A DNA stretch of 64,000 nt. Source: Desulfobacteraceae bacterium (lineage in GTDB: Bacteria; Desulfobacterota; Desulfobacteria; Desulfobacterales; ETH-SRB1). Positions 1 to 64,000 of the stretch are shown in pieces (positions within the stretch are counted from its first letter, which is position 1; each line of letters begins with the position of its first letter). The stretch is taken from contig JAUVHU010000002.1 of the NCBI GenBank assembly GCA_030593145.1, positions 8,238 through 72,237 on the forward strand, in the 5' to 3' direction. Below the pieces are notes generated by a model. The model was not told the origin of the DNA, searched no databases, and worked only from the letters and a program-made list of their open reading frames with translations. A program made the translations under genes and the position numbers.

Positions 1-1479
1 TCCGGCAACTGCAAAACATTCTGTTGTTCCTTGCACAGAAGGGGCCGGCTCGCCTGCAGCCTGGCCGGCTGCCAAGAATTCAGCATCCGTGGTAATAGGC
101 GCCTTAGCGTATCTGACATCATAGCTTGAGGCCTGTGTGCCAGGATCGTTACCATCATCACCAGGCGCCGTCCAGGTCAGTTCTATTGAATTTGAATCCA
201 CCATCCCTGTTGTTGCCAGATCGGTTATAACAGCCGGCGGCATAAGATCAGATATCATAATATGAGTGGTGGAAGCATAGTTGCCATAGGCGTATCTTTT
301 AATCTCTGTATGATTATAATTAGCTACATACAAATACTGCTGTCCGGTGAAAGAGGCCACAAAAATACCTAACCTGACACCGTTAGAATTAAATTGATAA
401 TCACCTATGCCTGAACCCGGCCCGCCTACAGTCATCACCCAATTGTTGTTGGAATCAAACTGCTGAATCCGGTGGTTACCACAGTCACTCACCCAGTAAT
501 AACCATTAGTATCAAAAGATATCTGATAGGGCCCGTTTCCACCGTTGAATTCTCCGTCCCCTATTCCTGAAGAGCTGAGAATGGTAGTAAAGCTGGATCC
601 GCCATCAGTGGATTTATATACCCTGGTAGCCCCCACATCTGCTACAAGAATAGTGTTGCTGTCTGAAGGATCAATGGCAATGCCTGAAAGTTGGACGGCG
701 CCTGGTGGTGTCGTGCCGCTATTCCAACTGGATCCAGAGTTGGTAGATTTATAAACCTTGTTTGTACCCTGATCCACACCGTAGAGTATGGTTCCATCAC
801 TATTACAAGCTATATCATAGGGTTGGGAGCTCATCATTCCCCACCCCAGGGAATAATTACTCCAGTTAATGCCGCCATCTGTTGAATAGTAAAGCCTCTT
901 GGCTCCGTTATCCATGACATAGATCTTCTGTCCGTCATTACTTATGGCGATCCCATAAGCAGGGCCGCTGCCTCCGTAAATTACCTGAGACCAACTGAAA
1001 CCACTATCAGTCGATTTGTAAAGTTTGTTATCCGATGAGGTCATCCAGAGATTCTGGCTGTCGGAAGGGTCAACAACCAGGTCATAAGGAGAAGATCCTG
1101 TAGTAGAAGCACCTGCATATGATATGTCGTCGATATAATAGGGATAGGTGCCGTCTGGTACAATGTCACTGATGTCATCCGTTCCATCCCATACTTCTGA
1201 ATTGCTGCCGCTGATTCTATTCTCAGTATAGTTGTCGGAAGGCACTACAAGGTTACGCTTCAGAATGCCGGATGCATTATGGATCCTCAACCAGAGTATG
1301 GTTGAGGTGTTCAAGTCATATGAAATGGCGGTATTCTCTATATCGAGGTTAAAGGGGTTAGGGTTTGCTGACACATTGGAGACATTGGCTGCTTCCCCTT
1401 TTAAGGTCATACCGAAGATAAAAAAGAAGCAAATGAGAACACCTACTGTAACCTTACATGAATCACAATAATTTTTCAT
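1..1479 (-). CDS. Secreted multidomain surface protein, cut by the window edge: FlgD-Ig-like N-domain, BNR/Asp-box propeller repeats, NHL-like repeats, Fn3-like module
   Basis: Absent from the ORF track because it has no stop inside the window. My own minus-strand translation from the ATG at 1479-1477 gives MKNYCDSCKVTVGVLICFFFIFGMTLKGEAANV... It stays open to position 1 (493 codons). Asp-box motifs read directly: YKSTDSGFSW, YYSTDGGINW, YKSTNSGSSW, YKSTDGGSSF. Later come GNHRIQQFD (NHL-like) and ELTWTAPGDDGNDPGTQASSYDVRY (Fn3-like). Confidence 0.75.
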   Translation of the reverse strand, partial: MKNYCDSCKVTVGVLICFFFIFGMTLKGEAANVSNVSANPNPFNLDIENTAISYDLNTSTILWLRIHNASGILKRNLVVPSDNYTENRISGSNSEVWDGTDDISDIVPDGTYPYYIDDISYAGASTTGSSPYDLVVDPSDSQNLWMTSSDNKLYKSTDSGFSWSQVIYGGSGPAYGIAISNDGQKIYVMDNGAKRLYYSTDGGINWSNYSLGWGMMSSQPYDIACNSDGTILYGVDQGTNKVYKSTNSGSSWNSGTTPPGAVQLSGIAIDPSDSNTILVADVGATRVYKSTDGGSSFTTILSSSGIGDGEFNGGNGPYQISFDTNGYYWVSDCGNHRIQQFDSNNNWVMTVGGPGSGIGDYQFNSNGVRLGIFVASFTGQQYLYVANYNHTEIKRYAYGNYASTTHIMISDLMPPAVITDLATTGMVDSNSIELTWTAPGDDGNDPGTQASSYDVRYAKAPITTDAEFLAAGQAAGEPAPSVQGTTECFAVAG

Positions 1480-1558
1480 GGTCTCACCTTTGTTCCTCAT
1501 AATCACTTTTTCATTACCAATTCATTTTATTTTTTCAAACCACAAAAGCCATGCTTTG

Positions 1559-2635
1559 TCATTGCTTTGACGTATGGCAGACAACACAGCCGGTCATATT
1601 TGCCTTGTTATTCCAGCGCATCAGCTTGTAATTGGCTGTAGCATGAGCACCATGGCAAGAAAGGCACATGATAATATCTGTTCCTGAGGCTACAACGGCG
1701 TTTGGATCAGCAGTGTTTATTGTGCCATAGACTGTTGATCTGGCAACTGGAGCCACTATACTGTAAGTTGTGTAGGCCGTATATTCGCCAGAATTTGTTA
1801 AAACAATATCTGTCGGGTGTCTGAGCCATGGCGAAGCAGCATCACTGGTTATATCATCTAAGCCCGGCCCATGAAAGTTCCCGTGACATTCAGCACATAA
1901 ACCGCTTATAGTATTTCCGCCAGCAGTTGTCTTGTCACTTTCAGTGCCTTTGCTGGAAGCACCATAATATTCATTGTGGATGGTGGAGTCTTTATTTTGC
2001 CATGGATAGGTGGCATCCATATTTTCATGACCCTTTACGCCTTTTAAGAATCGGTAGCTGTTGGCCACTGTATCAGCAGTATCACAAAGCCCACTCACCC
2101 CATCATGATGGGCACCTTTAATACTATCGAAATTGCCCGCTGTACCGCGGTCACCATGGCAGCCTTTTGTCCCGGCACAGGTTAAGTCTGTTGTAATCCC
2201 TGTACTGTTTTCATCACCTGGAGGCCCGGAGGTTAAAACACCTTCTGCATTACCAAGAAAGTCTACATTATGACCATAGGTATCGTCGGTTGTAATATGT
2301 TTAAAATTGCCGGCTGCCAAGTCTGTGCCGCCAGTGGCGTGATAGACCTGAGGGATTTTTTGGGTGCCCAGTGTCACGTATTCCGAACCATCAGAAGCCT
2401 GACCATGACAGCCCAGACAGTTGCCACGTACCAAGCTCGAGAAAGGAGCATCACCAAACCCTCCATATGTCGCCATTGAAGCCCCACCCTGACTGTTGTG
2501 CATAGTGTGACAGTTTGAGCACATTCCTGTCACCTTCGCATGAGGAGCATTTGATGCGGCTATGATCAAAAGGATCAATATTATGCTGAAAGACAACCTT
2601 TTCAAAACAGCTCCCTTTATTCCAGTACCAGGCAA
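1559..2635 (-). CDS. Secreted multihaem c-type cytochrome with 5 canonical CXXCH motifs plus one C-X5-CH candidate
   Basis: 358-aa ORF with a signal peptide (...LLIIAASNAPHA/KV). CXXCH motifs counted by eye: CSNCH, CLGCH, CAECH, CLSCH, CVVCH, plus CAGTKGCH. Many spare His residues. The sequence between haem sites is Gly/Thr/Ser-rich. Confidence 0.85.
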   Translation of the reverse strand: MPGTGIKGAVLKRLSFSIILILLIIAASNAPHAKVTGMCSNCHTMHNSQGGASMATYGGFGDAPFSSLVRGNCLGCHGQASDGSEYVTLGTQKIPQVYHATGGTDLAAGNFKHITTDDTYGHNVDFLGNAEGVLTSGPPGDENSTGITTDLTCAGTKGCHGDRGTAGNFDSIKGAHHDGVSGLCDTADTVANSYRFLKGVKGHENMDATYPWQNKDSTIHNEYYGASSKGTESDKTTAGGNTISGLCAECHGNFHGPGLDDITSDAASPWLRHPTDIVLTNSGEYTAYTTYSIVAPVARSTVYGTINTADPNAVVASGTDIIMCLSCHGAHATANYKLMRWNNKANMTGCVVCHTSKQ

Positions 2636-2683
2636 TGGTTCACGGTTGTCGGTTCACGGTTTTTTCAATGAACTATGCAACCG

Positions 2684-3613
2684 TTAACGGTTACCAATTT
2701 CAAAGACACTAATGCGTGTATTGGCCCGGTCAACGATAAATATCCGGCCTGAACTGTTTATATGGATAAAAGAAGGCCGGTGCAGTCGTCCTTCTCTCCA
2801 GCCGAGTTGTGAAAAAGCATATAGAAACCGGCCTTTATTGTTGAAGACAAGAACCTTATTTTTGTGCTGATCCATTACATAGATCAGCCCTTTTCGATCC
2901 ATAGCAAGGCTTGTTGGGAAATCGAATTCATCCTTACCGGTACCTCTGGTTCCAAACTTTAAAAGAAGATTTCCCTCTCTGTTATAAACGCAAATCGAAC
3001 CATCAATGGCGCTTAGCGCATAGATACGGCCCTGTGCATCAACCTTCACATCCATGAGGCCATGGCTTCCTTTGACAGGAATTTGTCTCTCAAATTGCAA
3101 ATTTGAATCAAAGACAATAATCCGCTTATTAGCTTTATCCACAATATACAAACGATCTTCTGAATCAATAGCCATATTCCCAGGATAAAACGGATTAGCC
3201 CCGGAAACAGTAGAAAGATCGATCGGTTTGACAGATTTTTTCCCGATATCGATAGCCAGGATTTGTCCCTTTACGGGTTCGGCCACAAAAAATCTACCCC
3301 TGCTGTCTTTGACTATGCTTGTCGGTAATGTCAGAGCGCCTCCGCCGGTGAATTCCGAGATATATTTAAACTTATCATTAAAATCAAATGCAAGAATTCT
3401 GCCATTTGTTGTGTCTGTGGAATATAACCTCTTTTTGTTTTCGTCAAAAAAGAGACCGCCAAGCAGGCCAAAATGGCCTATCTCGCTATTCCCGGTGATT
3501 GATGTCAGGTATTTAACCGGTTCTTTTGACGAACAAAATGCGGTTGCAGACATAATTAAAGTCAGGATTAAAACCGGAATAGCAAAATTGATCTTTCTAT
3601 GCACAATTACCAC
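2684..3613 (-). CDS. NHL-repeat six-bladed beta-propeller protein, probable lipoprotein
   Basis: 309-aa ORF with a signal peptide ending ...MSATAF-C-SS. Six blades spaced about 45 aa apart: GRILAFD, GQILAID, KRIIVFD, GSICVYN, NKVLVFN, TRISVFE. Confidence 0.8.
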   Translation of the reverse strand: MVIVHRKINFAIPVLILTLIMSATAFCSSKEPVKYLTSITGNSEIGHFGLLGGLFFDENKKRLYSTDTTNGRILAFDFNDKFKYISEFTGGGALTLPTSIVKDSRGRFFVAEPVKGQILAIDIGKKSVKPIDLSTVSGANPFYPGNMAIDSEDRLYIVDKANKRIIVFDSNLQFERQIPVKGSHGLMDVKVDAQGRIYALSAIDGSICVYNREGNLLLKFGTRGTGKDEFDFPTSLAMDRKGLIYVMDQHKNKVLVFNNKGRFLYAFSQLGWREGRLHRPSFIHINSSGRIFIVDRANTRISVFEIGNR

Positions 3614-3643
3614 CTTACCCCGGACAAACCGGAATTGAATATA

Positions 3644-3778
3644 AAAAGTGCCTAAAGTTGATGGTCTCGTAAAAAGTCAAAAAACCACTTTTTACGAACC
3701 GTGTTAGGTGTTAAGAGTATGATTAAACAGGCAATTGCTTTAACCTAACACTTGATGAATTCGTAAAAAGTCATTCTG
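3644..3778. repeat. Composite intergenic repeat, family A copy 1 (CGTAAAAAGTC / GTGTTAGGT..CTAACAC modules)
   Basis: The reverse complement of 3701-3772 aligns to 20632-20709 at roughly 87 percent identity by hand alignment, with one 7-nt indel. AAAAGTGCCTAAAGTTG (3644-3660) is identical to 17454-17470. An internal hairpin reads cgtaaaaagt..actttttacg. Confidence 0.85.
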
Positions 3779-3930
3779 TACGTCACTCCAGCGAAAGCGG
3801 GAGTCTATAACTGATTGAATTTACCGGATTCCCGTCTTTGCGGGAATGACAAAAAATGACGCAGGGGATGACAAAAAACGGCATTTTTCAAAGGTCTTTT
3901 ACTCTCCACGCTCTAAGCTCTCTACTCTAG

Positions 3931-5187
3931 TCAGTACCCCTTATGACATTGAATACACAACTGCTTTTTTCGATCAAATCTCAAAGCAAAACTATAAGGG
4001 CTTCCCATCAGGTTATGACAGGTACTGCAGCGAATCTCCCCCTTGGACCTCGGATCAATAGTGCCTTTTCCAACAGGATGGGTGAACGTAGCATGTCTTT
4101 TGTGGCAATTAACACACGCGGAAATTTCATCAGTCCTGCACAATAGCTCAAAGTTGGATCCGTGGGGACGATGGCAGTCAGTGCATTTTCCTTTCATAAC
4201 CAAGGGGTGCTTGTATTTGTTATTTTTGTCTTTTAAGCGCTCTTTTGTATCCTGATGACAGGCAGTGCATATTTTTTTCTCTTTTGCCTTCTTCAGGTGA
4301 GGCTCATCCGAAGCATGCGGACTGTGGCAGTCGGTGCAAAAAACGCCTTCTCCCACATGGGTGTTGATCTTTCTGAAGTCCTCTTTAACCCCTGGATGGC
4401 AGGTAATGCAAATCGATATTCCCTTGTTTTTTATGCTCAGCGGATCTGTTGATCCGGCCGGCTTATGGCATTGAGTGCATTTCTTACCGGAAAACGGCTT
4501 GTGTGAGTTTTCCTTGATCAGCTTGCCGCGATTTGATCCGTGGGGATTGTGGCAGGAAATGCAATTGGTATCCTGCACAGGATAATTAAGGTGAGCTTTT
4601 TTCGCTTTTTTGTTATTAATCGAATGACATTTGACGCATATCTGTTTAGGACTCTTTTCGACCAGCTCCTCATAATCGGACGTATGGTGGCTGTGGCAAC
4701 TTAAACAATTACCTTTCTTGGCAGGATCGTGCTTGTTCTTTTTTGAAAACATCTCTTTGCCGGCATGGCAGCTAAAGCAGAGTTGTTCCCCTCTTGCCGT
4801 TAATAGTTTGGGATTTTTTGACGAATGAGGGTTATGACACTTCAGGCACGCTCCTTCTTCAAAAGGAGGATGGCTGTATTTTTTGTCAAAGCTCCCTTTT
4901 TTGCCTTTATGGCAGCTTTTGCACAACACGCTGATTTCATCTTTTATTAGATGTTCGTAATTTGAGGTATGGGGATTGTGGCAGCTTGAACATTGATATT
5001 TTTTAAAAGGCTCGTGTTTCCTCTTTTGAGCCATTTCCTGTTGAATCCCGGGATGACATTCCATGCATTTTTTAAAGCCGACATCCATGCCTTTTGCATC
5101 AGTCACAGGAGCAACCATCATGGATAACAGGAATACCACGAAAAATATCAAATAAAACAAGAATGTGTGATTTTTAACTTTAGGCAT
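3931..5187 (-). CDS. 16-haem c-type cytochrome built from doubled-CXXCH repeat units, secreted
   Basis: 418-aa ORF with signal peptide ...MMVAPVTDA/KG. I counted 16 CXXCH motifs by eye. They recur in a roughly 50-aa unit: CxxCH, about 20 aa containing H-x-P, CxxCH-x-PH-x-S, about 15 aa. Confidence 0.9.
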   Translation of the reverse strand: MPKVKNHTFLFYLIFFVVFLLSMMVAPVTDAKGMDVGFKKCMECHPGIQQEMAQKRKHEPFKKYQCSSCHNPHTSNYEHLIKDEISVLCKSCHKGKKGSFDKKYSHPPFEEGACLKCHNPHSSKNPKLLTARGEQLCFSCHAGKEMFSKKNKHDPAKKGNCLSCHSHHTSDYEELVEKSPKQICVKCHSINNKKAKKAHLNYPVQDTNCISCHNPHGSNRGKLIKENSHKPFSGKKCTQCHKPAGSTDPLSIKNKGISICITCHPGVKEDFRKINTHVGEGVFCTDCHSPHASDEPHLKKAKEKKICTACHQDTKERLKDKNNKYKHPLVMKGKCTDCHRPHGSNFELLCRTDEISACVNCHKRHATFTHPVGKGTIDPRSKGEIRCSTCHNLMGSPYSFALRFDRKKQLCIQCHKGY

Positions 5188-5205
5188 TTTAGCTCACTGT
5201 TACAA

Positions 5206-7155
5206 CTAATGACATTTTTTACAGTTGCCGTCCTTAAACAGAGGATGCATTATTTTATGTATCAAAGCTTCGTTTTCCGAGCTGTGCGTTTCATGACAGC
5301 CTATACAATTTGTGCCGGCGACAGGAATTGCGCTGTGAGCATCCATCATAGCCGGAGCATTGAGGCTGTGACAACCTTTGCAAAGGCTCGCCCCTTTACC
5401 TGCAAGTAAGTTTTCAATGTTTGCATAGTGCGGCACATGGCACTTCAAACACATCTCTTCCTTTGCCGGCGTATGCTGAAATTTATCCTTTTCAATATGA
5501 AGCGCCAGATCAGAGTGACATGACAGGCAGAGTCTCCCTGCAAGTCTGTTTAATCGTCCTTTTATTTTACTCCCGTGGGGATTATGACAGAATGTGCATT
5601 CTCCCTCTTTAATCGGCATGTGGGTGTATTTGCTTTTTTGGGAAAGAGCCTGAATGTCTCCGTGACACCCATAACAATTATCCGCTCCTATTTTAATCAA
5701 CTGAAAATCGTTGTCGCCGGCATGTTCATCGTGGCATGTAAGACATCGGCCCTTTGCAAAAGATTCATGAACACTTCCCCCCTTCACCTCATCAAGCATC
5801 CCCTTATGGCAATTAAAGCAGAGTTTGTTTTTTTTCTGGATCAAAAGCTTTTCCCTGCTTGCAGAGTGGGGGCTATGGCAGACAACACATTGTCCGATCC
5901 TGATAGGAGTGTGAACATTAACGCGATCAAAGAGTATCTTCTCTTTTTGATGGCAGCTATAACACTGCTCAACTTCGGCGCGCTGGAGTTCAAACTTGTT
6001 ATTTGATGCATGGGGTTCGTGACAAACAACACAATCTCCTTTCTTAACAGGATTGTGAACATTTGACCGCGTAAAATCGTCTCTCTTATGACACTGGTAA
6101 CAAAGCTTTTTGCCGGCCTCTTTCAATCCATAATCGTTGTTTGATGCATGGGGATTATGACAGGATGTACAATTGTTCTCTCCTGCCGGCTTATGAACAT
6201 GTTGTTTCTTAATTAACTTTTCTTTTTCTTTATGGCACGAATAGCAAAGCTTTCCATCAGGCAGAAGCGTTGCATATTTGTTGTCAGTGGCATGTGGACT
6301 GTGGCATGACAGGCAATTTCCATCCTGAACCGGTGAATGGATATGAGCTTTCTTAAAATCCGCCTTGTCTTTTGCATGGCAACCATAGCAAAGCTTTGCG
6401 CCCTTCTCCCTCGGTTCTAAAGCCTGCGCCGATTCAGGTGGGTTATGGCATGCGCTGCACTCCTTTTTGTCAAGGGGTTTATGAATAAATTCGCGCAGCA
6501 ACTTGGGGTTTGAAGAGGAATGTGATGTATGACACGACACACAATTGCTATTGTTCACCTTATAGCCCGAGTGGCTTTTGACAAACCCGGAACCTTTGAA
6601 ATTATGACATTTGGCACATACATCGTTCGTCGTGTTAAATAGCTGTTGTTCATAATCAGAACCATGGGCATCATGACATGTCAGGCAACCCTTGTCGGAT
6701 AATGGCTCATGTTGTGTTTTTCTTGTATAAGAGTCTTTTGAATGGCAAACAAAACAAAGATTATTTCCCTTGCCTTTTAACAGGTTTTTATTTTCGGACG
6801 AATGTGGATTGTGACAACTTATACAGTTTTTTTCTTTTACAGGAGCATGAACATGCTTTTTGTCAAGCACGCTTTTCATCTCTTTATGACAGATGTAACA
6901 CAGCTCCTTTTCGCTCACCTTTAAGTAAACGCCCCCGATCATCCCGTGGGGTCTGTGACACGATTCACACTCGTTGCTTTTTACAGGCTTATGGACAATC
7001 CCTGCCTTCTTAAACTCATCAACCTTTTTTTGATGGCACTCAACGCATTTTTTTCTTACAATCTGCCCTGGCGCTTTTCTCTTGCAGGAAACAATCCCCA
7101 CGATGATAATTGCAATCAATAACAGCAATATAGTAGCTGGTTTTATAAATTTCAT
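5206..7155 (-). CDS. 26-haem c-type cytochrome, probable lipoprotein, same doubled-CXXCH repeat architecture
   Basis: 649-aa ORF. The N-terminus MKFIKPATILLLLIAIIIVGIVS-C-KRK has a lipobox-like IVSC. I counted 26 CXXCH motifs by eye, making 13 repeat units. It lies 18 bp upstream of the 16-haem gene and 3 bp downstream of the SurA-like gene. Confidence 0.9.
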   Translation of the reverse strand: MKFIKPATILLLLIAIIIVGIVSCKRKAPGQIVRKKCVECHQKKVDEFKKAGIVHKPVKSNECESCHRPHGMIGGVYLKVSEKELCYICHKEMKSVLDKKHVHAPVKEKNCISCHNPHSSENKNLLKGKGNNLCFVCHSKDSYTRKTQHEPLSDKGCLTCHDAHGSDYEQQLFNTTNDVCAKCHNFKGSGFVKSHSGYKVNNSNCVSCHTSHSSSNPKLLREFIHKPLDKKECSACHNPPESAQALEPREKGAKLCYGCHAKDKADFKKAHIHSPVQDGNCLSCHSPHATDNKYATLLPDGKLCYSCHKEKEKLIKKQHVHKPAGENNCTSCHNPHASNNDYGLKEAGKKLCYQCHKRDDFTRSNVHNPVKKGDCVVCHEPHASNNKFELQRAEVEQCYSCHQKEKILFDRVNVHTPIRIGQCVVCHSPHSASREKLLIQKKNKLCFNCHKGMLDEVKGGSVHESFAKGRCLTCHDEHAGDNDFQLIKIGADNCYGCHGDIQALSQKSKYTHMPIKEGECTFCHNPHGSKIKGRLNRLAGRLCLSCHSDLALHIEKDKFQHTPAKEEMCLKCHVPHYANIENLLAGKGASLCKGCHSLNAPAMMDAHSAIPVAGTNCIGCHETHSSENEALIHKIMHPLFKDGNCKKCH

Positions 7156-7158
7156 GGC

Positions 7159-8577
7159 TTAATTGTTCCGGTATTTTTCTTCTATCTGTCGCAAAACTTT
7201 TTTGTTAATCTTTATTCTGGAACTTTTACGCAATTTTGCCAAATACTTGGAAAGCACTTTGTTGAAGTTGTTTTGGCCCACGATTTTTTTTAATGTATTG
7301 ACAAGACTGGAGAACTCTATGGGTTCCCCTCCTCTTTTGCCCTTTAATTTAATGATCTTGTATTGTCTGCCATCAGCGATTACCCCGCTGATCTCACCTG
7401 GTTTCAGCCGGTTTAATTCCTTCCTGATTGCAGGAGAAAAGAAATCAGCATTAACCCATACAATCTTTTGCCTTGGCTTCCATTTTTCCGACACCCGAGA
7501 TCCCAAAAACTCAAAACTCGCGCCATACTTTAATTCTTTAAGGGCTTTCTCAGCATCTTTACGAACATTAAAGATCATCTCCCTGAACCAGACTTCATAA
7601 CTTTTCTTGAAATTATTTATATGTTTTTCATAATATTGTGTCAACTCATTTTCTGTTGGAATTGATAGGGGATAGATTAGCTTTGCCTTAAATTCATTGA
7701 TAAGAAGCCGATCTTTACGTTTTTTAACCATATCCATAAATGCAGGCTCGTTGACATAATTTCGCTTTAACGCCTCCTGGTCGATCAATTTGAATAAAAT
7801 CAGTTTGTCTAAAATTTTCTCTTTTAACTCTGGTTGCATTTTTTCCGGATATCCATTGTTTTTCAACAAAAGAGATGTCCCTGGCTGATATTGAGCTGCA
7901 TATTTCATATCATGAAGAAAACTATCGAGGGAAATCATATCACCATTTACGCCCGCCACCACCAACTTTTTTCCTGAGTAATTCTTTCCAGGGTCAAGCA
8001 GGTTAATCAGGTCCTGATCAATCCATATATCCGCCTGTTTTCTTAGCTCGGAAATAAAGTTGTCAGACAGTTCTTTCTCTTTTTTCTTCTTGAGGTTTTT
8101 TCTGATTCGCGCTTCTACCTTTTTAAACATTCCTTCAGAAGCCGGTTCATCTTTCTCATAGTGCTCTTTGAAATAGTCCAAAACATCTTGATCGCTGATG
8201 TTGATTTTATCAAAGACTACTTCTTTTCTTAATCTGATGACAGACCGAGTAATCACGAAAGATTCAATCTTTTTTGTAAAATCAGCAGACCTGTCAAGTT
8301 CCACCCTGTACGCGTCCTGAATCATGAGCCGCTCATCAATCATCTCTTCAACAATATTCAGAATCTCTATGCCGCCCGCGCCTTCTTCAGACCGAATTTG
8401 CAGCTTATTCCTGTGAATAGCCTTAATCCTCTCCTGAAGAGCGCCTTCATCAACAATGTCACCATTGATTTCCGCGAGAACGGTTGTATCCGCAGCCGCA
8501 GAATAGGGTGTATATATATTTGCGGCTGCAAGCCAAAAAAGTGTCATCAAAGTAAATACTGATAATTTTCTCATCAT
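7159..8577 (-). CDS. Periplasmic SurA-like chaperone / PpiC-type (parvulin) peptidyl-prolyl isomerase domain protein
   Basis: 472-aa ORF with signal peptide ...YTPYSAAA/DT. The N-terminus is SurA-like (VLAEINGDIVDEGALQERI). The C-terminal region is parvulin-like (EVWFREMIFNVRKDAEKALKELKYGASFEFLG...GEISGVI...YKIIKL). The usual catalytic His context looks degenerate. Confidence 0.7.
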   Translation of the reverse strand: MMRKLSVFTLMTLFWLAAANIYTPYSAAADTTVLAEINGDIVDEGALQERIKAIHRNKLQIRSEEGAGGIEILNIVEEMIDERLMIQDAYRVELDRSADFTKKIESFVITRSVIRLRKEVVFDKINISDQDVLDYFKEHYEKDEPASEGMFKKVEARIRKNLKKKKEKELSDNFISELRKQADIWIDQDLINLLDPGKNYSGKKLVVAGVNGDMISLDSFLHDMKYAAQYQPGTSLLLKNNGYPEKMQPELKEKILDKLILFKLIDQEALKRNYVNEPAFMDMVKKRKDRLLINEFKAKLIYPLSIPTENELTQYYEKHINNFKKSYEVWFREMIFNVRKDAEKALKELKYGASFEFLGSRVSEKWKPRQKIVWVNADFFSPAIRKELNRLKPGEISGVIADGRQYKIIKLKGKRGGEPIEFSSLVNTLKKIVGQNNFNKVLSKYLAKLRKSSRIKINKKVLRQIEEKYRNN

Positions 8578-8602
8578 AAAAAGTTACAAGCGCCTTCCCC
8601 GC

Positions 8603-9223
8603 TTAGGGTATCGTCTCAATCATCTCCAAAACCATTTTCCTGGTCAATTCGCCCACCGACCTGACCTTGCCGAAATCAAGAACCTTTATGTAGTCGTCAC
8701 CGGTTCTTCTGTATTGCGCCATCCACAAAATCTTTCCTGTTCGGGCGTCCACCATCCTCGAACTGATGGAAACCACGGGAATAACGCTCCTTTTCTTTTT
8801 CTCTATCCCTATAAATTCTTCTACCCGACCTATAATAACGGCATCCACTCCCAATCTTTTTCCCGCAAGCTTGATAGTATTGAGATCAATGCCGGTTCTC
8901 ACGATAATTCGCTCGCTAACAAGAAAACTCTTGATGTTACCTGAAAATTCCACCTTAAATTTTCTCGTTTTAATCAGGTTTGCGATAAATGCCCCTGTTA
9001 CAATTTTGCTTGCTCCGGTAATTTTTGTATTGTTGTAAAAAGACAAAACCGCAACCTTTTTGACTGCCGGCTGATCATGGTTTTTTCTGACATAGGTGTA
9101 CGGAGTACCGGATGAAGAACAACCGGAAATGAATCCCAAAATAACAAGCAAAAAAATAAACCTTCTTGTCCGCTCAGCCTTTGAGACCTTTGCAATGTGA
9201 AAACCAATTTTTTGCGAGTCCAT
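8603..9223 (-). CDS. Lipoprotein with CsgG/LpoB/TolB-N-like alpha/beta domain (paralogue 1 of 3)
   Basis: ORF 8603..9271. I prefer the ATG at 9223, which is 4 nt after the upstream stop. Lipobox LGFISG-C-SSS. Motifs KKVAVLSFYNNT, AGKRLGVDAVIIGRVEEF and ARTGKILW...RRTGDD are shared with the next two genes. Confidence 0.6.
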   Translation of the reverse strand: MDSQKIGFHIAKVSKAERTRRFIFLLVILGFISGCSSSGTPYTYVRKNHDQPAVKKVAVLSFYNNTKITGASKIVTGAFIANLIKTRKFKVEFSGNIKSFLVSERIIVRTGIDLNTIKLAGKRLGVDAVIIGRVEEFIGIEKKKRSVIPVVSISSRMVDARTGKILWMAQYRRTGDDYIKVLDFGKVRSVGELTRKMVLEMIETIP

Positions 9224-9227
9224 CAAC

Positions 9228-10754
9228 TCAAAAATCCTCAACCCATTCATGCTTTTTTTTCTCAGGCTCAATCTCAGTTACTTCGAGTTCAAGTGGTTTT
9301 AAGGGTTGTTTTTCTATTTGCAGCCTGTTTCCCGCTATATCTCTTATTTCAAGTGAATAGACAAACATATTCGCTTTTTCCGGGCTCAGGTCTTTTTTTG
9401 TTTTTTTTATTGGGCAGACAATGGTTGCCGGAATATTCCCTTTGCCCTCAAACCTTCCTGCTTCAGTGCCTGTTCTGTCGTAAACAATAACTTCCCAATC
9501 GGCTATTTCGCTTATATCTTTGATTTCCAGCGACAGGGTAAGGCTTTCTTCATTTTCCCCGGCAAGAACAACGAAAGTCTCAGGCGGAGTTTTGTCAACA
9601 ATGATCTTCTCCTTTACTGTAGATGTCCTGTTGCCCGCCTTATCTTCCACAAACAATCTACAGAAATATGTTCCATCTTTAACAGTTTTGTATTTATTAT
9701 TATCACCCTTCCAGATAAAACCTGCGGGCAGCACGCCAAAACCGTCTTCAGACCTCACAATGTTGCCGGCTTTATCTGTAATCTCAACCTGCCAGCTTTC
9801 TAACGTGACTGCTTTCAGAAGTTCAGGAAAGAATTGAATATAGTCATTTATGCCGTCATTATTAGGAGATACAAGCCTGTGCGGAAACGAAAGAGCGATT
9901 TCCGGCCAGCTGTTGTGAACAGTCAGACTGGCTGCGGAGTCCATACTAAAAAGCCTGTCCAATTGGTCCAATACGTAAATCTTCAGCGGATAGACTCCAT
10001 CAATGGCAGGAGCTGAAATAGTTCCGGCATACCATATTCCATCCTCGGTTTTAAGATCAATCTCACTATCAAGAACAAATGCCTTGATATCAAGCAACCT
10101 TCCGGTGATCTCTTTAACCTCTATTAAGAGACGTGTTGTCTCACCGCCTCTTAACACATCAGGAAAAAAACCTGCGTGTGTGATCTCAATAGGAGTTACG
10201 GATGAGCCGGCTGAATTGACAATAGAGGGCAAGTTGCTTAAGAGTTCCTCCACCGTGATGCCTACCAACTTCTTCAAAGAAGTTATCCTGCCCAGGCCGA
10301 GAAATGTGGCAAAGTCGTCCCCTGTGCGTGAAATAGAGTTAGCCCAAACAACAGAACCATCAAAACAATTTATCATCTGGGCATTTATGGCTACCTGTGG
10401 ATTTTCACCATCTTCAAAGAGATCAACTGATCCGAGCAGCAGGACATCCGTCTCTAAAACAGCTCCCATTTCTCTGATAACCGATCTGTCTAAGAATTCC
10501 GTTCCGCGGATTCTTCTTTTGGCAAGGAAATTTTCCAGGATATCCTGAGAAACAACCTTGAATTCATTCTTTATGAGAGAATCCGATATAAGACTCGTTA
10601 CATTAATGGAAATATCTCCGGCGGTAAATATGCCAAAAGGTATCACTGCTGTTCTCTTTATTGTTACCACATCCTCCGCCCACAAAATGCGGCCTGACAA
10701 CCCTGAAAGCAAAAAGGCTAAAATAACTGATAGGATAAATAAATATTTTTTCAC
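9228..10754 (-). CDS. Secreted protein: CsgG/LpoB-like N-domain (paralogue 2) plus FlgD-Ig-like / Ig-like domains
   Basis: 508-aa ORF with a signal peptide. The N-domain carries RTAVIPFGIF...VLETDVLLLGSVDLF...GSVVW...SRTGDD. The middle has SPNNDGINDYIQF...WQVEITDKAGNIV...DGTYFCRLFVEDKAGN, a FlgD-Ig-type signature. Confidence 0.6.
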   Translation of the reverse strand: MKKYLFILSVILAFLLSGLSGRILWAEDVVTIKRTAVIPFGIFTAGDISINVTSLISDSLIKNEFKVVSQDILENFLAKRRIRGTEFLDRSVIREMGAVLETDVLLLGSVDLFEDGENPQVAINAQMINCFDGSVVWANSISRTGDDFATFLGLGRITSLKKLVGITVEELLSNLPSIVNSAGSSVTPIEITHAGFFPDVLRGGETTRLLIEVKEITGRLLDIKAFVLDSEIDLKTEDGIWYAGTISAPAIDGVYPLKIYVLDQLDRLFSMDSAASLTVHNSWPEIALSFPHRLVSPNNDGINDYIQFFPELLKAVTLESWQVEITDKAGNIVRSEDGFGVLPAGFIWKGDNNKYKTVKDGTYFCRLFVEDKAGNRTSTVKEKIIVDKTPPETFVVLAGENEESLTLSLEIKDISEIADWEVIVYDRTGTEAGRFEGKGNIPATIVCPIKKTKKDLSPEKANMFVYSLEIRDIAGNRLQIEKQPLKPLELEVTEIEPEKKKHEWVEDF

Positions 10755-10770
10755 TCAATCAACAATCCCT

Positions 10771-11367
10771 CTATCCCCCAAACAAGGTATCAAACATCTC
10801 TTCAATCAACTCCCTGCAAAGATCGCTGGAGCTCTTTTTGCCGATGCCGAAGAGCCGATCCAGAATGGTTGCTCCCTTTACGTTGTGTGTCGCTTCCCAG
10901 AGGATCTTATAAGATTTTACATCTATCAGCTTTAAAGTAATGGAGACTTCCGGATAAGCGCTGCTCCCTGCACGCGATACACCATATTCTTCAACCGCTC
11001 CTACAATAAAGGCCTGGACGTTCAGCCGTTTTCCGGCCCTTTCAGCAATACTTTTGCTGATGACACCTTCTTTTTTCTTAGCCCCTTCTTCCCTCAATAC
11101 CTTATCCACCTCTCCGAATTCAACAACATCAAATACACCCCGCCTTAACACCTCAGCAGCCACGACATTCATTACCTTGCCTTCCGCTTCATTTTCCTTA
11201 GTCAGGTTTTTTAGAGGCACAATAGCTACTGTCTTAATATATGTAAGATCTGCCGTAGGGTGGATATAACTCATAGGACCAGCGCAACTGTAAAATAGCG
11301 ACAATACCGCAAGTAAAAATACGGTTTGCTTGATACAACTTATATTATTCATCTGTTTTCCATTCAT
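10771..11367 (-). CDS. Probable lipoprotein with CsgG/LpoB-like domain (paralogue 3)
   Basis: 198-aa ORF with signal ...AVLSLFYS-C-AGP. Motifs: IKTVAIVPLKNLT, AGKRLNVQAFIVGAVEEY, SYKILW. It aligns clearly with 8603..9223. Confidence 0.6.
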   Translation of the reverse strand: MNGKQMNNISCIKQTVFLLAVLSLFYSCAGPMSYIHPTADLTYIKTVAIVPLKNLTKENEAEGKVMNVVAAEVLRRGVFDVVEFGEVDKVLREEGAKKKEGVISKSIAERAGKRLNVQAFIVGAVEEYGVSRAGSSAYPEVSITLKLIDVKSYKILWEATHNVKGATILDRLFGIGKKSSSDLCRELIEEMFDTLFGG

Positions 11368-11444
11368 AAATATTCAGCCACCAAGTCATCAGGATTATAA
11401 TCCCTGACCCCCTAACCACTAACCCCTGATCCCCGGCCCCTGCT

Positions 11445-13583
11445 TTAAAACCTTGCTGAAAGATTCGTGGTAAAAGTCTGTGTTTTCGTTATCGGATCTG
11501 CCTCCTGGCAGGTCCAATTATAACCGAATCTTAAGGTAAAAATCCGGCTCAAATTCCAGTAAAGGTCAGAAGAATAAGTTGAGCTGATAGTACCATTTCT
11601 GTTCAAGATATACCCCATGTCAAGCCGCATCTTTTCGGTCATCAACCAGTTCATGTTATACTGCTGCTGAGTGGTTTCCTCTCCTGTCTGCTCATCCCTG
11701 TCAATGCCGTAAGACGCTCTGAAGTAAAAATAATGAGACGGCCGCCAGTTAAATATAGTCTTGGCATTGGAAGTTTGACCAGTTGTACCACCGCTTGAAT
11801 TTTGTGTTTCTGTCCAATTTCTACCATATTCAATTTCAGCTGTCAACATTCTGGTAAGCTCCAGACGTAGATTTGAGTTAATAGACTTAGTGGTTGTCTC
11901 GGATTGACTGACAGGATTTTCCAAACGGGTGATATTTACATCCACATCCAGATCCGCCCCTTCACGAAGCTTTGCCGCCACCTGAAACAGAGCGGATGAG
12001 TTCTTTGAGTGGGTTTCGCCGTCTTCTTTTGATACCGTATAATTCAACAAAAGGTCGGTGTTAAGGGCTTTGAGGGGAGATGAAAGAAAGTGCAGCAGAT
12101 AAGTATCGGTTGTCTTATCCTTTGTCTCTGTCTCAGAATCATATTTATACTCCTGGCGTCTGCGATACTCCGGCCGGATTTTGAGATACTTATGAGCTTT
12201 AAACTCTTTTCCAATGCGACCGGATATATCATGGCTTGACCGCTTGGTTTTGGTTGAGTCGGCACCCGTCTCCTCACTCTCCTGCTCGTCCTGCGTAAAA
12301 TCATACGTAAAAGAGAGCCAATCCGTGGGCTTATATCTAAGATTGGCCTGGGTTGTTTGGGTTGTTTGTTCGGTATCAGTGGTGGTAAAGGCGGCCTGGG
12401 TCGTAGATCCGTAGGCCTCGATCTCTGTGACAAAGAGATCATTATCATCATTATCATCATTGACTACCTTAAAATATGTGGCCGGTGGTGCGGTAAACGA
12501 GATCTCAAACCGCTTCTGATTTGTGTCATAGTCGAAACTGGCTCCAGAGGTTATCAGCGTCCATGTAGCGTTATCAGTACTTGAATACACATCCCATACA
12601 AAGTTGTTCTTGTCGAAGTTGATGTTGGGTGATTCCGTATAAAGATATATTTTGTCAATTTCAGTGGAAAAAGTGAGGTCCAGCCCAATGTTCTGGTTGG
12701 TGTTTCCACTTCCTCCAATGTTGATCTCCGTGGGCGTGGTAACGCGCGTCGCTTTGTTGCCATCCTTGAGAGCATCATAAGTATCATCAAGAGTTCCTGA
12801 CAGTGGGGCAGAATCATGAGCATAAAGTCCGGTATACACTGTCTTTTTTTCGGCAACCTCGACATCCTGCCCCCCTGTTGTGGTTTCCGTCTTTCTGTTT
12901 GTGATCGAATAGGTTCCCGAAGTTACAATCTTGTTTTTCCAGAACGACTTTCTGAAATCGACTCTTCCTTCATTGGTATTGGTCTCCGTTGTGGATTCTG
13001 TAACATAATTATCCGAAACATTGTTTTTATAATCGTAGTTAAAATTCAAAAAACGGAAGGCATAATCAGCACTTCCGGAAAAATTAGTGGTTTTGGTATT
13101 TGTCTCGCGTACTGCCAGGTGGTCATAGTTCATGTCTTCGTTGTAACGGAGTCGCACTTTGGGATATTTTTCGGACTTTGTGGATAAATTGACGTTCCAC
13201 GATTCGGTCGTCAAGCGATCTTCGTCTGAAACCATGGTCAGGATATCGAGACCTTTTTCAGTAATCCGATAGCCTGTATCAGCAGAAAAATATTCATTTC
13301 TTAGATTAAGCCTTATATCCGGAGTCAACCGCGTTGTTTTAGTATCGTTTGTCTCGTTTACATTAATTCCAAGATTAGCGGCAAAGTTGACTTTAGGAGT
13401 AAATTCCTTGGTCGCCCGAATATTATAGTTCTGCGTAAAACCCCAGGAATTTTTTTCTTCTTCACCGGTCTTTGTTTTGGTCGAACAATAAGTAAGGTTG
13501 GCCGAACCACTGATATCATCTCCGGCGTAGACTCCCCGGAAGCAGATCAGAGTCAGCAAAAAAATAGCAATCCAATATTTCAT
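11445..13583 (-). CDS. Large outer-membrane beta-barrel protein with an inserted discoidin (F5/8 type C)-like module
   Basis: 712-aa ORF with signal peptide ...FRGVYA/GDD. Long runs alternate polar and aromatic residues, are rich in T/N/Y, and show strand-like periodicity. The C-terminus ...TTNLSARF ends in Phe, which is OMP beta-signal-like. Residues about 255-392 (NNFVWDVYSSTDNATWTLI...YFKVVN...FVTEIEAYG) resemble a galactose-binding/discoidin fold. Confidence 0.65.
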   Translation of the reverse strand: MKYWIAIFLLTLICFRGVYAGDDISGSANLTYCSTKTKTGEEEKNSWGFTQNYNIRATKEFTPKVNFAANLGINVNETNDTKTTRLTPDIRLNLRNEYFSADTGYRITEKGLDILTMVSDEDRLTTESWNVNLSTKSEKYPKVRLRYNEDMNYDHLAVRETNTKTTNFSGSADYAFRFLNFNYDYKNNVSDNYVTESTTETNTNEGRVDFRKSFWKNKIVTSGTYSITNRKTETTTGGQDVEVAEKKTVYTGLYAHDSAPLSGTLDDTYDALKDGNKATRVTTPTEINIGGSGNTNQNIGLDLTFSTEIDKIYLYTESPNINFDKNNFVWDVYSSTDNATWTLITSGASFDYDTNQKRFEISFTAPPATYFKVVNDDNDDNDLFVTEIEAYGSTTQAAFTTTDTEQTTQTTQANLRYKPTDWLSFTYDFTQDEQESEETGADSTKTKRSSHDISGRIGKEFKAHKYLKIRPEYRRRQEYKYDSETETKDKTTDTYLLHFLSSPLKALNTDLLLNYTVSKEDGETHSKNSSALFQVAAKLREGADLDVDVNITRLENPVSQSETTTKSINSNLRLELTRMLTAEIEYGRNWTETQNSSGGTTGQTSNAKTIFNWRPSHYFYFRASYGIDRDEQTGEETTQQQYNMNWLMTEKMRLDMGYILNRNGTISSTYSSDLYWNLSRIFTLRFGYNWTCQEADPITKTQTFTTNLSARF

Positions 13584-13768
13584 AGATTCGTTAATTCGTT
13601 AATTAGTGGTTTGTCTCAATTGACCAATTCATCCAAATCTAATCCCTAAATCCCATTTGGATTGATGATTTATGTCCCGCTTGGACGGGATTTATTCTGT
13701 CTTTTCAATCAACAATCCTTGCTCCGACATCTGATCCCTGACATCTGACATCCAACCTCTGCTCTCAG

Positions 13769-15211
13769 TCACTCCTCAATCATCGCAATCCCATGCGGCC
13801 CTCTCCCTACCTGAATGGCCGTTTTCAGTCGTCTTGTTGTAAGATCAATAACAGATAGATCCTCTGACAGGGTATTAACCACGTAAAGTTTTCTTCTCAA
13901 CGACTCGACAACCATCTGTGAAGGAAGGTCCCCAACCGATATGTTTCCGGTAGTCATATCCATAGAGGTATATATGAAGGAAACTTCATTGCCGGTGTTA
14001 GACACGTAAATCCGGCCTGACAAGCCAGACACAAGCCACATGGGCTTTTGACTCAGAAGTATCGTTTTTGTAACCGAATAAGACGGGATGTCTATCACAG
14101 AAATACTGTTTGAACCTACATTAATCACATATAGCTTATCCTGGTGAATGGCCATGCCGGTGGGATTAAAACCGACTGTTACAGTATCTTCCACAGCACT
14201 GGTATTCACGTCGATGATCGATACGGAATTTGACGCTTTGTTTGCCACATAGACCTTGCGTCTGTATTGATCGAACACAATGCCGGCAGGATTCTTCCCC
14301 ACAGATATAAAATCGGTTGCCGTATTTGAAAGAGTATCTATCACGGAGATATTGTCTGAATCCGGGTTGGTTGCGTAAAGTGTCAAGCCATCCCCGGACA
14401 AGGCGAGTTCAGCAGGACTATATCCAAAATTGGCGATTGTGTTGATTACCCTGTTTAAATCGGTATCGATAACCGAAATATTGCCGGTGTCGAAATTGGC
14501 TACATATATCTTATCCCCATCCGGGCTTACCACAATTCCCATAGGCGATTGATCTACCGCAATAGTTGCTACCACCCTATCCTGCTGCCTGTCTATAACG
14601 GTAACGCAATTAGAGCCCATATTCGTAACATAGAGTAAAATATTTTTAATCTCTATACTCTGTTTCCGCATGATCATCTTTGGCCTGAAAAGATATTTAT
14701 CAAAAACAGACTCTTCCGGATTCCAGTCCGCAAAAAAAGCAAAACTCTCCCCGGAAAATACAGAAAACTCCATATCAAAAAAATGGTTTCCCCCGGGCTG
14801 GGGAAGAACCAGGCTGAAGATTTTTCCATACTTTTCCAGTTTTGCCTCAGAAATTGTCCACCTTATCCGTTCATACTTTCCGGCAGGCAGATGAAGCTCA
14901 CACAATTTGATCTGACTCTGAGCGAACCCGAAAGAATGAATGCACTTATCCACCGCCACATCGATCCACTTTCCCTCCTTGTTCATAAAGCTCATGCCGG
15001 AGATAGAAAAGGAGATATCAAATGTAGGTTTTTGTGAACAGGAAAGATAGAAGAAGACCTGGCCCTTATTGGTTAATTGGAGCTCCTTGGAGGTAGGTTC
15101 AAAAATACATGCTGCAATAGAAACTAAGGCCAGCACAACTATTATCAAACGAAAAACCAGGAATTTTGCCGCAATTCTTTTCCTCATGATGTCCTCATTT
15201 CTTTTTTTCAA
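13769..15211 (-). CDS. Lipoprotein with N-terminal beta-sandwich-like domain and YVTN-family beta-propeller repeats
   Basis: 480-aa ORF with lipobox LVSIAA-C-I. Repeats: YVANFDTGNISVID, LYATNPDSDNISVID, VYVANKASNSVSIID, LYVINVGSNSISVID, LYVVNTLSEDLSVID. The start at 15211 overlaps the upstream gene by 17 nt; an alternative ATG is at 15187. Confidence 0.8.
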   Translation of the reverse strand: MKKRNEDIMRKRIAAKFLVFRLIIVVLALVSIAACIFEPTSKELQLTNKGQVFFYLSCSQKPTFDISFSISGMSFMNKEGKWIDVAVDKCIHSFGFAQSQIKLCELHLPAGKYERIRWTISEAKLEKYGKIFSLVLPQPGGNHFFDMEFSVFSGESFAFFADWNPEESVFDKYLFRPKMIMRKQSIEIKNILLYVTNMGSNCVTVIDRQQDRVVATIAVDQSPMGIVVSPDGDKIYVANFDTGNISVIDTDLNRVINTIANFGYSPAELALSGDGLTLYATNPDSDNISVIDTLSNTATDFISVGKNPAGIVFDQYRRKVYVANKASNSVSIIDVNTSAVEDTVTVGFNPTGMAIHQDKLYVINVGSNSISVIDIPSYSVTKTILLSQKPMWLVSGLSGRIYVSNTGNEVSFIYTSMDMTTGNISVGDLPSQMVVESLRRKLYVVNTLSEDLSVIDLTTRRLKTAIQVGRGPHGIAMIEE

Positions 15212-16598
15212 ACATGACTTTTCCGCGATAGATTCCGCATAACCAGCCTGTGCGCCCGGATCCTGTTTTTACAAAATACCATGAAGTTAATTCATCGTGT
15301 TTGTCCTGGCTCAGGATTTCAAACTCTTCGCCTTTTTTCATCAACCGAATGATCCTGCTGCTTGTAGCGCTTTTTTCCCGCAGGTTCATGTTTGCAGTCA
15401 AGATATAATGCTGTGCGGTCACTCGCTCTGATAGTTCTTTTCCGGCGGGAGCTTCCGGCTTTATCTCTTTGACTAATTCTTTTGTGATGATATCTTTTGG
15501 TTTAACTTTTTCAGCCACTGCAACAGACCGAATCACTTCTATTTTAAAGACCTGTATCCTGTTGTTAAAAGTGTCTGCGATCAGCACATTTCCAGAGTCG
15601 TCCGCGGTGATATCGCTTGGATGCTGAAACCAACCTCTGCCCCAGCCTTTGCCGCCAAAATCAAACAAAAAACGTCCGTCTTCTGAATAGGCGTTTGCGG
15701 TATGCCGCATGTAGTCGATTACATAAATCACTTTGTTGTGCTTATCTATAGTCATTCCTCTTGGCCGGCTCAACTTGCTGGATCCCCCGCCTTTCTGGCC
15801 GAACTTAAACAGGAAATTTTCCTTGTCATCATATACGTAAATACGGCCCATGTCTTCACTCAAAAGGTATATCCTGCCGGAGCTGTCTATCTCCACATCG
15901 CATATCGTGGCTTTTTGTTCTTCACCTTTTCCCAGTCTGTCAACAGGACTCATGAGATGGCAAAACGTTCCATCCTCATTCAAAATCACCACGCCATGAA
16001 AGCTGACGCCGGCCACATAGAATTTGCCCGCCTTGCTGATGGCAATATTTGTTGGGTGAAAACTATCCGCGTTTTCAAATCCCTCAAAAAAAAAATTCTT
16101 GCTCCACCTTAATGAAGGATCCAATACCGTTATTCTTGCTCCCTTCTCTTTTAAGCCGGATGACTGAGCAACAAAAAGATGCCCCTCAGGATCAACCGCC
16201 ACGCCTGCAGGAGTTTTGATGCCGTTTGATTTTCCAACACTAAGAAGCGGGTAAAAATCATAAGTATATACCAATATTCTGCTGTGTCCGGAATCCGTAA
16301 TATAGATCTCCTTTTTTACAGAATCGAAGAATAATTTGGATGGATAAGACAGTTTCAGACCATTATAGTCCTCCCTGATAATATAAAGGCAGGTAATCTT
16401 TTTCAGCTTGATTTGATCAGCATAGATAGCCGAATCGGTTTGCTTCGGTAAATCAGTTGACTCGGATTCATGCTGGATGTCGATCTGTTGCCCGGCGACA
16501 GAGCATTGAACAAAGGGCCATAGGCCAGACAAAGAGATGCATATTGCGATAATAATACAAAAACCGACTATCTCTTTTGTGCTGCTGTTACAGGACAT
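15195..16598 (-). CDS. NHL-repeat beta-propeller protein with C-terminal bacterial SH3 domain
   Basis: 467-aa ORF with a hydrophobic N-terminal signal or anchor. NHL blades: HSRILVYTY, GRIYVYDDK, NNRIQVFKI and others. The C-terminus NLREKSATSSRIIRLMKKGEEFEILSQ...WYFVKTGSGRTGWLCGIY is SH3b-like. This is the first gene of the cluster. Confidence 0.8.
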   Translation of the reverse strand: MSCNSSTKEIVGFCIIIAICISLSGLWPFVQCSVAGQQIDIQHESESTDLPKQTDSAIYADQIKLKKITCLYIIREDYNGLKLSYPSKLFFDSVKKEIYITDSGHSRILVYTYDFYPLLSVGKSNGIKTPAGVAVDPEGHLFVAQSSGLKEKGARITVLDPSLRWSKNFFFEGFENADSFHPTNIAISKAGKFYVAGVSFHGVVILNEDGTFCHLMSPVDRLGKGEEQKATICDVEIDSSGRIYLLSEDMGRIYVYDDKENFLFKFGQKGGGSSKLSRPRGMTIDKHNKVIYVIDYMRHTANAYSEDGRFLFDFGGKGWGRGWFQHPSDITADDSGNVLIADTFNNRIQVFKIEVIRSVAVAEKVKPKDIITKELVKEIKPEAPAGKELSERVTAQHYILTANMNLREKSATSSRIIRLMKKGEEFEILSQDKHDELTSWYFVKTGSGRTGWLCGIYRGKVMFEKKK

Positions 16599-16680
16599 TA
16601 TTATAACCTTATAAGTATAATCTGATAAATTATAAATCTTTTTAGTTTACAATTTCTATATAAAAAAATCAAGATAAATT

Positions 16681-16920
16681 TGATGAATTCATCAGGTATC
16701 AGATGTTAAGTGTTAAGTGCTAAGATAAAATATTTAATCGTCATATCAAACAGTTAACGCTTAACACATTTTGCAGATAGCATTTTTCGAACTTTTTTGC
16801 AACGCCATTAATATTAAGCAATAGAAACGCTAATATAGGAATAAAACAGGTTCTTGACTTTCTCTTCATTATTAAATAGTGATGAATTCATAAAAAGTCA
16901 TTAATTTAACTATAGATGGC
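16681..16920. repeat. Family A intergenic repeat modules (copy 2) in the promoter region of the cytochrome cluster
   Basis: Modules present: tgatgaattcatca; gttaagtgttaagtgctaag ... cttaacac; acttttttgcaacgccatt (similar to the reverse complement of gatggcgttgtaaaaagt); gatgaattcataaaaagtc; ttaactatagatgg (reverse complement of ccatctatagttaa at 20611). Confidence 0.7.
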
Positions 16921-16969
16921 TAAGTAAAAAGTTTCATACTTTATCGCTCATTATAATAAGGAGGTTCTC

Positions 16970-17359
16970 ATGACTAAAAGAAAAGGGAAATCGGTAAGTT
17001 TTGACGCAATGGTCAAATTTTTTATGAGGCAATATAACATTCCAACCAAACAAGATATTAACAATCTGCTGACAAGGCTTGACAGGCTGGAAAATCTTAT
17101 TAAAACCACAGCAAGACAAGGTAAAAGCAGACAGGTATCAACTAAAACCGCTAAAGGCAAAACATCTGTTGGTGCAGCTCCTAAAACTGCTTCTGATATG
17201 GTATTGAAAATCATAAAAAGCTTCAAAAAGGGTGTGGATTTCCCCACAATCCTGGCAAAAACCGGTTTTGGAGAAAAGAAGCTTCGCAATATTATTTTTC
17301 GTCTCAACCAGATGAATAACATAAAACGGAAAAGCCGCGGCATATATATTGCCTCATAA
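16970..17359 (+). CDS. Small basic hypothetical protein
   Basis: 129-aa ORF preceded by the RBS-like sequence aaggagg. It is Lys/Arg-rich. The segment NIPTKQDINNLLTRLDRLENLI weakly recalls phasin/PhaF-type motifs. No firm family assignment. Confidence 0.45.
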   Translation: MTKRKGKSVSFDAMVKFFMRQYNIPTKQDINNLLTRLDRLENLIKTTARQGKSRQVSTKTAKGKTSVGAAPKTASDMVLKIIKSFKKGVDFPTILAKTGFGEKKLRNIIFRLNQMNNIKRKSRGIYIAS

Positions 17360-17608
17360 TTACAGAACCAAGCACACGGCTGCACTGGGTAAAGAATCCT
17401 GGCCCAAAGGACCAGGCTTTGGTGCCTCTGTTTTACTTAAAGCCGTACAAGTTAAAAGTGCCTAAAGTTGTGGAGTCGCTTCGCTCCACTGATTTTATAT
17501 AATTGGCAAAATTCCTTAACTTTAGTTCACTTCAAACTCTTGCAGCGTTTCTTCAGGCAGTTATCACTCGACTACACAACCACTCGACCAAACAATAATG
17601 GAACCTTT

Positions 17609-20593
17609 ATGGATGTAATCCCGGACAAAAATAATCCTGACATTAACATAGGCGACAATGTTTATGGCTATTCTGTTAAAAGGATCGTCAAGCTCGATGA
17701 AATCAATTCCGTTTTTTACGAACTTGAGTATGCTGATACAGGCACCAGGCATATTCACATCAGCAATAAAGATGAAGAAAATACATTCAGCGTTGCCTTC
17801 AAAACCGTTCCCGAAGATTCAACAGGCGTTGCGCACATATTAGAACACACTGTTTTGTGTGGTTCCAGCAAATTCCCTGTACATGATCCATTCTTTTCCA
17901 TGTTAAAGAGAAGTTTAAGCACTTTTATGAACGCTTTTACTGCTTCGGACTGGACCATGTATCCTTTTTCCACACAAAACAAAAAAGACTTTTACAACCT
18001 TATGGATGTTTATCTTGACGCCGCCTTTTTCCCAAACATAGATAAACTCAGCTTTAAACAGGAAGGCTGCCGCCTGGAAGTTGAAGGTGTTTTTAAAAAT
18101 GCTGATTCCGAATCTCTTGTTTATAAAGGTATTGTATATAATGAGATGAAAGGCGCCATGTCATCCCCTGTCGAAATAATGGCGCGGTCTCTTTTAAAAT
18201 CCATTTATCCTGACACAACTTACAGTTACAACTCAGGCGGTGATCCAGTTATAATCCCGGATTTAACATATGATCAGCTAAAGGCTTTCCACACACGTCA
18301 TTATCATCCAAGTAATGCTTTTTTTTATACGTACGGAAACATGGCTCTTAAAAAACATCTCCTTTTTATCCATGATAAAATCTTAAAAAATTTTGAGCTG
18401 ATTGATCCAAAAACAGATGTTCCATCCCAGCCACGCTGGAGTAAACCGAAAAAAGCAACATATCGATATCCGATCGGCAAAAACGAAGATCCATCAAAAA
18501 AATGCCAGGCTTGCGTGGCATGGCTGACAGCAGATATCAAGGATTCTTTTGAGGTTCTTGTTCTTTCGCTGCTTGAACAGATTCTTCTTGGAAACTCAGC
18601 GTCTCCCCTGCGAAAGGCATTGATAGACTCGGAGCTTGGCGCAGCCCTCAGCGATGGAACAGGTTATGATTCTGACAATAGGGATACCATGTTTGTCTGC
18701 GGACTCAAGGATGTTGAGAAATCTGCCGCGGAAAAAATCGAAATAATCATATTTGATGTCTTGAAAAACCTGTGCGAATCAGGAATAGACAAAAAACTTA
18801 TTGAATCAGCCATTCACCAGTTAGAGTTTCATCGCAAGGAAGTGACAAACACACCTTATCCATATGGAATTAAATTACTCTTAACTATTTCAGGAAGCTG
18901 GTTTCATGGCGGCGATGTTGAAAGAATTTTACGGTTTGATACTGACCTTGAAAAGATTCGTGAACAGCTTTCAAGAGGCCGTTTTTTTGAGAACCGTATA
19001 AAAAAGTATTTTCTTGATAATTCTCACAGAATACTTCTTACACTCGTTCCCGACAGTTTAATGGAAGATGAAGAAAACAAAAGGGTTGCGGCAAAGCTTG
19101 AAGATATTAGATCCGGCATGAGCGATTCTTCTCTAAATAAAATAAAAGAAGATGCAAAAACTTTAATGTCGCTGCAGGAAAGCAAAGAAGATGTCTCATG
19201 CCTCCCAACACTGGAAATTGAAGATATTCCTCCTTCAATTTCCAGCGTAGAAGAAACAACCGGATACGGCAAACCGATGATAACCCGTTATAGCCAGCCA
19301 ACATCCGGCATATTCTACTTTACGGCTGCTGCCGGCGCCGCATCTTTGCAAAAACAAATAATTCCCCTTGTGCCCTTTTTCTGCTTTGCTCTGCCAAAAA
19401 TCGGCACGGCATTACGTGATTACACGGAAATTGCTCAACTTATCGATGCGTATACAGGCAGCATAGGATTATCCTCTCACGCGCGTACCAGCTTTGAAAG
19501 CTCCGGCGACTGTTTGCCGTTTATATCTTTTGGTGGAAAATGCCTTGTCCGTAACATGGAAAGAATGTTTGAAATTATCAATGAACTTTTATCCGAATTC
19601 AATTTTTCAGATCTAAACCGATTAAAGAGTCTTTTACTCCAATACAGAGCAGGCCTGGAATCGATGGTTGTGCAAAACGGACACAGTCTTGCGATGTCGC
19701 TTGCTTCGAGGAACCTGTCGCCAACATGCGCCCTCAGTGAAACATGGCACGGCATCCACCAGTTGCATTTTATAAAAAACATTACCAATGATCTTTCAGA
19801 GCACAAGCTGAAATCTCTTTCCGATGACCTTTTATCAACAGGCAAAAACCTTTTTTCGATCGCTAATTTCAAAATAGCTCTTATCGGAGAAGAAAACACA
19901 CTACCCGCCGCGTCTTCTCTATCAGCATCCATACAAGACAATCTAACAAATGGAAAATCAAACGGGTTTGCTGCCCCGAAAATCGAATCTGACACTGAAA
20001 TCATCAGGGAAGGATGGAGTACCTCTTCCGCGGTTTCATTTGTTGCGCAAACATTTAAAACCGTACGCATGGAACATGAAGATGCTCCGGCCCTGTCTGT
20101 AATCAGCAAAATACTCAGATCTATGTATCTTCATCGCGAGATAAGGGAAAAAGGCGGCGCATACGGCGGGTTTGCCCTGTATAATTCTGAAGACGGGATA
20201 TTTAATTTCTGTTCTTACAGAGATCCTCATATAGTTTCTACCCTGAGAATATATGAAGATGCCGCAAACTTTATAAATTCCGGAAACTATACTGATGAAG
20301 ATGTAAAGGAAGCAATTCTGCAAGTTTGCTCTGGAATCGACAAACCGGATACTCCGGGTACTGCGGCAAAAAAAGCATTTTATAGAAAAATTGTATCCTT
20401 GTCTGACGAAGATCGCATACGTTTTAAAAAGCGGCTTTTAACATTAACCCGCGGCAATGTTGGTGAAACAGCGGAAAAATACTTTAATCAGAGCAGCTTG
20501 CAGCAGTTTGTCGCTGTAATATCCGGTGAGGAAAAATTGAAACATACAAACGAAAAATTATCGGCTCATCCCCTAAAGCTGCATAAAATTTGA
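17609..20593 (+). CDS. M16C (pitrilysin/PreP-like) zinc metalloprotease
   Basis: HXXEH zinc motif in GVAHILEHTVLCGS. The length from the ATG at 17609 is about 994 aa, typical for PreP-like enzymes. The tracked ORF start at 17468 is a TTG inside a repeat element, so I moved the start. Confidence 0.85.
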   Translation: MDVIPDKNNPDINIGDNVYGYSVKRIVKLDEINSVFYELEYADTGTRHIHISNKDEENTFSVAFKTVPEDSTGVAHILEHTVLCGSSKFPVHDPFFSMLKRSLSTFMNAFTASDWTMYPFSTQNKKDFYNLMDVYLDAAFFPNIDKLSFKQEGCRLEVEGVFKNADSESLVYKGIVYNEMKGAMSSPVEIMARSLLKSIYPDTTYSYNSGGDPVIIPDLTYDQLKAFHTRHYHPSNAFFYTYGNMALKKHLLFIHDKILKNFELIDPKTDVPSQPRWSKPKKATYRYPIGKNEDPSKKCQACVAWLTADIKDSFEVLVLSLLEQILLGNSASPLRKALIDSELGAALSDGTGYDSDNRDTMFVCGLKDVEKSAAEKIEIIIFDVLKNLCESGIDKKLIESAIHQLEFHRKEVTNTPYPYGIKLLLTISGSWFHGGDVERILRFDTDLEKIREQLSRGRFFENRIKKYFLDNSHRILLTLVPDSLMEDEENKRVAAKLEDIRSGMSDSSLNKIKEDAKTLMSLQESKEDVSCLPTLEIEDIPPSISSVEETTGYGKPMITRYSQPTSGIFYFTAAAGAASLQKQIIPLVPFFCFALPKIGTALRDYTEIAQLIDAYTGSIGLSSHARTSFESSGDCLPFISFGGKCLVRNMERMFEIINELLSEFNFSDLNRLKSLLLQYRAGLESMVVQNGHSLAMSLASRNLSPTCALSETWHGIHQLHFIKNITNDLSEHKLKSLSDDLLSTGKNLFSIANFKIALIGEENTLPAASSLSASIQDNLTNGKSNGFAAPKIESDTEIIREGWSTSSAVSFVAQTFKTVRMEHEDAPALSVISKILRSMYLHREIREKGGAYGGFALYNSEDGIFNFCSYRDPHIVSTLRIYEDAANFINSGNYTDEDVKEAILQVCSGIDKPDTPGTAAKKAFYRKIVSLSDEDRIRFKKRLLTLTRGNVGETAEKYFNQSSLQQFVAVISGEEKLKHTNEKLSAHPLKLHKI

Positions 20594-20712
20594 TGGCGTC
20601 GTAAAAAGTCCCATCTATAGTTAACTTCGTAACTTTTTACAAGGCCATCAAGTGTTAGGTTAAAGCAATTATCTGTTTTATCAAGCTCTTAACACTTAAC
20701 ACCTAACACGTT
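20581..20712. repeat. Family A composite repeat, copy 3, overlapping the stop codon of the protease gene
   Basis: gcataaaatttgatggcgtcgtaaaaagtc (20581-20610) matches 29313-29342 at 29 of 30 positions. There is a hairpin tgatggcgtcgtaaaaagt...actttttacaaggccatca. Positions 20632-20709 match the reverse complement of 3701-3772. Confidence 0.85.
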
Positions 20713-21582
20713 TTATTTGAGAATACTTTTCAGTTTTTTAGCATCCTTTTCTGAAAGAACATTGTCGGTCATTGCAATATCCACTGTATGACAACCCAGT
20801 GTTTTATAAAGATCAAGCAGCTCCGGTATTTTTGACCCTATTTCCTCTATATGCTTTGCAACGGTTTCAGAATCTCCCCTGACAATCGGTCCTGTCAGCG
20901 CCTTTGAAATCCCGACCTGTTCAATATTGGAAAGTGTGTTCTCAATGAGGGGTTTTAATACTTTAAATGCATCCCTGTCTGGAATCCCTGCTGTTCCAAT
21001 CAATCTGAATGACATGTCAAGCAATGTTACAAGATAATTCGATGCCACAACTGCGGATGCATGGTAAAGAGTTTTGGTATCTGTCTTAATTGTGAAACTC
21101 TCGGCTCCAAGGTCCGCTGCAATTTCTTTTGCCACAGACACAGCCCTGTCATCACCCTCAACAGAAATTACAATCCCCTGAAACGGGTTATATTTGAGTT
21201 CGGCTGAAGCAAAAGTCTGGAGAGGATGCATTGAACCTGTAAAAGCTCCGCAATCCTTTGCAGAAGCTAAAATGGTGGATGGAAGAGCTCCGCTGCAATG
21301 AAATACCACGGCATCTTTGCGGAAACCGGAATGAGAGGAAATACTACTGCATGTATCTTCTATCGCGCTGTCAGGCGTTGTCAGAAAAATTATATCAGCA
21401 TCTTTTGTTATTTCCCATGGAACATCGCTGAAATTATCGGTTTCTATAATTCCGGCAGCCCTTTTTGCAGATAACAGGCTTTTACTTGCAAAACCTGCCA
21501 ATTTATAGCCGGCTTCCGCAAGATATATTCCCAGCGATGTGCCGACCTTACCACATCCGACTATCGCAATAGAATGTTTCAT
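20713..21582 (-). CDS. Rossmann-fold NAD(P)-binding protein, DUF2520-like predicted oxidoreductase
   Basis: IAIVGCGKVGTSLG dinucleotide-binding motif. C-terminal LYHASAVVASNYLV...ALTGPIVRGD pattern. I prefer the ATG at 21582, which is preceded by aagga, over the GTG at 21600. Confidence 0.6.
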   Translation of the reverse strand: MKHSIAIVGCGKVGTSLGIYLAEAGYKLAGFASKSLLSAKRAAGIIETDNFSDVPWEITKDADIIFLTTPDSAIEDTCSSISSHSGFRKDAVVFHCSGALPSTILASAKDCGAFTGSMHPLQTFASAELKYNPFQGIVISVEGDDRAVSVAKEIAADLGAESFTIKTDTKTLYHASAVVASNYLVTLLDMSFRLIGTAGIPDRDAFKVLKPLIENTLSNIEQVGISKALTGPIVRGDSETVAKHIEEIGSKIPELLDLYKTLGCHTVDIAMTDNVLSEKDAKKLKSILK

Positions 21583-21814
21583 GATCAGGAAATCCTTCAC
21601 AAAGGATGTTCAAATATTGTTCTTTCTCTTTTTGATACTATTGAGTATATTTATCCTCACCTGAACAAGCAAAATACATGGTTTAATTAACTGCAATTAA
21701 TATTTTATAATGAATACTGTCAAGCAAAACATTGGTATTGACTAACCTGGTATAACTGCGTTAAAAACTGACCACTTTAAAAAATTACACATCAATTGAG
21801 GGTTTATATACACA

Positions 21815-21885
21815 AAAATTTACAAACTCATTTTTACTGCGGAGTAATGGAATTATAAAACTCACTTTTTTGCGTTTGTAAATTT
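21815..21885. repeat. Family C repeat (AAATTTACAAA...AAAAAAGTGAGTTTTATAATTCC), hairpin copy upstream of hisS
   Basis: Positions 21849-21885 are the reverse complement of 49935-49970 apart from a 2-nt substitution block (cg for tt). Locally this pairs with aaatttacaaac at 21816-21827. Confidence 0.8.
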
Positions 21886-21907
21886 CTGCTACAAGGAAAA
21901 TCACCAG

Positions 21908-23170
21908 ATGATTCAGCTTATAAGAGGTTTTAAAGACATACTGCCGGAAGAAGTTGAACTATGGCAGCATATAGAAAAGACAGCGCGTTCTCTTTTCGAA
22001 GATTTTGGTTTTAAGGAGATACGCATACCGATTCTGGAACATGCAGAGCTTTTTGCCAGAAGCATCGGAGAAGATACAGACATTGTGGAAAAGGAAATGT
22101 ACACCTTTCCTGACGGAAAAAGGGGGCTTATCACCCTGCGTCCAGAGGCCACCGCGTCTGTTGTCCGAGCCTATATTCAACACAGTCTTTACGCAAAGGA
22201 TCCGATACAGAAATTTTATACCATCGGACCAATGTTTCGCAGGGAAAGACCGCAAAAGGGAAGATACAGGCAGTTTTACCAGATTAATGCCGAAGTGTTC
22301 GGAATAGATTCACCGCTTATCGATGCTCAACTTATCTTTATGCTCGTGACTTTCTTTTCAAGGCTGTCTGTAACCGAGATCGAAACTCACATAAATTCAT
22401 TAGGGTGCCATAAATGCCGCCGGGATTTTAAAGATGCTCTCTCAATCTTTCTATCTGCTGCTTCAGAAAAGCTTTGCGCAGACTGCAAAAGAAGAAGCCA
22501 ACGAAATCCCTTAAGGGTGCTTGACTGCAAAGTCCCTTCCTGCAAGGAGGCTATGGCCGAAGCGCCTTCCATACTCGATTATCTGTGCGATGAATGCAGC
22601 ATCCATTTTAATGGTGTTAAGAATGTTCTTGAAAAATTTAACATTCCCTTTGTTATTGACAGTCTCCTGGTCAGAGGGCTTGATTATTACACACGAACAA
22701 CCTTTGAAATTCAAACAAGCTCCCTGGGCACTCAGAATGCCATAGCTGGAGGCGGCAGGTATGACACACTTGTAAAAACCCTTGGGGGGCCTGCCCAGCC
22801 CGCAATAGGATTCGCAATAGGATTTGACAGGCTTGTTGAAATAACCGATCTTAAGAGCGCGGATCTTGGCCAAAAACCTGACATATTCCTGGCAGCCCTT
22901 GGTGAAAAAAGCATGTCCATTGTATTTGAATGGTTCTGCGCTTTTTGTGTCGATGGTATAAAGGCTGAACTTGATTTAAATGGCAGAAGCCTGAAAAGCC
23001 AGATGAAACGCGCAGACAGGCTTGGCGCGGAATATGTGCTCATCGTTGGAGAAAAAGAACTTGAAGAAGGATCGGCTATACTGCGAAATATGAATACAAA
23101 AGAGCAGGCCGCGATTCCAATAGATGATATTGTAGAAAGGATAAAAAAAGAACTATCACAAAAAGACTAA
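21908..23170 (+). CDS. hisS: Histidine--tRNA ligase
   Basis: 420 aa. Class II aaRS motifs and HisS signatures: RGFKDILP, LRPEATASVVRAY, GGGRYD, AIGFAIGFDR. Confidence 0.95.
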   Translation: MIQLIRGFKDILPEEVELWQHIEKTARSLFEDFGFKEIRIPILEHAELFARSIGEDTDIVEKEMYTFPDGKRGLITLRPEATASVVRAYIQHSLYAKDPIQKFYTIGPMFRRERPQKGRYRQFYQINAEVFGIDSPLIDAQLIFMLVTFFSRLSVTEIETHINSLGCHKCRRDFKDALSIFLSAASEKLCADCKRRSQRNPLRVLDCKVPSCKEAMAEAPSILDYLCDECSIHFNGVKNVLEKFNIPFVIDSLLVRGLDYYTRTTFEIQTSSLGTQNAIAGGGRYDTLVKTLGGPAQPAIGFAIGFDRLVEITDLKSADLGQKPDIFLAALGEKSMSIVFEWFCAFCVDGIKAELDLNGRSLKSQMKRADRLGAEYVLIVGEKELEEGSAILRNMNTKEQAAIPIDDIVERIKKELSQKD

Positions 23171-23282
23171 CATAATATTGAGGAATTTGATTCCCAAGTT
23201 TTATTTCGTGTTTTCGTACTTTCGTGTTTTCGTGATTAATTTTAAGAAAGGAGTAAGTTCATTGTTAGACACACTTGGAGAA

Positions 23283-25052
23283 ATGAGGAGAACTCACAAC
23301 TGCTGTGAGCTTGGCATAGAGTCTTTGGGCACGGAGGTCGTACTCATGGGATGGGTACTGCGCCGAAGAGACCACGGAGGTGTAATATTCTTGGATTTAA
23401 GGGACAAGGAAGGCATAACCCAGGTTGTTTTTAATCCTGTCGAAAATCAAAAAGTTCATGAAAAAGCACACAGCATACGAAGCGAATATGTCATCGGCAT
23501 ACGCGGCAAGGTTAATAGAAGGCCCGAAGGCATGACCAACCAGACCTTAAAAACCGGTGAGATTGAGATTATGGTTGATGAACTTAAAATTTTCAATGCC
23601 GCTGAAACACCCCCTTTTTTAATTGAAGACAAGGTCGATGTCTCAGAAAACATTCGATTGAAATACCGTCATCTTGACTTGCGACGGCCCCAATTGCAGA
23701 AAAATATTATCCTGAGGCACAAGGCTTCAGCTTCTGTTCGCCAATACCTGAACAAAAACGGATTTCTTGATATCGAGACCCCTGTTTTAACCCGAAGCAC
23801 ACCTGAAGGCGCAAGGGACTATCTTGTGCCGAGCAGGGTAAATCCGGGCCAGTTTTATGCGCTGCCTCAGTCTCCTCAGCTTTTCAAGCAGCTTTTGATG
23901 ATATCGGGTTTTGACCGTTATTATCAGATTGTCCGCTGCTTCAGGGATGAAGATCTCAGGGCAGACCGCCAGCCGGAATTCACCCAGATAGATATTGAAA
24001 TGTCATTTGTGGATGAAGAAGATATCATAAATGTTTCTGAAGGCATGATAAAATCGCTTTTCAAGGATGTTCTTGAAAAAGAAATAAATACTCCATTCCC
24101 ACGCATGACTTACAAGGATGCGGTCGATCGATTCGGCCTTGACAAACCGGATATACGTTTCGGCCTGGAACTTAAAGACGTCTCTGACATTGTAGAAGGT
24201 TCAGGATTTAAGGTCTTTTCCAGTGTTGTGAAAAAAGGTGGAATAGTCAAAGCGTTAAACGCAAAAGGATGTGTAGATTTTTCACGAAAAGAAATAGATG
24301 ATCTTACCAAGCTCACAGCAATATACAGGGCAAAGGGACTGGCGTGGATAAAGGTCAGGGAAGATTCATGGCAGTCTCCAATAGCAAAATTTTTTACAGA
24401 TAAAGAAAAAGAGGAATTAACACGGCGCATAGACATGGAACCAGGCGACCTGATATTCTTTGTGGCTGACCAGCCAAACGTAACAAATGAAGCGCTTGGA
24501 CATCTTAGAAACCATCTGGGAAAAAGGCTTGGTCTCATAGACGAAAATGAATTCAAATTTATATGGATTACCCATTTCCCCTTGCTGGAATATGATGAAA
24601 CAGAAAAAAGGCATCAAGCGCTGCATCATCCATTTACAGCCCCGCTTGAAGAGGATTACGAATTGTTAAAGGATGATCCATTATCAGTAAAATCACGCGC
24701 ATACGATCTTGTTTTAAACGGTTCTGAGATCGGAGGCGGAAGCATCCGTATCCATCAAAGGAAGGTGCAGGAAAAAGCATTTGAAGCCCTTGGCATGGAT
24801 CGAAAAACCTATGAAGAAAAATTCGGTTTTCTGCTTTCAGCTCTGGATTCAGGCGCTCCTCCCCACGGAGGCATTGCGTTTGGTTTAGACAGGCTTGTTA
24901 TGATCCTGTGCGGTCAATCTTCTATCCGGGATGTCATTGCTTTCCCAAAGACACAGAAAGCAGCCTGTCTTCTTACCAATGCGCCATCTGAAACAAGCAA
25001 GGCTCAGCTTGATGAGCTGTCGTTGAAGGTCAAGGCTGTGTTATCTCAATAG
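23283..25052 (+). CDS. aspS: Aspartate--tRNA ligase
   Basis: MRRTHNCCEL... is a typical AspS N-terminus and follows a ggaga RBS. Motifs: FRDEDLRADRQPEFTQID, GGGSIRIH, GIAFGLDR. The tracked N-terminal extension (from 23178) runs through a ttcgtgttttcgt tandem repeat, so I trimmed it. Confidence 0.95.
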   Translation: MRRTHNCCELGIESLGTEVVLMGWVLRRRDHGGVIFLDLRDKEGITQVVFNPVENQKVHEKAHSIRSEYVIGIRGKVNRRPEGMTNQTLKTGEIEIMVDELKIFNAAETPPFLIEDKVDVSENIRLKYRHLDLRRPQLQKNIILRHKASASVRQYLNKNGFLDIETPVLTRSTPEGARDYLVPSRVNPGQFYALPQSPQLFKQLLMISGFDRYYQIVRCFRDEDLRADRQPEFTQIDIEMSFVDEEDIINVSEGMIKSLFKDVLEKEINTPFPRMTYKDAVDRFGLDKPDIRFGLELKDVSDIVEGSGFKVFSSVVKKGGIVKALNAKGCVDFSRKEIDDLTKLTAIYRAKGLAWIKVREDSWQSPIAKFFTDKEKEELTRRIDMEPGDLIFFVADQPNVTNEALGHLRNHLGKRLGLIDENEFKFIWITHFPLLEYDETEKRHQALHHPFTAPLEEDYELLKDDPLSVKSRAYDLVLNGSEIGGGSIRIHQRKVQEKAFEALGMDRKTYEEKFGFLLSALDSGAPPHGGIAFGLDRLVMILCGQSSIRDVIAFPKTQKAACLLTNAPSETSKAQLDELSLKVKAVLSQ

Positions 25053-25113
25053 ATGCAAATTTTTCTTGACTTTTATTTAGCTCTTTAATATTTATAGTGT
25101 TTTCCAAATTTGA

Positions 25114-25189
25114 TCCCCAGTAGCTCAGTTGGCAGAGCAAGTGGCTGTTAACCACTAGGTCCGCGGTTCGAGTCCGTGCTGGGGAGCCA
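25114..25189 (+). tRNA. tRNA-Asn (anticodon GTT), CCA encoded
   Basis: Cloverleaf folded by eye. The acceptor tccccag pairs with ctgggga. D-arm agctcagttggcagagc. Anticodon loop ct-GTT-aa. T-arm ggttcgagtcc. Discriminator g followed by cca. Confidence 0.95.
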
Positions 25190-25243
25190 ACAAATATAGG
25201 CCAAACTATCTATCGTTTGGCCTTTCTTATTTGAAAGTATCAT

Positions 25244-25459
25244 ATGTGGTTTGTATACATTTGTGATAGAAGAGACCGGCTTTACACAGGCATGACTACA
25301 AACCTGAACCATCGAATGAAGCAACATAGGGCAAACCTGCTCTATTCAGAGAAACATCCCGATAAACATTCAGCCGCCAGTCGTGAACGTCAAATCAAAG
25401 GATGGTCTCGCAAGAAAAAATTGTCACTAATTGAAAAGTCCTCAGTGAGTTTACCCTGA
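25244..25459 (+). CDS. GIY-YIG nuclease-family small protein (short form)
   Basis: 71 aa. WFVYICDRRDRLYTGMTTNLNHRMKQH matches the GIY-YIG (YxYIL..LYxGxTxxLxxRxxxH) pattern, and a conserved Arg is followed by IKGWSRKKK. It is shorter than typical family members. Confidence 0.7.
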   Translation: MWFVYICDRRDRLYTGMTTNLNHRMKQHRANLLYSEKHPDKHSAASRERQIKGWSRKKKLSLIEKSSVSLP

Positions 25460-25472
25460 GCATAGCCGAAGG

Positions 25473-25493
25473 GAGTCCGTGCTGGGGAGCCAA
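25473..25493 (+). repeat. Duplicated 3' end of tRNA-Asn (direct repeat of 25170-25190)
   Basis: gagtccgtgctggggagccaa is identical at 25170-25190 and 25473-25493 (21 of 21, checked base by base). Confidence 0.95.
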
Positions 25494-25502
25494 AAAAAAA
25501 TC

Positions 25503-25534
25503 AAGCTCGGTCAAATTTTGACCGAGCTTTTTTT
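25503..25534. terminator. Bidirectional rho-independent terminator
   Basis: aagctcggtcaaa-ttt-tgaccgagctt stem-loop, flanked by an A9 run upstream and a T7 run downstream. It sits between the tRNA/GIY-YIG unit and the convergent carboxylase gene. Confidence 0.75.
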
Positions 25535-25570
25535 GTTTTTGCTCATCTGGCAGAGTCCGCCTGCAAAACA

Positions 25571-28500
25571 TTATGATTTATTCAGACTTTTCCCGCAATT
25601 TGAGCAGTACTTATCTTTCTTGTCAATCTGTTCGTTACAATTAACACAGCGCTCATGAGGCAGAGCAAGCTCCATAAGAAGCTGTCCCTTTGTAACAGGA
25701 ACCATCTTTTTATCAACTTTATAGTCGGCAAATACAGGAACTCGCTTTACAACACCGTCCACAGGAGAGGTTATGCCGTATTCAACCTTCATAAGGGCCA
25801 GGTTAAATATTTCTTCGCCTGCTTTAACATTATCTCCTGCTTTTTTGTGAACCAGCCATAGATCGGCATCAAATGGAGCGCCTATCTGATACGGATCACT
25901 TTCATCCGCCATTTCTATCCCTTTCTTTTCAGCAGCTCTCTTTTCAACCTGTATCTCTTCCACAAAAACTTCGTGGTCCAGCTTGTAGCGTATTCTTCTT
26001 GTGCCGTTTTCACTGACACGACTGAGTCGCACGACCTCTATGATATGAATTTTTCCATCAGAGGTCCTGAACTCCCTCTCAACTCCTTGTTCCAACCCTT
26101 CAAACCATATATCATCCGGAAGCACGTTCGGCTCGGCAAACTTCTCAAGATTTTTAATGAGCTTTAACGCATCGCCCGGATGATTTAAATAATTAACCAG
26201 TTCATTTTCCGTGGCTTTCCTGCCAATGTGTGAAGCTAATTCGCTTGACGACTCATCAATATTAACAGAGGGAAGAAAATCAAGAGGACTTTTTTCTGTT
26301 CTATCCGCAATTGCATCTTCCCAGGTGTCTCCGAATACAGATTGATAAATCCATTCCTGCGGCCAACCAAGTGGAAGTTTTCCGAATTTTCCAAGCAGAA
26401 GATTTTTAAAAGCGTCATTTGCGTGCACAAAAAGAATCTTGCGGTCTTCCTTTGTCTGTTCATCCATTTTATCTTCAGGAATAGAAGTAACATTTTTGAG
26501 GAGATCGATAATTCTTTGGACTTCGGGCATTCCACCACGCTCATAAGCCTTTACAACCATCATGTAGCCGTTGGTCCATGTAATCTGAGAACCCGGAGTT
26601 ACATCATGGTATCGTATCAGCTTTCGATAGAGTTCGAGTACCAGCAGTATGCTCGGAAGAAGAAACGCATACCCCTGTTTCAAAGCTCCTTCCTGGCTGC
26701 TTGAAGTGGCGCCGCCCGGAAGCCCATGCAGGGTAACATCGTGATCAATTCCAAGAAAGGTCGGCCTGCAGTAATGATCATATACAGGCATAATCTGCTT
26801 TAGAACAAACGCTGTTTCCCTGATCCTCTCTTTATCCAGACGGGTTTTCAGGCCGAGTTCCCCTTCAATGTATGCCATCACAGGCATAACCGCTGTCTGT
26901 CCGTAAAATCGAACGCTCGGGCCGTCAGCAACATCCAGTATCCTGGCTCCTGCCTGTGCCGCAGCTCCAAGGGCCGGCACGGCAAGACCGTCGGTGGCAT
27001 GGCGATGGTATTGAATAATTAAATCAGGATACTTATCGAGAATTGTCGAAACCAGACTCTTTATAAACCGCGGGGGACACACACCCGCCATGTCTTTAAG
27101 ACAAAATATGATCTCTCTTGACGCCTTATCCTTATCGCATTCCAGTATCCTCCCAACCATTGAAAGGATATCGTCAAGCACGCCAAGATAATGGGGAACA
27201 TCAAAACCCTGAGCCCAGCTCAAGCTGATAGCCGGCTGAAAAATACGGTTTTCCGTTTTAAGAACGATCTCGGCAAACGGAGCCATATTTTCGATGTGAT
27301 TCAAAAAGTCAAAACAGCGTACTACATGATAATGCTTGACGATCATCTCCCCTGTCCGCTTCATGACCTCCCTGGCCTGGGGGGCATAACCAAGCACATT
27401 TGTTGAACGGATAAGGATTAGTTTTTGGGTGTTGGGAGCAAATTCATTCCAGTCTGCCGCCTCTTCCCATGGGTCTGTAATACATCCCAGCATCGCCACA
27501 TGGTAATGGGCTCCGCCCCCATTTTCTATGGATACATATCCGCAGCGATCAATAATCGGCCCGATCAGCCGATCAGCAAAAAGACGAAATCGATTTCCTG
27601 TTTCCGACTGTGTAATATCCCTGGGAGTAGTATTGCAAAATTCTACATATTCCGAATTCCGCAAATAACTTAACACCTTATCTCGATTATCGTTAGGATT
27701 AAACAAAGGTTGATAAGAAAGGTCATTGGCAGCTTGTTTCGTAACCCGGGAGACATCTACAGCCATCGGGCCAACCCGGGAATCGCCGAATTTCCGGTAA
27801 GCTCCGAACCCGATATATGGATTATATCCCTTCGCAGTGATTTCAGCCATCAGATTTGCAAGCCGTATTTCTTCAGGAACAACCTCCCTGTAAAACATTA
27901 ATTCAGGTGTATTATCGATGAATCTTGTATCGATCTCTCCTGCCCTGAATTTGGAATGGGAAATTACCTTTTTATGAAACGGAATGGTTGTCTTAAGGCC
28001 GCCAACAAAGTACTCCATGAGAGCCCTGTCCATAGTTGCCAGGGTCTTTTCCCATGTGGCTCCATGGGTCATGAGAAGACTGGCCAAGGAATCGTAAACC
28101 TTGGGAAATTCGTATCCGTAAAACACACATGAATCAAGCCTGACACCTTCTCCGCCAGGAGAAAGATACCGCGTTATTTCGCCGGCATTGGGTCGAAAAT
28201 TGTTTTGCGGATCCTCAAAATTGATCCGGCATTGCATGGCATATCCCCTTGGCTTTAGATCATCATACTTTAATCGAAGTTTTTCACCAAAGGATATCCG
28301 TATCATTTCTTCCACTAAATCTATTCCATAAAGAATTTCTGTAATCCCATGTTCAACCTGAAGCCTGGTGTTAGCTTCAATAAAGTAAAAATTCTGTTTT
28401 TCATCCACAAGGAACTCAAATGTTCCGATAGAATCATACCCGACGGCAGATGAAATTTTTAAGGTCGCTTCTTTTAATGCTTTTCTTAATCCCTCATCCA

Positions 28501-29248
28501 TCCCCTTCCATGGAGATGGAGTAATTTCCAACAATTTTTGGTTCTTTCGCTGCGTCGAACAATCCCGTTCATTTAATACTACAGCATTACCGAATGAATC
28601 GCAGACAGCCTGTATTTCCATATGCCTGACAGATGTAAGAAATTTTTCAATGTATAGATTAGGGTTGTCGAAACTTGCTTCTGCTATGGCAGAAGCTTTT
28701 ATAAAATGATGCTCCAGCTCCTCAGGGGATTCAACAATTACGATCCCCCTTCCGCCACCGCCGCCTTCGCTCTTTATCATAACAGGATAGCCTATATCAC
28801 CGGCGATCTGTTTTGCCTCTTCGAGATCCACCGCGCTATCAGAGCCCGGTATTACCGGAACTGAAACTGATTTTGCGATATTACGGGCTGTGACTTTGTT
28901 GCCGAGTTTTTTCATGGGATCTTCGGAAGGGCCTATGAAAACAATTCCATTTTCCTTGCACAAAGAAGGAAACCGGTTGTTCTCCGCTGCAAAGCCCCAG
29001 CCGGGATGAAGAGCCTTAACATCATGCTGCTTTGCGATGCTCACTATCTCCTTTATATCCAGATATCCTTTTTCCGTGCGGATAGTGTAAGCTTTGTCTG
29101 CCTTAGAAACATGGGGCGCTGTTTTATCCTCCTCTGTAGCAAACGCCACATATATACCCCCCATTTCCCGGATAGTACGCCCTATTCTGAGAGCTGGTAT
29201 TCCACGATTGGCAACTCCTATTCTAAGATTCTGGATTGGTGAACTCAT
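25571..29248 (-). CDS. Pyruvate carboxylase-like biotin-dependent carboxylase (BC-CT-BCCP fusion) with a C-terminal zinc-ribbon tail
   Basis: ATP-grasp biotin carboxylase N-terminus (GYPVMIKSEGGGGGRGI, EANTRLQVEH). Carboxyltransferase motifs KDMAGV, YHRHATDG, LPGGATSSSQEGA, VTPGSQ. Biotinyl site ALMKVE. Tail CVNCNEQIDKKDKYCSNCG. I prefer the start at ATG 29248, which follows ggaga. Confidence 0.85.
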   Translation of the reverse strand: MSSPIQNLRIGVANRGIPALRIGRTIREMGGIYVAFATEEDKTAPHVSKADKAYTIRTEKGYLDIKEIVSIAKQHDVKALHPGWGFAAENNRFPSLCKENGIVFIGPSEDPMKKLGNKVTARNIAKSVSVPVIPGSDSAVDLEEAKQIAGDIGYPVMIKSEGGGGGRGIVIVESPEELEHHFIKASAIAEASFDNPNLYIEKFLTSVRHMEIQAVCDSFGNAVVLNERDCSTQRKNQKLLEITPSPWKGMDEGLRKALKEATLKISSAVGYDSIGTFEFLVDEKQNFYFIEANTRLQVEHGITEILYGIDLVEEMIRISFGEKLRLKYDDLKPRGYAMQCRINFEDPQNNFRPNAGEITRYLSPGGEGVRLDSCVFYGYEFPKVYDSLASLLMTHGATWEKTLATMDRALMEYFVGGLKTTIPFHKKVISHSKFRAGEIDTRFIDNTPELMFYREVVPEEIRLANLMAEITAKGYNPYIGFGAYRKFGDSRVGPMAVDVSRVTKQAANDLSYQPLFNPNDNRDKVLSYLRNSEYVEFCNTTPRDITQSETGNRFRLFADRLIGPIIDRCGYVSIENGGGAHYHVAMLGCITDPWEEAADWNEFAPNTQKLILIRSTNVLGYAPQAREVMKRTGEMIVKHYHVVRCFDFLNHIENMAPFAEIVLKTENRIFQPAISLSWAQGFDVPHYLGVLDDILSMVGRILECDKDKASREIIFCLKDMAGVCPPRFIKSLVSTILDKYPDLIIQYHRHATDGLAVPALGAAAQAGARILDVADGPSVRFYGQTAVMPVMAYIEGELGLKTRLDKERIRETAFVLKQIMPVYDHYCRPTFLGIDHDVTLHGLPGGATSSSQEGALKQGYAFLLPSILLVLELYRKLIRYHDVTPGSQITWTNGYMMVVKAYERGGMPEVQRIIDLLKNVTSIPEDKMDEQTKEDRKILFVHANDAFKNLLLGKFGKLPLGWPQEWIYQSVFGDTWEDAIADRTEKSPLDFLPSVNIDESSSELASHIGRKATENELVNYLNHPGDALKLIKNLEKFAEPNVLPDDIWFEGLEQGVEREFRTSDGKIHIIEVVRLSRVSENGTRRIRYKLDHEVFVEEIQVEKRAAEKKGIEMADESDPYQIGAPFDADLWLVHKKAGDNVKAGEEIFNLALMKVEYGITSPVDGVVKRVPVFADYKVDKKMVPVTKGQLLMELALPHERCVNCNEQIDKKDKYCSNCGKSLNKS

Positions 29249-29298
29249 GATAATTTCTCCATTAATATTTGAAACTTTTAAGGTAAAGCGAGGCAGCA

Positions 29299-29465
29299 AA
29301 CTTTTTACGAAAGCATAAAATTTGATGGCGTTGTAAAAAGTCTAAAAATTGCTGTTTGTAAAATGTGTTGAGTGTTAAGTATTTAATATAACAATTAAAT
29401 GTTTTATTTCAACACTTAACACTTAACACTTAATGAATTCGACTTTTTATGAATTCATCAAACTT
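29299..29465. repeat. Family A composite repeat, copy 4
   Basis: Modules present: actttttacgaaagcataaaatttgatggcgttgtaaaaagtc; gtgttgagtgttaag ... aacacttaacacttaacactta; tgaattcgactttttatgaattcatca. Confidence 0.85.
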
Positions 29466-29831
29466 TATTATTATAGATTAATTTTTTATAAAAATCTATA
29501 CATAAAATAAATTTATTGTAATCTAGGCATACTGTTTCATCATGGTTCACAATATTCCGCTAAAATTCAGCATTTGCGCTGCCTGGCGAGGATGTTTGGA
29601 ATTTGGAGATTAGAACAAACGATTTCGGTTTACATGGGAAAAACATAATTTAACTCAAACTCTTTTTCGCTTGACGTTTTATAATAATCTGTTAGTCAAT
29701 AATAGTAATAGTAAGCAAAACCTTTGCAAATACTTACTCAAAGGTCTCAATGAAAATTAACTATTACCTAAATTGAGCAATTTTTGGGAAAGGGCATCTC
29801 GTCAAGACAGAAAGAGATGCTTTTTTATTTA

Positions 29832-30317
29832 ATGACAACAAAACTGCAAAACAAGCATACTTCTCTCATAGGAATCATCTCGGATACCCATGGTTTTCTG
29901 CACCCTATGGCTGCCAAAGCCTTAAAAAATACCGACCTGATCATTCATGCCGGAGACATAAACGGGCCTGTTCTGCTTTCGACTTTACAGTCTATAGCTC
30001 CTGTCGTTGCCGTACGCGGCAATATGGATAAAGGCAAATGGGCTTTGGAATTACCTGAAACAGAAATAGTTGAGGTTGGCGAAGTGTTGCTGTATGTTCT
30101 TCATGACCTGAATAAACTTGATATAGATCCTGCTGCCGCCGGTTTTAGCGCTGTCATAAGCGGCCATTTCCACCACCCTTTTTGCGAAAAAACAAATGGC
30201 GTACTATTTTTAAATCCTGGAAGCGCCTCCCTGCCGCGCTCAAATTATACAGCCTCAGTAGCCCTGATGTATGTTCACGAAAGATCTCTGGATATCAAAT
30301 TCATCGAACTTGAATAA
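29832..30317 (+). CDS. YfcE/MJ0936-family metallophosphoesterase
   Basis: Motifs: IGIISDTHG, IHAGDI, VRGNMD, GHFHHP, LNPGS. The start is uncertain: tracked at 29784, with an ATG at 29832. Confidence 0.8.
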   Translation: MTTKLQNKHTSLIGIISDTHGFLHPMAAKALKNTDLIIHAGDINGPVLLSTLQSIAPVVAVRGNMDKGKWALELPETEIVEVGEVLLYVLHDLNKLDIDPAAAGFSAVISGHFHHPFCEKTNGVLFLNPGSASLPRSNYTASVALMYVHERSLDIKFIELE

Positions 30318-30333
30318 AATCCAGATCTAGGTT

Positions 30334-30481
30334 GAGCGATTTATTGCGAAGATATGGCCGATATCTTGATGCATAAGGGTTTGCAAAAACCACAGGCATA
30401 CCCGTGGATATGTCGAGGATTTTCGTCCCGCCCAGACGGAAATGCGCAAGAGATCAGTGCAGATCGAGTAAAAAATCGCTC
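30334..30481. repeat. Long nested-hairpin intergenic element (superfamily H), flanked by TAGGTT motifs
   Basis: Terminal inverted repeat ttgagcgattt (30332-30342) / aaatcgctcaa (30473-30483). TAGGTT occurs at 30328-30333 and 30486-30491. The core shares aatcctcg, atgcctgtggtt and tgcaaa blocks (inverted) with 57565-57625. Confidence 0.8.
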
Positions 30482-30504
30482 AATTTAGGTTTAACCCGGA
30501 TATT

Positions 30505-31755
30505 TTACGAACCGTTATTATCCTGATCTTGCGGCTTTGGAAGAAAAAAGATTATTGGCACTCCTGACAACCCTAACAAAGCGCTCACAGTAAGAGCAGT
30601 TTTCAGACCAAGCAAATCTGCAAACCATCCTACAAAAAATATAGCCGCGGCAGTAGCAACAAAGCTAATACCCATATACAAGCCATTGGCGGTTCCTCTG
30701 TGGTTTCTTGAATAGTCCTGAACAATAGCAAGGGTTACAGGCGAAGCAGCGAAAAGACATAATCCCAACAATGCCAGTATGGGAAATAATATCCAGCCAG
30801 TGGCATGTACAAAGGCGATCATTAAAATACTTGAAACCGGCATGGATGTAGAAAGTACCGTTTTTCGTCCTACCCTGTCGCTGAGCGTACCTCCAACAAA
30901 GGTGCCAACAGCGCCAAACGCCTCAAGAACCGCCAAGCCTATTCCTCCTGCCAACAAACTCTTCCCGGACACAACCATATATGTTGGAAGAAATGCAACA
31001 AGCGTAGCGACCATAAACGCACGGGAAATCATTATACCCGTTAATGGAATTATAAGACGACGTAATGCCCTCCACGTTTTCCCAAGATCGCCCTCTAGCT
31101 GTCTGTCGGAACAGGTTCCTGCATCCTTCATATAGATGAACAATAAAACTGATGCTAACAGACCGACAATCATAACAGGGTAGCTTCCTTCAAATCCCCA
31201 AAAGGACACAGCCCCTACTGCAACGAGAGGACCAACTGTTCTCGCCAGTTCTCCTGCAGTCATCCAGAAGCTCATTCCTCTGCCAAGCGCCCTATCCGAG
31301 ATCCTTGCAATCATGACCGGTCCAAGGACGTGGAAAACCGCCGCACTCATTCCGGCAATTAACAAAAGGATACACACAAGAATATAATTAGGAGCAACAC
31401 CGATCAAACTCATTGAGACCGCTGTAACAAAAGGAGCCCAGATTGCCAGGTATCGCATATCAATACGGTCGGACATTACTCCTAAAAGAGGATTTAAAAG
31501 AGATGGGAGCCGAAAAAAAACCGTTAATGATCCGGCAAGGGTCATGGTCAGCCCGAACTTAGCTATAAGAAGCGGCAAAAATACTGCCAGAAAGCTTGAG
31601 TAAACATCATGTATAAAATGCCCTCCGGAAATAATTAATATCCTGGAGGCCTTAAAATCTGATCTTTTATTAATCAATGCTACCTCATATAAATCAGCAA
31701 AATAGAATAAATGCAAGCGTTTACGGAACGTTGAAATCAGAAATTGGACATTCAT
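30505..31755 (-). CDS. MFS transporter
   Basis: 416 aa with about 12 hydrophobic segments. An MFS loop motif (GVMSDRIDMR) lies between TM2 and TM3. Confidence 0.8.
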   Translation of the reverse strand: MNVQFLISTFRKRLHLFYFADLYEVALINKRSDFKASRILIISGGHFIHDVYSSFLAVFLPLLIAKFGLTMTLAGSLTVFFRLPSLLNPLLGVMSDRIDMRYLAIWAPFVTAVSMSLIGVAPNYILVCILLLIAGMSAAVFHVLGPVMIARISDRALGRGMSFWMTAGELARTVGPLVAVGAVSFWGFEGSYPVMIVGLLASVLLFIYMKDAGTCSDRQLEGDLGKTWRALRRLIIPLTGIMISRAFMVATLVAFLPTYMVVSGKSLLAGGIGLAVLEAFGAVGTFVGGTLSDRVGRKTVLSTSMPVSSILMIAFVHATGWILFPILALLGLCLFAASPVTLAIVQDYSRNHRGTANGLYMGISFVATAAAIFFVGWFADLLGLKTALTVSALLGLSGVPIIFFLPKPQDQDNNGS

Positions 31756-32005
31756 GTTTTTGTGCTTCTAATAACGCTTTTGCCAATTTGTAAACATCCG
31801 GCTCGTAAACTCGTTTCATCTCTCCCAAATTTCTACTTTCCAATTTCAAGTTTCAAGCCGTAAATGACTACATAAATAATAAATCTATCATTTAACAGGT
31901 CGTTGCTCAATCTTTAATATAACACTGCCAATATTGATGTTGACAAAACAGTGCGTCAGAATTAATTAAAGTTGAAATCGAACAAAAAAACAAAAGGAGA
32001 ATAAA

Positions 32006-32350
32006 ATGAAAAAGATTGCAATAGTTGGTTGCGGCACATACATGGACAGCGGCTATGGCTGTCCCGGAGAATGGAGATGCCTTAAGGCGGCTGCTCTTGG
32101 AGATGGTAATTTTGATGACCCCTCTCAGTTAATAGCACATGTAAAATGTATATGCCCCGGCCGAGCCACCGCTACTAATGTGGGCATGGCAATAAAGTTG
32201 TCGGAAATAAAACCGGATATCATTTATCTCAGCTCATGTCTTGTCAATGCCAAACCGGGATGTCCTTACTCCACCCCTGAAGAAAAAGCTAAATTTCTGG
32301 AAGAAAAGACCGGAATTAAAGTGGTTCTTGGCACACACGATTATCATTAA
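32006..32350 (+). CDS. CGGC-domain family small Cys-rich protein
   Basis: 114 aa with a strong RBS (aaggaga). The pattern MKKIAIVGCG...C..C...CICPGR...IYLSSC...CPY...VVLGTHDY resembles the CGGC domain. Confidence 0.55.
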   Translation: MKKIAIVGCGTYMDSGYGCPGEWRCLKAAALGDGNFDDPSQLIAHVKCICPGRATATNVGMAIKLSEIKPDIIYLSSCLVNAKPGCPYSTPEEKAKFLEEKTGIKVVLGTHDYH

Positions 32351-32363
32351 TACTTGTGAAGCT

Positions 32364-32397
32364 CCCCCAGTCCGCTTCTGGCGGGCAGGGGGATTTT
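32364..32397 (+). terminator. Rho-independent terminator after the CGGC-domain gene
   Basis: cccccagtccgc-ttctg-gcgggcaggggg forms a 12-bp stem with 2 mismatches, followed by atttt. Confidence 0.55.
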
Positions 32398-32406
32398 AGC
32401 TGTTTT

Positions 32407-32563
32407 GACCTACGTTAAGCGATTAGCTGTTAGCAATTAGCCGTTAGCTCTTATTAGTTCGGGTGGTTACCAGCGATTCGATTTTCACCCATTGGGTGAA
32501 ATGTTGACCTCTAACAACATATTGAAATTATTGTGCTAAAAGCTAATGGCTAATCGCTCATTT
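32407..32563. repeat. Nested-hairpin element E1 with central TTTCACCCA-T-TGGGTGAAA palindrome
   Basis: Arms gttaagcgattagctgttagcaattagccgttagc (32414-32448) and gctaaaagctaatggctaatcgctca (32535-32560). The 19-bp palindrome lies at 32483-32501. The element ends at TTTAGGTTTAA (32562-32572), 2 nt before the U32 ATG. Confidence 0.85.
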
Positions 32564-32574
32564 TAGGTTTAAAT

Positions 32575-34581
32575 ATGATGCAAATTCAAAAATGTACAAA
32601 GCCATTACAAAGATCAGTTCCTCTAATCCTTGCTCCTGCCGGAAATAAAGCTTCTTTCTTAGCCGCTCTTGCGGCCGGCGCTGATGCTGTCTACTGCGGA
32701 CTGAAAAACTTTTCCGCTCGCATGGAAACAAAAAACTTCACGGTTGAAGAACTTATTCCTCTAAAACAGCTTGCTCATGATATGGGCGTTAAGGTTTATG
32801 TGGCCTTAAACTCTATATTAAAACCTGATGACATAAACAAAGTCAGAGAAATACTTGTTGAGTTAAATCGATTTGTAAGGCCGGATGCTCTCATAATTCA
32901 GGACCTGTCATTAGTGGAACTGGCAAGACAGACAGGTTTTTCAGGCGAACTTCATCTATCAACACTGGCCAATATCAGCCTTCCGGCAGCCTTGAAATCC
33001 ATCCGGAAAAACCTCGGAATCAATCGTGTTGTTATTCCAAGAGAACTCAGCATAGATGAAATAAAGACCATGGCATCAGCCTGCCCCCACGGCCTTTCCC
33101 TGGAAGTATTCGTGCATGGAGCTCTTTGCTATGGAGTTTCCGGAAGATGTTATTGGAGCAGCTATTTTGGCGGGAAAAGCGGTCTCAGGGGGAGATGTGT
33201 ACAGCCATGCCGCAGGCTTTACACACAAAAGGGACAAAAAAGAAGATTCTTTTCATGCCAGGATCTCAGCCTTGACGTTCTCGCTAAGGTTCTTTTGTCT
33301 GTTCCTGAAGTAAGTACCTGGAAAATCGAAGGCCGCAAAAAAGGCCCGCATTATGTCTTTTATACAACACGGGCGTACAGAATTTTAAGAGATCATGGAA
33401 CAGATCCAAAGATGAAAAAAATCGCACTCGGACTTCTTGAATATGCCTTGGGACGAACAGGAACCCATTACAATTTTTTATCACAACGGCCACAAAACCC
33501 CATTAATATCGATGGCCAAAGCGGCTCAGGCCTTCTTGTAGGAAAAATACAGGGCGGAAAACAAAAACCATATTTAAATCCAAGAATAGAACTTTTGCCA
33601 AAAGATCTCCTGCGAATCGGATATGAGGACGAGTCATGGCATACAATTCACAGGGTAACCAAATATGTGCCTAAAAGAGGACGTCTGTATCTGAAGCTTC
33701 CTTCTAAAAAAAAGGGCGCCGGCATGGCGCCGGTTTTTCTCACAAACAGGCTGGAAAAAGCACTTGGAGAAATGTTATCCAAACTGGAAAAAAAACTTGC
33801 CTGCCAACAAAAGAGGCAACCTGCCACTTCGACCTTTATTGCCAAACTTCCTGCCAAAAAATCAAAAATATCAGAGAAAAAAGGAAAGATACTTGAACTG
33901 CATGTACACAGAAAACCAAACAGCTTAAAACAGGGGCTGACCGGCGCATGGCTGTCTGCCGAAGCTCAAAAGGAGTTGCAAAAGAGTATTAAGCAAAAAA
34001 TCTGGTGGTGGCTTCCCCCTGTAACCTGGCCTGAGGATGAGACAAAACAAAAAGAACTAATCGAACTCGCCAGAAAAAACGGCAGCCGGAATTTTGTGCT
34101 AAACTCTCCGTGGCAGATAAACCTTTTCTCAAACCCAAAAAAATTGAACCTCTGGGCCGGGCCATTTTGCAATATCGCAAACAATCCAGCCATAAACATC
34201 CTGTCATCACTTGGTTTTGCCGGTGTATTTGTAAGCCCGGAACTTGGCCGTAAAGATTATTTGCTCCTTCCAAAACACAGCCCCCTGCCACTTGGCATAG
34301 TTATCGAAGGATACTGGCCTGTCAGCGTATCACGAATCCTTTGTAAGGATTTTAAAACAGAAATAATTTTTTCAAGCCCAAAAGGGGAAGATGCCTGGGT
34401 CAAAAAACAGGAATCAGATTTCTGGATCTATCCAAACTGGAAGCTTGATATAAAAAGTAAAAAAGATGAACTTCAAAAGGCAGGTTACAGCTTGTTTGCA
34501 TATCTTCATGAACCACTTCCGGCAAATGTTAAGCTAAAAAAAAGACCGGGGTTGTGGAACTGGAATTTGGACTTGCTATAG
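32575..34581 (+). CDS. Peptidase U32 family protein (collagenase-like / RlhA-UbiU-TrhP superfamily)
   Basis: 668 aa. The N-terminus ILAPAGNKASFLAALAAGADAVYCGLKNFSARM is typical for the U32 family, as is the Cys-rich segment GALCYGVSGRCYWSSYFGGKSGLRGRCVQPCR. Confidence 0.8.
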   Translation: MMQIQKCTKPLQRSVPLILAPAGNKASFLAALAAGADAVYCGLKNFSARMETKNFTVEELIPLKQLAHDMGVKVYVALNSILKPDDINKVREILVELNRFVRPDALIIQDLSLVELARQTGFSGELHLSTLANISLPAALKSIRKNLGINRVVIPRELSIDEIKTMASACPHGLSLEVFVHGALCYGVSGRCYWSSYFGGKSGLRGRCVQPCRRLYTQKGQKRRFFSCQDLSLDVLAKVLLSVPEVSTWKIEGRKKGPHYVFYTTRAYRILRDHGTDPKMKKIALGLLEYALGRTGTHYNFLSQRPQNPINIDGQSGSGLLVGKIQGGKQKPYLNPRIELLPKDLLRIGYEDESWHTIHRVTKYVPKRGRLYLKLPSKKKGAGMAPVFLTNRLEKALGEMLSKLEKKLACQQKRQPATSTFIAKLPAKKSKISEKKGKILELHVHRKPNSLKQGLTGAWLSAEAQKELQKSIKQKIWWWLPPVTWPEDETKQKELIELARKNGSRNFVLNSPWQINLFSNPKKLNLWAGPFCNIANNPAINILSSLGFAGVFVSPELGRKDYLLLPKHSPLPLGIVIEGYWPVSVSRILCKDFKTEIIFSSPKGEDAWVKKQESDFWIYPNWKLDIKSKKDELQKAGYSLFAYLHEPLPANVKLKKRPGLWNWNLDLL

Positions 34582-34584
34582 GTT

Positions 34585-34791
34585 TAACCTGGGTTAAGCG
34601 GTTCAACGTTCACGGTTCACGGTTGAAAAGGCATAACTGTCTGATATCAAAAAGATGCTATCTCAGTAGGGATAACACACATGTTTCACCCAATGGGTGA
34701 AAGAAGTTAATCCAGATGATGTGTTATAAAGTGATGGATGTCAATAGATTATAAACATTGAACCCTGAACCTTGAACCGATCACTTTAGGT
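34585..34791. repeat. Nested-hairpin element E2 with central TTTCACCCA-A-TGGGTGAAA palindrome
   Basis: Arms gggttaagcggttcaacgttcacggttcacggtt (left) and attgaaccctgaaccttgaaccgatcac (right). The palindrome lies at 34684-34702. TAGGTTTAA occurs on both flanks (34580-34588 and 34787-34795). Confidence 0.85.
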
Positions 34792-36340
34792 TTAAATATT
34801 TCTTTCTCATTTTAGGTTTTTCAATTTTTCCGGTGGGACTTCTCGGAACATCATCGAAAAAGATTTTTCTTGGCCTTTTATACCTTGGAAGCTCTTCACA
34901 AAACTCCGCAACCTCTTCTTCGGTCATATTAAATGAGGACTTTACCTTTATCACTGCCGCGACAATTTCTCCGAGACGATCATCAGCTACTCCTATAACT
35001 CCAACATCATGAATCTTATCATTGCCCATGATAAAATTTTCTATTTCAACAGGAAATATATTTTCTCCTCCTGTTATGATAATATCTTTTTTCCGGTCAA
35101 CAAGCCATATAAACCCATCATCATCCATACGAGCAATATCACCTGTAAGCAGCCAGCCATCAACAATGGTTTTTTCTGTTGCCTCGGAATTCTTGTAATA
35201 TTCCTTCATAACACCGTCACCCCTTATTAAAAGCTCGCCGGTCTCACAGGGGGACAAAGGTTTCATGCTGCTGTCAATAATTCTGCATTCCCAGCCAAAC
35301 CCCGGAAGACCGATTGCGCCGACCTTATGAATATTCTCAATTCCAAGATGTACGCAGCCAGGGCCTGTAGCCTCTGTCAGACCGTAGTTTGTATCGTAAT
35401 CATGATTGGGAAAAATCTCTTTCCATTTATTAATAAGGCTCGGAGGAACCGGCTGGGCGCCTATGTGCATAAGTCGCCACTGCTCAAGATTATAGTCGCC
35501 GAGATTAATATCATTGTCTTCAATAGCAACGAGTATATCATGTGCCCAGGGAACAAGAAGCCATACAATAGAGACCTTTTCTTCGGAAACCGCTTCCAGT
35601 ATCCATTTAGGACTTACCCCTTTCAGAATAACCGTCTTTGCGCCGACAATAAAATTGCCGAACCAGTGCATTTTTGCTCCTGTATGATAAAGCGGAGGTA
35701 TGCACAAAAAGTTATCTTCATGTGTCTGTTTGTGGTGATTGTTTTCAACAAGACAGGCAAACTCAAGGTTGCGATGGGTCAAAAGCACAGGTTTCGGAGT
35801 GCCGGTAGTACCGGATGTAAAATATAATGCAGCTCCATCAGACAGATCCAGCTCTACTTTCGGATCTGCTGTAGAGCTTGAGGATATAACTTTATCATAG
35901 TGCTGCGCATAATCGGGACATGTTTCATCATGTCCCGCAAAAATATATATTGCAATGGTTTTGCTTAAAAAAGCTTTGATCGGATCTATCCTGTCAATAA
36001 ATTCTTCCCCAAAGATAATGGCCTTTGCTTCCGCAACCTCGACACACATCCTGATATCATCAGCTAAAAATCTGAAATTTAAAGGAACAACCCATGCGCC
36101 GGAACGAAGTATGCCGAAATAGACTGGGAGCCATTCTATGCAGTTCATCATAAGCTGGACAACCTTATCCCCCTTTTTAACCCCTTTGGAAATAAGGGCA
36201 TTGGCAATGCAGTTGGCCTGGCTGTTAAATTCATCCCATGTTATTTCCCTGCGTATATTCCTTGCAGGATCTCTTTCAACAAAAGCAACTTCCTGGCCGT
36301 AAGTCCCGGCGTTTTTGTCTAACATCTCAGTTATAAGCAT
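34781..36340 (-). CDS. AMP-dependent acyl-CoA synthetase/ligase
   Basis: 519 aa. Motifs: YFTSGTTGTPKPV, GWLLTGDIARMDDDGFIWLVDRKKDIIITGGENIFP, PRSPTGKI. Confidence 0.9.
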   Translation of the reverse strand: MLITEMLDKNAGTYGQEVAFVERDPARNIRREITWDEFNSQANCIANALISKGVKKGDKVVQLMMNCIEWLPVYFGILRSGAWVVPLNFRFLADDIRMCVEVAEAKAIIFGEEFIDRIDPIKAFLSKTIAIYIFAGHDETCPDYAQHYDKVISSSSTADPKVELDLSDGAALYFTSGTTGTPKPVLLTHRNLEFACLVENNHHKQTHEDNFLCIPPLYHTGAKMHWFGNFIVGAKTVILKGVSPKWILEAVSEEKVSIVWLLVPWAHDILVAIEDNDINLGDYNLEQWRLMHIGAQPVPPSLINKWKEIFPNHDYDTNYGLTEATGPGCVHLGIENIHKVGAIGLPGFGWECRIIDSSMKPLSPCETGELLIRGDGVMKEYYKNSEATEKTIVDGWLLTGDIARMDDDGFIWLVDRKKDIIITGGENIFPVEIENFIMGNDKIHDVGVIGVADDRLGEIVAAVIKVKSSFNMTEEEVAEFCEELPRYKRPRKIFFDDVPRSPTGKIEKPKMRKKYLNLK

Positions 36341-36369
36341 ATTTTCTTCCTAAAAAATCAACAAATCCT

Positions 36370-36410
36370 AAAAAAAATCCCGCGACACAGAATAATGTGC
36401 GCGGGATTTT
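36370..36410 (-). terminator. Rho-independent terminator of dnaK
   Basis: The minus strand reads aaaatcccgcgcacattattctgtgtcgcgggat followed by T8. It lies 20 nt after the dnaK stop. Confidence 0.8.
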
Positions 36411-36430
36411 AAATCAATTATTATTTCATA

Positions 36431-38353
36431 TTACTTCTTGTTCTCGTCTTTTACTTCTTCAAAATCAGCATCCACCACATCCTCGTCAGGCGCGGAAGGT
36501 TCCGGTTTTGCTTCGCTTTCAGCGCCTTCAGCCTGCTGAGCGCCCTGCGAAGCCTGTTGATACATGGCCTCCGCAAGCTTATGGGAAGACTGAGTTAATT
36601 CATCGCTGATACGTTTAATTTCTTCTATATCTTCCCCTTCGATGGCCTTCTTGAGACGCTTGGAAATCTCCTCAATCTGGCTCTTTGTTGGGTCGTCAAC
36701 CTTGTCTCCAAGGTCCTTAATAGATTTTTCGGTTGAATACATCAGAGCATCCGCTGCATTGCGGGCCTCGACTAATTCCTTTTTCTTTTTATCATCCTCT
36801 GCGTGAAGCTCCGCATCTTTTACGAGGTTCTCGATGTCTTCCTTTGACAGGCCGGAAGATGCCGTGATCTGAATTGACTGTTCCTTACCTGTAGCCATGT
36901 CCTTTGCACCGACATTTACAATGCCATTAGCGTCAATATCAAATGTCACCTCTATCTGGGGCACACCCCTTGGCGCAGGAGGTAAGCCTACAAGCTCAAA
37001 ACGACCAAGAGTCTTGTTGCCGGCAGCCATCTCACGTTCCCCTTGGAGCACGTGAATAGAAACCGCGGGTTGACTGTCTGCGGCAGTGGAAAAAACCTGG
37101 CTCTTCTTTGTCGGAATAGTTGTATTCTTTTCAATCAGTCTTGTCATTACCCCGCCAAGTGTTTCGATTCCAAGCGAAAGCGGCGTAACATCAAGGAGAA
37201 GCACATCCTTGACATCGCCTTTTAAAACCCCGCCCTGAATGGCTGCACCAATGGCTACAACTTCATCAGGATTAACACCTTTATGTGGGTCTTTGCCAAA
37301 TATTTTCTTGACCCGTTCCTGTACCGCCGGCATACGTGTCATCCCGCCCACAAGAATAATTTCATTAATATCGCCTAAACTCAGCTTTGAATCCTTAAGC
37401 GCAACACGACATGGTTTCTCTAATTTGTCCAACAAATCGCCGATAAGCGCTTCCAGTTTTGCTCTCGTTAATTTAATATTAAGATGCTTGGGGCCGCTGG
37501 CGTCGGCCGTTATGAACGGAAGGTTCACATCTGTTTCAACAGATGTTGACAGCTCCATCTTAGCCTTTTCAGCCGCCTCTTTAAGCCGTTGCAGCGCCAT
37601 CTTGTCGTTTCTTATATCAATCCCTTGGTCCTTTTTGAATTCATCCGCGAGATAATCGATAATCCGAAGGTCAAAATCCTCGCCTCCAAGATGGGTATCG
37701 CCGTTTGTTGACTTGACCTCAAAGACCCCCTCTCCAATTTCAAGGATTGACACATCAAAGGTGCCTCCGCCAAGATCAAAAACAACAACCTTTTCTTCTC
37801 CCTTTTTATCAAGACCATATGCAAGTGACGCCGCTGTCGGCTCATTTATTATCCTCAAAACATTGAGACCGGCGACTTTGCCTGCATCTTTAGTCGCCTG
37901 CCGCTGGCTGTCATTAAAATAAGCCGGCACAGTTACAACCGCATCTGTAATACTTTCTCCAAGATATTCTTCCGCTGTTTTCTTGATATTTGCCAAAATA
38001 AATGACGATACCTCTGCCGGGCTGTGAAGCTTCCCGCGAAGGTTTATGCGAATATCGCCATTGCTCGCCTGCTCAAGTTTGTAAGGAAGCACCTTGATAT
38101 CACTCTGCACTATAGGTGAAGCATATTTTCTACCGATAAGCCTTTTTACGGCAAAAACAGTGTTTTCAGGGTTTGTGATAGCCTGCCTTTTCGCGATTTG
38201 ACCAACTAATCGCTCTCCACTGTCTGTTACAGCAACTATAGAAGGAGTTGTGCGCCCCCCTTCAGGATTCGTAATTACCTTTGGATCGGCGCCTTCCATA
38301 ATAGCCACACATGAATTTGTGGTGCCGAGATCGATTCCTATTATCTTGCCCAT
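36431..38353 (-). CDS. dnaK: Molecular chaperone DnaK (Hsp70)
   Basis: 640 aa. Motifs: [30 protein letters not shown]. Acidic C-terminal tail. Confidence 0.98.
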
Positions 38354-38433
38354 CTATTCTCCTCCTTAAAATATATATAATAATCGTAATATGTTAGTTT
38401 TTTCGAAAAATTTCTTTAACCCAAGCGAGCTTG

Positions 38434-39045
38434 TTATTTTTTTTCATCACCGCTTTTTACTTTTGACGTAGAAACTACAACCATGGCCGGTCTTATCAAC
38501 CTGTCATGCATCATATATCCCTTTTGTATCTCATTTATTACAGTATTCTCAGGATGACCATCTGTCTGTTCCTGCATGACAGCCTGATGAAAAGTAGGAT
38601 CAAAAGGCTTTCCCAAAGACTCAACCGGCTTTACACTGAACTTTTCAAAAATGTTCAATATCTCTTTCAGGGTCATATCAACCCCTTCCACTAAACCTGT
38701 ATCAGCCTGTTTATTGTTTCGCGACGAATCCAGCGCCCGCTCAAGATTATCCGCAACAGAGAGAATCTCTTTTATCAACGATTCATTTGCATACTTCCTG
38801 AATTCATTTATTTCACGCTCAGATCGTTTTTTGTAGTTCTCGAATTCAGCAGAAAGCCTTAAAAAACGGTCATAGTTTTCCTTTGCCTCCTGCTCTGCCG
38901 TCTCAATTCTTGCCTCCATCTCCTTTATCGGATCAACAGGCTCTGTTTTAGCCTCTTTACCAATATCGGCTCTTTTTTTTTCTTTGTCCTTTATATCAAC
39001 CTCACCGGTTTCAACACTTCTTTTTACTTTCTTTTTATCTGACAT
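38434..39045 (-). CDS. grpE: Nucleotide exchange factor GrpE
   Basis: 203 aa. YDRFLRLSAEFENYKKR coiled-coil motif. The C-terminus has GYMMHDRLIRPAMVVV. It lies directly upstream of dnaK. Confidence 0.95.
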   Translation of the reverse strand: MSDKKKVKRSVETGEVDIKDKEKKRADIGKEAKTEPVDPIKEMEARIETAEQEAKENYDRFLRLSAEFENYKKRSEREINEFRKYANESLIKEILSVADNLERALDSSRNNKQADTGLVEGVDMTLKEILNIFEKFSVKPVESLGKPFDPTFHQAVMQEQTDGHPENTVINEIQKGYMMHDRLIRPAMVVVSTSKVKSGDEKK

Positions 39046-39193
39046 AAGTTAAAATATTCCCCCAATCCATACTGGTAGATATTTTGGGCAGTTTATAACT
39101 GTGCAAAATATAACAACAATCAATAATGAATAAAAATAATACTGTTTGGAGTAATGTCAAGGCAACAATCAGGGATGAGAAATGCTGAATATT

Positions 39194-39302
39194 AGAGACC
39201 TTTGAGAAATACCCAATTTTGTTTCAAGTTCAAGGAAGGCGGATTAACCGAAGAAACCCCGCCGTGGCGGAAGGCAAAAGGGGATGTTTTTCAAGGGTCT
39301 CT
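39194..39302 (+). repeat. Family B repeat, copy 1 (GGCGGATTAACC-containing, hairpin-ended)
   Basis: Ends agagacctttgagaaa ... tttttcaagggtctct are inverted repeats. The interior gagaaatacccaattttgtttcaagttcaaggaaggcggattaaccg matches the reverse complement of 51470-51535. Confidence 0.8.
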
Positions 39303-39359
39303 ATTAAGAATGGTTGTGCACCCACTATCGAATCTTTTCCTTAGAACATATAAGCCATA

Positions 39360-39470
39360 AAATTGATCGGAATCAATCCACGACACAGACCGCATCACTT
39401 ATCGCTGCTTCCTCCCGGACCTGACGAGGTTCATGACCGTCTGTTGCGCGGCGGCCGATCGGAATGACTT
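39360..39470 (-). ncRNA. ffs: Signal recognition particle RNA (small 4.5S type)
   Basis: The minus strand reads ...gatcggccgccgcgcaacagacggtcatgaacctcGTCAGGTCCGGGAGGAAGCAGCgataagtgatgcggtctgtgtcgtggattgattccgatc. The capitalised block (39404-39425) matches the conserved domain IV of E. coli 4.5S RNA (GUCAGGUCCGGAAGGAAGCAGC, recalled from memory) and has a GGGA tetraloop. The 5' gatcgg and acagac pair with the 3' ccgatc and gtctgt. The ends are approximate. Confidence 0.7.
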
Positions 39471-39744
39471 AATGCTTTCAGGATTAAAAACCCTTTAGAG
39501 GGAATTCAGCCCCGCATAAAGCGGATTTCGGGTAAAAGGGCACCGCTAACTCCCCACCTAGCACAACCGTTTTTATAATATAATTCTTCAAATCAATTTA
39601 TCAAGCAAAAAACTTCACATTCTGCCAATAGAATTGGCTCCTTTATATATTCCACAATATAGGCTGTTGTTTCTATCCCAAGACGCAACATTTAGTGTTT
39701 TTTATTGACATATAAACATCTCTATCATAATTTGCATAAAAAAA

Positions 39745-39850
39745 GAAACTTTTGAAAAATGTTTCCCGCTAAAAGCGGGACTCAAGCCCAAAGGGTTTCA
39801 GGTCCAGAGGGGAAAGCAATCCGCCTCAGACGGATTAACCGGAGGAATGC
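39745..39850 (+). repeat. Family B repeat, copy 2
   Basis: cttttgaaaaat ... tccgcctcagacggattaaccggaggaat parallels the reverse complement of 51461-51530 (cctttgaaaaat ... tccgcctcaggcggattaaccgcaggaat). Confidence 0.8.
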
Positions 39851-39851
39851 A

Positions 39852-40277
39852 TTGAGAATTATTAATTTTAAATATAGAAAGATACCTGGATTTTTAGTCC
39901 TTTTATTATTATCATGCTATTCAGTAACTGCCGGATGCACTGCCTTTGTGGCCGGAGCCGGAGCCGGCACCGGAGCCGGAGTTTATACCTATAAGTGCGG
40001 AGAGCTGAAGAGGTCATACCAGGCATCATTTGACAAAACAATTTTTGCATGCAACACCGCCTTAAAAAGCTTGAACATAACAATAAAGGAAAAAACTCCC
40101 AACGGCATACAAACCAGAATCAAAGGCAAATGTGCTGATAAAATATCTGTTACTATCAAAATTAAAATGATAGCTCCCAATATTACCGAAATCTCCATCC
40201 GTTCCGGCATAATCGGATTATGGGACAAAAAAAGATCCGGATCGATTCATGCCAGCATCGCTCAAAAGCTACAATAA
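39852..40277 (+). CDS. Small lipoprotein (DUF3568-like)
   Basis: I prefer the TTG at 39852, which is 5 nt after ggagga. This gives M-RIINFKYRKIPGFLVLLLLSCYSVTAG-C, a classic lipoprotein signal. The tracked 31-codon extension lies inside repeat family B. The mature part (GAGAGTGAGVYTYKCGELKRSY...ISIRSGIIGLWD) resembles DUF3568. Confidence 0.55.
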   Translation: MRIINFKYRKIPGFLVLLLLSCYSVTAGCTAFVAGAGAGTGAGVYTYKCGELKRSYQASFDKTIFACNTALKSLNITIKEKTPNGIQTRIKGKCADKISVTIKIKMIAPNITEISIRSGIIGLWDKKRSGSIHASIAQKLQ

Positions 40278-41730
40278 ATTATTACACAATGTTGAACAGA
40301 CCATTAAAAAGCACGGGATGTTTCAACAGGGTGATTCTGTCCTTGTCTGTGTATCAGGAGGATCTGATTCTGTAGCTCTTTTGCATATTTTACACAAACT
40401 GACATCAGAGTTCTCTTTACGGCTTGGTGTCGCCCATCTGAATCACGGCCTCCGTCAAAAAGATTCGGATAATGACGCCGAATTCGTTGCATCCATTGCA
40501 AGGGATCTTAACTTGCCGTACTATACCAGCAAAGAAGATGTTCTTAAATTTCAGCGCAAACATAAACTGTCTATGGAAGAAGCTGCCAGGCGCGTTCGTT
40601 ATGCCTTTTACGACGAAGTTGCGAAAAAAAACAGGTTCAACAAAATAGCTCTTGGCCACAATTCCAATGATAACGCGGAACTTATATTGATGTATCTGTT
40701 TCGAGGCAGCGGTCCTCTCGGTATCTCAGGAATACCCCCTGTAAGAAACACCGGAAATCAGGCTGTACAGATTGTTCGGCCCCTGATAATGGCAACAAAA
40801 TCCGAAATATCCGGTTTTTTGGAGGAAAAAGGATTAAAACATGTCTTTGATATATCAAATCTGGATACAAAGTATTTTCGTAATAGAATACGTCATCATT
40901 TAATCCCTTCCTTAAAAGAATCTTACAATCCGGGAATAATAAAAACACTTAACCGGCTTGCTTCAATTATTAGAGTTGAAGAGGAATGGATTGAAGAAAT
41001 AATAGAGCCTGTCTTCAAAAAGACGGTTTTAGATATAAAAAATGATAAAATCACACTTTCTGTCCCAATAATTAACAAAATACATATCGCTGCCCGCAGA
41101 AGGATAATTAGAAAGGCTGTTGCGACAATAAAAGGTGATTTAAGACGTATAACATTTGCCCATATCGATTCCATAGTCACCCTTATGGAAAGCAAATCAA
41201 TTTGTAATTGTCTTGATCTGCCTGATCGTATCAGGATTGAGCGAAAGAGGGATGTTCTTTTCTTATCTAAAGAAAAAAAGAGGTTACGTGACTTAAATAT
41301 CAAGTCCGGAAAAACTAAAGAGGTTTCTTTTGAATACAGCATCTTAAAACCAGAAAGCAAATCTGAATTAATATTTGTCAAAGAGATTGGTCTACATGTT
41401 AAATTTACTAAAATCGATACTGATCACCCGCCTGACACCTGTCGCGCTGAACATAATGTAGCTTTTTTTGATATGGACACTTTAAGTTTCCCTCTGGTTC
41501 TAAGAAGTTTTCAACCTGGAGACCGTTTTAACCCTCTTGGCATGAATGGTTCGCAAAAGGTAAAAAAATTTCTCATAAACAACAAGATCCCAAAGCCGGA
41601 ACGCTTCAGATATCCCATCCTGCTTAGCAAAGGAAAAATTATCTGGGTTATCGGTCTTAGAATAGCTGACTTTGTTAAAGTAAAACCTTCAACCGGAATT
41701 ATACTTAAAACCGAACTTTCTCTTGCTTAA
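40249..41730 (+). CDS. tilS: tRNA(Ile)-lysidine synthase
   Basis: 493 aa. PP-loop motif VCVSGGSDSVALLHIL. The C-terminal substrate-binding region has FQPGDRFNPLGMNGSQKVKKFLI. Confidence 0.9.
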   Translation: MPASLKSYNKLLHNVEQTIKKHGMFQQGDSVLVCVSGGSDSVALLHILHKLTSEFSLRLGVAHLNHGLRQKDSDNDAEFVASIARDLNLPYYTSKEDVLKFQRKHKLSMEEAARRVRYAFYDEVAKKNRFNKIALGHNSNDNAELILMYLFRGSGPLGISGIPPVRNTGNQAVQIVRPLIMATKSEISGFLEEKGLKHVFDISNLDTKYFRNRIRHHLIPSLKESYNPGIIKTLNRLASIIRVEEEWIEEIIEPVFKKTVLDIKNDKITLSVPIINKIHIAARRRIIRKAVATIKGDLRRITFAHIDSIVTLMESKSICNCLDLPDRIRIERKRDVLFLSKEKKRLRDLNIKSGKTKEVSFEYSILKPESKSELIFVKEIGLHVKFTKIDTDHPPDTCRAEHNVAFFDMDTLSFPLVLRSFQPGDRFNPLGMNGSQKVKKFLINNKIPKPERFRYPILLSKGKIIWVIGLRIADFVKVKPSTGIILKTELSLA

Positions 41731-41807
41731 TCAACTATAATGATTAATTTATTTTAGTTAGAATAAACCGGAACCAAAAACTTCGATTTTCAGGAGGGAA
41801 ATATCTT

Positions 41808-43643
41808 TTGAACCCATTTTATAAAAATCTTGCTTTATGGCTCGTCATCACACTGATGATGGTTATGCTTTATAACCTTTTCAATCAACAGCACCAGCCT
41901 GAAACAGACATAGGTTACACTGAATTTCTTGCCATGGTTGATAGCGAACGTATAGCCAAAGTAGTTATTCAGGGCCAGGAACTCTTTGTCACCGATATAA
42001 ATCGCAATCGCTTTAAGGTGTTTGCGCCCCAGGACACCGATCTCATTAAGATACTCAGACAAAAGGATGTAGCCATTAATGCAAAACCGCCGGCCGGGTC
42101 GCCCTGGTATATATCTATCCTTGTTTCATGGCTCCCGATGATCGTGCTGATCGGAATATGGATATTTTTTATGAAACAAATGCAGGCAGGCGGCGGTAAG
42201 GCTCTCTCTTTCGGTAAGAGCCGCGCCCGTCTGCAATCTGACTCGTCAGCTAAAGTTACATTTGACGATGTTGCCGGAATAGATGAAGCAAAAGAAGAGC
42301 TTGGCGAAATTATTGAATTTCTAAAAGAACCAAAAAAGTTCACACGTCTTGGAGGACGCATACCCAAAGGGGTCCTTTTGATGGGACCGCCAGGCACAGG
42401 TAAAACCCTTCTTGCGCGCGCAATTGCAGGTGAAGCCGATGTTCCTTTCTTTAGTATCAGCGGTTCAGATTTTGTAGAGATGTTTGTTGGGGTTGGCGCA
42501 TCCCGTGTAAGAGATCTTTTTGCCCAGGGGAAAAAGAACGCTCCGTGTATTATATTTATTGATGAACTCGATGCTGTCGGAAGACACAGGGGAGCAGGTC
42601 TTGGAGGAGGACATGATGAACGGGAACAAACTTTAAACCAGCTTCTGGTCGAAATGGACGGATTTGAATCAAATGAAGGGGTTATTATGATATCTGCCAC
42701 AAACCGGCCGGACGTGCTTGACCCCGCTCTTCTTCGTCCCGGGCGCTTTGATCGCCAGGTAGTTGTTTCGCTGCCCGATATCAAGGGACGTGAAGAAATC
42801 CTAAAGGTTCACATGAAAAAAACTCCTATAGCGCCTGATGTTGATTCCCTTGTTCTTGCAAAGGGAACACCTGGATTCTCCGGCGCAGATCTTGAAAACC
42901 TTGTTAACGAAGGAGCCCTCCTTGCCGCTAAAAGGAATAAAGAAAAAGTTGATATGTCTGATCTGGAAGACGCAAAAGATAAGGTTTACATGGGGCTTGA
43001 ACGCAAATCAAAAGTAGTAAAAGATGAAGATAGAAAAATCACGGCGTATCACGAGGGCGGACACGCCCTTGTGGCGCGTCTTTTGCCGAACACAGACCAG
43101 GTTAACAAGATAACTATTATCCCAAGGGGACGCGCGGCAGGCATTACATGGTTTCTGCCTGAAGAAAGAGATTTCAAATTTAAAGACCAGCTTGAAAACG
43201 AACTGTCGGTAGCATTTGGAGGGCGAGTAGCTGAAGAACTTGTCTTCAATCGTATCACCACCGGCGCTTCCAACGATATTAAACAGGCAACCAACATTGC
43301 CCAGAAGATGATACGCTCATGGGGCATGAGCGAAGCACTTGGCCCGCTTTCTTACGCTAAAGATGAAGAACAAATTTTTCTCGGCAGGGAAATATCTCAG
43401 CATAGAGACTACTCTGAAGAAACCGCGAAAAAAATTGACGAAGAAGTTACTAAGTTAATCAAAAAATGTTATAATCAGGCTAAAAACACTCTAAATGAAA
43501 ACATAGACATTCTTCACCAATTAGCGGAACTTCTGCTCGAAAAAGAAACTGTCAAGGGTGATGAGCTTGATAATCTTATTCTCTCCATGAAACCTGGTTT
43601 TGAGCTGCCGTCAAAAAAAGGTAAAGATAAAACTGAAAGCTGA
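41808..43643 (+). CDS. ftsH: ATP-dependent zinc metalloprotease FtsH
   Basis: TTG start after aggaggg. Two N-terminal TM segments. Walker A GPPGTGKT, Walker B IIFIDELD, second region of homology, zinc motif HEGGHA. Confidence 0.97.
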
Positions 43644-43653
43644 AGGCGCAACG

Positions 43654-44514
43654 ATGTATAATATTTTATGCGGCGCTTACACCCTTAGATTAGGCGCCCG
43701 CACAAATATTATGGGTATTTTGAATGTAACTCCTGATTCATTTTCAGACGGAGGAAAGTTTTTTACCCTTGATGCGGCAATAGCTCACGGCCAAAAACTT
43801 GCTGAAGACGGAGCTGATATTATTGACATTGGCGGCGAATCAACAAAGCCATTTTCTGACACGGTTTCCGCTGAAGAGGAAACCCGGCGCGTTGTGCCGG
43901 TAATTGAAAAGCTCGCCAGGCAGATTTCAATACCTATTTCCATTGACACCACAAAGGCCTGTGTAGCCAAACGCGCTGTTGAAGCCGGAGCTTCCATTAT
44001 AAATGATATTAGCGCGCTGCAAATTGATAATGAGATAGCAGGTGTTGCCATAAAATACTGCGTGCCGGTGATTTTGATGCACATGAAGGGAACCCCGAAA
44101 ACCATGCAGGTTTCACCGGTTTATGATGATATCATCAAAGAAATAAAAGCATTTCTCAAAAACAGAATCGATTTTGCTGAAAAGAACGGGATTCCAAGAT
44201 CTCAAATCATCATCGATCCAGGAATCGGTTTTGGCAAAACAGTTGAGCATAATCTTCTGCTAATTAAGCATCTGAGTGAATTTAAAACCCTTAATGCTCC
44301 AATACTGGCAGGGCCTTCAAGAAAAGCATTTATACGAAACACTCTTAAAAACCTTTCCGGCAACGACATTAAATCTGATATGCCCATAACGGAAACAGGC
44401 ACCCAGGCCGCGGTTGCGGCCGCGGCTTTACACGGCGCCAACATCGTAAGGGTCCACGACGTTGCCGGCACACGCGCTACCTTAAAAATTATTGATGCAA
44501 TAAAAAATGCATAA
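43654..44514 (+). CDS. folP: Dihydropteroate synthase
   Basis: From the ATG at 43654: MYNIL...IMGILNVTPDSFSDGG, DIIDIGGESTKP, IISIDT-like ISIDTTK, DPGIGFGK. Confidence 0.93.
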   Translation: MYNILCGAYTLRLGARTNIMGILNVTPDSFSDGGKFFTLDAAIAHGQKLAEDGADIIDIGGESTKPFSDTVSAEEETRRVVPVIEKLARQISIPISIDTTKACVAKRAVEAGASIINDISALQIDNEIAGVAIKYCVPVILMHMKGTPKTMQVSPVYDDIIKEIKAFLKNRIDFAEKNGIPRSQIIIDPGIGFGKTVEHNLLLIKHLSEFKTLNAPILAGPSRKAFIRNTLKNLSGNDIKSDMPITETGTQAAVAAAALHGANIVRVHDVAGTRATLKIIDAIKNA

Positions 44515-44557
44515 TACAAACCTCGTTAATTTTTTCGGAAAAATTTGCGAAGCGATT

Positions 44558-44592
44558 AACCGTGAACCGTGAACGTTGAACCGCTTAACCCA
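44558..44592. repeat. 35-bp exact inverted copy of 34590-34624 (GTTCACGG word arm)
   Basis: aaccgtgaaccgtgaacgttgaaccgcttaaccca is the exact reverse complement of tgggttaagcggttcaacgttcacggttcacggtt. I checked this base by base, and the flanking bases differ on both sides. Confidence 0.95.
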
Positions 44593-44601
44593 AGTAATAA
44601 T

Positions 44602-45381
44602 ATGCTTCTTGTCATAGACATAGGAAATACTAACATCGTAATAGGTCTTTATGATGGAGTCCGTCTGCATAAAAACTGGAGAATACGTACCGAAAGAAAT
44701 ACAACGGAAGATGAATTTAATGTCATAATCTCCAGCCTGTTTGCCGGAAGTGGTGTTAACCCCAAGCAAATTAACAAAACAATTATTTCCTGCGTAGTAC
44801 CGCCGCTGGTATCTATTCTGAATTCTTTCTGCCTTAAATACCTTGGTCATGCTCCACTCTGGGTCGATGCCAGGTCTGCTGCCCACATGCCTATACTTTA
44901 CAGCAATCCGGCAGAAGTTGGAGCAGACAGGATCGTTAACGCTGTCGCGGCATTTCACAAATATAAAACAAGCATGATTGTTGTTGATTTCGGCACAGCT
45001 ACAACCTTTGATTCTATCTCGGAAAATGGAGAATATCTTGGCGGGGCAATCAGTCCGGGGATAATGATTTCTTCCGAAGCACTGTTTATGAAAGCATCTA
45101 AACTTCCCAGGGTAGAACTCGTTGATCTTCCTGATAAAGTAATCGGCAAAGACACGACAAGCAGCATAAAGGCTGGTATTATCTACGGATACGCAGGGCT
45201 TGTTGATGGAATAGTTAATCGAATGAAAATCGAAATGAACTCTGACCCCAGAATAATTGCCACAGGAGGTCTGGCAAATCTCATGGCCGATATTTGCGAG
45301 ACCATAGAGATTGTGGACCTATCACTAACCCTTGAGGGACTTCGTATTATATACGAAAATATTAAAAACTCAGACCAGTAG
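44602..45381 (+). CDS. coaX: Type III pantothenate kinase
   Basis: MLLVIDIGNTNIVIGLYDG from the ATG at 44602. Also VDFGTATTFD and a GGLA motif. The tracked GTG extension lies in the repeat. Confidence 0.93.
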   Translation: MLLVIDIGNTNIVIGLYDGVRLHKNWRIRTERNTTEDEFNVIISSLFAGSGVNPKQINKTIISCVVPPLVSILNSFCLKYLGHAPLWVDARSAAHMPILYSNPAEVGADRIVNAVAAFHKYKTSMIVVDFGTATTFDSISENGEYLGGAISPGIMISSEALFMKASKLPRVELVDLPDKVIGKDTTSSIKAGIIYGYAGLVDGIVNRMKIEMNSDPRIIATGGLANLMADICETIEIVDLSLTLEGLRIIYENIKNSDQ

Positions 45382-45621
45382 GATCTATCCTTCTTTTATA
45401 CGGCATCCTTCATTTACCGGTTTACATTTTGTGAGGTTTGTATTTTGATCACCTATTTTGAATATCGAACCGCAGAACAAGAAACCGCAAAATCACGAAG
45501 GGATTACTTCGACATTCGATATTCCTTGTTCGATATTAGATATTTAATGGTCTCTACTAAACGAATTCTTAGAAATAAAGCACTCGACCCCTTGAATCCT
45601 TGAATCCTCGAACCCTTCCTT

Positions 45622-46305
45622 TTATACCCTGCCTGTTTTTGCAAGAAGCTCCTTGAACACCTTGTAAAACGCTATATTGTCAGTCAGACCAGTCTTTAAG
45701 ATCTTTTCTGTTTCATCGATATTTTTCAAATTGATAACAATATTTACGCTCTTGTTAAAAGCCGCCATATTGTCCATGGTACGAAACTTGTTTGTTAAGA
45801 GAACAATAAATATGTTTCGTCTTATGGACATAGAAAGCCGATCCAGATACATGAGTACATTATTCTCATCAGGATCCTTTGTGTCAAATGTCTCATTTAA
45901 TACAACCAAATCAAAAACATGAAAGCGCATCTGCTTGAGAGCATCCCTTGCCGTCTCAGGCTCAGTAGTATTATATCCCATATTTTTAAAAACAGATCTG
46001 ATTTTTGCCCTGATGGCAGAATCGGTCTCACACAGAAGAACCGTTTCCGCACCCTCTTCAACAAAATCAAAAGGCTTTTCCGAAGCATCGTATGTACCGG
46101 AGCCAACTTCGTCGATTATGGTTTTTTCTGAGACTGTTTCCGGCTTGGAAATCTCTTCCTTAGACAATGGAGACGCAGCCTTGCGTGTATCTATTGTAAT
46201 TTTATTCTTGCACTTGGGACAGGAAAGGGTAAAGGTCTGTCCTTTAGGAATTTTTTCATCAGGTATTTTGAATTTACCCTGACACTGTTCGCAAACAACA
46301 TTCAT
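45622..46305 (-). CDS. MJ0042-type zinc-ribbon protein fused to a CheY-like (pseudo)receiver domain
   Basis: The N-terminus is MNVVCEQCQGKFKIPDEKIPKGQTFTLSCPKCKNKI. The C-terminal 120 aa have the alternating beta/alpha pattern of receiver domains (VLLCETDS...FDLVVLNE...IFIVLLT), but I did not confirm a clear phospho-acceptor Asp. Confidence 0.6.
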   Translation of the reverse strand: MNVVCEQCQGKFKIPDEKIPKGQTFTLSCPKCKNKITIDTRKAASPLSKEEISKPETVSEKTIIDEVGSGTYDASEKPFDFVEEGAETVLLCETDSAIRAKIRSVFKNMGYNTTEPETARDALKQMRFHVFDLVVLNETFDTKDPDENNVLMYLDRLSMSIRRNIFIVLLTNKFRTMDNMAAFNKSVNIVINLKNIDETEKILKTGLTDNIAFYKVFKELLAKTGRV

Positions 46306-46374
46306 AATTATCTCCCATTTCCCATATGCCTGTTACTCTAATTGAGCTAAAGCTCAATCAGGAAGGTGTCAGTA

Positions 46375-47544
46375 TTATTTTTTTTGCTTTCCGTAATCAC
46401 GGTCAACCTTCAATTCCTCAATATCTGTAGTAGTCTCTCCGCGCTTGCTCTTGAGCGAATCAATTCCGCGACCCACTATACCTTTGCGCGAAGAATATGC
46501 CATGGCTGTCTCCTCGGTAATAAGACCTTTTTCATACAGTTCCACTATATAATCATCGAAGGTTGTCATACCAAAAGCCTTGCCGGCCTGAATAATCTCA
46601 TAAAAGGTTTTGCCCTCAGACTCTCCATGCAAAATCGTATCCTTGATCCTGAGATTGGTTCCCATTATCTCAAAAGCCGCTACGCGTCCTCCACCCACCT
46701 TTGGGAGAAGCCTCTGGCATGCGATCCATCGCACTGTATCGGCAAGCCTGATCCGAATCTGGTTTTCCTCCTCTGTGTTGAACATACCGAGAATACGGTT
46801 GACGGTCTGACCTGCATCTACAGTGTGGAGTGTGCTTAAAACCAGATGCCCCGTTTCTGCCGCGCTAAGGCCAATCTCTACGGTTTCCCTATCACGCATC
46901 TCGCCTACAAGAATTACCTTGGGAGCCTGGCGAAGGGCAGCCCTGAGACCGCTGGCAAATGTGTCAAAATCGGTTCCCATCTCACGCTGATTAAAGGTAG
47001 CTTTCTTATGAGGATGCTGATACTCAACAGGATCTTCGAGAGTTATTATATGAACAGATTTAGTTTCGTTAATCTCGTTGAGTACGGCCGCAAGAGAGGT
47101 CGTTTTTCCGCTACCGGTAGCTCCTGTCACAAAAACAATCCCGTTTTTTTCCAGAGCCATTTTTTTAAATGATCCAGGCAACTTCATTCCCTGAAAAGTT
47201 GGAATCCTGGATTCGAGCTTTCTCAAAACAATGGAATAATTACCTGATTGAGAAAAAATATTCACTCTAAAGCGCGCCTTTCCCGGAAGTTCGTAAGATA
47301 AGTCGCATGATCCTTCCGTTAAAAGGATCTCGGTAAGACGTCGGTCCTGATTAATAAGGTTGAGGGCAAAAATTTCGGTCTGAAACGATGTAAGTTCGTG
47401 ATAATGCGGCTCAATATCAACTCCGACAAGCTGTCCGGAATTCTCCACCTGAAAAGCTTTGCCAACGGTTATATTTAGATCGGAAATATTTTCACCAACA
47501 TCAAGCATCTTTGTCAGTATATAATCAATTTCCTGTTTTCTCAT
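46375..47544 (-). CDS. PilT/PilU-family type IV pilus retraction ATPase (paralogue 2)
   Basis: 389 aa. Walker A GATGSGKTTS, Asp box, Walker B ILVGEMRD, His box GHLVLSTLHT. Confidence 0.9.
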   Translation of the reverse strand: MRKQEIDYILTKMLDVGENISDLNITVGKAFQVENSGQLVGVDIEPHYHELTSFQTEIFALNLINQDRRLTEILLTEGSCDLSYELPGKARFRVNIFSQSGNYSIVLRKLESRIPTFQGMKLPGSFKKMALEKNGIVFVTGATGSGKTTSLAAVLNEINETKSVHIITLEDPVEYQHPHKKATFNQREMGTDFDTFASGLRAALRQAPKVILVGEMRDRETVEIGLSAAETGHLVLSTLHTVDAGQTVNRILGMFNTEEENQIRIRLADTVRWIACQRLLPKVGGGRVAAFEIMGTNLRIKDTILHGESEGKTFYEIIQAGKAFGMTTFDDYIVELYEKGLITEETAMAYSSRKGIVGRGIDSLKSKRGETTTDIEELKVDRDYGKQKK

Positions 47545-47560
47545 GGCACAACACTCCTAT

Positions 47561-48643
47561 CTAAGCTTCTGTGAAGTCCGCGGGCGGCGTCTTCAACAAA
47601 GCTCTAAACTTTCCCTTGTCATTAGACTTGATATAGGCTTCATCAGCACTTATCCACCCTTTCTTGTAAAGCTCCATTATAGCATCATCCAAAAGCTGCA
47701 TACCGTATTTTTTTCCTGTCTGAATCATCGAAGCTATCTGGTGTGTTTTCCCCTCTCTAATCAGATTACGTACAGCTGGATTCGCTATCAATATCTCAAG
47801 AGCGGCGCAACGCCCTTTCTTATCAATCCGTTTAAACAGCACCTGAGCTACAATAGCCCTTAGTCCATCAGAAAGTGTTGATCGGATCTGGGCCTGTTCA
47901 CTTGCAGGAAAAACCTCAATGACACGGTCAACGGTTTTTGGAGCGCTGGAAGTATGCAGTGTGCCAAAAACAAGGTGGCCGGTAGATGCTGCTTCAATGG
48001 CAAGAGATATGGTTTCAAGGTCTCTCATTTCACCTACGAGAATAATATCGGGATCCTCACGCAAGGCACCGCGCAATGCAGCGCTGAATGTTTTTGTGTG
48101 AAGACCAACCTCCCTGTGGTTGACAATGCAGCTCTGGCTTTTGTGTACAAATTCAATTGGATCTTCGACAGTTATGATATGATCCTTACGGGTGCGATTT
48201 GCTTCATCAATTATTGCCGCAAGAGTAGTCGATTTGCCACTTCCGGTTGGCCCTGTCACCAGAACAAGGCCACGTGGAAGAGAGGCCAGCTTGGTAATAA
48301 CAGAAGGAAGACCGAGTTGTTCAGCGGTCATTATTGTGGCTGGAATTTCTCTGAAAACCGCGGCAGCGCCGTATTTCTGCATAAAAAAATTCGCCCTGTA
48401 TCTGGCAAGACCGGGTATCTCATAACCAAAATCAACATCCCCTGTTTCTTCGAAAACCTTAACCTTGTCCTCAGGCGCAATTTCATAGAGCATAGCTTTA
48501 AGCTCGTCATTTTCCAGAACCTTATATTTGATCCTTTCCATCTCACCCGTAATTCTTAGAGCAGGAGGCTGCCCTGAAACAAGATGGAGATCTGAAGCCC
48601 CTTGGTCATGCATCAATTTAAAGAAAGCATCTATTTTTGCCAT
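47561..48643 (-). CDS. pilT: Twitching motility ATPase PilT
   Basis: 360 aa. Motifs: ASDLHL, GPTGSGKSTT, ILVGEMRD, GHLVFGTLHT, and a C-terminal AIRNLIREGK-like ANPAVRNLIREGK. Confidence 0.9.
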   Translation of the reverse strand: MAKIDAFFKLMHDQGASDLHLVSGQPPALRITGEMERIKYKVLENDELKAMLYEIAPEDKVKVFEETGDVDFGYEIPGLARYRANFFMQKYGAAAVFREIPATIMTAEQLGLPSVITKLASLPRGLVLVTGPTGSGKSTTLAAIIDEANRTRKDHIITVEDPIEFVHKSQSCIVNHREVGLHTKTFSAALRGALREDPDIILVGEMRDLETISLAIEAASTGHLVFGTLHTSSAPKTVDRVIEVFPASEQAQIRSTLSDGLRAIVAQVLFKRIDKKGRCAALEILIANPAVRNLIREGKTHQIASMIQTGKKYGMQLLDDAIMELYKKGWISADEAYIKSNDKGKFRALLKTPPADFTEA

Positions 48644-48680
48644 TAGCCACTCCTGTTATCTTATATTTTATATGTAAGTA

Positions 48681-48856
48681 TTCAGCCACAAAGGCACGAA
48701 GACACGAAGATTATACTATAATTCTTTAATATCTTATGTACTGTATATGACGCATCTATAATTTTTTCAGCATCTTCAGCTATAGATTCTTCTTTTTTTA
48801 ACAAAGGTTTAAAATTCATATCCTTTTTTTTGTGCCTTTGTGTCTTAGTGGCTGAA
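48681..48856. repeat. Hairpin element with CACGAAG/AAAGGCAC word arms
   Basis: ttcagccacaaaggcacgaagacacgaaga (48681-48710) faces ttttgtgcctttgtgtcttagtggctgaa (48828-48856). Confidence 0.75.
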
Positions 48857-48871
48857 CGGTTACAATTTAAT

Positions 48872-49375
48872 TTACGTTTTCTGTTTTAACAACTTCAGCT
48901 TGGAATCCTCATCATCCATTGCCTGCATCCCCTCTTTCCCTATATCAAGAAGTTTTGTATGCGTTTCAATTACTGAACGGATCTGAATTTCGATCTGCAT
49001 GCGCTGACGTTTAAGTTCAGCTATATCCTCATGCAGTTGAGCAAGCCTGTTGTGGGCTTTATTTAATATCTTTTCCGCGTTTACTTCAGCGCCGGCTATT
49101 ATTAATTCTGCAGATTTTTGGGCATTTGTCTTCATCTGATCCATAACTTTCTGCGAATTAAGCATAGCGCGCTTAAAGGTTTCTTCACGCTCTCTGTATC
49201 CCTGACTTTCAAGCTTGATCCTTCTGATTTCTTCCAGCGCAATCTCATTTTCACGCTGCAACAATTCAAATGCTTCTGCTATCTGTTCAAGAAATCGATC
49301 AACCTCTTGGATATCAAAGCCTCTAAATCTTACTTTGAACTTCTGTTGTTGAATATCAAGTGGAGTTGTTTTCAT
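48872..49375 (-). CDS. DivIVA-domain protein
   Basis: 167 aa. TPLDIQQQKFKVRFRGFDIQEVDRFLEQI is the DivIVA N-terminal signature. The remainder is coiled-coil. Confidence 0.85.
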   Translation of the reverse strand: MKTTPLDIQQQKFKVRFRGFDIQEVDRFLEQIAEAFELLQRENEIALEEIRRIKLESQGYREREETFKRAMLNSQKVMDQMKTNAQKSAELIIAGAEVNAEKILNKAHNRLAQLHEDIAELKRQRMQIEIQIRSVIETHTKLLDIGKEGMQAMDDEDSKLKLLKQKT

Positions 49376-49477
49376 AATATCTCACCTGCAAATGTTTCAG
49401 ATTGTTATTCTGATTAATAATATAAAGGGTTCGAGAGTTCGATGGTTTTCACTCGACCCCTTGAATCCTTTTTTATA

Positions 49478-49777
49478 TTACAACAAGGTTTCAGCTAATC
49501 TTAAAAGGCTGCTGACAAAAAAAGTTCGGAAAAAAATAATTGCTAAAAAAACAATGATTGGAGAAAAATCAATGCCGCCAAAACTAACAGGAATAAAGGC
49601 GCGTACACGATACAGAACCGGTTCTGTAACATTATGAATAAAACGAACAATGGGATTATACGGGTCAGGACTTACCCAGGACAAGACGGCCCGCGCCACA
49701 ACTATCCACATAAAGAAAAGCAAAACAATATCGACGACATTAGCAATAGCCTTTAAAAGATAACCAACTATAAACAT
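49478..49777 (-). CDS. YggT-family membrane protein
   Basis: From the ATG at 49777: MFIVGYLL...VVARAVLSWVSPDPYNPIVRFIHNVTEPVL...IDFSPII. Confidence 0.8.
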   Translation of the reverse strand: MFIVGYLLKAIANVVDIVLLFFMWIVVARAVLSWVSPDPYNPIVRFIHNVTEPVLYRVRAFIPVSFGGIDFSPIIVFLAIIFFRTFFVSSLLRLAETLL

Positions 49778-49934
49778 ATAAATTATACCTTTATTGATAA
49801 CCTGATTTATTATAACAACCACCCAACGGGCTGCTTTTTAAGTAAAATTTAAGTATATTATCGATAATAAGTCAAGATATTTCACCCAAAATCATTGACA
49901 TATTCAATATACAGTAGATAGAACTATAAACAAA

Positions 49935-49970
49935 AATTTACAAATTCAAAAAAGTGAGTTTTATAATTCC
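49935..49970. repeat. Family C repeat, second copy
   Basis: aaatttacaaattcaaaaaagtgagttttataattcc is the reverse complement of 21849-21885 apart from the 2-nt block. Confidence 0.85.
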
Positions 49971-49999
49971 ACTTCTTCGCGGATAGACATTGATGACCA

Positions 50000-50178
50000 C
50001 GTAACCGTTCACGGTTAACAGTTTACAGTTAACCGTTGATCAAAACATAAAAGCAATCAGCTGCATAGTTCATTAAACTGCAACAGCGAGCGCATTCCAT
50101 GCGGCTTGCCGCCGGGTTCTTCAAAAAACTGTGAACCCGCCAAATTGACGGCGGGCAAGCCGTGAACGATTACATGAT
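50000..50178. repeat. Nested-hairpin element (superfamily H) upstream of proC
   Basis: Arms gtaaccgttcacgg (about 50003) and ccgtgaacgattac (about 50162). Inner inverted pairs: ggcttgccgcc / ggcgggcaagcc and cgggttc / gaacccg. gcatagttcatt is shared with 2668-2680 in reverse complement. Confidence 0.75.
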
Positions 50179-50193
50179 TACAAAGGAGATAAC

Positions 50194-51045
50194 GTGTCAC
50201 CACTTAACAAAAAAACAGGTTTTATTGGAGCAGGCAACATGGGAGAAGCTTTTGTGGGCGCAATCATAAAATCAAACCTTCTTTCCCCTTCTATGATATA
50301 TGTAAGTGACATCAACGAAGAACGCCTTGCGATTTTTCGTTCAAACTATGGCATATCAGCCACAAATGACAATATTAAACTTTTTTCAAAATGTAATATC
50401 ATTATCCTTGCAGTCAAACCTCAGCTGATAAACAAGGTGCTTGCAGAAATCACAAAACAAAAAGACTACATGATAGCTGATAAAAAGCTGATAATTTCCA
50501 TTGCAGCAGGAATACCTTTGCGAAAAATTGAAGATCTGCTTTACACACCTCTTGATGAAAAATCCAGGACAAAGCTTCCCATCATACGGGTGATGCCAAA
50601 TACACCGGCTTTAGTTCTGTCCGGAATGTCCGGAATGAGCGCGAACAAATATGCTTCGGTTGAAGATGTTAATGTTGCCAGAACCATTCTGGAAGCCATG
50701 GGAAAAGTAATCGAATTTAATGAAGATGATCTTGATGCTGTAACAGCTCTGTCAGGTTCCGGCCCCGCGTATGTCTTTTATCTTATTGAATCAATGATAG
50801 AAGGAGGCATTAACGCCGGCCTCAACCCAAACGATGCGTATACCCTGACCATTGCCACACTAAAAGGCTCTCTCGCGTTAATAGAAGAATTGAATGAATC
50901 GCCGGAAACCCTGCGAAAGAAGGTAACTTCACCTGGCGGCACTACTGAGGCAGCCTTTAAAATACTTGAAAACAACAGGGTTAAGGAAAATATAATCGAT
51001 GCAATAGCGGCAGCAACCCTGCGTTCAAAAGAGCTTAGCGCATAA
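50194..51045 (+). CDS. proC: Pyrroline-5-carboxylate reductase
   Basis: GTG start after aaggaga. Motifs: FIGAGNMGEA, VMPNTPA, SPGGTTEA. Confidence 0.93.
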   Translation: MSPLNKKTGFIGAGNMGEAFVGAIIKSNLLSPSMIYVSDINEERLAIFRSNYGISATNDNIKLFSKCNIIILAVKPQLINKVLAEITKQKDYMIADKKLIISIAAGIPLRKIEDLLYTPLDEKSRTKLPIIRVMPNTPALVLSGMSGMSANKYASVEDVNVARTILEAMGKVIEFNEDDLDAVTALSGSGPAYVFYLIESMIEGGINAGLNPNDAYTLTIATLKGSLALIEELNESPETLRKKVTSPGGTTEAAFKILENNRVKENIIDAIAAATLRSKELSA

Positions 51046-51063
51046 AACCTTTAGCTTTATGGC

Positions 51064-51339
51064 TCAGGGGTAAGGATTATCCTGCTTGGGAAATCGCTGC
51101 AAATATCTTTTTATTAAACGTATTGCCGTTGAAACCATTACCAGTCCGCTCATAATAACGAGAATTACGGGAAGCCAAGTATGCTCACGGTATTCAACCT
51201 TTTCATAAGTTGCTAAGATTCCCACAACGCCAAAAAATAAAACAAGAGACGTAAAGACAATTATAATAAAACATACCATTTCTGAGTCATACCATGGTAT
51301 GATAATTTTTCTAAAGAGAGGATTCTGCTTAAACAACAT
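51064..51339 (-). CDS. Small two-TM membrane protein, hypothetical
   Basis: 91-aa ORF with two hydrophobic helices. No family recognised. Confidence 0.4.
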   Translation of the reverse strand: MLFKQNPLFRKIIIPWYDSEMVCFIIIVFTSLVLFFGVVGILATYEKVEYREHTWLPVILVIMSGLVMVSTAIRLIKRYLQRFPKQDNPYP

Positions 51340-51376
51340 AATTAATTTTACCTGTTACATTTAAAAAAATCAAGCT

Positions 51377-52513
51377 ATGAAACGAAACCTTTATAAAACG
51401 CCCTTTTTTACCCGATTTCTGTGTCAGGCTCAAATTTTAATCCTCGAAATACTATATGTATTCCTGCGGTTAATCCGCCTGAGGCGGACGCCTTCCCTGA
51501 ACTTGAACAAAATTGAGTATTTTTCAAAGGCCTCGAAACATATCAAACAACAAAACATTACCGGCTTTAACAACAAACGGCTTTGCAGCATTTATATCGT
51601 TATTACATTAATGAATATCATGTGGGGATGCGCCATGGCGCCCAAAAAACTTGTTATTAAAGACATATCGCAATCGTTTAATGTAGATACAATCATCTGC
51701 ACAAAAACAGGGATGCCTGTATCTTTTAAAGAGCTTATGGATGATTTAAGCAGCGTCCGGATAATATATATCGGGGAAAAACACAGTGATCCCGCACATC
51801 ATAATATCCAGCTAAATATTATAAAAGATCTTTTCAACAAGCATCCGAAACTCGCTGTTGGTATGGAAGCTTTTGCTTATCCATATCAGCATCAATTAGA
51901 CAGGTGGTCTGCAGGCAAGCTGGATCAAAAAGCTTTTCTGGAAAAAACACACTGGTATGCAAACTGGAAATTCGATTATGGATTATACGCTAATATCCTG
52001 GAGTTTTTAAAGGATAAAAAAATCAGACTTGTTGGTCTGAATATTCCTTTTCACATACCTTCCAAGATATCTGTTGGCGGCATTGAAAATCTCTCATATG
52101 ATGAAAAAAAATATCTTCCAAAACAATTAAACACATCCGATCCTGATCACAGGGCATATGTTGAAAAGATATTCAAAAATCATCATATTAGAGGAAGAGA
52201 AAATTTCGAGTATTTCTATATGGCCCAGTGTGTATGGGAAGACACCATGGCCGAATCCATAGCTAATGATCTGAAAGAGAATATGATGGTTGTCCTGGCC
52301 GGAAACGGTCATATTGTACGTAAATTCGGCATACCTGACAGAGCATATAAACTTACAAAAAAATCTTTTAGAACTGTTTTCCTGGCGCCGGCGGGAAGTA
52401 AAACCGAACTTTCATATGGGGATTATATATGGGTAACACCTGCTAATAAAAAGATAACCATGAAAAAGTTTTTAAAATCAGGAGCCAACCGACACATGAC
52501 CCATAAACATTAA
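51377..52513 (+). CDS. ChaN-like (haem-binding uptake/Tiki superfamily) protein, start uncertain
   Basis: RIIYIGEKHSDPAHHNIQLNIIKDL, AVGMEAF, LVGLNIP and NGHI are patterns typical of ChaN/DUF399. The first roughly 55 tracked codons run through family B repeat copy 3, so the true start is probably downstream, near the MWG-C-A lipobox-like site. Confidence 0.65.
   Translation: MKRNLYKTPFFTRFLCQAQILILEILYVFLRLIRLRRTPSLNLNKIEYFSKASKHIKQQNITGFNNKRLCSIYIVITLMNIMWGCAMAPKKLVIKDISQSFNVDTIICTKTGMPVSFKELMDDLSSVRIIYIGEKHSDPAHHNIQLNIIKDLFNKHPKLAVGMEAFAYPYQHQLDRWSAGKLDQKAFLEKTHWYANWKFDYGLYANILEFLKDKKIRLVGLNIPFHIPSKISVGGIENLSYDEKKYLPKQLNTSDPDHRAYVEKIFKNHHIRGRENFEYFYMAQCVWEDTMAESIANDLKENMMVVLAGNGHIVRKFGIPDRAYKLTKKSFRTVFLAPAGSKTELSYGDYIWVTPANKKITMKKFLKSGANRHMTHKH
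51441..51540 (-). repeat. Family B repeat, copy 3 (inverted orientation)
   Basis: The reverse complement reads cctttgaaaaatactcaattttgttcaagttcagggaaggcgtccgcctcaggcggattaaccgcaggaat. It aligns with 39200-39250 and 39751-39848. Confidence 0.8.
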
Positions 52514-52586
52514 CAAAGATGAATTGCAAATATTCCTGACATTAGCCATTTGAAAAGATTCAACTCTGATATCTGTTTGTCATTCT

Positions 52587-52777
52587 TGATGAACTCGTAA
52601 AAAGTCGATTTTGTTCACTTCATGACCATTTTGGGCGCAATTGATATGTTCATCTAAAATGCAAGAACTCGGCCTGACGGCCTCAAACAGCTTGCATTTC
52701 TTAACGATGAACATATCAATTGCTTTTTCCCCAAAATGCTCAAAGCCGTTCACAAAAGACTTTTTACGATTTCATCA
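52587..52777. mobile_element. MITE-like 191-bp element with 20-bp terminal inverted repeats and three nested palindromes
   Basis: The TIR tgatgaactcgtaaaaagtc (52587-52606) matches gactttttacgatttcatca (52758-52777) at 19 of 20 positions. Inner pair: cattttggg..caattgatatgttcatc / gatgaacatatcaattg..ccccaaaatg. Core: aaatgcaag..ggcctgacggcc..cttgcattt. The TIR shares the family A motif TGATGAAnTCGTAAAAAGTC. No ORF. Confidence 0.75.
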
Positions 52778-52811
52778 TTCTTAGAACCTGTTTAAAAAAA
52801 TATTCAGAATA

Positions 52812-52857
52812 ACACTATATATTGAATTTATTTGTTGACATATACAATATGTTGTGA
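52812..52857 (+). promoter_or_regulatory. Tandem NrdR-box-like operators flanking a TTGACA -35 hexamer upstream of nrdD
   Basis: Box 1, acactatatattgaat (52812-52827), matches the published NrdR consensus acaCwAtATaTwGtgt at 14 of 16 positions. Box 2, atacaatatgttgtga (52842-52857), matches at 13 of 16. The boxes start 30 bp apart. TTGACA lies at 52835-52840. Confidence 0.55.
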
Positions 52858-53050
52858 CATTTAGCTTAAGTCATGGCAGATTGCCACTGGTGGCAGTCAA
52901 ACCTTTGTCCTAATAAAATTTAGCTTAAATCATCAAATATTGATAGTCATTATTGTTCGCTCAGATTTTCCATGCTTAGGACTATGTCTGCCACCGAAAT
53001 TCATGCCGATATATAGCCGATACAAGGCAGACAACACAATATAATCATAG

Positions 53051-53084
53051 AGATCTTTGAAAAAGGAATCTTTTTCAAAGATCT
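53051..53084. other. Perfect 15-bp-arm palindrome 30 nt upstream of the nrdD start
   Basis: agatctttgaaaaag-gaat-ctttttcaaagatct. Confidence 0.9.
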
Positions 53085-53114
53085 TTCATAATGTTTCCGG
53101 TTGAGGTGATATAA

Positions 53115-55205
53115 GTGTTTGAAGAGATAAAAAAACGTGACAAAAGAACCGCAAAGTTTGATTCATCCAAAATTACAATGGCAGTTGCCAAGGCAGGAAA
53201 GGCTACTGGAGAATTCGGAGGCAAAGAAGCAAAAAAAATGACACTCCGGGTTTTGACTCTGGCCCATGAAATGTGTCTTGATTCCATCCCTGAAGTTGAA
53301 GAAATTCAGGATATAGTTGAAAGGGTACTCCTGGATTCTCCCTATTTTAAAACTGCCAAGGCTTATATATTATACAGGGAACAACATGCTCAAATCAGAA
53401 ATATCGTAGCTAAAGTAAATGTTGATCTTGTTGAAACCTATATCCAGAAACTGGACTGGAAAATTAAAGAAAACAGCAATATGTGCTATTCCCTCCAAGG
53501 TCTTAACAATTACATATCGTCCGATATTACCAAAGAATACTGGCTGAACCGTATATACCCTCAGGAGTTAAGACGAGCCCATAAAGATGGTGACCTTCAT
53601 ATACATGACCTTAGCCTCCTTTCAATTTACTGTGTGGGGTGGGATCTGGAAGATATCCTCAAGCAGGGCTTCAAGGGTGTCGAAGGAAAAGTGGAAAGCG
53701 CTCCTCCAAAACATCTCAGATCGGCTCTGGGACAAATCGTTAACTTTTTTTACACATTGCAGGGTGAAGCCGCAGGCGCCCAGGCTATTTCCAACTTCGA
53801 CACACTCCTGGCCCCTTTTGTTCGATATGACAAGCTATCTTATAAAGAGGTAAAACAGGCGCTTCAGGAATTTGTCTTTAACATAAACATCCCGACACGT
53901 GTGGGTTTCCAGACTCCATTTACAAACATTACCATGGATCTTTATGTGCCCTCCATTCTTAAAGACCGTCCGGTAATCATAGGCGGAACCCAGCAAAAAG
54001 AAACATACTCTGTGTTCCAGCCTGAAATGGATTTGCTCAACAAGGCATTTGCCGAAGTAATGATGGCAGGAGATGCAAAAGGCAGGGTTTTTACATTCCC
54101 TATACCAACTTATAATATTACATCAGACTTTGACTGGAATAATCCAAATTTTGAAACAATATGGCAAATGACCGGCAAATACGGAATTCCATATTTTTCA
54201 AACTTTGTAAACTCAGATATGTCACCGGAAGATGCCAGATCTATGTGCTGCCGCCTTCGTCTTGACAACAGAGAGCTTTTAAAAAGAGGAGGCGGTCTGT
54301 TTGGAGCAAATCCCCTTACAGGATCAATCGGCGTTGTAACCATAAACCTGCCCCGCATCGGATACATGGCTGAAAACGAAAAAGACTTTTTTGAACATAT
54401 AGAAAAGACAATACTTCTCGCAAAGGAAAGCCTGGTAATTAAAAGAAAAATTCTTGAAAGATTTACAGATAAAAATCTATATCCATACACAAAATTCTAT
54501 TTAAGAGAGATTAAGAAAGGTTCCGGCCTTTACTGGAAAAATCATTTTTCAACCATCGGAATTATCGGCATGAATGAAACCTGTCTTAATTTCCTGGGCG
54601 AAAATATCGGCAGCGAACAAGGACAAACATTTTCACTTAAGGTAATGGATTTCATCCGTGACATGATTGCCGAAATACAGGAAGAAACAGGAGATCTTTT
54701 TAATCTGGAAGCTACACCGGCAGAAGGAACTTCATACCGTCTTTCGATGCTCGACAAAAAACGGTTTCCTGACATCGTCTGCGCCAATGAAGAGGACTAT
54801 AGAAAAGGATCTGCCCCGTACTATACCAATTCCACCCAACTCCCTGTAAACTATACTGATGATATTTATGAGACCCTGATGCTGCAGGATAAACTCCAGA
54901 CAAAATATACCGGCGGCACAGTGCTGCATGTTTTTTTAGGCGAGCTGGTAACCGATACAAATGCCATTAAAGGACTTATAAAAAAGGTGGCAACCAATTT
55001 CAAGCTCCCCTATTTCACACTTACACCTACTTTTAGTGTATGTTCATCTCATGGCTATCTTAACGGAAAACAGGAAAAATGTCCTAAATGCAACCAGGAA
55101 ACAGAAGTCTATTCACGGGTTGTTGGATATCTTAGACCTGTCAAACAATGGAATAACGGCAAACAATCAGAATTTGCAATGAGAAAAACATTCAAGGTAG
55201 CATAG
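53115..55205 (+). CDS. nrdD: Anaerobic ribonucleoside-triphosphate reductase (class III)
   Basis: GTG start after gaggtga. N-terminal ATP-cone. C-terminal Cys cluster CSSHG...CPKC followed by the glycyl-radical motif SRVVGYLRPV. Confidence 0.95.
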   Translation: MFEEIKKRDKRTAKFDSSKITMAVAKAGKATGEFGGKEAKKMTLRVLTLAHEMCLDSIPEVEEIQDIVERVLLDSPYFKTAKAYILYREQHAQIRNIVAKVNVDLVETYIQKLDWKIKENSNMCYSLQGLNNYISSDITKEYWLNRIYPQELRRAHKDGDLHIHDLSLLSIYCVGWDLEDILKQGFKGVEGKVESAPPKHLRSALGQIVNFFYTLQGEAAGAQAISNFDTLLAPFVRYDKLSYKEVKQALQEFVFNINIPTRVGFQTPFTNITMDLYVPSILKDRPVIIGGTQQKETYSVFQPEMDLLNKAFAEVMMAGDAKGRVFTFPIPTYNITSDFDWNNPNFETIWQMTGKYGIPYFSNFVNSDMSPEDARSMCCRLRLDNRELLKRGGGLFGANPLTGSIGVVTINLPRIGYMAENEKDFFEHIEKTILLAKESLVIKRKILERFTDKNLYPYTKFYLREIKKGSGLYWKNHFSTIGIIGMNETCLNFLGENIGSEQGQTFSLKVMDFIRDMIAEIQEETGDLFNLEATPAEGTSYRLSMLDKKRFPDIVCANEEDYRKGSAPYYTNSTQLPVNYTDDIYETLMLQDKLQTKYTGGTVLHVFLGELVTDTNAIKGLIKKVATNFKLPYFTLTPTFSVCSSHGYLNGKQEKCPKCNQETEVYSRVVGYLRPVKQWNNGKQSEFAMRKTFKVA

Positions 55206-55222
55206 TACAGGAAAACAACTCT

Positions 55223-55915
55223 ATGGTATTTGGTGGTTTACAAAAAAATTCTCTTATCGATTACCCGGGCAAGGTAAGTTGTGTGCTTTTTCTTTCAGGA
55301 TGTAATTTTGACTGTCCTTATTGCCACAATCCGGACCTTGCAAAGAACAACATCCATCCTATGTTAAATGAAAACAGTGTCTATGATTTCCTTGAAAGGC
55401 GTAAGGTTTTTTTAGACGGTGTGGTTATTTCAGGGGGAGAACCGACACTTCAAAAAGATCTTATAAGCCTGTGTGAAAAGACAAAACAGATGGGGTATCC
55501 GGTAAAAATTGATACAAACGGAAGCCGGCCTCATGTAATAAAGAAACTCATAGATGAAGGCCTTGTCGATTACATAGCAATGGACATAAAAACAGATCCT
55601 TTAAACTACTCCCCATTAATCCAAAAAAAATCCGATCCAAACAACATAATTTCGAGCATCCGGATCATCATGGAATCGAATATAGATTATGAATTCAGGA
55701 CTACATGTATAAAGCCATTGGTAGATGCCAACGTTATTGACAGCATCTCCCAGCTCATAAGCGGTTCAATGCTCTACGCCCTTCAACGGTTTAACGGCGC
55801 CAGGGTGCTACATCCAAAGTTTTTTCAGAAAAATGAATGCGATTATAATAACGATGAACTCATGCATTTTAAATCCATAGCAAAACCATGGGTAAAAAAA
55901 TGCATCGTTCGCTGA
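55223..55915 (+). CDS. nrdG: Anaerobic ribonucleotide reductase activating protein (radical SAM)
   Basis: CNFDCPYCHN radical-SAM cluster and GGEPTL. It lies immediately downstream of nrdD. Confidence 0.9.
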   Translation: MVFGGLQKNSLIDYPGKVSCVLFLSGCNFDCPYCHNPDLAKNNIHPMLNENSVYDFLERRKVFLDGVVISGGEPTLQKDLISLCEKTKQMGYPVKIDTNGSRPHVIKKLIDEGLVDYIAMDIKTDPLNYSPLIQKKSDPNNIISSIRIIMESNIDYEFRTTCIKPLVDANVIDSISQLISGSMLYALQRFNGARVLHPKFFQKNECDYNNDELMHFKSIAKPWVKKCIVR

Positions 55916-56002
55916 CCACTCAAATAACCAAAGCCTTCCATCCTGCATCTTGACATTACCCTTGTTTTTTCGTAATATTTTACTTTTTTAAACAAATTCA
56001 TA

Positions 56003-56848
56003 ATGCAAAAATATCACGCTAAAAGATGTATAATACTTGCTGATAAAATCCATGAGGTTTTTCAAAAAGGCTTAATTATTAGCGCTGATGTTTTGCACTA
56101 TATTGACTCAACTTTTTTAAACCCTTCCCTTGCAAAACTTGAAAAAATATTAACCGATGATTCAAACTGCGAAAAAGATTCTCTTTTATATCTAATCTTT
56201 TCCCCTGATGAATCAATGCAGATCCAGCTTGAAAACATTCTTGAAAATGAGGATTTTAATAAAGAAGACGAAAATAAAATTATAGATCTTTTTATATCGC
56301 GTAACCCGGAAACAACAATACATTTCCAGGATAACAGGGGCTCTTTAAAACTTGTAATGCCGTCTTCAATTGCGGAGCAATTTATATCACAGCTTAATAT
56401 CTCAAGAAAACTGGATAATAGACTTGTTGTCGCGATAAATAAATTTGTCTGTGATAAATTCCAGTCGCCGGTTAAGGTTAAACTGAGAAATACAGGGTTT
56501 GCGCATACTGAAAATAAAACTAACTTTATATGCTCTTTTTTTGAAAGAATAAAAACCGAAAGTAACGATTTCGCGGAATGCCTTGATTTTATATTAAACT
56601 TCCTCAATGAACTTCAAGACGACAGGAACATATTCCGGTCACTATCAGTGAAAAAGAAATTCTATTTTCAGAACCTCCAAAAAGCGGATATGTTCCATGA
56701 ACAGATGAATAAAAGAAATATGGAAACACTGATCCTTCAGGGAGTAAAGATTCCGCATATAAATAAAGAGGATGAAATAAAGAAGATAGCAATAATCGAT
56801 AAAATAAGCTATACTGTCTTTGGTAAAATCGACAATTCGGAGTCTTGA
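56003..56848 (+). CDS. Hypothetical protein
   Basis: 281-aa ORF whose stop overlaps the next start (ATGA at 56845). No family recognised. I judge the antisense 169-aa ORF spurious because it is Ser/Leu-rich. Confidence 0.5.
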   Translation: MQKYHAKRCIILADKIHEVFQKGLIISADVLHYIDSTFLNPSLAKLEKILTDDSNCEKDSLLYLIFSPDESMQIQLENILENEDFNKEDENKIIDLFISRNPETTIHFQDNRGSLKLVMPSSIAEQFISQLNISRKLDNRLVVAINKFVCDKFQSPVKVKLRNTGFAHTENKTNFICSFFERIKTESNDFAECLDFILNFLNELQDDRNIFRSLSVKKKFYFQNLQKADMFHEQMNKRNMETLILQGVKIPHINKEDEIKKIAIIDKISYTVFGKIDNSES

Positions 56849-57528
56849 AAATGAAGTTCAAATTATTAATAATTATCTTCTGCATTTATGCTGTTTACAA
56901 TGCAACCTCGGCGCTATGCGAAAATTATTCTGCTGATAAAGCATCTCTTACCCTGAATAAAATCATAGCCAAAGTGGAAAGCAGGTATGCTGCAAGCGGT
57001 TTTTCCGCACATTTCGATCAAACATCAACCATAAAAGCAATGGAAATAACTGATAGTGCTTCGGGCAAACTATTTATCAAACCTCCCGGCATGATGAGAT
57101 GGGAATATGAAAAACCTGATAAACAAATTATTATTTCAAACAGTAAAAAACTATGGGTTTACAGGCCGGAGGATAATCAGGTTATGATTGGAAGAGCTCC
57201 ATTTTTTTTCGGCAACGGAAAAGGGGCTGGTTTTCTTTCAGACATAAAACTTATAAAGCAAAAATTTAATATTATCCTCGAAAAAAAGAGCGCGGATAAT
57301 TTCTATACACTAAAACTTCTGCCAAGAGATAAAACTTTCGATATTTCGGTCATATATCTGTCGATTTCAAAAAACAGTTTCGATATTGTTCGAATAGTAA
57401 CATATAATTCATATGAAGATAAAACACAAATCGATCTAAAGAATATCCGCTTTAAACAGGATATTGAAAATTCCATGTTTTCTTTTAAAGTACCTAAAGG
57501 AACCGATATACTGCGTCTTGATGAGTAG
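56845..57528 (+). CDS. LolA-like outer-membrane lipoprotein carrier family protein
   Basis: 227 aa with a signal peptide. F.Q......ASGKLFIKPPGMMRWEYEKPDKQIIISNSKKLWVYRPEDNQV matches the LolA family pattern. Confidence 0.75.
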   Translation: MKMKFKLLIIIFCIYAVYNATSALCENYSADKASLTLNKIIAKVESRYAASGFSAHFDQTSTIKAMEITDSASGKLFIKPPGMMRWEYEKPDKQIIISNSKKLWVYRPEDNQVMIGRAPFFFGNGKGAGFLSDIKLIKQKFNIILEKKSADNFYTLKLLPRDKTFDISVIYLSISKNSFDIVRIVTYNSYEDKTQIDLKNIRFKQDIENSMFSFKVPKGTDILRLDE

Positions 57529-57530
57529 TG

Positions 57531-57666
57531 TCCATCCACAAATGGCATCTTTCGGCCCCTGGCGGCGTCCTCGCTTTTTTGCAATCCTCGGAATAGACAC
57601 ACTATGCCTGTGGTTGCAAAAACGCTCGAGCCTTGCCAGGAACCAAAATCTACCACTTGTGGATGA
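57531..57666. repeat. Nested-hairpin element (superfamily H) upstream of nadA
   Basis: Outer arms tccatccacaaatgg / ccacttgtggatga. Inner arms ggcccctggcggcg..cgcttttttgcaa / ttgcaaaaacgc..gccttgccaggaacc. The core is shared (inverted) with 30385-30445. Confidence 0.8.
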
Positions 57667-57700
57667 ACAAACATAGGATGGCAAAAAAAGGAACAGGAAG

Positions 57701-58597
57701 ATGAAAGAAAAGATAAAAGGACTGCTGAAAAGAAGAAATGCGATTATACTTGCGCATAATTATCAACCGCCGGAAATACAGGATCTTGCGGATCTTTGCG
57801 GAGATTCGCTGGAGTTGAGCATTAAGGCATCACTTACCGATGCTGAAACCATTCTGTTCTGCGGGGTGACGTTTATGGCGGAAACAGCTTCAATCCTGTG
57901 CCCTGAAAAAACAGTGCTCCTCCCGCGTAGAGACGCTGGATGCCCTATGGCCGACATGGTAACACCGGAACAGCTTAAAGCAAAGCTTGGTGAGCTTCCT
58001 TCCATGCCTGTTGTAACCTATGTTAATTCCTCTGCATCTGTTAAGGCCATGTCAACTATTTGCTGCACTTCCGCAAATGCCGTTCAAGTAGTAAACAGCC
58101 TGAAAGAAGAGGAAATTCTAATGATTCCTGACAGAAACCTGGCCCAATACACGGCCTCAAAAACAAATAAAAAAATCCATTTATGGGATGGATTTTGTCC
58201 TATTCACGAGAACCTTACGGCCGAAGATGTCCTGAAAGTAAAAGACAAGTATCCAGATGCTGTTTTTATGGCTCATCCTGAATGCAGGCCGGATGTGCTT
58301 GAACTGGCCGATGCGATTACAAGTACTTCCGGAATGATTAAATACGCGAAAAGGTCTGACAGATCCTCATTTATTGTGGGAACGGAAATAGGTATGATTT
58401 ATCCTTTAAAAAAAGCAAACCCTGATAAAAAGTTTTATCCGGCCTCTGAAAACATGCTGTGTCCAGACATGAAAAAGATTACCCTTGAAGATATCATAAA
58501 AAGTCTTGAGACCATGGAAGGAGAGGTTAAGGTGCCGGAACAGATCCGGCTGCCTGCCCTAAGTGCGGTTCAAAGAATGATAGATATATCTTTATAG
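57701..58597 (+). CDS. nadA: Quinolinate synthase
   Basis: 298 aa. Signature NAIILAHNYQ, three-fold repeat architecture, conserved Cys residues. Confidence 0.93.
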   Translation: MKEKIKGLLKRRNAIILAHNYQPPEIQDLADLCGDSLELSIKASLTDAETILFCGVTFMAETASILCPEKTVLLPRRDAGCPMADMVTPEQLKAKLGELPSMPVVTYVNSSASVKAMSTICCTSANAVQVVNSLKEEEILMIPDRNLAQYTASKTNKKIHLWDGFCPIHENLTAEDVLKVKDKYPDAVFMAHPECRPDVLELADAITSTSGMIKYAKRSDRSSFIVGTEIGMIYPLKKANPDKKFYPASENMLCPDMKKITLEDIIKSLETMEGEVKVPEQIRLPALSAVQRMIDISL

Positions 58598-58605
58598 TCA
58601 ACCAA

Positions 58606-59343
58606 TCAACTAACCAGTTCATCGGGAATATCGGCATTTGTGTAAGCCTTTTGCACATCTTCACAATCCTCAAAGGTTTCCATCAATTTAATCATCTGCT
58701 CCGCCTGCTTTCCTTTCAGGGACAATGTTGACTGGGGAAGCATTGTAATCTCTGCGACAAGGCATGGAATCGATGCGTTGTCTATTGCATTTTTTACCGA
58801 CTCATAATCTTTTGTCTCAATGATAATTTCAAAACCGCCATCATCTTCACGAACATCTTCCGCGCCGGCATCAATAGCGATTTCCATAAGTGTTTCCTCG
58901 TCAACAGCCTGTTTTTCAACTACTATATAGCCCTTTTTGTCGAACATCCATGAAACACATCCGTTTTCACCAAGATTCCCGCCGCCTTTGTTGAAAATAT
59001 GTCGAATATCCGCCACTGCCCTGTTTTTGTTGTCTGTCAGGGATTCAATAAGAACTGCCGCGCCTCCGGGACCGTACCCCTCATAAGTAATCTCTTCATA
59101 ATTTACACCTTCAAGCTCGCCGGTTCCTTTTTTTATTGCTCTTTCAATATTATCCTTGGGCATATTTTCACTCTTTGCGGACTGAATGGCTGTCCTTAAT
59201 CTCGGATTCGCCGAGGAATCTCCTCCTCCCATACGCGCTGCAACAGTAATCTCTTTATTAAGTCTTGAAAATATTTTCCCGCGCTTTGCATCTGCCGCGC
59301 CTTTTTTATGTTTTATACTCGACCATTTGCTGTGCCCAGACAT
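58606..59343 (-). CDS. yebC: YebC/PmpR-family DNA-binding regulator
   Basis: [28 protein letters not shown] is the diagnostic N-terminus. Confidence 0.93.
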
Positions 59344-59457
59344 ATTATCCTCCTGTTTCTTTCTAAGACCTTTGCAAAGGTCTCAATCTACCTGTCGGCA
59401 GTAAAATGGTCGAGGAGTAACCACTCGACCATTTTACTGCTCGACCATTCGACTAAT

Positions 59458-60687
59458 TTACTTATAGAATATAAGCTGCAGTTGCCCTTTCTTAACCTCA
59501 GTAAGGTATACTTTATCCATCCCCTGGTGGTCATGCGGCCCGAAATTAATAACAGCCCCAATTCCTACATAATGTTCTTTAATAGACTCTAATGCCCTGA
59601 TAAATCCTTCCCTCGAAACATCTCGCCCTGCCCGCCTCAAGGTTTCAATCAGGATTCTGGCATTAACAAAACCTTCAAAGCCCACATAGTTTGCTTCATC
59701 CTGCGGATAATATTTGGCTAATAAACGGGAATATTGCTCGCCTGCAGGCAGGAGAATCCATTCAGTAGGCGGTGGCACAACCTGGGTGATCAAGATCCCC
59801 TCAGCCATAGCGCCAAGTTCCTGGACCAGTTTATCCGCGCCGACAAAAGAAACATTATGAAATAAAGGATTATAGTTGCCGGCCCTGGCCTTTTTTATAA
59901 ACTTAGCACAGGGGCTGTATGTCCCTATCATGATGACTGCCTCTGCTTTAGAGAGTCGAATTTTATCAAGAGCTTCATCAATTTCCATGGTTCCCCTTAC
60001 AAAGCTCCCTGTGGCTACCGGAGAAAGATTATATTTTTGCAGAGCAATCTGTGCCCCCTTAAGCCCGTCAAAACCATAGTCGTCATATTGATAAAATACC
60101 GCTATGTGACGCAGCCCTTTTTTCTCCACAAAATAACGAACAATAGCGTTGGTTTCGTGATAGTAAGATGATCTGACATTAAAAATATAATGCCGGAAAG
60201 GAAAGCGAAGCTTATCGGCTCCGCTAAAAATACCGAGAAGCGGGGTCTTGGTCTCCTCAAGAATGTCTATAATCTTCAAACTGGTTGGAGTTCCTACATA
60301 GCAAAAAAGACAAAAAACATTGTCCTTATAAATTAATCTTTTTGTGTTGGCTACACATCTTGGCGGGTCATATCCATCATCATGAGCAATCAGCTTGATT
60401 TTGCGGTGGTGAATGCCGCCATCACTGTTTATCTGCTTGATCAAACACATAGCGCCATGCAGGTATTGGGTTCCCAAAAAGCCGGCATGTCCGCCAAGAG
60501 CCAGAGATGAACCGATTACTATCTCATCGGAAGTCACCCCAGGTGCAACCGCAACTTCTGAGCGCGCCGGCTGCATTAAATCCATTTCTTCTTCCATTGG
60601 TGGCATTTCCAACCGGAGATAGCCGTAAAGGCTATAAACACCAATCCCGATTAAAAGCAAAATAAAGCCAAGCCATATCTTTTTCAA
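59458..60687 (-). CDS. Periplasmic substrate-binding protein, LivK/Peripla_BP_6-like, N-terminally anchored
   Basis: 409 aa with an N-terminal TM or signal segment. IVIGSSLALGGHAGFLG...DDGYDP... fits type I binding-protein patterns. No ABC permease or ATPase genes are adjacent. Confidence 0.75.
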   Translation of the reverse strand: MKKIWLGFILLLIGIGVYSLYGYLRLEMPPMEEEMDLMQPARSEVAVAPGVTSDEIVIGSSLALGGHAGFLGTQYLHGAMCLIKQINSDGGIHHRKIKLIAHDDGYDPPRCVANTKRLIYKDNVFCLFCYVGTPTSLKIIDILEETKTPLLGIFSGADKLRFPFRHYIFNVRSSYYHETNAIVRYFVEKKGLRHIAVFYQYDDYGFDGLKGAQIALQKYNLSPVATGSFVRGTMEIDEALDKIRLSKAEAVIMIGTYSPCAKFIKKARAGNYNPLFHNVSFVGADKLVQELGAMAEGILITQVVPPPTEWILLPAGEQYSRLLAKYYPQDEANYVGFEGFVNARILIETLRRAGRDVSREGFIRALESIKEHYVGIGAVINFGPHDHQGMDKVYLTEVKKGQLQLIFYK

Positions 60688-60743
60688 AACGTATCTTCTC
60701 CTTGTGGATCAATGTCATTAACTTAGACAATTTTATTATTAAT

Positions 60744-60802
60744 CACCACGAAGAACACGAAGGATTTTTCTTTATCTTCACGTCCTTCGTGTTCTTCGTG
60801 GT
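60744..60802. repeat. 20-bp perfect-stem hairpin built from CACGAAG words
   Basis: accacgaagaacacgaagga (60745-60764) pairs with tccttcgtgttcttcgtggt (60783-60802). Confidence 0.9.
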
Positions 60803-60870
60803 AAAAAATATCACCGTAAATACCTTCGAGTTTTTTTAAGTTAACGACATTGCCTTGTGGATAGTTGAAT

Positions 60871-60894
60871 AGTTAAGTGGTTAACCACTTAACT
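60871..60894. repeat. 24-bp perfect palindrome directly after the response-regulator stop
   Basis: agttaagtggtt|aaccacttaact. Confidence 0.9.
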
Positions 60895-60900
60895 ACTCGA

Positions 60901-61266
60901 CTATCTATTAAGAATTTCGTCTATCATATTCATTAGATTAATGGGGCTAAACGGCTTTACAAAATATCCGTTAGCGCCTGCACTTAGCCCCCTTTCCTTG
61001 TCCTCTCGTTGCCCTCTCGCTGTAAGCATAACGATATGGATATCCTTTGTGGCAGGATCTTTTTTAAGAAGCCTGCACACCTCAAAACCATCTATCCCTG
61101 GCATCATAACATCCAGCAAAATAATATCCGGTATGACCTCTCGTGCTTTCTTTAGGCCTTCTTCGCCTGACGATGCTTGCAGAATCTCAATCTCGCCTAT
61201 AGAAAGCGTAGCTTCTATCAGCATTCTTACTTTTTCCTCGTCATCGATTATCAACACTTTTTTCAT
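60901..61266 (-). CDS. Single-domain response regulator (CheY-like)
   Basis: 121 aa. Motifs: KVLIIDDEE, DIILLDVMMPGIDG, IVMLTA, YFVKPF. Confidence 0.9.
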   Translation of the reverse strand: MKKVLIIDDEEKVRMLIEATLSIGEIEILQASSGEEGLKKAREVIPDIILLDVMMPGIDGFEVCRLLKKDPATKDIHIVMLTARGQREDKERGLSAGANGYFVKPFSPINLMNMIDEILNR

Positions 61267-61344
61267 TTAAGTTTATATCCTTTCGAATGTAGCCAAATAG
61301 TTGAGCACTTGAGTAGTTAACCACTCAACCAATTCTCTGCTCAA

Positions 61345-63237
61345 CTAAAGACGAGGAATCCCAAAAGCAAAAGTTGTTCCTTTGTTGAGTTTACTTTTTA
61401 TATCTATTTTCCCATCGTGAGCTTCTATAATATATTTCACAATATACAGGCCAAGACCTGTGCCGCTAATTTTAGCTGTTTTCTTTCGCCTTACCCGATA
61501 AAACTTATCAAAAATATGGAGAAGATCCTGTTTTGATATGCCAATACCTTGATCCTGCAGACTAACCCAGACCATATCATCTCTTGTAAAAACCTTACAC
61601 AAAATATCGCCATCAAGAGTGTATTTAATCGCATTATCAAGAATGTTCTTTACAACCTGACCAATTCTCTCTTCGTCTGCGTTTACAAGAGGAAGGTTTT
61701 CTTCTATATCTGTAACAATACGATGTTGGGTATTTACTCTGGAATAAAACTCACTATTTTTCAATAAAATATCAGCTAAATCAACAGGCTTTTTTACAAA
61801 CTCAAAACTCTTTTGAGATTCTATCCGTGAAATATCTAACAGGTCATCAACAATATTGCTCAGGTGGATTGCTTCCTCATTAATAAAGCCCAAAAAATCC
61901 GTTTTTTGCCTTTCTGTCAAATCTCTCGTCAGGAGAAGTTCGCTGTATCCCATCACTGTGGTCAGGGGTGTACGAAGCTCATGAGAAGCTACGCTTAAGA
62001 AATCTGTCTTGGCTATATTGGATTTCATCAGCTCATTTTGAGTTACCACTAATTCCTGGTTAGTTTTTTCCAGAGCCTGTGTGCGTTGCCGTACTTTTTC
62101 CTCAAGGGTCTTGCTGTATTGATCTATTTTGTCCTTTGAGAGCGCCAGATCTTCAGCCATCCGATTGAAGGCTGCAGCTAAATCTCCGACCTCATCCTTA
62201 GAGTTTACAACAGCCCTTTGGGAAAGATTTCCTGCTGCCAGTTTTTTTATATCCCCTGTCAGGCGCTGGATGGGTCTAACAATGGGGTTGGCTACTTGAA
62301 AGGAGAGCAGTATTCCCATAAGAATACCCATAGCGGAGATCAGCAGCCCAAAGCGAAAGATTTCAGACAAATGTGCGTAATACTCTGTTGCGTCATAACC
62401 GATGCTTACCGCTCCTTTAAATTCACCATCGATTTTCAGCGGCATATCAAACGTATATATTTTTTGACGCGGGGACAGCCTGGTATAGATTTCCGCCCCA
62501 TTTATAATTGCCTTAACCCCCTTGTCATCGGCAATCATGCCGACTTTATCCAAATTACTGCATGCTATGATACGGCTGTTATCGTCGACAATCATGATCC
62601 GGGAAATAATCTCTGATTCCTCTGTTAGTCTGTCCACTAATCTTTGAATGTGGATCAGTTCATTTACATCCCGCATGTTTTCGATGCTGTAACTGAGCGA
62701 TTCAGCCATGATGCGGCTGTCTCTCTTTATTTGAGCGGCAAGCTGTATCTGATTTTTGGGGTGTGCGCGCAGATATTCGCGCAATTCAAAGGCAACTTCC
62801 AGCAAACCAATAAGCTCATCGCCATTTTTAAGAGGGTAAACAGCCGAATAGACCTGTTCTCCCATCTTGGTGTCAAATCCACTGACATAGTAACCATTTT
62901 GCAGTGCATTTAAAATAAGATTGGAGGATGCAACTTCACCAACCTGCTCCCTGAATGTAGCGGATGTGATTCGAGAATCAGCATCTATGACCCATACGCC
63001 AAAAATCCCTTCAGTCAGGGACAATTCTTCCACAAGCGCCTGCAGGCTTACCTTTTCGGTAATAATTTTCTGGTTTATGATGCTGATAATCAACGCACGG
63101 TTCAAGATACGGGCATTGTCCTGCATGTTGGTAAGAAGGCTCTTTCTTTCGTGCATATAGCTGGCCCAGAAAGATAGCAGCCCAATGAAGACAAGCAACG
63201 CGCACATGGCCGCTATAATCTTGACCCGTATGCTCAT
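61345..63237 (-). CDS. Sensor histidine kinase with a large extracytoplasmic double (PDC/Cache-like) domain, HAMP, HisKA and HATPase
   Basis: H-box SVASHELRTPLT, N/G boxes (NILDNAIKY, GTGLGLYIV), HAMP (RPIQRLTGDIKKLAAGNLSQR). Two TM segments flank about 290 aa. I prefer the start at ATG 63237. Confidence 0.9.
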   Translation of the reverse strand: MSIRVKIIAAMCALLVFIGLLSFWASYMHERKSLLTNMQDNARILNRALIISIINQKIITEKVSLQALVEELSLTEGIFGVWVIDADSRITSATFREQVGEVASSNLILNALQNGYYVSGFDTKMGEQVYSAVYPLKNGDELIGLLEVAFELREYLRAHPKNQIQLAAQIKRDSRIMAESLSYSIENMRDVNELIHIQRLVDRLTEESEIISRIMIVDDNSRIIACSNLDKVGMIADDKGVKAIINGAEIYTRLSPRQKIYTFDMPLKIDGEFKGAVSIGYDATEYYAHLSEIFRFGLLISAMGILMGILLSFQVANPIVRPIQRLTGDIKKLAAGNLSQRAVVNSKDEVGDLAAAFNRMAEDLALSKDKIDQYSKTLEEKVRQRTQALEKTNQELVVTQNELMKSNIAKTDFLSVASHELRTPLTTVMGYSELLLTRDLTERQKTDFLGFINEEAIHLSNIVDDLLDISRIESQKSFEFVKKPVDLADILLKNSEFYSRVNTQHRIVTDIEENLPLVNADEERIGQVVKNILDNAIKYTLDGDILCKVFTRDDMVWVSLQDQGIGISKQDLLHIFDKFYRVRRKKTAKISGTGLGLYIVKYIIEAHDGKIDIKSKLNKGTTFAFGIPRL

Positions 63238-63268
63238 GTGTTTTGGATATAGCATATATGAACTCAGC

Positions 63269-64000
63269 TCAGCTTTGCTCCGCTCGACTAAAGTTGTCAG
63301 CATCGCGCTTATCATAAAACAGGGACACTGCAATCGCGATAACGATAACTATCCATATAATCAAAAGCATTACGGAAAGAAAAGCGCAACGATGATAGAT
63401 AGTATATAATCCCTGAGATCCTCTTTCCAAAAATTCATCGGCCATGTTTATTATTTTGTCACTTTCCTTTTTTAGCGCATTAATGGTATCATCCTGATAT
63501 TTATAGTTTTTTACAATATTTTTAAAGAGTTGGTTGTCTTCGTCCATTAATTCACCAATCCTTTTATCCTTCTGCGCCCAGATCAAAAGATTTGTCATCG
63601 CTTCCTTCCGCTTATCCTCAAAAGTAATTTCATCCGGAGGTCTGGGATAATTTCTGTAGATTATGTACCCCTTTTCATGTATGCGAATCTCCTGCAGGGC
63701 AATGATGCCGCGCTCGGGATTCATTTTTGAATATATGACCGCGAGAATATTTTTTTCTAAATTTCTTATCTCGGCAATGTTTTTATCAGTAGCTTCATGA
63801 TATAGAACGAGCTGCTCAAACAATCGCTCATAAATGTTTATGGCCTCTTCCCAGGCATAAAAGTTAAAAAATCCTTCCAGCTTTCCGACAAATGCTGTTT
63901 TTTCATAAAAATAGAGGACTTTTCGCAACTCACTTATCTTGTCTTTAACATTATCTAACGAATCCTTTTGATTGTAGAGAAGATAATCCTTTGCCTGTAA
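63269..64000 (-). CDS. Hypothetical C-terminally membrane-anchored protein, 5' end outside the window
   Basis: The frame stays open to position 64000; I translated the 24 codons upstream of the tracked TTG and found no stop. A C-terminal TM segment (CAFLSVMLLIIWIVIVIAIAVSLF) is present. No family recognised. Confidence 0.5.
   Translation of the reverse strand, partial: LQAKDYLLYNQKDSLDNVKDKISELRKVLYFYEKTAFVGKLEGFFNFYAWEEAINIYERLFEQLVLYHEATDKNIAEIRNLEKNILAVIYSKMNPERGIIALQEIRIHEKGYIIYRNYPRPPDEITFEDKRKEAMTNLLIWAQKDKRIGELMDEDNQLFKNIVKNYKYQDDTINALKKESDKIINMADEFLERGSQGLYTIYHRCAFLSVMLLIIWIVIVIAIAVSLFYDKRDADNFSRAEQS

Follow-up and report, generated by a model that had tools for sequence, protein, structure and literature searches.

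The cluster studied here is already known from two settings, the methane-seep sulfate reducers, in which it is called OetABI, and Geobacter, in which it is called osc. A core of four genes encoding a PPIase, a 26-haem cytochrome, a 16-haem cytochrome and an NHL propeller was described in SEEP-SRB1 by Skennerton 2017 (PMC5539420). Murali 2023 (PMC10553843) named the cluster the OetABI conduit (also "DIET cluster") and hypothesised a role in electron transfer. In S5 Table of that paper the Seep-SRB1a genes are listed as hmlA, hmlB, PPIase, hypothetical protein, gliding-motility C-terminal-domain protein, DUF799 lipoprotein, omb, beta-propeller lactonase and SH3 protein, and a 2026 mBio paper treats OetABI as a known conduit type. 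The osc (omcS-companion) cluster of G. sulfurreducens spans GSU2493-GSU2504 (Shen 2025, Cell Chem Biol 32:239, as cited in PMC13194489), with oscI given as GSU2495 and oscJ as GSU2494. In that second-hand account of Geobacter experiments, the folding of the OmcS nanowires is assigned to OscH, their secretion to OscE/F/G and their morphology to OscD. PMC13194489 itself emphasises that neither anode growth nor Fe(III) oxide reduction requires OmcS filaments.

The window, a stretch of 64,000 nucleotides from a Desulfobacteraceae bacterium (GCA_030593145.1, contig JAUVHU010000002.1), was found by sequence comparison to carry a Desulfobacterales (Seep-SRB1a-type) copy of this widely conserved osc/oet cluster. 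Positions 1-16598 hold 11 complete ORFs and one ORF truncated by the window edge, all on the minus strand, which bears out the twelve same-strand genes of an initial annotation made from the DNA alone. The upstream boundary is a divergent M16 peptidase gene (17468-20593, plus strand). From g1 to g12 the genes are:

g1, 15195..16598, minus strand: secreted NHL six-bladed propeller with a C-terminal bacterial SH3 domain
g2, 13769..15211, minus strand: YVTN/YNCE beta-propeller lipoprotein, lipobox IAAC
g3, 11445..13583, minus strand: outer-membrane beta-barrel, 712 aa, with a discoidin/galactose-binding-like insert at about residues 257-400
g4, 10771..11367, minus strand: PelC/GNA1162/LpoB-fold lipoprotein, 198 aa
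g5, 9228..10754, minus strand: secreted protein of 508 aa, a g4/g6 paralogue (residues 1-176) followed by Ig-like/CHU_C-type beta-sandwich domains
g6, 8603..9271, minus strand: third PelC/LpoB-like lipoprotein paralogue, 222 aa, lipobox ISGC
g7, 7159..8577, minus strand: periplasmic SurA-like chaperone with a parvulin PPIase domain
g8, 5206..7155, minus strand: 26-haem lipoprotein cytochrome of 13 paired-CXXCH MtrA/DmsE-type modules, lipobox IVSC
g9, 3931..5187, minus strand: 16-haem periplasmic cytochrome of the same module type as g8, with an ordinary signal peptide and no lipobox
g10, 2684..3613, minus strand: NHL six-bladed propeller
g11, 1559..2635, minus strand: OmcS-family hexahaem cytochrome, 358 aa, with 5 CXXCH motifs and CAGTKGCH (CX5CH)
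g12, 1..1500, minus strand: secreted BNR/Sortilin-type and NHL repeat protein, partial at the window edge

The intergenic gaps from g1 to g12 measured -17, 185, 77, 16, -44, 25, 3, 18, 317, 48 and 58 bp. Six of the 11 are overlaps or no longer than 25 bp; the initial description of the gaps as mostly overlaps or 3-25 bp applies to these and fails for the rest, including those of 185 and 317 bp, which could hold internal promoters. The haem motifs of the whole cluster amount to 47 CXXCH and one CX5CH variant, in agreement with the 47-48 first counted by eye. Domain assignments made at that stage were recovered for most genes by Pfam or through homologues. The exception was an Fn3 domain in g12, for which Pfam gave no confirmation, returning Sortilin-Vps10 (2e-9) and NHL (1e-7). 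No homologue of g12 was present in any of 82 related loci, and the gene lies outside the conserved cluster.

A relative of the 26-haem protein is encoded by 339 GTDB species genomes. The closest species representative has at most 82% identity to g8, so the window comes from another species than the known loci. The order propeller, barrel, LpoB-like lipoproteins, PPIase, 26-haem, 16-haem, NHL is common to Desulfobacterales, Nitrospirota, Nitrospinota, Acidobacteriota and Geomonas, and it was identical in distant genomes at 27-33% barrel identity. This order is beyond chance, because it recurs in dozens of distant genomes. The initial annotation had proposed a synteny survey across relatives, and of 55 loci with sufficient flanking sequence, 42 had the barrel, 44 a g4-like gene, 45 a gene like g5 or g6, and 46 a PPIase gene. 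A g2-type propeller directly preceded the barrel in 35 of the 55 loci, Geomonas included. A g1-type gene preceded g2 in 14 of the 55 long loci, and a g10-type NHL gene followed the 16-haem gene in 50 of 70. Genes g7 to g10 form, in that order, the PPIase, 26-haem, 16-haem and NHL block that recurs in related loci, with g7 the PPIase and g10 the fourth gene of the 2017 core (PMC5539420). Five loci of the survey (L009, L012, L013, L016, L023) are from Seep-SRB1a MAGs of the S5 Table of PMC10553843.

The comparison with Geobacter was made through the proxy Geomonas (Geobacteraceae), G. sulfurreducens lying outside the 80 loci returned, and GSU numbers were taken from PMC13194489. In Geomonas oryzae the block is flanked by OmcS homologues (PDB 6ef8, E = 5e-118 and 2e-104), and because these are true OmcS genes the window-type block was equated with the Geobacter osc cluster. 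The composition that the initial annotation had called unrecognised was thus on record, its core since 2017, its full order in the S5 Table of PMC10553843 and its Geobacter form under the name osc.

The AF2 model of g3 is a large beta-barrel of about 28-30 strands (pLDDT 88.9, pTM only 0.62) with the discoidin-like insert, as initially annotated. No Pfam or NCBIfam model matched g3 itself, and its homologues bear PF00754/PF22633 (discoidin-like) and PF13505. Profile comparison with the barrels of Geomonas, Acidobacteriota and Nitrospirota (hhalign 100%, E = 1e-71, 670 columns) gave homology from end to end with the lectin-like insert included, and at the level of sequence the insert is conserved across phyla. 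The protein ends in ARF with a near-invariant F712, a BAM-type C-terminal phenylalanine. Its position is that of the omb column in the S5 Table of PMC10553843, and g3 corresponds to OetI and, by position, to OscE. The g3 model reached its highest TM-score with MtrB (6r2q_B; 0.38/0.41, 8% identity), and no MtrB/PioB-family sequence signal was found in g3 by Pfam or NCBIfam.

Both large cytochromes are built from MtrA/DmsE-type modules. The 26 CXXCH motifs of g8 fall in 13 Paired_CXXCH_1 stretches (4e-140), the protein scored 267 bits against the TIGR03508 DmsE family (cut-off 192), and it matched 6r2q chain A (MtrA-type) in the PDB with E = 1e-16. The 16 CXXCH motifs of g9 gave Paired_CXXCH_1 at 2e-82, and its TIGR03508 score of 185 bits is just below the same cut-off. 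The initial statement that no decahaem MtrA/C-like protein is present therefore holds for the haem count and not for the family, g8 being above the DmsE/MtrA cut-off. Among homologues, 26 motifs were kept in 66 of 78 for g8 and 16 motifs in 60 of 72 for g9. A lipobox-like motif was present in 52 of the 78 g8 homologues, and a lipoprotein signal is usual in this family and not in that of g9. Thus g8 corresponds to HmlB and OscI and, from its lipoprotein signal, is the probable OetB; g9 corresponds to HmlA and OscJ and, from its signal peptide without a lipobox, is the probable OetA. In several Acidobacteriota loci the 26-haem and 16-haem proteins are fused into a 42-motif protein, which argues that the two large cytochromes act as one wire. 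No surface decahaem lipoprotein of the MtrC/OmcA type was found by Pfam or NCBIfam, which gave domain-level matches alone (Mtrc-MtrF_II-IV_dom, 3e-17; TIGR03507, 68 bits against a cut-off of 209).

These results agree with the initial proposal of an electron-transfer module in the outer membrane that resembles porin-cytochrome systems, in that it matches the published OetABI hypothesis (PMC10553843), g8 and g9 are MtrA/DmsE-type and MtrB is the best TM match of the barrel. In its pure form such a conduit would have g3 as a sheath, the 16-haem protein threaded into it from the periplasm and the 26-haem lipoprotein on the surface as a fixed haem chain, and the chaperone, propellers and PelC-like proteins would merely assemble or stabilise it. 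We regard this as possible but rather doubtful as the full account. It fits the module family of g8 and g9, the lipobox on g8 and its absence from g9, both here and among most homologues, the 42-haem fusions and the co-occurrence of barrel and cytochromes across phyla, and it is both the published model and the type that the 2026 mBio paper takes as known. However, g3 lacks a sequence signal of the MtrB/PioB family, and its predicted 28-30 strands would make it wider than MtrB.

The three lipoprotein-like genes between barrel and chaperone are mutual paralogues. Identity between g6 and g4 is 30% (E = 6e-23), and the N-terminus of g5 matched g6 at E = 5e-15 and g4 at E = 4e-4 (BLASTP). Pfam gave LpoB (2e-9) and GNA1162-like (1e-5) for g4, weak LpoB/GNA1162 matches for g6, and CHU_C (3e-9) and Big_3_2 for g5. 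The lipobox Cys28 of g4 is invariant. In Foldseek searches with the AF2 model of g4 (pLDDT 86), the top 19 matches were all PelC (best E = 1.6e-9, TMt 0.59-0.84), with 5t0z, 5t11 and 9h80 as the best fold matches. The "CsgG/LpoB-like" lipoprotein of the initial annotation is therefore best modelled as PelC; the trio of paralogues and the LpoB/GNA1162 matches stand, and membership of CsgG does not. CsgG itself was rejected for g4 on three counts: a Pfam CsgG match of E = 0.004 with 16.9 bits against a cut-off of 20.8, a 198-residue model without the transmembrane hairpin of a CsgG channel, and Foldseek TM values of 0.35-0.45, below PelC, GNA1162 and LpoB. By position g4 is the OscF equivalent, and g5 and g6 jointly fill the OscG position. 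One homologue carries the JGI annotation PelC.

A PelC fold beside a barrel could also mean that g1-g7 export or anchor a non-cytochrome polymer (e.g., a polysaccharide) and are an unrelated neighbour of the downstream cytochromes, which would then have an independent periplasmic redox role. The best fold match of g4, the JGI label on one homologue and the discoidin/galactose-binding-like insert of the barrel, a sugar-binding domain type, are consistent with such a division, and the 317-bp and 185-bp gaps could split transcription. We consider it very improbable, since in Desulfobacterales, Nitrospirota, Nitrospinota, Acidobacteriota and Geobacteraceae alike the genes from barrel to NHL keep their order together with the cytochromes, and since g7 and g8 are separated by 3 bp, the larger gaps falling elsewhere. 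Pfam also gave no sign of a glycosyltransferase, Pel or polymerase gene within the cluster or next to it, and no TPR or Pel domains across it.

The chaperone g7, the OscH equivalent, matched Rotamase_2 (4e-12) and SurA_N_2 in Pfam and PEB4/Cbf2 (3rfw, E = 9e-6) in the PDB. In the literature, expression of the OmcZ nanowire requires a prolyl isomerase. A barrel sheath for a fixed haem chain needs neither three PelC-like paralogues nor a dedicated SurA-like PPIase, yet these are conserved with the barrel, and the equivalents of g3-g6 in Geobacter (OscE/F/G) are reportedly assigned to OmcS secretion (PMC13194489, citing Shen 2025). A linked family of OmcS-like genes argues in the same direction.

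The window's member of that family is g11. The initial annotation counted its "5(+1)" haems correctly and missed its OmcS-family membership. The g11 family profile matched an OmcS-like profile with hhalign 99.9% (E = 1e-35) and OmcS in the PDB (6ef8) with E = 1.9e-24. CsnCHTMHNS of g11 aligns with CEGCHTMHNS of OmcS, and the family shows no variation at C39, C42, H43, T44, H46, N47 and S48, which align to C9..H16 of OmcS. In the OmcS filament structure the second histidine of the N-terminal CxxCHTMH ligates a haem of the next subunit. From its sequence, g11 is a candidate filament subunit. Among the 44 long loci used for this test, an OmcS-family ORF was present in 29, and no OmcS-family gene lay within 10 kb in the other 15.

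The propellers belong to different families. TIGR02276 YVTN repeats (6e-64) and Pfam YNCE (9e-13) were found in g2, the OscD equivalent by position. Pfam gave NHL (1.6e-20) and SH3_3 (5e-9) for g1, and NHL (4e-15) and DUF5128 for g10, the OscK equivalent by position; g1 and g10 are paralogues with 32% identity (E = 8e-36).

An OmcS-family g11, the PelC-like trio and the Geobacter genetics as related in PMC13194489 together point to filament export and assembly, not just a static conduit. We consider it moderately probable that the cluster is a station exporting, anchoring and wiring an OmcS-like filament for extracellular electron transfer. The cytochromes would leave the cytoplasm through Sec and acquire their haem in the periplasm, where g7 may hold g11 assembly-competent, the folding role being that reported second-hand for OscH. 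The g3 barrel would serve as an export and anchoring pore for a folded haem protein, following the secretion role related for OscE/F/G, and rings of g4-g6 might cap its periplasmic face as PelC caps PelB. The propeller g2, and possibly g1 and g10, may affect filament shape or attachment, as related for OscD. The MtrA-type haem rods g8 (outer-membrane-anchored) and g9 (soluble) would relay electrons between periplasmic carriers and the filament base. Counting against this reading are the 15 long loci with no OmcS-family gene nearby and the dispensability of OmcS filaments stressed in PMC13194489. The MtrA-like g8 and g9 and the MtrB match of the barrel fit a cytochrome-in-barrel sheath equally well.

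Among known systems, the CsgG curli channel shares a distant fold kinship with g4 through the periplasmic alpha/beta domain; its transmembrane hairpin builds a 36-strand pore, whereas the g4 model has no hairpin, and no csgE/F/A-like genes are present in the cluster. In the PelBC exporter, the PelB barrel sits on a ring of PelC. PelBC (PDB 5T0Z, 5T11, 9H80) likewise has a PelC-fold lipoprotein encoded beside an outer-membrane barrel, and the dodecamer entries 5t10/5t11 and the PelBC entry 9h80 were among the g4 fold matches. PelB, however, combines TPR with a 16-strand barrel and goes with pel synthesis genes; the cluster has no TPR domain and no pel synthesis genes, and its predicted barrel is much larger. 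One PelC compares with three diverged paralogues here, for which a ring is proposed by analogy, and a polysaccharide cargo compares with a presumed folded haem protein.

The MtrCAB system of Shewanella (PDB 6R2Q) shares a large outer-membrane barrel beside MtrA/DmsE-type multihaem proteins, one of them a lipoprotein. Its proteins have 10 haems, compared with 26 and 16 in g8 and g9, and it includes a four-domain MtrC-type surface cytochrome that the cluster lacks. In contrast to the MtrCAB barrel, g3 has no MtrB_PioB signal, more strands in its model and a lectin-like insert, and MtrCAB lacks the PelC-like lipoproteins, chaperone, propellers and OmcS-like gene.

OetABI is closer: the Seep-SRB1a order in the S5 Table (PMC10553843) is that of g9 to g1, and g1 is its "SH3 domain-containing protein" or "NHL repeat protein". 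OmcX genes are frequent beside the Seep-SRB cassettes and absent from the cluster portion within the window.

With osc, compared via Geomonas, the window shares in the same order the beta-propeller, barrel, LpoB/PelC-like lipoprotein(s), PPIase, 26-haem, 16-haem and NHL genes together with OmcS-family genes, and the gene letters agree with the GSU numbers that PMC13194489 gives. The window has three PelC-like paralogues (198, 508 and 222 aa), where Geomonas has one of 197 aa and one of 365 aa. Its OmcS-like gene is downstream and shorter (358 aa), with CX5CH at the third haem site. Extra to the window are an NHL+SH3 gene on the upstream side and a BNR/NHL gene on the downstream side. Since the host is a Desulfobacterales of sulfate-reducer type, electrons would probably flow inward, from a partner cell or mineral. 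To what is known of these two systems our comparison adds the OmcS-family membership of g11, the PelC-like character of the lipoprotein, a barrel of about 28-30 strands with a conserved insert, and the MtrA/DmsE type of g8 and g9, fused in some Acidobacteriota.

Eleven complete ORFs and one ORF truncated by the window edge were identified on the minus strand of window 1-16598, and the upstream boundary of the cluster is a divergent gene for an M16 peptidase (start 17468, plus strand). Designated g1 to g12 in transcription order, the genes are listed here with their Pfam assignments, which agreed with nearly every item of the gene list in the initial annotation:

g1, minus strand: NHL and SH3_3 domains
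g2, minus strand: YNCE/YVTN propeller
g3, minus strand: 712-aa predicted outer-membrane barrel
g4, g5 and g6, minus strand: LpoB/GNA1162/CsgG-like proteins
g7, minus strand: SurA_N domain and PPIC rotamase (PPIase)
g8, minus strand: cytochrome of 13 paired-CXXCH units
g9, minus strand: cytochrome of eight paired-CXXCH units
g10, minus strand: NHL protein
g11, minus strand: small cytochrome
g12, minus strand: Sortilin/BNR and NHL domains, partial

The haem motif counts previously made by eye were exact, with 26 CXXCH motifs in g8, 16 in g9 and five in g11, the last also carrying one CX5CH motif (CAGTKGCH). No further multihaem ORFs were found across the 64 kb beyond these three. The intergenic gaps from g1 to g12 were -17, 185, 77, 16, -44, 25, 3, 18, 317, 48 and 58 bp, so that the earlier description of most gaps as 3-25 bp or overlapping holds for six of the 11 and fails for the others. 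Two of these gaps, at window 3614-3930 (317 bp) and 13584-13768 (185 bp), are unusually long within a tight cluster; the first, between the 16-haem and NHL genes, is only about 29 bp in a related locus (L001). No Rfam family matched window 1-17500, and a listing of small ORFs in the 317-bp gap gave nothing convincing. A simple promoter scan returned 54 promoter-like sites, above the shuffled expectation (37.0 ± 6.3), and a simple terminator scan returned 17 sites with no excess over shuffles (15.7 ± 3.9); neither yielded a usable site in the 185-bp or 317-bp gaps.

The remainder of the window consists of ordinary chromosomal housekeeping genes, and on this ground a mobile-element or viral origin was rejected. 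A 1242-aa pyruvate-carboxylase-type protein (window 25571-29299, minus strand; biotin carboxylase, PYC_OADA and biotinyl domains) ends in a zinc-ribbon domain (residues 1215-1239) that looks an unusual appendage. Two adjacent genes for T2SSE-family ATPases of PilT/PilU-like type (window 46375-47544 and 47561-48643, both minus strand) are located some 30 kb away from the cytochrome cluster; a link between type IV pilus machinery and the display of cytochrome filaments has been discussed. A gene for a ChaN/Tiki-type haem-binding uptake protein (window 51377-52513, plus strand; Cofac_haem_bdg, E=3e-59) lies beside anaerobic ribonucleotide reductase genes.

A survey of synteny had been proposed earlier, and it revealed an order of barrel, lipoprotein and cytochrome genes shared by distant genomes. 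Contigs encoding barrels just 27-33% identical to g3 keep the gene order of the window (propeller, barrel, LpoB-like protein, a protein of about 500 aa, a variable third gene, PPIase, cytochromes of about 650 and 410 aa, NHL protein). A profile built on the 26-haem protein, run against a single genome for each GTDB species, detected relatives in 339 genomes. Locus comparisons drew on the best 80 of these 339 loci, and all ORFs of the retrieved loci were searched with the twelve window proteins. The best 80 include Desulfobacterales (SEEP-SRB1 MAGs C00003060 and C00003106, Seep-SRB1a SM7059A and B60-G16), Nitrospinota, Nitrospirota/Thermodesulfovibrionales, Acidobacteriota, one Spirochaetota MAG, Myxococcales and the cultured Geomonas oryzae and G. 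azotofigens; Geobacter sulfurreducens is not among them and Geomonas was substituted. Within the best 80, 55 loci extended 7.5 kb or more beyond the 26-haem gene on its upstream side. Of these 55, the PPIase was detected in 46, a gene resembling g5 or g6 in 45 and one resembling g4 in 44; 42 carried the barrel, which in several further loci is rearranged to a downstream position, and 35 carried the YVTN propeller. Of 70 loci from the same best 80, 58 have the 16-haem gene on the downstream side, and 50 the NHL gene. Linkage is kept across phyla and only 3 bp separate g7 from g8, and we therefore regard a chance adjacency of unrelated modules as highly improbable. No counterpart of g12 was present in any related locus searched with the twelve window proteins, and g12 is therefore taken as a neighbour and not as a member of the cluster.

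Some of these loci carry additional genes. In several Desulfobacterales loci (L008, L009, L017-L020, L024, L025 and L033-L035) an additional ORF of some 410 aa, weakly similar to the 16-haem protein and absent from the copy in the window, lies between the g5/g6-like genes and the PPIase; the S5 Table of Murali et al. calls it 'cyt c' (PMC10553843). In locus L004, otherwise syntenic, a PhdYeFM antitoxin/PIN toxin pair (L004:7933-8596) is inserted between OmcS-like cytochrome genes and the YVTN propeller.

Both large cytochromes resemble the decahaem MtrA. The g8 protein passes the NCBI DmsE/MtrA decahaem family model (267 bits; cut-off 192), g9 falls just short of it (185 bits), and g8 matches chain A of the Mtr complex (PDB 6r2q; E=1e-16), which we take to be decahaem MtrA. 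These matches show g8 and g9 to be built, as judged from sequence, of MtrA-type modules. The PDB table labels 6r2q chain A 'Cystathionine beta-synthase', an apparent naming error of the source record. Of 78 homologues of the 26-haem protein, 52 carry a lipobox-like motif, compared with four of 72 for the 16-haem protein, and the full motif numbers are retained in 66 of the 78 (26 motifs) and 60 of the 72 (16 motifs). In several Acidobacteriota the two cytochromes are fused into one protein, with 42 CXXCH motifs counted in 5-6 homologues; fusion ORFs of 1050-1204 aa occupy the anchor position in seven Acidobacteriota and related loci (L049, L063, L067, L073, L077, L078 and L081), several of which have the barrel downstream rather than upstream. 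The MtrA-type modules, the pairing of a lipoprotein with a soluble cytochrome and the 42-haem fusions all favour the published Oet model of the barrel as a sheath around an MtrA-like haem rod.

The third cytochrome, g11, gave nothing relevant in a single-sequence phmmer search of the PDB. Its family profile matched the OmcS-family profile (99.9%, E=1e-35) and OmcS itself (PDB 6ef8; E=1.9e-24), and the invariant CsnCHTMHNS of the g11 family aligns with C9-xx-C12-H13-T-M-H16 of OmcS. In the OmcS filament structure His16 ligates a haem of the adjacent subunit. These profile comparisons show g11 to be a member of the OmcS family, and OmcS-family ORFs lie within 29 of the 44 long loci.

The g3 protein had no match in Pfam or NCBIfam and its family is still without a curated model, although 135 homologues were found in a large protein collection, several with matches to discoidin (PF00754/PF22633) or OMP_b-brl (PF13505). 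An AlphaFold2 model from a 106-sequence alignment (mean pLDDT 88.9, pTM 0.62) is nearly all beta. Some 12 long strands lie N-terminal to residue 257 and some 17 C-terminal to residue 400, joined by very short turns, and a beta-sandwich insert (residues ~257-400) separates the two strand sets. The C-terminus reads ...ARF with a terminal Phe nearly invariant across the family, an ending typical of BAM substrates. Foldseek against the PDB retrieved mostly generic 22-strand TonB-dependent receptors (TM about 0.2), and the top TM-scores were to MtrB (6r2q_B; 0.38/0.41), a 30-strand S-layer barrel (8agd) and LptD. As the model matches only distant PDB barrels, g3 is taken to be a very large barrel without a close solved relative, and the model shows a predicted count of about 28-30 strands. 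The barrel and its lectin-like insert are conserved across phyla. That MtrB comes nearest to the barrel model also speaks for a sheath; it is treated here as nearest in modelled shape only, not as a homologue.

The lipobox-type signals of the cluster are in g2, g6 and g8, and Cys28 of g4 is invariant across its family. Similarity within the trio (g4 vs g6, 30% identity, E=6e-23; g5 N-terminus vs g6, E=5e-15; g4 vs g5, E=4e-4) indicates that g4, g5 and g6 are true paralogues; the g6 family still has no curated model in Pfam or NCBIfam. For the predicted structure of g4 (pLDDT 86) the top 19 structural matches were all to PelC (E about 1e-9, TMt up to 0.84), including the PelBC complex 9h80; GNA1162, LpoB, the TolB N-domain and CsgG ranked below, CsgG with TM 0.35-0.45. 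In the Pel exporter, PelC is the lipoprotein that forms a ring. The g4 model lacks a membrane hairpin of CsgG type, and a CsgG-type channel was rejected for g4-g6 on this result, the Pfam result and the rank of CsgG under PelC. The model shows g4 to have the PelC fold, and the trio is regarded as PelC-like. The neighbouring PPIase, g7, resembles the SurA-like chaperone PEB4; expression of OmcZ nanowires also requires a prolyl isomerase.

The cluster very probably has a role in extracellular electron transfer. For the division of labour within it we favour, with modest assurance, a scheme in which the barrel and a PelC-like ring would form an export and anchoring pore for a folded haem subunit, g7 would chaperone that subunit, and the 26- and 16-haem cytochromes would act as rods joining periplasmic carriers to the base of the filament. 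A barrel serving to sheathe an MtrA-like rod is the main rival, and leaves no role for the conserved PelC-like trio or the chaperone; we consider it possible but doubtful. The proposed PelC-like ring and the 42-haem fusions offer handles for choosing between export pore and cytochrome sheath.

The initial annotation had called the composition unrecognised, and this did not survive comparison with the literature, where the exact architecture is already in print, gene order included (S5 Table, PMC10553843). Skennerton et al. (2017) described an operon core of PPIase, 26-haem and 16-haem cytochromes and a six-bladed propeller in SEEP-SRB1 and other Deltaproteobacteria, reporting no known porin with it and homologue expression that was low or unchanged during metal respiration (PMC5539420). 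The name OetABI comes from Murali et al. (2023), who described the conduit as a periplasmic OetA, a barrel OetI and a lipoprotein cytochrome OetB, and linked it to OmcS-like, OmcX and Apc2a cytochromes (PMC10553843). Their S5 Table for Seep-SRB1a starts with hmlA, hmlB, peptidyl-prolyl isomerase and a hypothetical protein, followed by a gliding-motility C-terminal-domain protein, a DUF799 lipoprotein, omb, a beta-propeller lactonase and an SH3-domain protein (PMC10553843), which is the order of the window from g9 back to g1, gene for gene.

The same block in Geomonas oryzae is the omcS-companion (osc) operon; it is flanked by proteins matching OmcS (PDB 6ef8; E=5e-118 and 2e-104), and its barrel, with a weak galactose-binding-domain match in the insert, aligns end-to-end with the window barrel family (hhalign 100%, E=1e-71). 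According to a 2026 paper (PMC13194489) that summarises Shen et al. (2025), OmcS nanowires depend on OscH for their folding, on OscE/F/G for their secretion and on OscD for their morphology; the paper gives omcS as GSU2504, oscC as GSU2501, oscI as GSU2495 and oscJ as GSU2494. Whether OmcS filaments are needed physiologically is in dispute (PMC13194489). From letter-to-number arithmetic and the Geomonas gene order, OscD corresponds to g2, OscE to g3, OscF to g4, OscG to the g5/g6 position, OscH to g7, OscI to g8, OscJ to g9 and OscK to g10; these equivalences rest on position and a sister genus because G. sulfurreducens is absent from the best 80 of the 339 loci.

The cluster in the window is almost certainly the oet/osc cluster. 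Gene set, order, barrel and conduit hypothesis are all published, and others already use the conduit as a reference system; the finding is therefore already known. The additions made here are modest: the Oet/Osc equivalence (no paper using both names was found in the literature searched), the PelC-like trio, the OmcS-family membership of g11, the conservation of barrel and insert across phyla, and the 26+16-haem fusions. The cluster is the leading candidate for electron uptake by the sulfate-reducing partners of methane-oxidising archaea, and its Geobacter counterpart is reported, in the summary cited for the Osc proteins, to build OmcS nanowires. OetI, OetB and OetA are identical with OscE, OscI and OscJ, respectively, and the roles proposed for the barrel conflict. 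It is conceivable, though in our judgement unlikely, that one apparatus does both jobs, exporting haem-loaded cytochromes and feeding a rooted filament through a 42-haem chain. The lectin-bearing barrel (about 28-30 strands), with the three PelC-like paralogues forming a hetero-oligomeric ring as its cap, would then serve as an outer-membrane pore devoted to folded cytochromes already loaded with haem. An OmcS-like filament would stay rooted in this pore, fed across the periplasm by the 42 MtrA-type haems of g8 and g9. If true, such a pore would represent a distinct type of protein export, and the 'Oet conduit' and 'osc assembly' views of the same genes would no longer be at odds.

Follow-up and report, generated by a model that had tools for sequence, protein, structure and literature searches.

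Adjacent 26-haem and 16-haem cytochromes in a Desulfobacteraceae genome: a probable electron-transfer pair from a known operon, related to fused 42-haem proteins

The window, the whole 64,000-nucleotide stretch of Desulfobacteraceae DNA analyzed here, contains a co-directional gene cluster on the reverse strand, in which two multihaem c-type cytochromes (A and B) are encoded 18 bp apart. The genes are given below from the first in the cluster to the last.

15195..16598, (-) strand: 467-aa beta-propeller of NHL repeats carrying an SH3 domain at its C-terminus; the cluster starts with this gene
13769..15211, (-) strand: YVTN/YncE-type beta-propeller, 480 aa
11445..13583, (-) strand: secreted protein of 712 aa with the C-terminus ...SARF; same position in all loci of the split type (separate A and B genes)
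10771..11367, (-) strand: LpoB/GNA1162-like lipoprotein, 198 aa; kept in the cluster
9228..10754, (-) strand: secreted protein of 508 aa with Ig-like/FlgD-Ig domains; kept in the cluster
8603..9271, (-) strand: second LpoB-like lipoprotein, about 200-222 aa; start codon uncertain because of a 44-nt ORF overlap with the upstream gene
7159..8577, (-) strand: SurA/PpiC-type peptidyl-prolyl isomerase (PPIase; Rotamase_2/SurA_N), 3 bp upstream of A, in an OscH-like position
5206..7155, (-) strand: protein A, predicted lipoprotein of 649 aa built of 13 Paired_CXXCH_1 units, giving 26 c-type haem sites
3931..5187, (-) strand: protein B, secreted cytochrome of 418 aa built of 8 Paired_CXXCH_1 units, giving 16 c-type haem sites
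2684..3613, (-) strand: NHL-repeat six-bladed beta-propeller (NHL/DUF5128)
1559..2635, (-) strand: protein C, OmcS-like hexahaem cytochrome of 358 aa, assigned with a family profile against OmcS

Motif counting yielded 26 CxxCH motifs in A and 16 in B, and no CxxxCH or CxxxxCH motifs in either, confirming both ORFs, their haem numbers and the 18-bp gap as first annotated. Residue-shuffled sequences contained a mean of 0.38 motifs (maximum 4) for A and 0.20 (maximum 2) for B. Successive motifs are alternately 23 and about 25 residues apart, corresponding to 25.0 aa per haem in A and 26.1 in B. Paired_CXXCH_1 (PF09699, cut-off 20.6) matched A with 455.8 bits in 13 stretches and B with 271.4 bits in 8 stretches, and TIGR01905 (cut-off 25.2) gave equal stretch counts, with 437.3 and 255.6 bits. 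The first-pass annotation had described about 21 copies of one unit. The iterated two-haem unit stands (13 + 8 Pfam stretches), but its copies are imperfect, and the Pfam unit lies in another register than the unit originally drawn. Spacings of 28 residues that contain an additional H-x-P interrupt the a/b alternation at three points: after haem 8 in both proteins and after haem 25 in A.

Mature A has 626 aa (69.9 kDa as the apoprotein, about 86 kDa once its haems are included) and terminates exactly at C-K-K-C-H-stop, while mature B has about 387 aa; the haem density of the mature chains is ~24 aa per haem. Across 38 sequences, the 26 CxxCH motifs of A and 26 further His residues are invariant, corresponding to one distal His per haem, and the alignment shows no obvious catalytic site. 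B carries a typical Sec signal peptide (...VAPVTDA/KG), and A carries a lipobox (I-V-S-C, Cys24) that is kept in 7 of 7 close relatives and in three Desulfuromonadales-type orthologs, in line with the earlier assignment of the larger protein as a lipoprotein and the smaller one as secreted. The lipobox is absent from the Acidobacteria ortholog and from most fused 42-haem forms (see below), and the lipid anchor is therefore not essential to the family. An identity of B with HmcA was rejected, as the NF045713 HmcA model gave 36.4 bits against a cut-off of 400 and B consists of Paired_CXXCH units.

The AlphaFold model of A (pLDDT 88.7) was compared with the PDB using Foldseek. The only significant match was MtrA (6r2q_A; E 1.7e-7, prob 1.00, 303 columns), which is also the best sequence match. 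The superposition was loose (rmsd 16.6 A, TM 0.45 on target), and the fold of A is predicted from the model to be an MtrA-like extended haem wire. There was no full-length match to TIGR03508 (258 positions, 10 haems); the summed score of A (267.5) exceeded the cut-off (192.2) only through five partial stretches, the best of which covered positions 67-229. A shares with MtrA/DmsE the Paired_CXXCH building block, bis-His ligation and the extended wire fold, but there are 10 haems in MtrA/DmsE and 26 and 16 here. Furthermore, MtrA is not a lipoprotein and is housed in an MtrB/PioB barrel, whereas no MtrB/PioB homolog was found in the cluster of the window. A thus resembles MtrA in its working, yet lies outside the decahaem MtrA/DmsE family. 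The wire-like electron-transfer role proposed in the first annotation fits the retention of all haem motifs, the distal His for each haem in A and the match to MtrA. Each protein would fold as an MtrA-like, peptide-minimized chain (about 24 aa per haem) with closely packed, almost exclusively bis-His haems. Such a chain suggests that A and B are electron conduits rather than enzymes, and we consider it probable that they act as electron-transfer haem wires.

The closest genomic relatives are Desulfobacterales/Thermodesulfobacteriota MAGs, with 74-82% identity and identical gene order, and each of the 11 cluster genes has a positional ortholog in three Desulfuromonadales-type loci (L009, L012, L014). 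Desulfobacterales, Desulfuromonadales and Acidobacteria have in common the 26/16 counts, irregular spacings and gene order. The operon is one that has spread horizontally. Within the family the prevailing counts are 26, 16 and 42 (63 and 80 of the 172 hits; 43 of another 129 representatives). The 42 haems of this pair had been placed at the extreme end of such proteins, which is not the case: in 80 of the 172 homologs one polypeptide has all 42 CxxCH, and the Paired_CXXCH unit also builds proteins with 52, 82 and 131.

The fused 42-haem cytochromes (Zixibacteria, Krumholzibacteria, Gemmatimonadota, Latescibacterota and others; P0001-P0069 etc.) are colinear with A followed by B. The best alignment of A covers haems 1-26 and, in most of them, that of B covers haems 27-42; haems 26 and 27 are separated by only about 17 residues (median spacing 22 residues). 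Their spacing irregularities match those of A and B, and they are followed by genes for an NHL propeller, hexahaem cytochromes and LpoB-like proteins. They differ in being one polypeptide of ~1,065 aa, and most of them have a standard signal peptide in place of the lipobox. A literature search for a "42-haem" cytochrome returned nothing relevant.

The first-pass annotation took the pair to suggest duplication and expansion of a repeat module; read as local, recent growth, this would make the haem number incidental. A and B are indeed paralogous (they align over about 400 aa with 36% identity and are colinear for haems 4-10), and units within the window often score as high or higher against each other than against units at the same position in distant orthologs. 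However, repeat-unit similarity is saturated at about 35% identity and does not date duplications, and we therefore relied on counts, spacings and the absence of DNA repeats for the evolutionary reading. The irregular spacings are kept position by position across the family, and the counts and gene order are kept across lineages. Best unit matches fell on the same ordinal position in 17/40, 11/40 and 10/40 cases, compared with about 1/40 by chance. The A and B genes contain no tandem DNA repeats, only matches of 20-53 nt with 60-80% identity on motif codons. Recent local expansion is thus highly improbable. On sequence comparison, the array is ancient and fixed rather than grown in situ, with A and B as old paralogs that together represent a split form of a 42-haem gene.

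The pair and its operon are already known, contrary to the novelty implied in the first-pass annotation. Skennerton et al. (2017, mBio; PMC5539420) described an operon in SEEP-SRB1a/1c Desulfobacteraceae, partners of ANME, in which a 26-haem cytochrome adjoins a 16-haem cytochrome unrelated to HmcA. Its four core genes encode both cytochromes, a PPIase and a six-bladed beta-propeller, and Geobacter homologs were placed in the phylogeny of the four core proteins (PMC5539420). The 26- and 16-haem proteins were judged not to be membrane-attached (PMC5539420). The window shows the 26/16 adjacency, the non-HmcA 16-haem protein, the PPIase and the propeller, and further likenesses are the signal peptides on all proteins, the surrounding small cytochromes and propellers, and the taxon (Desulfobacterales). 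Compared by published gene description and haem counts, the two operons show no essential difference, and A and B are very probably the published pair. Features found here beyond that description are the conserved lipobox on the 26-haem protein, the OmcS-like hexahaem neighbor and the fused 42-haem form outside Deltaproteobacteria.

A second counterpart is the osc (omcS-companion) cluster of Geobacter sulfurreducens (Shen et al. 2025, through PMC13194489 and PMC12977616). GSU2495 is a protein of about 70 kDa with 26 haem motifs (PMC2996986, PMC12977616), and GSU2495/GSU2494 are named oscI/oscJ (PMC13194489), GSU2494 also being known as PccJ. Mature A, at 69.9 kDa with 26 motifs, agrees with the "~70 kDa/26 heme GSU2495" of PMC12977616. 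We infer that A and B are the counterparts of GSU2495/OscI and GSU2494/PccJ/OscJ, matched by description (haem count, mass and gene context); no Geobacter-labelled protein was present among the matches to A or to a Desulfuromonas homolog. In both clusters a periplasmic 26-haem cytochrome of ~70 kDa is followed by a second periplasmic multihaem cytochrome, within a block that also encodes OmcS-like hexahaems, lipoproteins, a PPIase, beta-propellers and a protein of channel-like type, putative here. By type and position, the 712-aa putative barrel, the LpoB-like lipoproteins, the Ig-like protein and the YVTN propeller would fit OscD/E/F/G, and these genes are also conserved in the Desulfuromonadales MAG loci. 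The OmcS-type genes lie upstream of the block in Geobacter, whereas the OmcS-like gene lies at the downstream end here, and the window differs further by a second LpoB-like gene. In G. soli, pccJ and its neighboring gene were upregulated about 30-fold together with omcS/omcT on ferrihydrite (PMC6013743).

Protein C contains 5 CxxCH motifs and an invariant C-x5-CH, and shares with OmcS the N-terminal motif C-x-x-C-H-T-M-H-N-S. A profile of the C family matched OmcS (6ef8_A) with E = 5.5e-18 (profile positions 30-335, chain residues 8-351); the single-sequence PDB search with C gave no match, so OmcS was detected by the family profile only. The AlphaFold model of C was poor (pLDDT 41.4) and was set aside. 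An OmcS-like hexahaem cytochrome is a constant neighbor of the A/B pair.

The 712-aa protein is probably an outer-membrane beta-barrel, which raises the question of an MtrAB-type porin-cytochrome conduit, where one end of A (or B) would thread this putative barrel and carry electrons across the outer membrane to the OmcS-like cytochrome. The MtrA-like fold and sequence of A are in keeping with such an arrangement, as is a conserved secreted protein of about 700 aa, the size of MtrB, which has Phe as its last residue and lies in the operon of all split-type loci. However, the 712-aa protein gave no Pfam match better than E 0.05, no PDB match and no match to MtrB/PioB, and an MtrB-like identity was rejected as unsupported by either search. 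No homologs of known porin-cytochrome porins were found in SEEP-SRB1 either (PMC5539420), and Geobacter OscE/F/G have been proposed to secrete OmcS rather than to house a cytochrome (PMC13194489, as reported there from Shen 2025). About 10 haems suffice for one membrane, so a conduit alone leaves the 42 unaccounted for. We regard this reading as unlikely, although it could still apply to one end of the chain, together with the explanation that we favor below.

The position of A, only 3 bp after the PPIase gene, and the constancy of this linkage in split-type loci (the core set of PMC5539420) would also suit a biogenesis helper, which together with the PPIase would keep OmcS-like subunits or haems reduced or properly ligated, outside the respiratory path. 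The GSU2500-GSU2493 block has been linked to OmcS nanowire maturation and secretion (PMC12977616), but the osc members given a role to date, OscD, E, F, G and H, do not include I or J (PMC13194489). In the Zixibacteria-type loci L011 and L013, the 10-kb flanks of the fused gene contained no detectable PPIase gene, and no known chaperone requires 42 haems. A helper function is therefore quite improbable.

Two other systems were compared. The Geobacter c7-type polymer cytochromes (e.g. the GSU1996 family; PMC2996986) are also long periplasmic haem nanowires made from an iterated small module (12 or 27 haems), but that module is the trihaem cytochrome c7 domain, unrelated to the two-haem Paired_CXXCH unit. 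The Desulfovibrio ferrophilus IS5 clusters DFE_448-451 and DFE_461-465, proposed for extracellular electron uptake (PMC5815863), combine periplasmic multihaem cytochromes, NHL propellers and extracellular cytochromes in a sulfate reducer; they were rejected as the same system, having cytochromes of 12 and 14 haems and no reported 26/16 pair.

In the mechanism that we favor, A and B would leave the cytoplasm through Sec and acquire their haems in the periplasm. A would be held by its N-terminal lipid, probably at the inner face of the outer membrane, and B would be soluble. Because the fused protein is colinear with A then B and the gap between haems 26 and 27 is short, haem 26 at the C-terminus of A may dock on the N-terminal haem of B, so that the two proteins form a single chain of 42 haems; the argument for docking is a Rosetta-stone one from sequence. 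The chain would serve an OmcS-type filament system as an electron relay or buffer across the periplasm, with inner-membrane redox complexes at one end, and outer-membrane machinery and the OmcS-like hexahaem of the cluster at the other. Since the host is sulfate-reducing, electron flow would likely be inward. The wild-type phenotype of a GSU2494 mutant (PMC9248073) speaks against this mechanism, as do the loose superposition on MtrA and the view in PMC5539420 that the proteins have no membrane attachment. End-to-end docking and the periplasmic relay role have a chance a little short of even, and the explanation as a whole statement is modestly favored.

An alternative to the relay is a periplasmic electron store, in which 42 low-potential haems would buffer an intermittent donor or acceptor without forming a fixed bridge between the membranes. 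The very high haem density and the absence of an obvious catalytic site would suit a store, as would the dispensability of the lipid anchor in some lineages and the wild-type phenotype of the GSU2494 mutant, reported as having no growth phenotype in PMC9248073 on the authority of Aklujkar 2013. On the other hand, a store would not require an exact phylum-spanning 26 + 16 = 42 count or kept irregular spacings, nor constant linkage to outer-membrane and filament genes. Storage as the sole function seems a minority prospect, but is compatible with the relay, and both could hold.

A stronger version of the relay takes the strictly conserved total of 42 haems (26 + 16 or fused) as a length specification, with A and B docked head to tail into a rigid, periplasm-spanning cable. 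MtrA extends ~0.8 nm per haem. At roughly this value, a 42-haem chain would be about 30 nm long, matching the distance from inner to outer membrane. We hold this version to be rather doubtful; if true, the cable would be plugged into OmcS-type filament machinery, and soluble shuttles (PpcA, TpIc3) would be unnecessary for the route.

The additions made here are modest, namely a 42-haem protein elsewhere that equals 26 + 16 and predicts docking, the conserved lipobox and the constant OmcS-like neighbor, and they leave the classification as a known system unchanged. Such operons are candidate routes for the entry or exit of extracellular electrons in sulfate-reducing ANME partners and in metal reducers. 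The processes carried out by the sulfate-reducing partners of methane oxidizers and by metal reducers control the release of methane from sediments.

The two cytochrome genes, A and B, are genes 8 and 9 of a co-directional minus-strand cluster of 11 genes (about 1.5-16.6 kb) with short intergenic gaps. The cluster, in order of transcription, is as follows.

Gene 1, minus strand: NHL+SH3 propeller
Gene 2, minus strand: YVTN propeller
Gene 3, minus strand: 712-aa secreted protein without a family match
Gene 4, minus strand: LpoB-like lipoprotein
Gene 5, 9228-10754, minus strand: Ig-like protein
Gene 6, 8603-9271, minus strand: second LpoB-like lipoprotein
Gene 7, minus strand: SurA/PpiC-type prolyl isomerase (PPIase)
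Gene 8 (A), 5206-7155, minus strand: cytochrome of 649 aa with 26 CxxCH motifs
Gene 9 (B), 3931-5187, minus strand: cytochrome of 418 aa with 16 CxxCH motifs
Gene 10, minus strand: NHL six-bladed propeller
Gene 11 (C), 1559-2635, minus strand: cytochrome of 358 aa

As listed, the ORFs of genes 5 and 6 overlap by 44 nt; the true start of the second LpoB-like lipoprotein is probably further downstream, because the proteins of its relatives are about 200 aa long. The NHL propeller gene has an uncertain GTG start and is separated from B by a 317-nt gap (3614-3930) that carries no annotation. In related loci this junction measures 12-17 nt (L002, L004), about 60-160 nt (L003, L005, L007) or about 1 kb (L001). 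An ORF of >500 aa without haem sites (1 to about 1520, minus strand) runs past the left window edge; its product starts with a signal peptide and is Ig-like towards the N terminus, continues with propeller-like repeats and ends in NHL-like motifs, and it may be a further cluster member. No multihaem cytochrome was found elsewhere in the 64-kb window, the other 47 kb of which is housekeeping in character (M16 peptidase, HisRS, AspRS, pyruvate carboxylase, DnaK), including two ordinary RNA genes.

39314-39566, minus strand: bacterial large SRP RNA (136.5 bits)
25114-25189, plus strand: tRNA-Asn(GTT)

The gene positions, protein lengths, motif counts and 18-bp A-B gap reported in the first-pass annotation were all reproduced. 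Residue shuffles of A and B gave means of only 0.38 and 0.20 motifs, respectively, so that the observed 26 and 16 are far above chance; a scan of both sequences revealed no CxxxCH or CxxxxCH variants. The CxxCH motifs are spaced by 23 residues alternating with about 25, and Paired_CXXCH_1 (PF09699 / TIGR01905) gives 13 matches in A and 8 in B, in agreement with the 13 and 8 repeat units counted earlier. The array is imperfect: at three places (haems 8 and 25 in A, haem 8 in B) the spacing that follows is 28 residues and the alternation is skipped. As previously noted, the larger protein has a lipobox (IVS-C24) and the smaller an ordinary signal peptide. Mature A has a calculated mass of 69.9 kDa as the apo form and about 86 kDa as the holo form, and mature B 43.7 and about 54 kDa, with about 24 aa per haem in both. 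The earlier description of a repeat-built haem wire is sound.

An AlphaFold model of A, built from a 38-sequence alignment, was confident (mean pLDDT 88.7, pTM 0.68). Of the solved structures, 6r2q chain A alone matched it significantly (E 1.7e-7, probability 1.00, 303 aligned columns); this chain is MtrA, the decahaem wire of the Shewanella Mtr complex. The same chain is also the best sequence match, although the sequence tool gives it another molecule name. Across 38 aligned 26-haem proteins, none of the 26 CxxCH motifs varies, and exactly 26 His residues outside the motifs are likewise invariant. One conserved distal His per haem indicates that the haems of A are bis-His, low-spin and of the electron-transfer type, without an open catalytic site. 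MtrA spans about 8 nm with 10 haems; on that scale a straight chain would measure an estimated 20 nm or so for A alone, and about 30 nm or longer for A and B together.

When the 16-haem family is taken together with the corresponding stretch of the fused proteins described below, every one of the 16 motifs is invariant, but of the 16 distal His residues expected only 14 are. Among 16-haem proteins, the ligand site that follows haem 15 is not fixed (His in 28, Met in 8, Lys in 2, Cys in 2, Asn in 1), and in the lineage of the window it is Met (C-S-T-C-H-N-L-M), with Met394 of B (4006-4008, minus strand) occupying the bracketed place in C-x-x-C-H-x-x-[H]. One or two of the C-terminal haems in the chain may therefore differ from the rest in ligation and potential.

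A large protein collection yielded 172 homologs of A, most of which fall into two sharply separated classes: 63 contain 26 CxxCH (about 650-700 aa), and 80 contain exactly 42 (about 1,065 aa). A aligns best with the first 26 haems of the 42-haem proteins, and B, in most of them, with the last 16. The 28-30-residue spacings fall at the same ordinals in split and fused forms, after haems 8, 25 and 34. The last residue of A is the haem 26 histidine itself (C-K-K-C-H-stop), the first haem of mature B lies about 9 residues from its start, and the median distance between haems 26 and 27 in the fused proteins is 22 residues. By sequence, A plus B is the split form of a 42-haem protein. A gene-fusion argument predicts contact between the C terminus of A and the N terminus of B, which would re-form a continuous 42-haem chain. 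Members of the 42-CxxCH class (including P0001-P0069) come from Zixibacteria, Krumholzibacteria, Gemmatimonadota, Latescibacterota and the FCB group. They run colinear with A+B and for the most part carry an ordinary signal peptide; we found no description of this class in the literature searched.

An exhaustive HMMER search with B, cut off at E <= 1e-30, gave 555 cluster representatives. Of the 129 that were new and listed, 43 contain 16 CxxCH, and 41 of these are stand-alone proteins of 370-460 aa with spacing nearly identical to that of B. The search also recovered proteins built of the same two-haem unit with 52 (P0295, 1,629 aa), 82 (P0401, 2,281 aa) and 131 CxxCH (P0319, 3,592 aa). The pair is thus no outlier, contrary to the earlier view that 42 haems in two adjacent genes is extreme.

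The first-pass annotation further suggested that the tandem arose by duplication and expansion of a repeat module, and raised the possibility of expansion in situ. A and B are indeed paralogous (36% identity, colinear through haems 4-10). When two-haem windows of A+B were compared with distant orthologs, the best match had the same ordinal in 17/40, 11/40 and 10/40 cases, compared with about 1/40 expected by chance. The A/B DNA showed only matches of 20-53 nt at 60-80% identity over motif codons, and Tandem Repeats Finder reported nothing. Together with the invariant motifs and His residues, these comparisons show that the array is not a recent local expansion. Identity of about 35% represents saturation across the family, so that unit similarity cannot date the duplications; the conserved architecture shows that the duplications are older than the operon's spread.

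A scan of species-representative genomes identified seven loci with A homologs at 74-82% identity, all in Desulfobacterales or Thermodesulfobacteriota MAGs; the next relatives in the large collection are only 30-37% identical. The 26+16 pair is kept in all seven, with the same flanking genes where the locus is long enough. In three loci (L004, L005, L007) an extra pair of genes is inserted after the second LpoB-like gene and before that for the PPIase; it encodes a 5-haem cytochrome (about 410 aa) and a protein whose length is about 191-201 aa. This pair is missing from the window, L001 and L006, showing that accessory content varies even between near relatives. The neighborhoods of six distant members were also inspected.

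L009, Desulfuromonas MAG: 26-haem gene, then immediately a 16-haem gene
L010, Acidobacteria MAG: 26-haem gene, then immediately a 16-haem gene
L012, ENA metagenome contig: 26-haem gene, then immediately a 16-haem gene
L014, Desulfuromonadales MAG: 26-haem gene, then immediately a 16-haem gene
L011, Zixibacteria MAG GCA_040756055: single 42-haem gene
L013, 42-haem locus: single 42-haem gene

L009, L012 and L014 reproduce the gene order of the window nearly gene for gene. Downstream of the 42-haem gene, L011 and L013 encode NHL propellers and hexahaem cytochromes and carry LpoB-like genes.

The cluster corresponds to the operon described by Skennerton et al. (2017, mBio, PMC5539420), with a four-gene core of a six-bladed beta-propeller, two cytochromes and a peptidyl-prolyl isomerase. 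Homologs were reported in Desulfuromonadales, Geobacter, Anaeromyxobacter, 'Ca. Desulfofervidus' and Desulfurivibrio, horizontal transfer was supported, and peptides were found in seep sediments (PMC5539420). The A/B pair is already known from the literature as a module of wide distribution. GSU2495 of Geobacter sulfurreducens, at about 70 kDa, contains 26 haem motifs (PMC2996986, PMC12977616), and the eight-gene block GSU2500-GSU2493 always occurs alongside an OmcS-like hexahaem cytochrome (PMC12977616). Haem counts, size, gene order and the published phylogeny are the grounds for treating A/B as putative orthologs of GSU2495/GSU2494 and of the SEEP-SRB1 genes. GSU2494 (PccJ) is periplasmic and raised on Fe(III) oxide, with a wild-type mutant phenotype (PMC9248073). 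In G. soli, expression of pccJ and of the cytochrome gene beside it increases about 30-fold on ferrihydrite, alongside omcS/omcT (PMC6013743).

C is an OmcS homolog by sequence: its family profile matches OmcS (PDB 6ef8_A) over nearly the full length (E = 5.5e-18), and both have an N-terminal C-x-x-C-H-T-M-H-N-S motif. The C family has five invariant CxxCH motifs; where OmcS has a further canonical site, the family has an invariant C-x5-CH instead (C153...C159-H160). About 1,960 family members are detectable, nearly all unnamed. PMC13194489 names GSU2495 and GSU2494 oscI and oscJ, within an omcS-companion operon, and, citing Shen et al. 2025, gives proposed roles in the folding of OmcS nanowires (OscH), their secretion (OscE/F/G) and their shaping (OscD). 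A role of A and B in filament biogenesis is disfavoured by the evidence.

The lipobox of A is present in 10/10 Desulfobacterota orthologs checked (L001-L007, L009, L012, L014) and missing from the Acidobacteria ortholog and most fused forms. A is probably lipid-anchored, whereas the SEEP-SRB1 operon proteins were inferred to be unattached to either membrane (PMC5539420). We propose that A and B are exported, haem-loaded, MtrA-like electron conduits, with A probably tethered to a membrane by its lipid and B soluble. End-to-end docking of the two would yield a 42-haem chain for relaying or buffering electrons across the periplasm, between inner-membrane complexes at one end and the outer-membrane machinery and OmcS-like cytochrome of the cluster at the other; electron flow in a sulfate reducer would probably be inward. 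An electron store that bridges nothing is a rival reading, which the evidence disfavours. The likeness to MtrA also raises the possibility that the pair inserts, as in MtrAB, through the outer membrane within the 712-aa protein; this is disfavoured because no similarity of that protein to MtrB/PioB or any other family was detected.

We did not find in the published descriptions consulted the 26+16 = 42 fission/fusion relation with its docking prediction, the conserved lipobox of the 26-haem protein, the variable terminal ligand of B, or the constant OmcS-like neighbour outside Geobacter. These features are increments to a known system.

What the first reader, a model, noticed from the sequence alone, without database searches (positions are those of the whole stretch)
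12408..12821. Discoidin/galactose-binding-like module embedded inside an outer-membrane beta-barrel
Residues about 255-392 of the 712-aa barrel protein break the strand-like T/N/Y-rich pattern. They read like an F5/8 type C fold: NNFVWDVYSSTDNATWTLITSG...RFEISFTAPPATYFKVVN...LFVTEIEAYG. The insert ends in an acidic DDNDDND linker. Barrel-type sequence surrounds it, and the C-terminus ends ...SARF. A lectin-like domain displayed from a surface loop of a putative conduit barrel could dock the cell onto a mineral, a polysaccharide matrix or a partner cell. I do not know of this fusion in characterised porin-cytochrome barrels.
Basis: partly seen in the sequence, partly recalled or inferred. Interest (0 to 1): 0.7.

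Follow-up and report, generated by a model that had tools for sequence, protein, structure and literature searches.

The report
Lectin-fold domain on nanowire-operon barrel
A large outer-membrane barrel, encoded in a conserved multiheme-cytochrome (OmcS-companion type) operon of an uncultured sulfate reducer, carries a complete sugar-binding-type (discoidin/CBM32) domain on a predicted outward-facing loop; the feature is real and found across a large protein family, but what the domain binds is unknown.

Summary
ORF 11445-13583 (-) encodes a 712-aa protein. It has a signal peptide, 11 predicted transmembrane strands, a roughly 150-aa insert, then 17 more strands ending in ...SARF.

The insert has a discoidin/CBM32 fold. 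The window's own sequence scores just below Pfam's cut-offs, but 30 of 42 homologous inserts hit PF00754 and PF22633. A domain-only AlphaFold model (pLDDT 94.5) matches almost only CBM32 and other F5/8 type C domains.

The insert follows an odd-numbered strand, on the polar side opposite both termini, so it is predicted to be extracellular. The 'DDNDDND linker' is really the loop before the domain's last strand.

The architecture is not rare. At least 815 clusters (50% identity) share it, in an invariant operon: beta-propeller lipoprotein, barrel, PelC-like lipoprotein, Ig-like protein, prolyl isomerase, 26-heme lipoprotein cytochrome, 16-heme cytochrome, NHL protein. This window also has an OmcS-like hexaheme cytochrome. 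That matches the Geobacter 'osc' nanowire-assembly cluster, where OscE/F/G are proposed for secretion.

I read the protein as an OscE-like barrel whose stalk-mounted domain binds the exported cytochrome filament or surface glycans. A cell-docking lectin role remains possible. Rare insert-less orthologues exist in intact operons. This is a new member of a known kind, of moderate interest.

The parts
11445..13583 (-). Whole gene: 712-aa outer-membrane barrel with an inserted discoidin/CBM32 domain (stop codon at 11445-11447)
   Evidence: ORF list. A 100%-identical NCBI protein, P0001, starts 8 codons later. AF2 model has mean pLDDT 89.6.
13524..13583 (-). Signal peptide, residues 1-20 (MKYWIAIFLLTLICFRGVYA|GDD)
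   Evidence: Read from the sequence. Helix 2-14 with low pLDDT in the model.
12876..13517 (-). Barrel strands 1-11 (residues 23-236)
   Evidence: DSSP on the model. The alignment-averaged hydrophobic face lies at the terminus-proximal end of each strand, followed by a Tyr/Trp girdle and then a polar extension.
12390..12863 (-). Insert with its two connectors (residues 241-398). Connectors 241-247 and 392-398 are predicted to pair as a two-stranded stalk.
   Evidence: Exploratory mean-field DCA: 240-398 z=8.5, 242-396 z=4.2, 247-392 z=5.3. No signal for 241-247 folding back on 230-236.
12408..12842 (-). Discoidin / F5/8 type C / CBM32-like beta-sandwich core (residues 248-392)
   Evidence: Pfam results, PDB profile hits, domain-only model and Foldseek matches that are almost all CBM32 or other F5/8 type C domains.
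12438..12461 (-). Acidic loop NDDNDDND (residues 375-382) between the last two strands of the domain, at the end distal from the barrel. It is not a linker.
   Evidence: DSSP. Family consensus NTxNDxxxL with low conservation.
11448..12383 (-). Barrel strands 12-28 (residues 401-712), ending in the aromatic C-terminal residue F712 (...SARF)
   Evidence: DSSP and hydrophobic-face analysis.
13769..15211 (-). YVTN beta-propeller lipoprotein (lipobox IAAC), at the OscD-like position
   Evidence: TIGR02276 E=6e-64. Lipobox read from the sequence. Synteny in all loci.
15195..16598 (-). NHL-repeat propeller with a C-terminal SH3 domain, first gene of the block
   Evidence: Pfam NHL 1.6e-20 and SH3_3 5e-9. 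Synteny.
10771..11367 (-). PelC/LpoB-like outer-membrane lipoprotein (198 aa)
   Evidence: PF13036 at 2.3e-9. PelC structures 5t10/5t11 at E about 1e-4 and 9h80_C PelC at 0.07.
9228..10754 (-). 508-aa secreted protein with Ig-like (CHU_C/FlgD_ig/Big) domains
   Evidence: Pfam. C5a peptidase Fn3/Ig region at E about 1e-3. Synteny.
8603..9271 (-). GNA1162-like lipoprotein (lipobox ISGC)
   Evidence: PF05643 at 7.7e-4, below its cut-off. Lipobox.
7159..8577 (-). SurA-like PpiC-type prolyl isomerase, at the OscH-like position
   Evidence: PF13145 at 3.7e-12.
5206..7155 (-). 26-heme cytochrome c, predicted lipoprotein (lipobox IVSC), at the OscI/GSU2495-like position
   Evidence: 26 CXXCH motifs. 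TIGR03508 DmsE/MtrA family at 267 bits, summed over 5 stretches, against a cut-off of 192.
3931..5187 (-). 16-heme soluble periplasmic cytochrome c, at the OscJ/GSU2494-like position
   Evidence: 16 CXXCH motifs. TIGR03508 at 185 bits, just under its cut-off.
2684..3613 (-). NHL-repeat six-bladed propeller
   Evidence: Pfam NHL 4e-15 and DUF5128.
1559..2635 (-). OmcS-like hexaheme cytochrome (5 CXXCH motifs plus one longer-spaced C(x5)CH motif), a candidate nanowire subunit
   Evidence: A profile of 9 homologues hits OmcS 6ef8_A at E=2.9e-25. Sequence.

Best explanation
The gene encodes the outer-membrane beta-barrel of an 'osc-type' (OmcS-companion) cytochrome-nanowire / extracellular-electron-transfer operon in an uncultured Desulfobacterales-like sulfate reducer.

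What is shown or predicted:
- The barrel has about 28 strands, with an estimated C-alpha diameter near 50 A.
- A complete discoidin/CBM32-type beta-sandwich is spliced into the hairpin between strands 11 and 12.
- The domain rides on a two-stranded stalk on the polar, non-terminus face of the barrel. That face is predicted to be extracellular.

What is inferred:
- The barrel works with the PelC-like and other lipoproteins as the exit or mounting site for the OmcS-like cytochrome filament.
- The MtrA/DmsE-like 16-heme and 26-heme cytochromes carry electrons to the same site.
- The stalk-mounted domain is a built-in binding module at the outer rim. It most likely holds a conserved ligand of the machine itself: the emerging cytochrome, its glycans, or the cell's own surface polysaccharide.
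- It is less likely a free adhesin for variable external targets.
For: - Fold of the insert.
- Barrel: 11 + 17 strands at pLDDT about 95. Every strand alternates, with its hydrophobic belt at the terminus-proximal end and a polar extension at the insert side. The best TM-scores among solved structures are to very large barrels: MtrB 6r2q_B 0.37/0.40, SlpA 0.36, LptD 0.30.
- The insert is a discrete module. Orthologues P0133/P0269 and P0190 lack exactly this segment. Twelve clusters carry a circularly permuted version.
- Stalk: DCA ladder 240-398, 242-396, 244-394, 247-392.
- Operon: gene order is identical in 25 of 25 genome loci, down to 23% barrel identity.
- OmcS-like subunit. PelC-like lipoprotein. 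MtrA/DmsE-like 16- and 26-heme cytochromes. Lipoboxes on the 26-heme cytochrome and the propeller.
- Literature: Skennerton 2017 (PMC5539420) described the 16-heme, 26-heme, PPIase and propeller core in SEEP-SRB1 and found no porin. PMC13194489 gives oscC=GSU2501, oscI=GSU2495 and oscJ=GSU2494, with OscH for folding, OscE/F/G for secretion and OscD for morphology. GSU2495 has 26 hemes. A bioRxiv preprint (10.1101/2025.10.22.684050) notes large barrels and propeller lipoproteins in most OmcS and OmcE regions, as a putative 'secretion or anchor'.
- The domain is at least as conserved as the barrel: 1.68 against 1.54 and 1.43 bits per column over 258 sequences. It is present in nearly all of the 150 best representatives.
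Against: - No coordinates or PAE were available. The full model's pTM is only 0.63, so the domain's position relative to the lumen (on top, leaning in, or leaning out) is unresolved.
- Homology of this barrel to Geobacter OscE (GSU2499) could not be tested. The primary osc paper could not be read, so the OscE equation rests on gene order alone.
- The window's own domain is below Pfam's gathering thresholds.
- No conserved distal-loop binding site is evident, and nothing identifies the ligand.
- Insert-less barrels sit in otherwise intact operons, so the domain is not indispensable to the machine.
- The DCA rests on only about 191 effective sequences and is exploratory.
Confidence: 0.55

Rival explanations
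1. First reader's model. The barrel is a classical MtrB-like porin-cytochrome sheath, with the 16-heme cytochrome threaded through it and the 26-heme lipoprotein outside. The discoidin domain is a lectin that docks the cell onto a mineral, an exopolysaccharide matrix or a partner (for example ANME) cell.
For: - MtrB is the best TM match among solved barrels.
- The 16- and 26-heme proteins match the DmsE/MtrA family model, and the 26-heme protein has a lipobox like MtrC.
- CBM32 domains are sugar binders.
- The insert-less orthologue in an intact operon shows the domain is an accessory.
- The lineage-specific acidic distal loop could bind cations.
Against: - No sequence relation to MtrB/PioB or any known porin-cytochrome porin.
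- The operon also carries an OmcS-like subunit, a PPIase, propellers and a PelC-like lipoprotein, as in the osc assembly cluster.
- The domain is as conserved as the barrel across at least 815 clusters from very different habitats. That is unlike adhesins facing variable targets.
- A 150-aa domain on a stalk of about 7 residues stays close to the cell surface, which is an inference.
Confidence: 0.25
2. The domain is a built-in lid or plug. A 28-strand barrel whose other loops are only 2-13 residues long needs something to occlude it. The beta-sandwich would fold over or into the outer vestibule, and be displaced when the cytochrome filament is exported. This would be functionally analogous to the plug domain inserted in chaperone-usher barrels.
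For: - All other loops are short, and the domain is the only large insertion.
- The estimated lumen of about 40 A could admit a domain of about 35 A. This is geometry, so an inference.
- Near-universal retention and high conservation.
- Usher barrels (FimD) appear among the fold matches.
Against: - The connectors co-vary as an extended stalk rather than folding back.
- Domain-barrel couplings cluster on the neighbouring strands S8-S9, not across the lumen.
- Insert-less orthologues persist in intact operons.
- The usher plug is inserted in a periplasmic turn, not an outer loop (general knowledge).
- The lumen may be filled instead by a cytochrome or a lipoprotein.
Confidence: 0.15
3. The domain faces the periplasm, either through inverted topology or a miscounted strand. 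There it would bind peptidoglycan, glycans or a periplasmic partner.
For: - No experimental topology exists.
- The strand count comes from a predicted model only.
Against: - Eleven clear strands precede the insert. The alternation of the belt position (start of odd strands, end of even strands) is unbroken across all 28 strands.
- The signal peptide is followed at once by strand 1, and the C-terminal Phe signal places both termini in the periplasm.
- The longest other loops (L3, L4) lie on the same side as the insert.
Confidence: 0.05

Closest known systems
Geobacter sulfurreducens osc (OmcS-companion) cluster, GSU2494-GSU2504 (Shen et al. 2025, Cell Chem Biol 32:239); OscE/F/G are proposed for nanowire secretion
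   Same: - Same gene neighbourhood logic: beta-propeller (OscD-like), then barrel plus lipoproteins at the OscE/F/G positions, then prolyl isomerase (OscH), 26-heme (OscI = GSU2495) and 16-heme (OscJ = GSU2494).
- An OmcS-like hexaheme gene is in the cluster.
   Different: - Sequence homology of the barrel to GSU2499 was not tested.
- The window has four genes, not three, between the propeller and the isomerase.
- The host is a sulfate reducer, where electrons would flow inward.
- Whether Geobacter OscE carries the discoidin insert is unknown to me.
SEEP-SRB1a/1c 16-heme/26-heme operon (Skennerton et al. 2017, PMC5539420)
   Same: Same four-gene core: six-bladed propeller, 16-heme cytochrome, 26-heme cytochrome and PPIase, in Desulfobacterales-type bacteria.
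   Different: - That study found no porin and called the flanking genes 'unknown function'. Here the upstream 712-aa gene is a large barrel that is syntenic in every locus.
- That study placed the 26-heme protein in the periplasm. Here it has a lipobox.
MtrCAB porin-cytochrome complex (MtrB, PDB 6r2q)
   Same: - A very large outer-membrane barrel (26 strands against about 28) encoded next to MtrA/DmsE-like multiheme cytochromes and a lipoprotein cytochrome.
- The best TM-score among solved structures, 0.37/0.40.
   Different: - No sequence similarity: no PF11854 or TIGR03509 hit, and no PDB profile hit to the barrel.
- MtrB has no inserted globular domain.
- This operon has many extra components.
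CBM32 / F5/8 type C (discoidin) carbohydrate-binding modules, e.g. YeCBM32 (2jd9), C. perfringens NagH/NagJ/GH89 CBM32s, AlyQ CBM32 (7d29)
   Same: - Same beta-sandwich fold (TMt 0.55-0.69).
- Shared sequence signatures: LIDG[DN]K.T, S.DN..W, ARYFKV, VTEIEAY.
   Different: - Those are appended to soluble enzymes or toxins. This one is spliced into a loop of a membrane barrel.
- The usual Trp after 'DGD..T' is replaced by INIG.
- No ligand is known.
PelB-PelC polysaccharide export (PelC ring under an outer-membrane barrel; 5t10, 9h80)
   Same: The adjacent 198-aa lipoprotein resembles PelC (E about 1e-4) and sits next to an outer-membrane barrel gene.
   Different: - The barrel is unrelated to PelB and far larger.
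- The presumed substrate is a cytochrome, not a polysaccharide.
- Ring formation was not tested.
Chaperone-usher barrels (PapC/FimD) with an inserted beta-sandwich plug
   Same: A beta-sandwich domain inserted between two strands of a large fibre-exporting barrel. This is a conceptual analogy. FimD is among the fold hits at TMq 0.28.
   Different: - The usher plug is in a periplasmic turn and sits in the lumen (general knowledge).
- Here the insert is on the outer side, on a stalk.
- The folds and sequences are unrelated.

Membership tests
F5/8 type C / discoidin / CBM32 (PF00754, PF22633) | Profile-HMM match at or above the curated threshold | tested here: inconclusive
   The window's own segment scores 22.1 bits against 28.2 (PF00754) and 25.3 against 27.8 (PF22633), with E=1.7e-4 and 2.5e-5. 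The full-length protein gives no hit. Of 42 orthologous inserts, 30 match both models at E<=0.01, with a best E of 3.9e-12. Many homologues carry precomputed PF00754.
F5/8 type C / discoidin / CBM32 (PF00754, PF22633) | Eight-strand jelly-roll beta-sandwich with adjacent N and C termini | tested here: met
   Domain model has pLDDT 94.5 and pTM 0.89. Almost all of the top 50 Foldseek PDB hits are CBM32 or other F5/8 type C domains, with TMt up to 0.69. A natural circularly permuted clade confirms that the termini are adjacent.
F5/8 type C / discoidin / CBM32 (PF00754, PF22633) | Binding of a carbohydrate or other ligand at the distal loops | not testable with these tools
   The distal loops (308-310, 354-357, 376-383) are poorly conserved. 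Only the structural S.DN..W motif is conserved.
Bacterial outer-membrane beta-barrel protein | Signal peptide, an even number of amphipathic antiparallel strands, aromatic girdles and a C-terminal aromatic residue | tested here: met
   Signal peptide at 1-20. There are 28 DSSP strands. Every strand shows an alternating hydrophobic face, with Tyr/Trp at the belt edge. The C-terminus is SARF, and F712 is at least 90% conserved. DCA couples strand 1 with the last loop, 36-698.
MtrB/PioB decaheme-associated barrel family (PF11854, TIGR03509) | Sequence-profile membership | tested here: not met
   No Pfam or NCBIfam barrel hit at E<=1 for the full protein. The family profile finds no barrel in the PDB, MtrB included, at E<=10. 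The resemblance is at fold level only, TM 0.37-0.40.
MtrB/PioB decaheme-associated barrel family (PF11854, TIGR03509) | Encoded next to an MtrA/DmsE-type periplasmic multiheme cytochrome and a lipoprotein cytochrome | tested here: met
   The 16-heme protein scores 185 bits and the 26-heme protein 267 bits on TIGR03508 (cut-off 192). The 26-heme score is summed over 5 stretches. The 26-heme protein has the lipobox IVSC.
osc (OmcS-companion) nanowire assembly cluster, OscE-like barrel | Cluster content and order: OmcS-like hexaheme, propeller (OscD), E/F/G genes, PPIase (OscH), 26-heme (OscI), 16-heme (OscJ) | tested here: met
   OmcS-like protein at E=2.9e-25 against 6ef8. The order propeller, barrel, lipoproteins, PPIase, 26-heme, 16-heme holds in all loci. 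The gene-name mapping comes from PMC13194489 and GSU numbering, so it is an inference by arithmetic.
osc (OmcS-companion) nanowire assembly cluster, OscE-like barrel | Sequence homology to G. sulfurreducens OscE (GSU2499) | not testable with these tools
   The GSU2499 sequence could not be retrieved. The family does reach Desulfuromonadaceae (P0177, with PF00754) and Trichloromonas.
osc (OmcS-companion) nanowire assembly cluster, OscE-like barrel | Required for secretion of OmcS-type filaments | not testable with these tools
   This needs genetics. It is reported for Geobacter OscE/F/G only through secondary citation.
PelC-like lipoprotein (neighbouring gene 10771-11367) | Sequence similarity to PelC, plus a lipobox | tested here: inconclusive
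   5t10/5t11 at E about 1e-4, 9h80_C PelC at 0.07. PF13036 LpoB at 2.3e-9, above its cut-off. The lipobox LFYSC is relaxed. Dodecamer formation was not tested.

The most novel reading that the evidence does not exclude
The stalk-mounted discoidin/CBM32 module is the outer-membrane 'socket' of cytochrome nanowires. It would grip the base of the OmcS-like filament or its glycans as the filament leaves the 28-strand barrel. That would make this barrel the missing outer-membrane exit and anchor for the electron-uptake wires of sulfate-reducing syntrophs such as ANME partners. It would also give a defined, mutable handle on how nanowires are attached to cells.
Probability: 0.25. Interest if true: 0.8.

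Novelty: new member of a known kind. Interest (0 to 1): 0.5.

Why it matters
How cytochrome nanowires leave the cell and stay attached is an acknowledged open question. Where electrons cross the outer membrane in syntrophic sulfate reducers is also open.

Skennerton et al. 2017 found no porin for the 16/26-heme operon of SEEP-SRB1. This analysis shows that a very large barrel is an invariant part of that operon. It also shows that nearly every member carries a lectin-fold domain on the predicted outer face.

That gives a concrete, testable element:
- delete or swap the domain;
- test binding to the OmcS-like subunit, to the 26-heme lipoprotein, and to glycans.

These tests address filament anchoring, secretion gating or cell-cell contact. 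The natural insert-less and circularly permuted variants are ready-made controls.

Tried and rejected
1. Pfam and NCBIfam on the full-length protein gave no barrel family and no F5/8 hit. Only the isolated segment scores.
2. The family profile against PDB sequences matched only the insert. No solved barrel is related by sequence.
3. Foldseek on the full model ranks TonB-dependent receptors first by E-value, but at TM 0.2. I treat these as generic barrel matches. MtrB, SlpA and LptD have higher TM-scores.
4. Literature:
   - No held paper contains both 'discoidin' and 'extracellular electron transfer'.
   - Murali 2023 (OetABI conduit) does not discuss this operon.
   - The primary osc paper (PMC11845295, PMID 39818215) is not held.
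   - Searches for Osc gene names were swamped by rice genes and medical-education acronyms.
5. Attempts to reach Geobacter OscE failed. Word-indexed searches with P0177 and with a 14-sequence alignment returned 20 and 5 hits, none from Geobacter. Cluster look-ups gave few names.
6. Single-sequence phmmer of the 358-aa cytochrome against the PDB found nothing. Only a 9-sequence profile revealed OmcS.
7. The first DCA run exceeded memory. The reduced run gives a clear stalk signal but only suggestive domain-barrel couplings.
8. An HMM-based screen for permuted domains failed. A motif-order screen worked.
9. P0189 looked insert-less by HMM but does carry a divergent domain.
10. An exact look-up of P0001's contig found nothing.
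11. A chance or compositional artefact is rejected, given the fold and family evidence.
Full report
**What is at the coordinates.** The finding lies in ORF 11445..13583 on the minus strand, which is 712 aa. Residues 255-392 map exactly to 12408..12821. The protein begins with a signal peptide (MKYWIAIFLLTLICFRGVYA|GDD) and ends in ...NLSARF.

**The insert is a discoidin/CBM32 domain.**
- Scanned alone, the segment hits PF22633 (E=2.5e-5, 25.3 bits, cut-off 27.8) and PF00754 (E=1.7e-4, 22.1 bits, cut-off 28.2). The full-length protein gives neither.
- On its own sequence, then, the call is sub-threshold. At family level it is firm. Of 42 orthologous inserts, 30 hit both models, with a best E of 3.9e-12.
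- A profile of the inserts finds solved F5/8 and CBM32 domains: GH92 7nsn at 1.7e-5, YeCBM32 2jd9 at 1.1e-4, plus galactose oxidase and NagH CBM32.
- An AlphaFold2 model of residues 238-400 has pLDDT 94.5 and pTM 0.89. Its 50 best PDB matches are almost all CBM32 or other F5/8 type C domains, with target-normalised TM of 0.55-0.69.
- The family consensus shows the usual signatures: GLY..D, LIDG[DN]K.T, QNIGLDL, IYLYT, W.VY.S.DN..W, RFEISF, ARYFKVVN, VTEIEAY.
The consensus there is NTxNDxxxL, it is poorly conserved, and it is acidic only in this lineage. The module also starts earlier than stated, at about residue 248.

**The flanks are a very large barrel, and the insert is on the non-terminus side.**
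- The full-length model used 79 sequences and has mean pLDDT 89.6 and pTM 0.63. It shows 11 long strands (23-236), the insert, then 17 strands (401-711).
- All other connections are 2-13 residues long.
- As an independent check, I used alignment-averaged hydrophobicity. Every strand has an alternating face. The hydrophobic belt sits at the start of odd strands and the end of even strands. A Tyr/Trp follows, then polar or charged residues.
- The belt is therefore next to the N and C termini, and a polar 'chimney' extends on the side that carries the insert.
- Strand 1 follows the signal peptide directly, and there is a C-terminal Phe. By the standard topology of outer-membrane proteins, both termini are periplasmic. 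An insert after strand 11 is then extracellular. This is an inference from an established rule; it has not been shown experimentally.
- For 28 strands, textbook barrel geometry gives a C-alpha diameter of about 50 A. That is also an inference.
- Foldseek ranks TonB-dependent receptors first by E-value, but the best TM-scores are to MtrB (6r2q_B, 0.37/0.40), SlpA (0.36) and LptD (0.30).
- No barrel family matches by sequence in Pfam, NCBIfam or the PDB.

**How the domain is attached.** Coordinates are not returned by the tools, so I ran an exploratory mean-field DCA on 485 columns of a 258-sequence alignment (about 191 effective sequences).
- The strongest coupling of all is 240-398 (z=8.5). 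It has an antiparallel ladder: 242-396 (4.2), 244-394 (2.6) and 247-392 (5.3).
- Registers in which 241-247 folds back on 230-236 show nothing above z=2.6.
- The two connectors therefore pair as a two-stranded stalk that prolongs strands 11 and 12.
- Domain-barrel couplings are weak. They cluster on residues 187/189 (outer end of strand 9) and 160/162 (loop 4 / strand 8), paired with domain residues 343, 348, 312, 274 and 309. This suggests that the domain rests on the neighbouring rim rather than spanning the lumen.
- This part is suggestive only. The low pTM is consistent with an uncertain domain orientation.

**It is a discrete, old and almost universal module.**
- An exhaustive profile search finds 815 clusters at 50% identity with E<=1e-30, and 1160 with E<=1e-10.
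- Nearly all full-length representatives are 680-780 aa and carry the domain at about residues 256-403.
- Two lineages lack exactly this segment and have a short hairpin instead: P0133/P0269 (574/580 aa) and P0190 (571 aa).
- P0269 sits in an otherwise complete operon.
- Twelve clusters carry a circular permutation. The first roughly 45 residues (GLY..D...LIDGDK..INIGG) follow VTEIEAY instead of preceding QNIG.
- Across 258 sequences the domain is at least as conserved as the barrel: 1.68 against 1.54 and 1.43 bits per column. The conserved positions are mostly core residues. The distal loops vary.

**Genomic context.** The gene lies in a minus-strand block, in this order:

| Coordinates | Product |
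|---|---|
| 15195-16598 | NHL + SH3 protein |
| 13769-15211 | YVTN propeller lipoprotein |
| 11445-13583 | the barrel |
| 10771-11367 | LpoB/PelC-like lipoprotein |
| 9228-10754 | 508-aa Ig-like protein |
| 8603-9271 | GNA1162-like lipoprotein |
| 7159-8577 | SurA-like PpiC isomerase |
| 5206-7155 | 26-heme cytochrome with lipobox |
| 3931-5187 | 16-heme soluble cytochrome |
| 2684-3613 | NHL propeller |
| 1559-2635 | 358-aa cytochrome |

- The same order recurs in all 25 genome loci and in three metagenome loci, down to 23% barrel identity.
- The 198-aa lipoprotein resembles PelC, the ring lipoprotein under the PelB export barrel: 5t10/5t11 at E about 1e-4 and 9h80_C at 0.07.
- The 16- and 26-heme proteins match the DmsE/MtrA family model, at 185 and 267 bits against a cut-off of 192. 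The 26-heme score is summed over five stretches.
- A profile of the 358-aa cytochrome and eight homologues hits the nanowire subunit OmcS (6ef8) at E=2.9e-25. The single sequence alone found nothing.

**Comparison with the literature.**
- Skennerton et al. 2017 described the core of propeller, 16-heme, 26-heme and PPIase in SEEP-SRB1a/c. They noted homologues in Geobacter and Desulfuromonas, and reported no recognisable porin.
- GSU2495 is the 26-heme protein of G. sulfurreducens.
- A 2026 paper gives oscC=GSU2501, oscI=GSU2495 and oscJ=GSU2494. Citing Shen et al. 2025, it summarises OscH as the folding factor, OscE/F/G as secretion components and OscD as a morphology factor for OmcS nanowires.
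- By gene numbering, OscE/F/G are GSU2499-2497. These lie between the propeller and the isomerase, which is exactly where the barrel and lipoproteins lie here. This mapping is an inference.
- A 2025 preprint states that large outer-membrane barrels and propeller lipoproteins accompany most OmcS and OmcE loci, as a putative 'secretion or anchor'.
- I could not read Shen et al. or retrieve GSU2499. Direct homology to OscE is therefore untested, as is whether the authors noted the discoidin insert.
- No held paper contains both 'discoidin' and 'extracellular electron transfer'. NCBI already names some members 'discoidin domain-containing protein'.
- The family reaches Desulfuromonadaceae, Trichloromonas and a Zixiibacteriota MAG.

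**Most likely mechanism.**
- Shown: the domain fold, the barrel, the insertion point and the conserved operon.
- Inferred: extracellular exposure, the equivalence to OscE, and that the barrel is the exit or mounting site for the OmcS-like filament and/or the passage for the MtrA-like cytochromes.
- For the domain itself, I favour a binding module held on a stalk at the outer rim that recognises a conserved ligand of the machine. The ligand would be the emerging cytochrome, its glycans, or the cell's own surface polysaccharide.
- Three observations support this. The domain is retained and conserved like the barrel across very different lineages. Its distal loops are not conserved as a single sugar site would be. 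It stays close to the cell surface.
- The rare insert-less orthologues argue that it is an accessory and not an indispensable gate.

**Verdict.**
- The protein is best filed as a new member of a known kind of system: an osc-type cytochrome operon and its large outer-membrane barrel.
- Its family-wide lectin-fold insertion appears not to have been discussed in the literature I could search.
- Interest is moderate (0.5). It would be higher if the domain proves to be the nanowire anchor.

Noticed in passing
window 1559-2635 (-): The 358-aa cytochrome has 5 CXXCH motifs plus one longer-spaced C(x5)CH motif. It is an OmcS-like hexaheme protein: a 9-sequence profile hits OmcS 6ef8 at E=2.9e-25, although single-sequence phmmer finds nothing. 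It is a candidate nanowire subunit at the end of the operon.
   Followed up: yes
window 10771-11367 (-): The 198-aa lipoprotein next to the barrel resembles PelC, the ring-forming lipoprotein of the Pel exopolysaccharide exporter (5t10/5t11 at E about 1e-4). It also matches Pfam LpoB. This hints at a periplasmic funnel under the barrel.
   Followed up: partly
window 5206-7155 (-), 13769-15211 (-), 8603-9271 (-): The 26-heme cytochrome (IVSC), the YVTN propeller (IAAC) and the GNA1162-like protein (ISGC) all have lipoboxes. Skennerton 2017 treated the 26-heme protein as a soluble periplasmic protein.
   Followed up: partly
homologues P0018, P0031, P0033, P0034, P0037, P0041, P0045, P0046, P0048, P0049, P0050, P0054: A clade 62-67% identical to the window protein carries a circularly permuted discoidin insert. 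The N-terminal roughly 45 residues (GLY..D...LIDGDK..INIGG) are moved behind the last strand, VTEIEAY.
   Followed up: partly
P0133/P0269 (L029 6380-8122) and P0190: These barrel orthologues lack exactly the discoidin insert and have a short hairpin instead. P0269 lies in an otherwise complete operon, so the insert was lost at least twice.
   Followed up: yes
window 9228-10754 (-) and 8603-9271 (-): The listed ORFs overlap by 44 nt, and the YVTN and NHL+SH3 ORFs overlap by 17 nt. The start codons may be miscalled. The 508-aa protein has an N-terminal region that looks LpoB/CsgG-like by eye (TAVIPF...), ahead of its Ig-like domains.
   Followed up: no
window 13560-13583: The 100%-identical NCBI protein P0001 is 704 aa, so it starts 8 codons downstream of the ATG used here. 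The true start codon is uncertain but does not affect the finding.
   Followed up: no
L004, L005, L007, L008, L012, L015, L020, L023, L026-L028: Many related operons have an extra 4-5-heme cytochrome gene within the lipoprotein block between the Ig-like gene and the PPIase gene. This window lacks it. Several loci also carry OmcX-like 11- and 12-heme genes upstream.
   Followed up: no
P0251, P0177, P0279: The barrel family is not confined to Desulfobacterales. Members come from a Zixiibacteriota MAG, a Desulfuromonadaceae MAG and a Trichloromonas MAG. One genome bin is labelled Spirochaetota (L021).
   Followed up: partly
window 17468-25052 (+/-): Upstream of the operon are housekeeping genes: an M16 PreP-like peptidase, a DUF2520 Rossmann protein, and histidyl- and aspartyl-tRNA synthetases. 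The operon is therefore chromosomal, with no sign of a mobile element in the part I examined.
   Followed up: no
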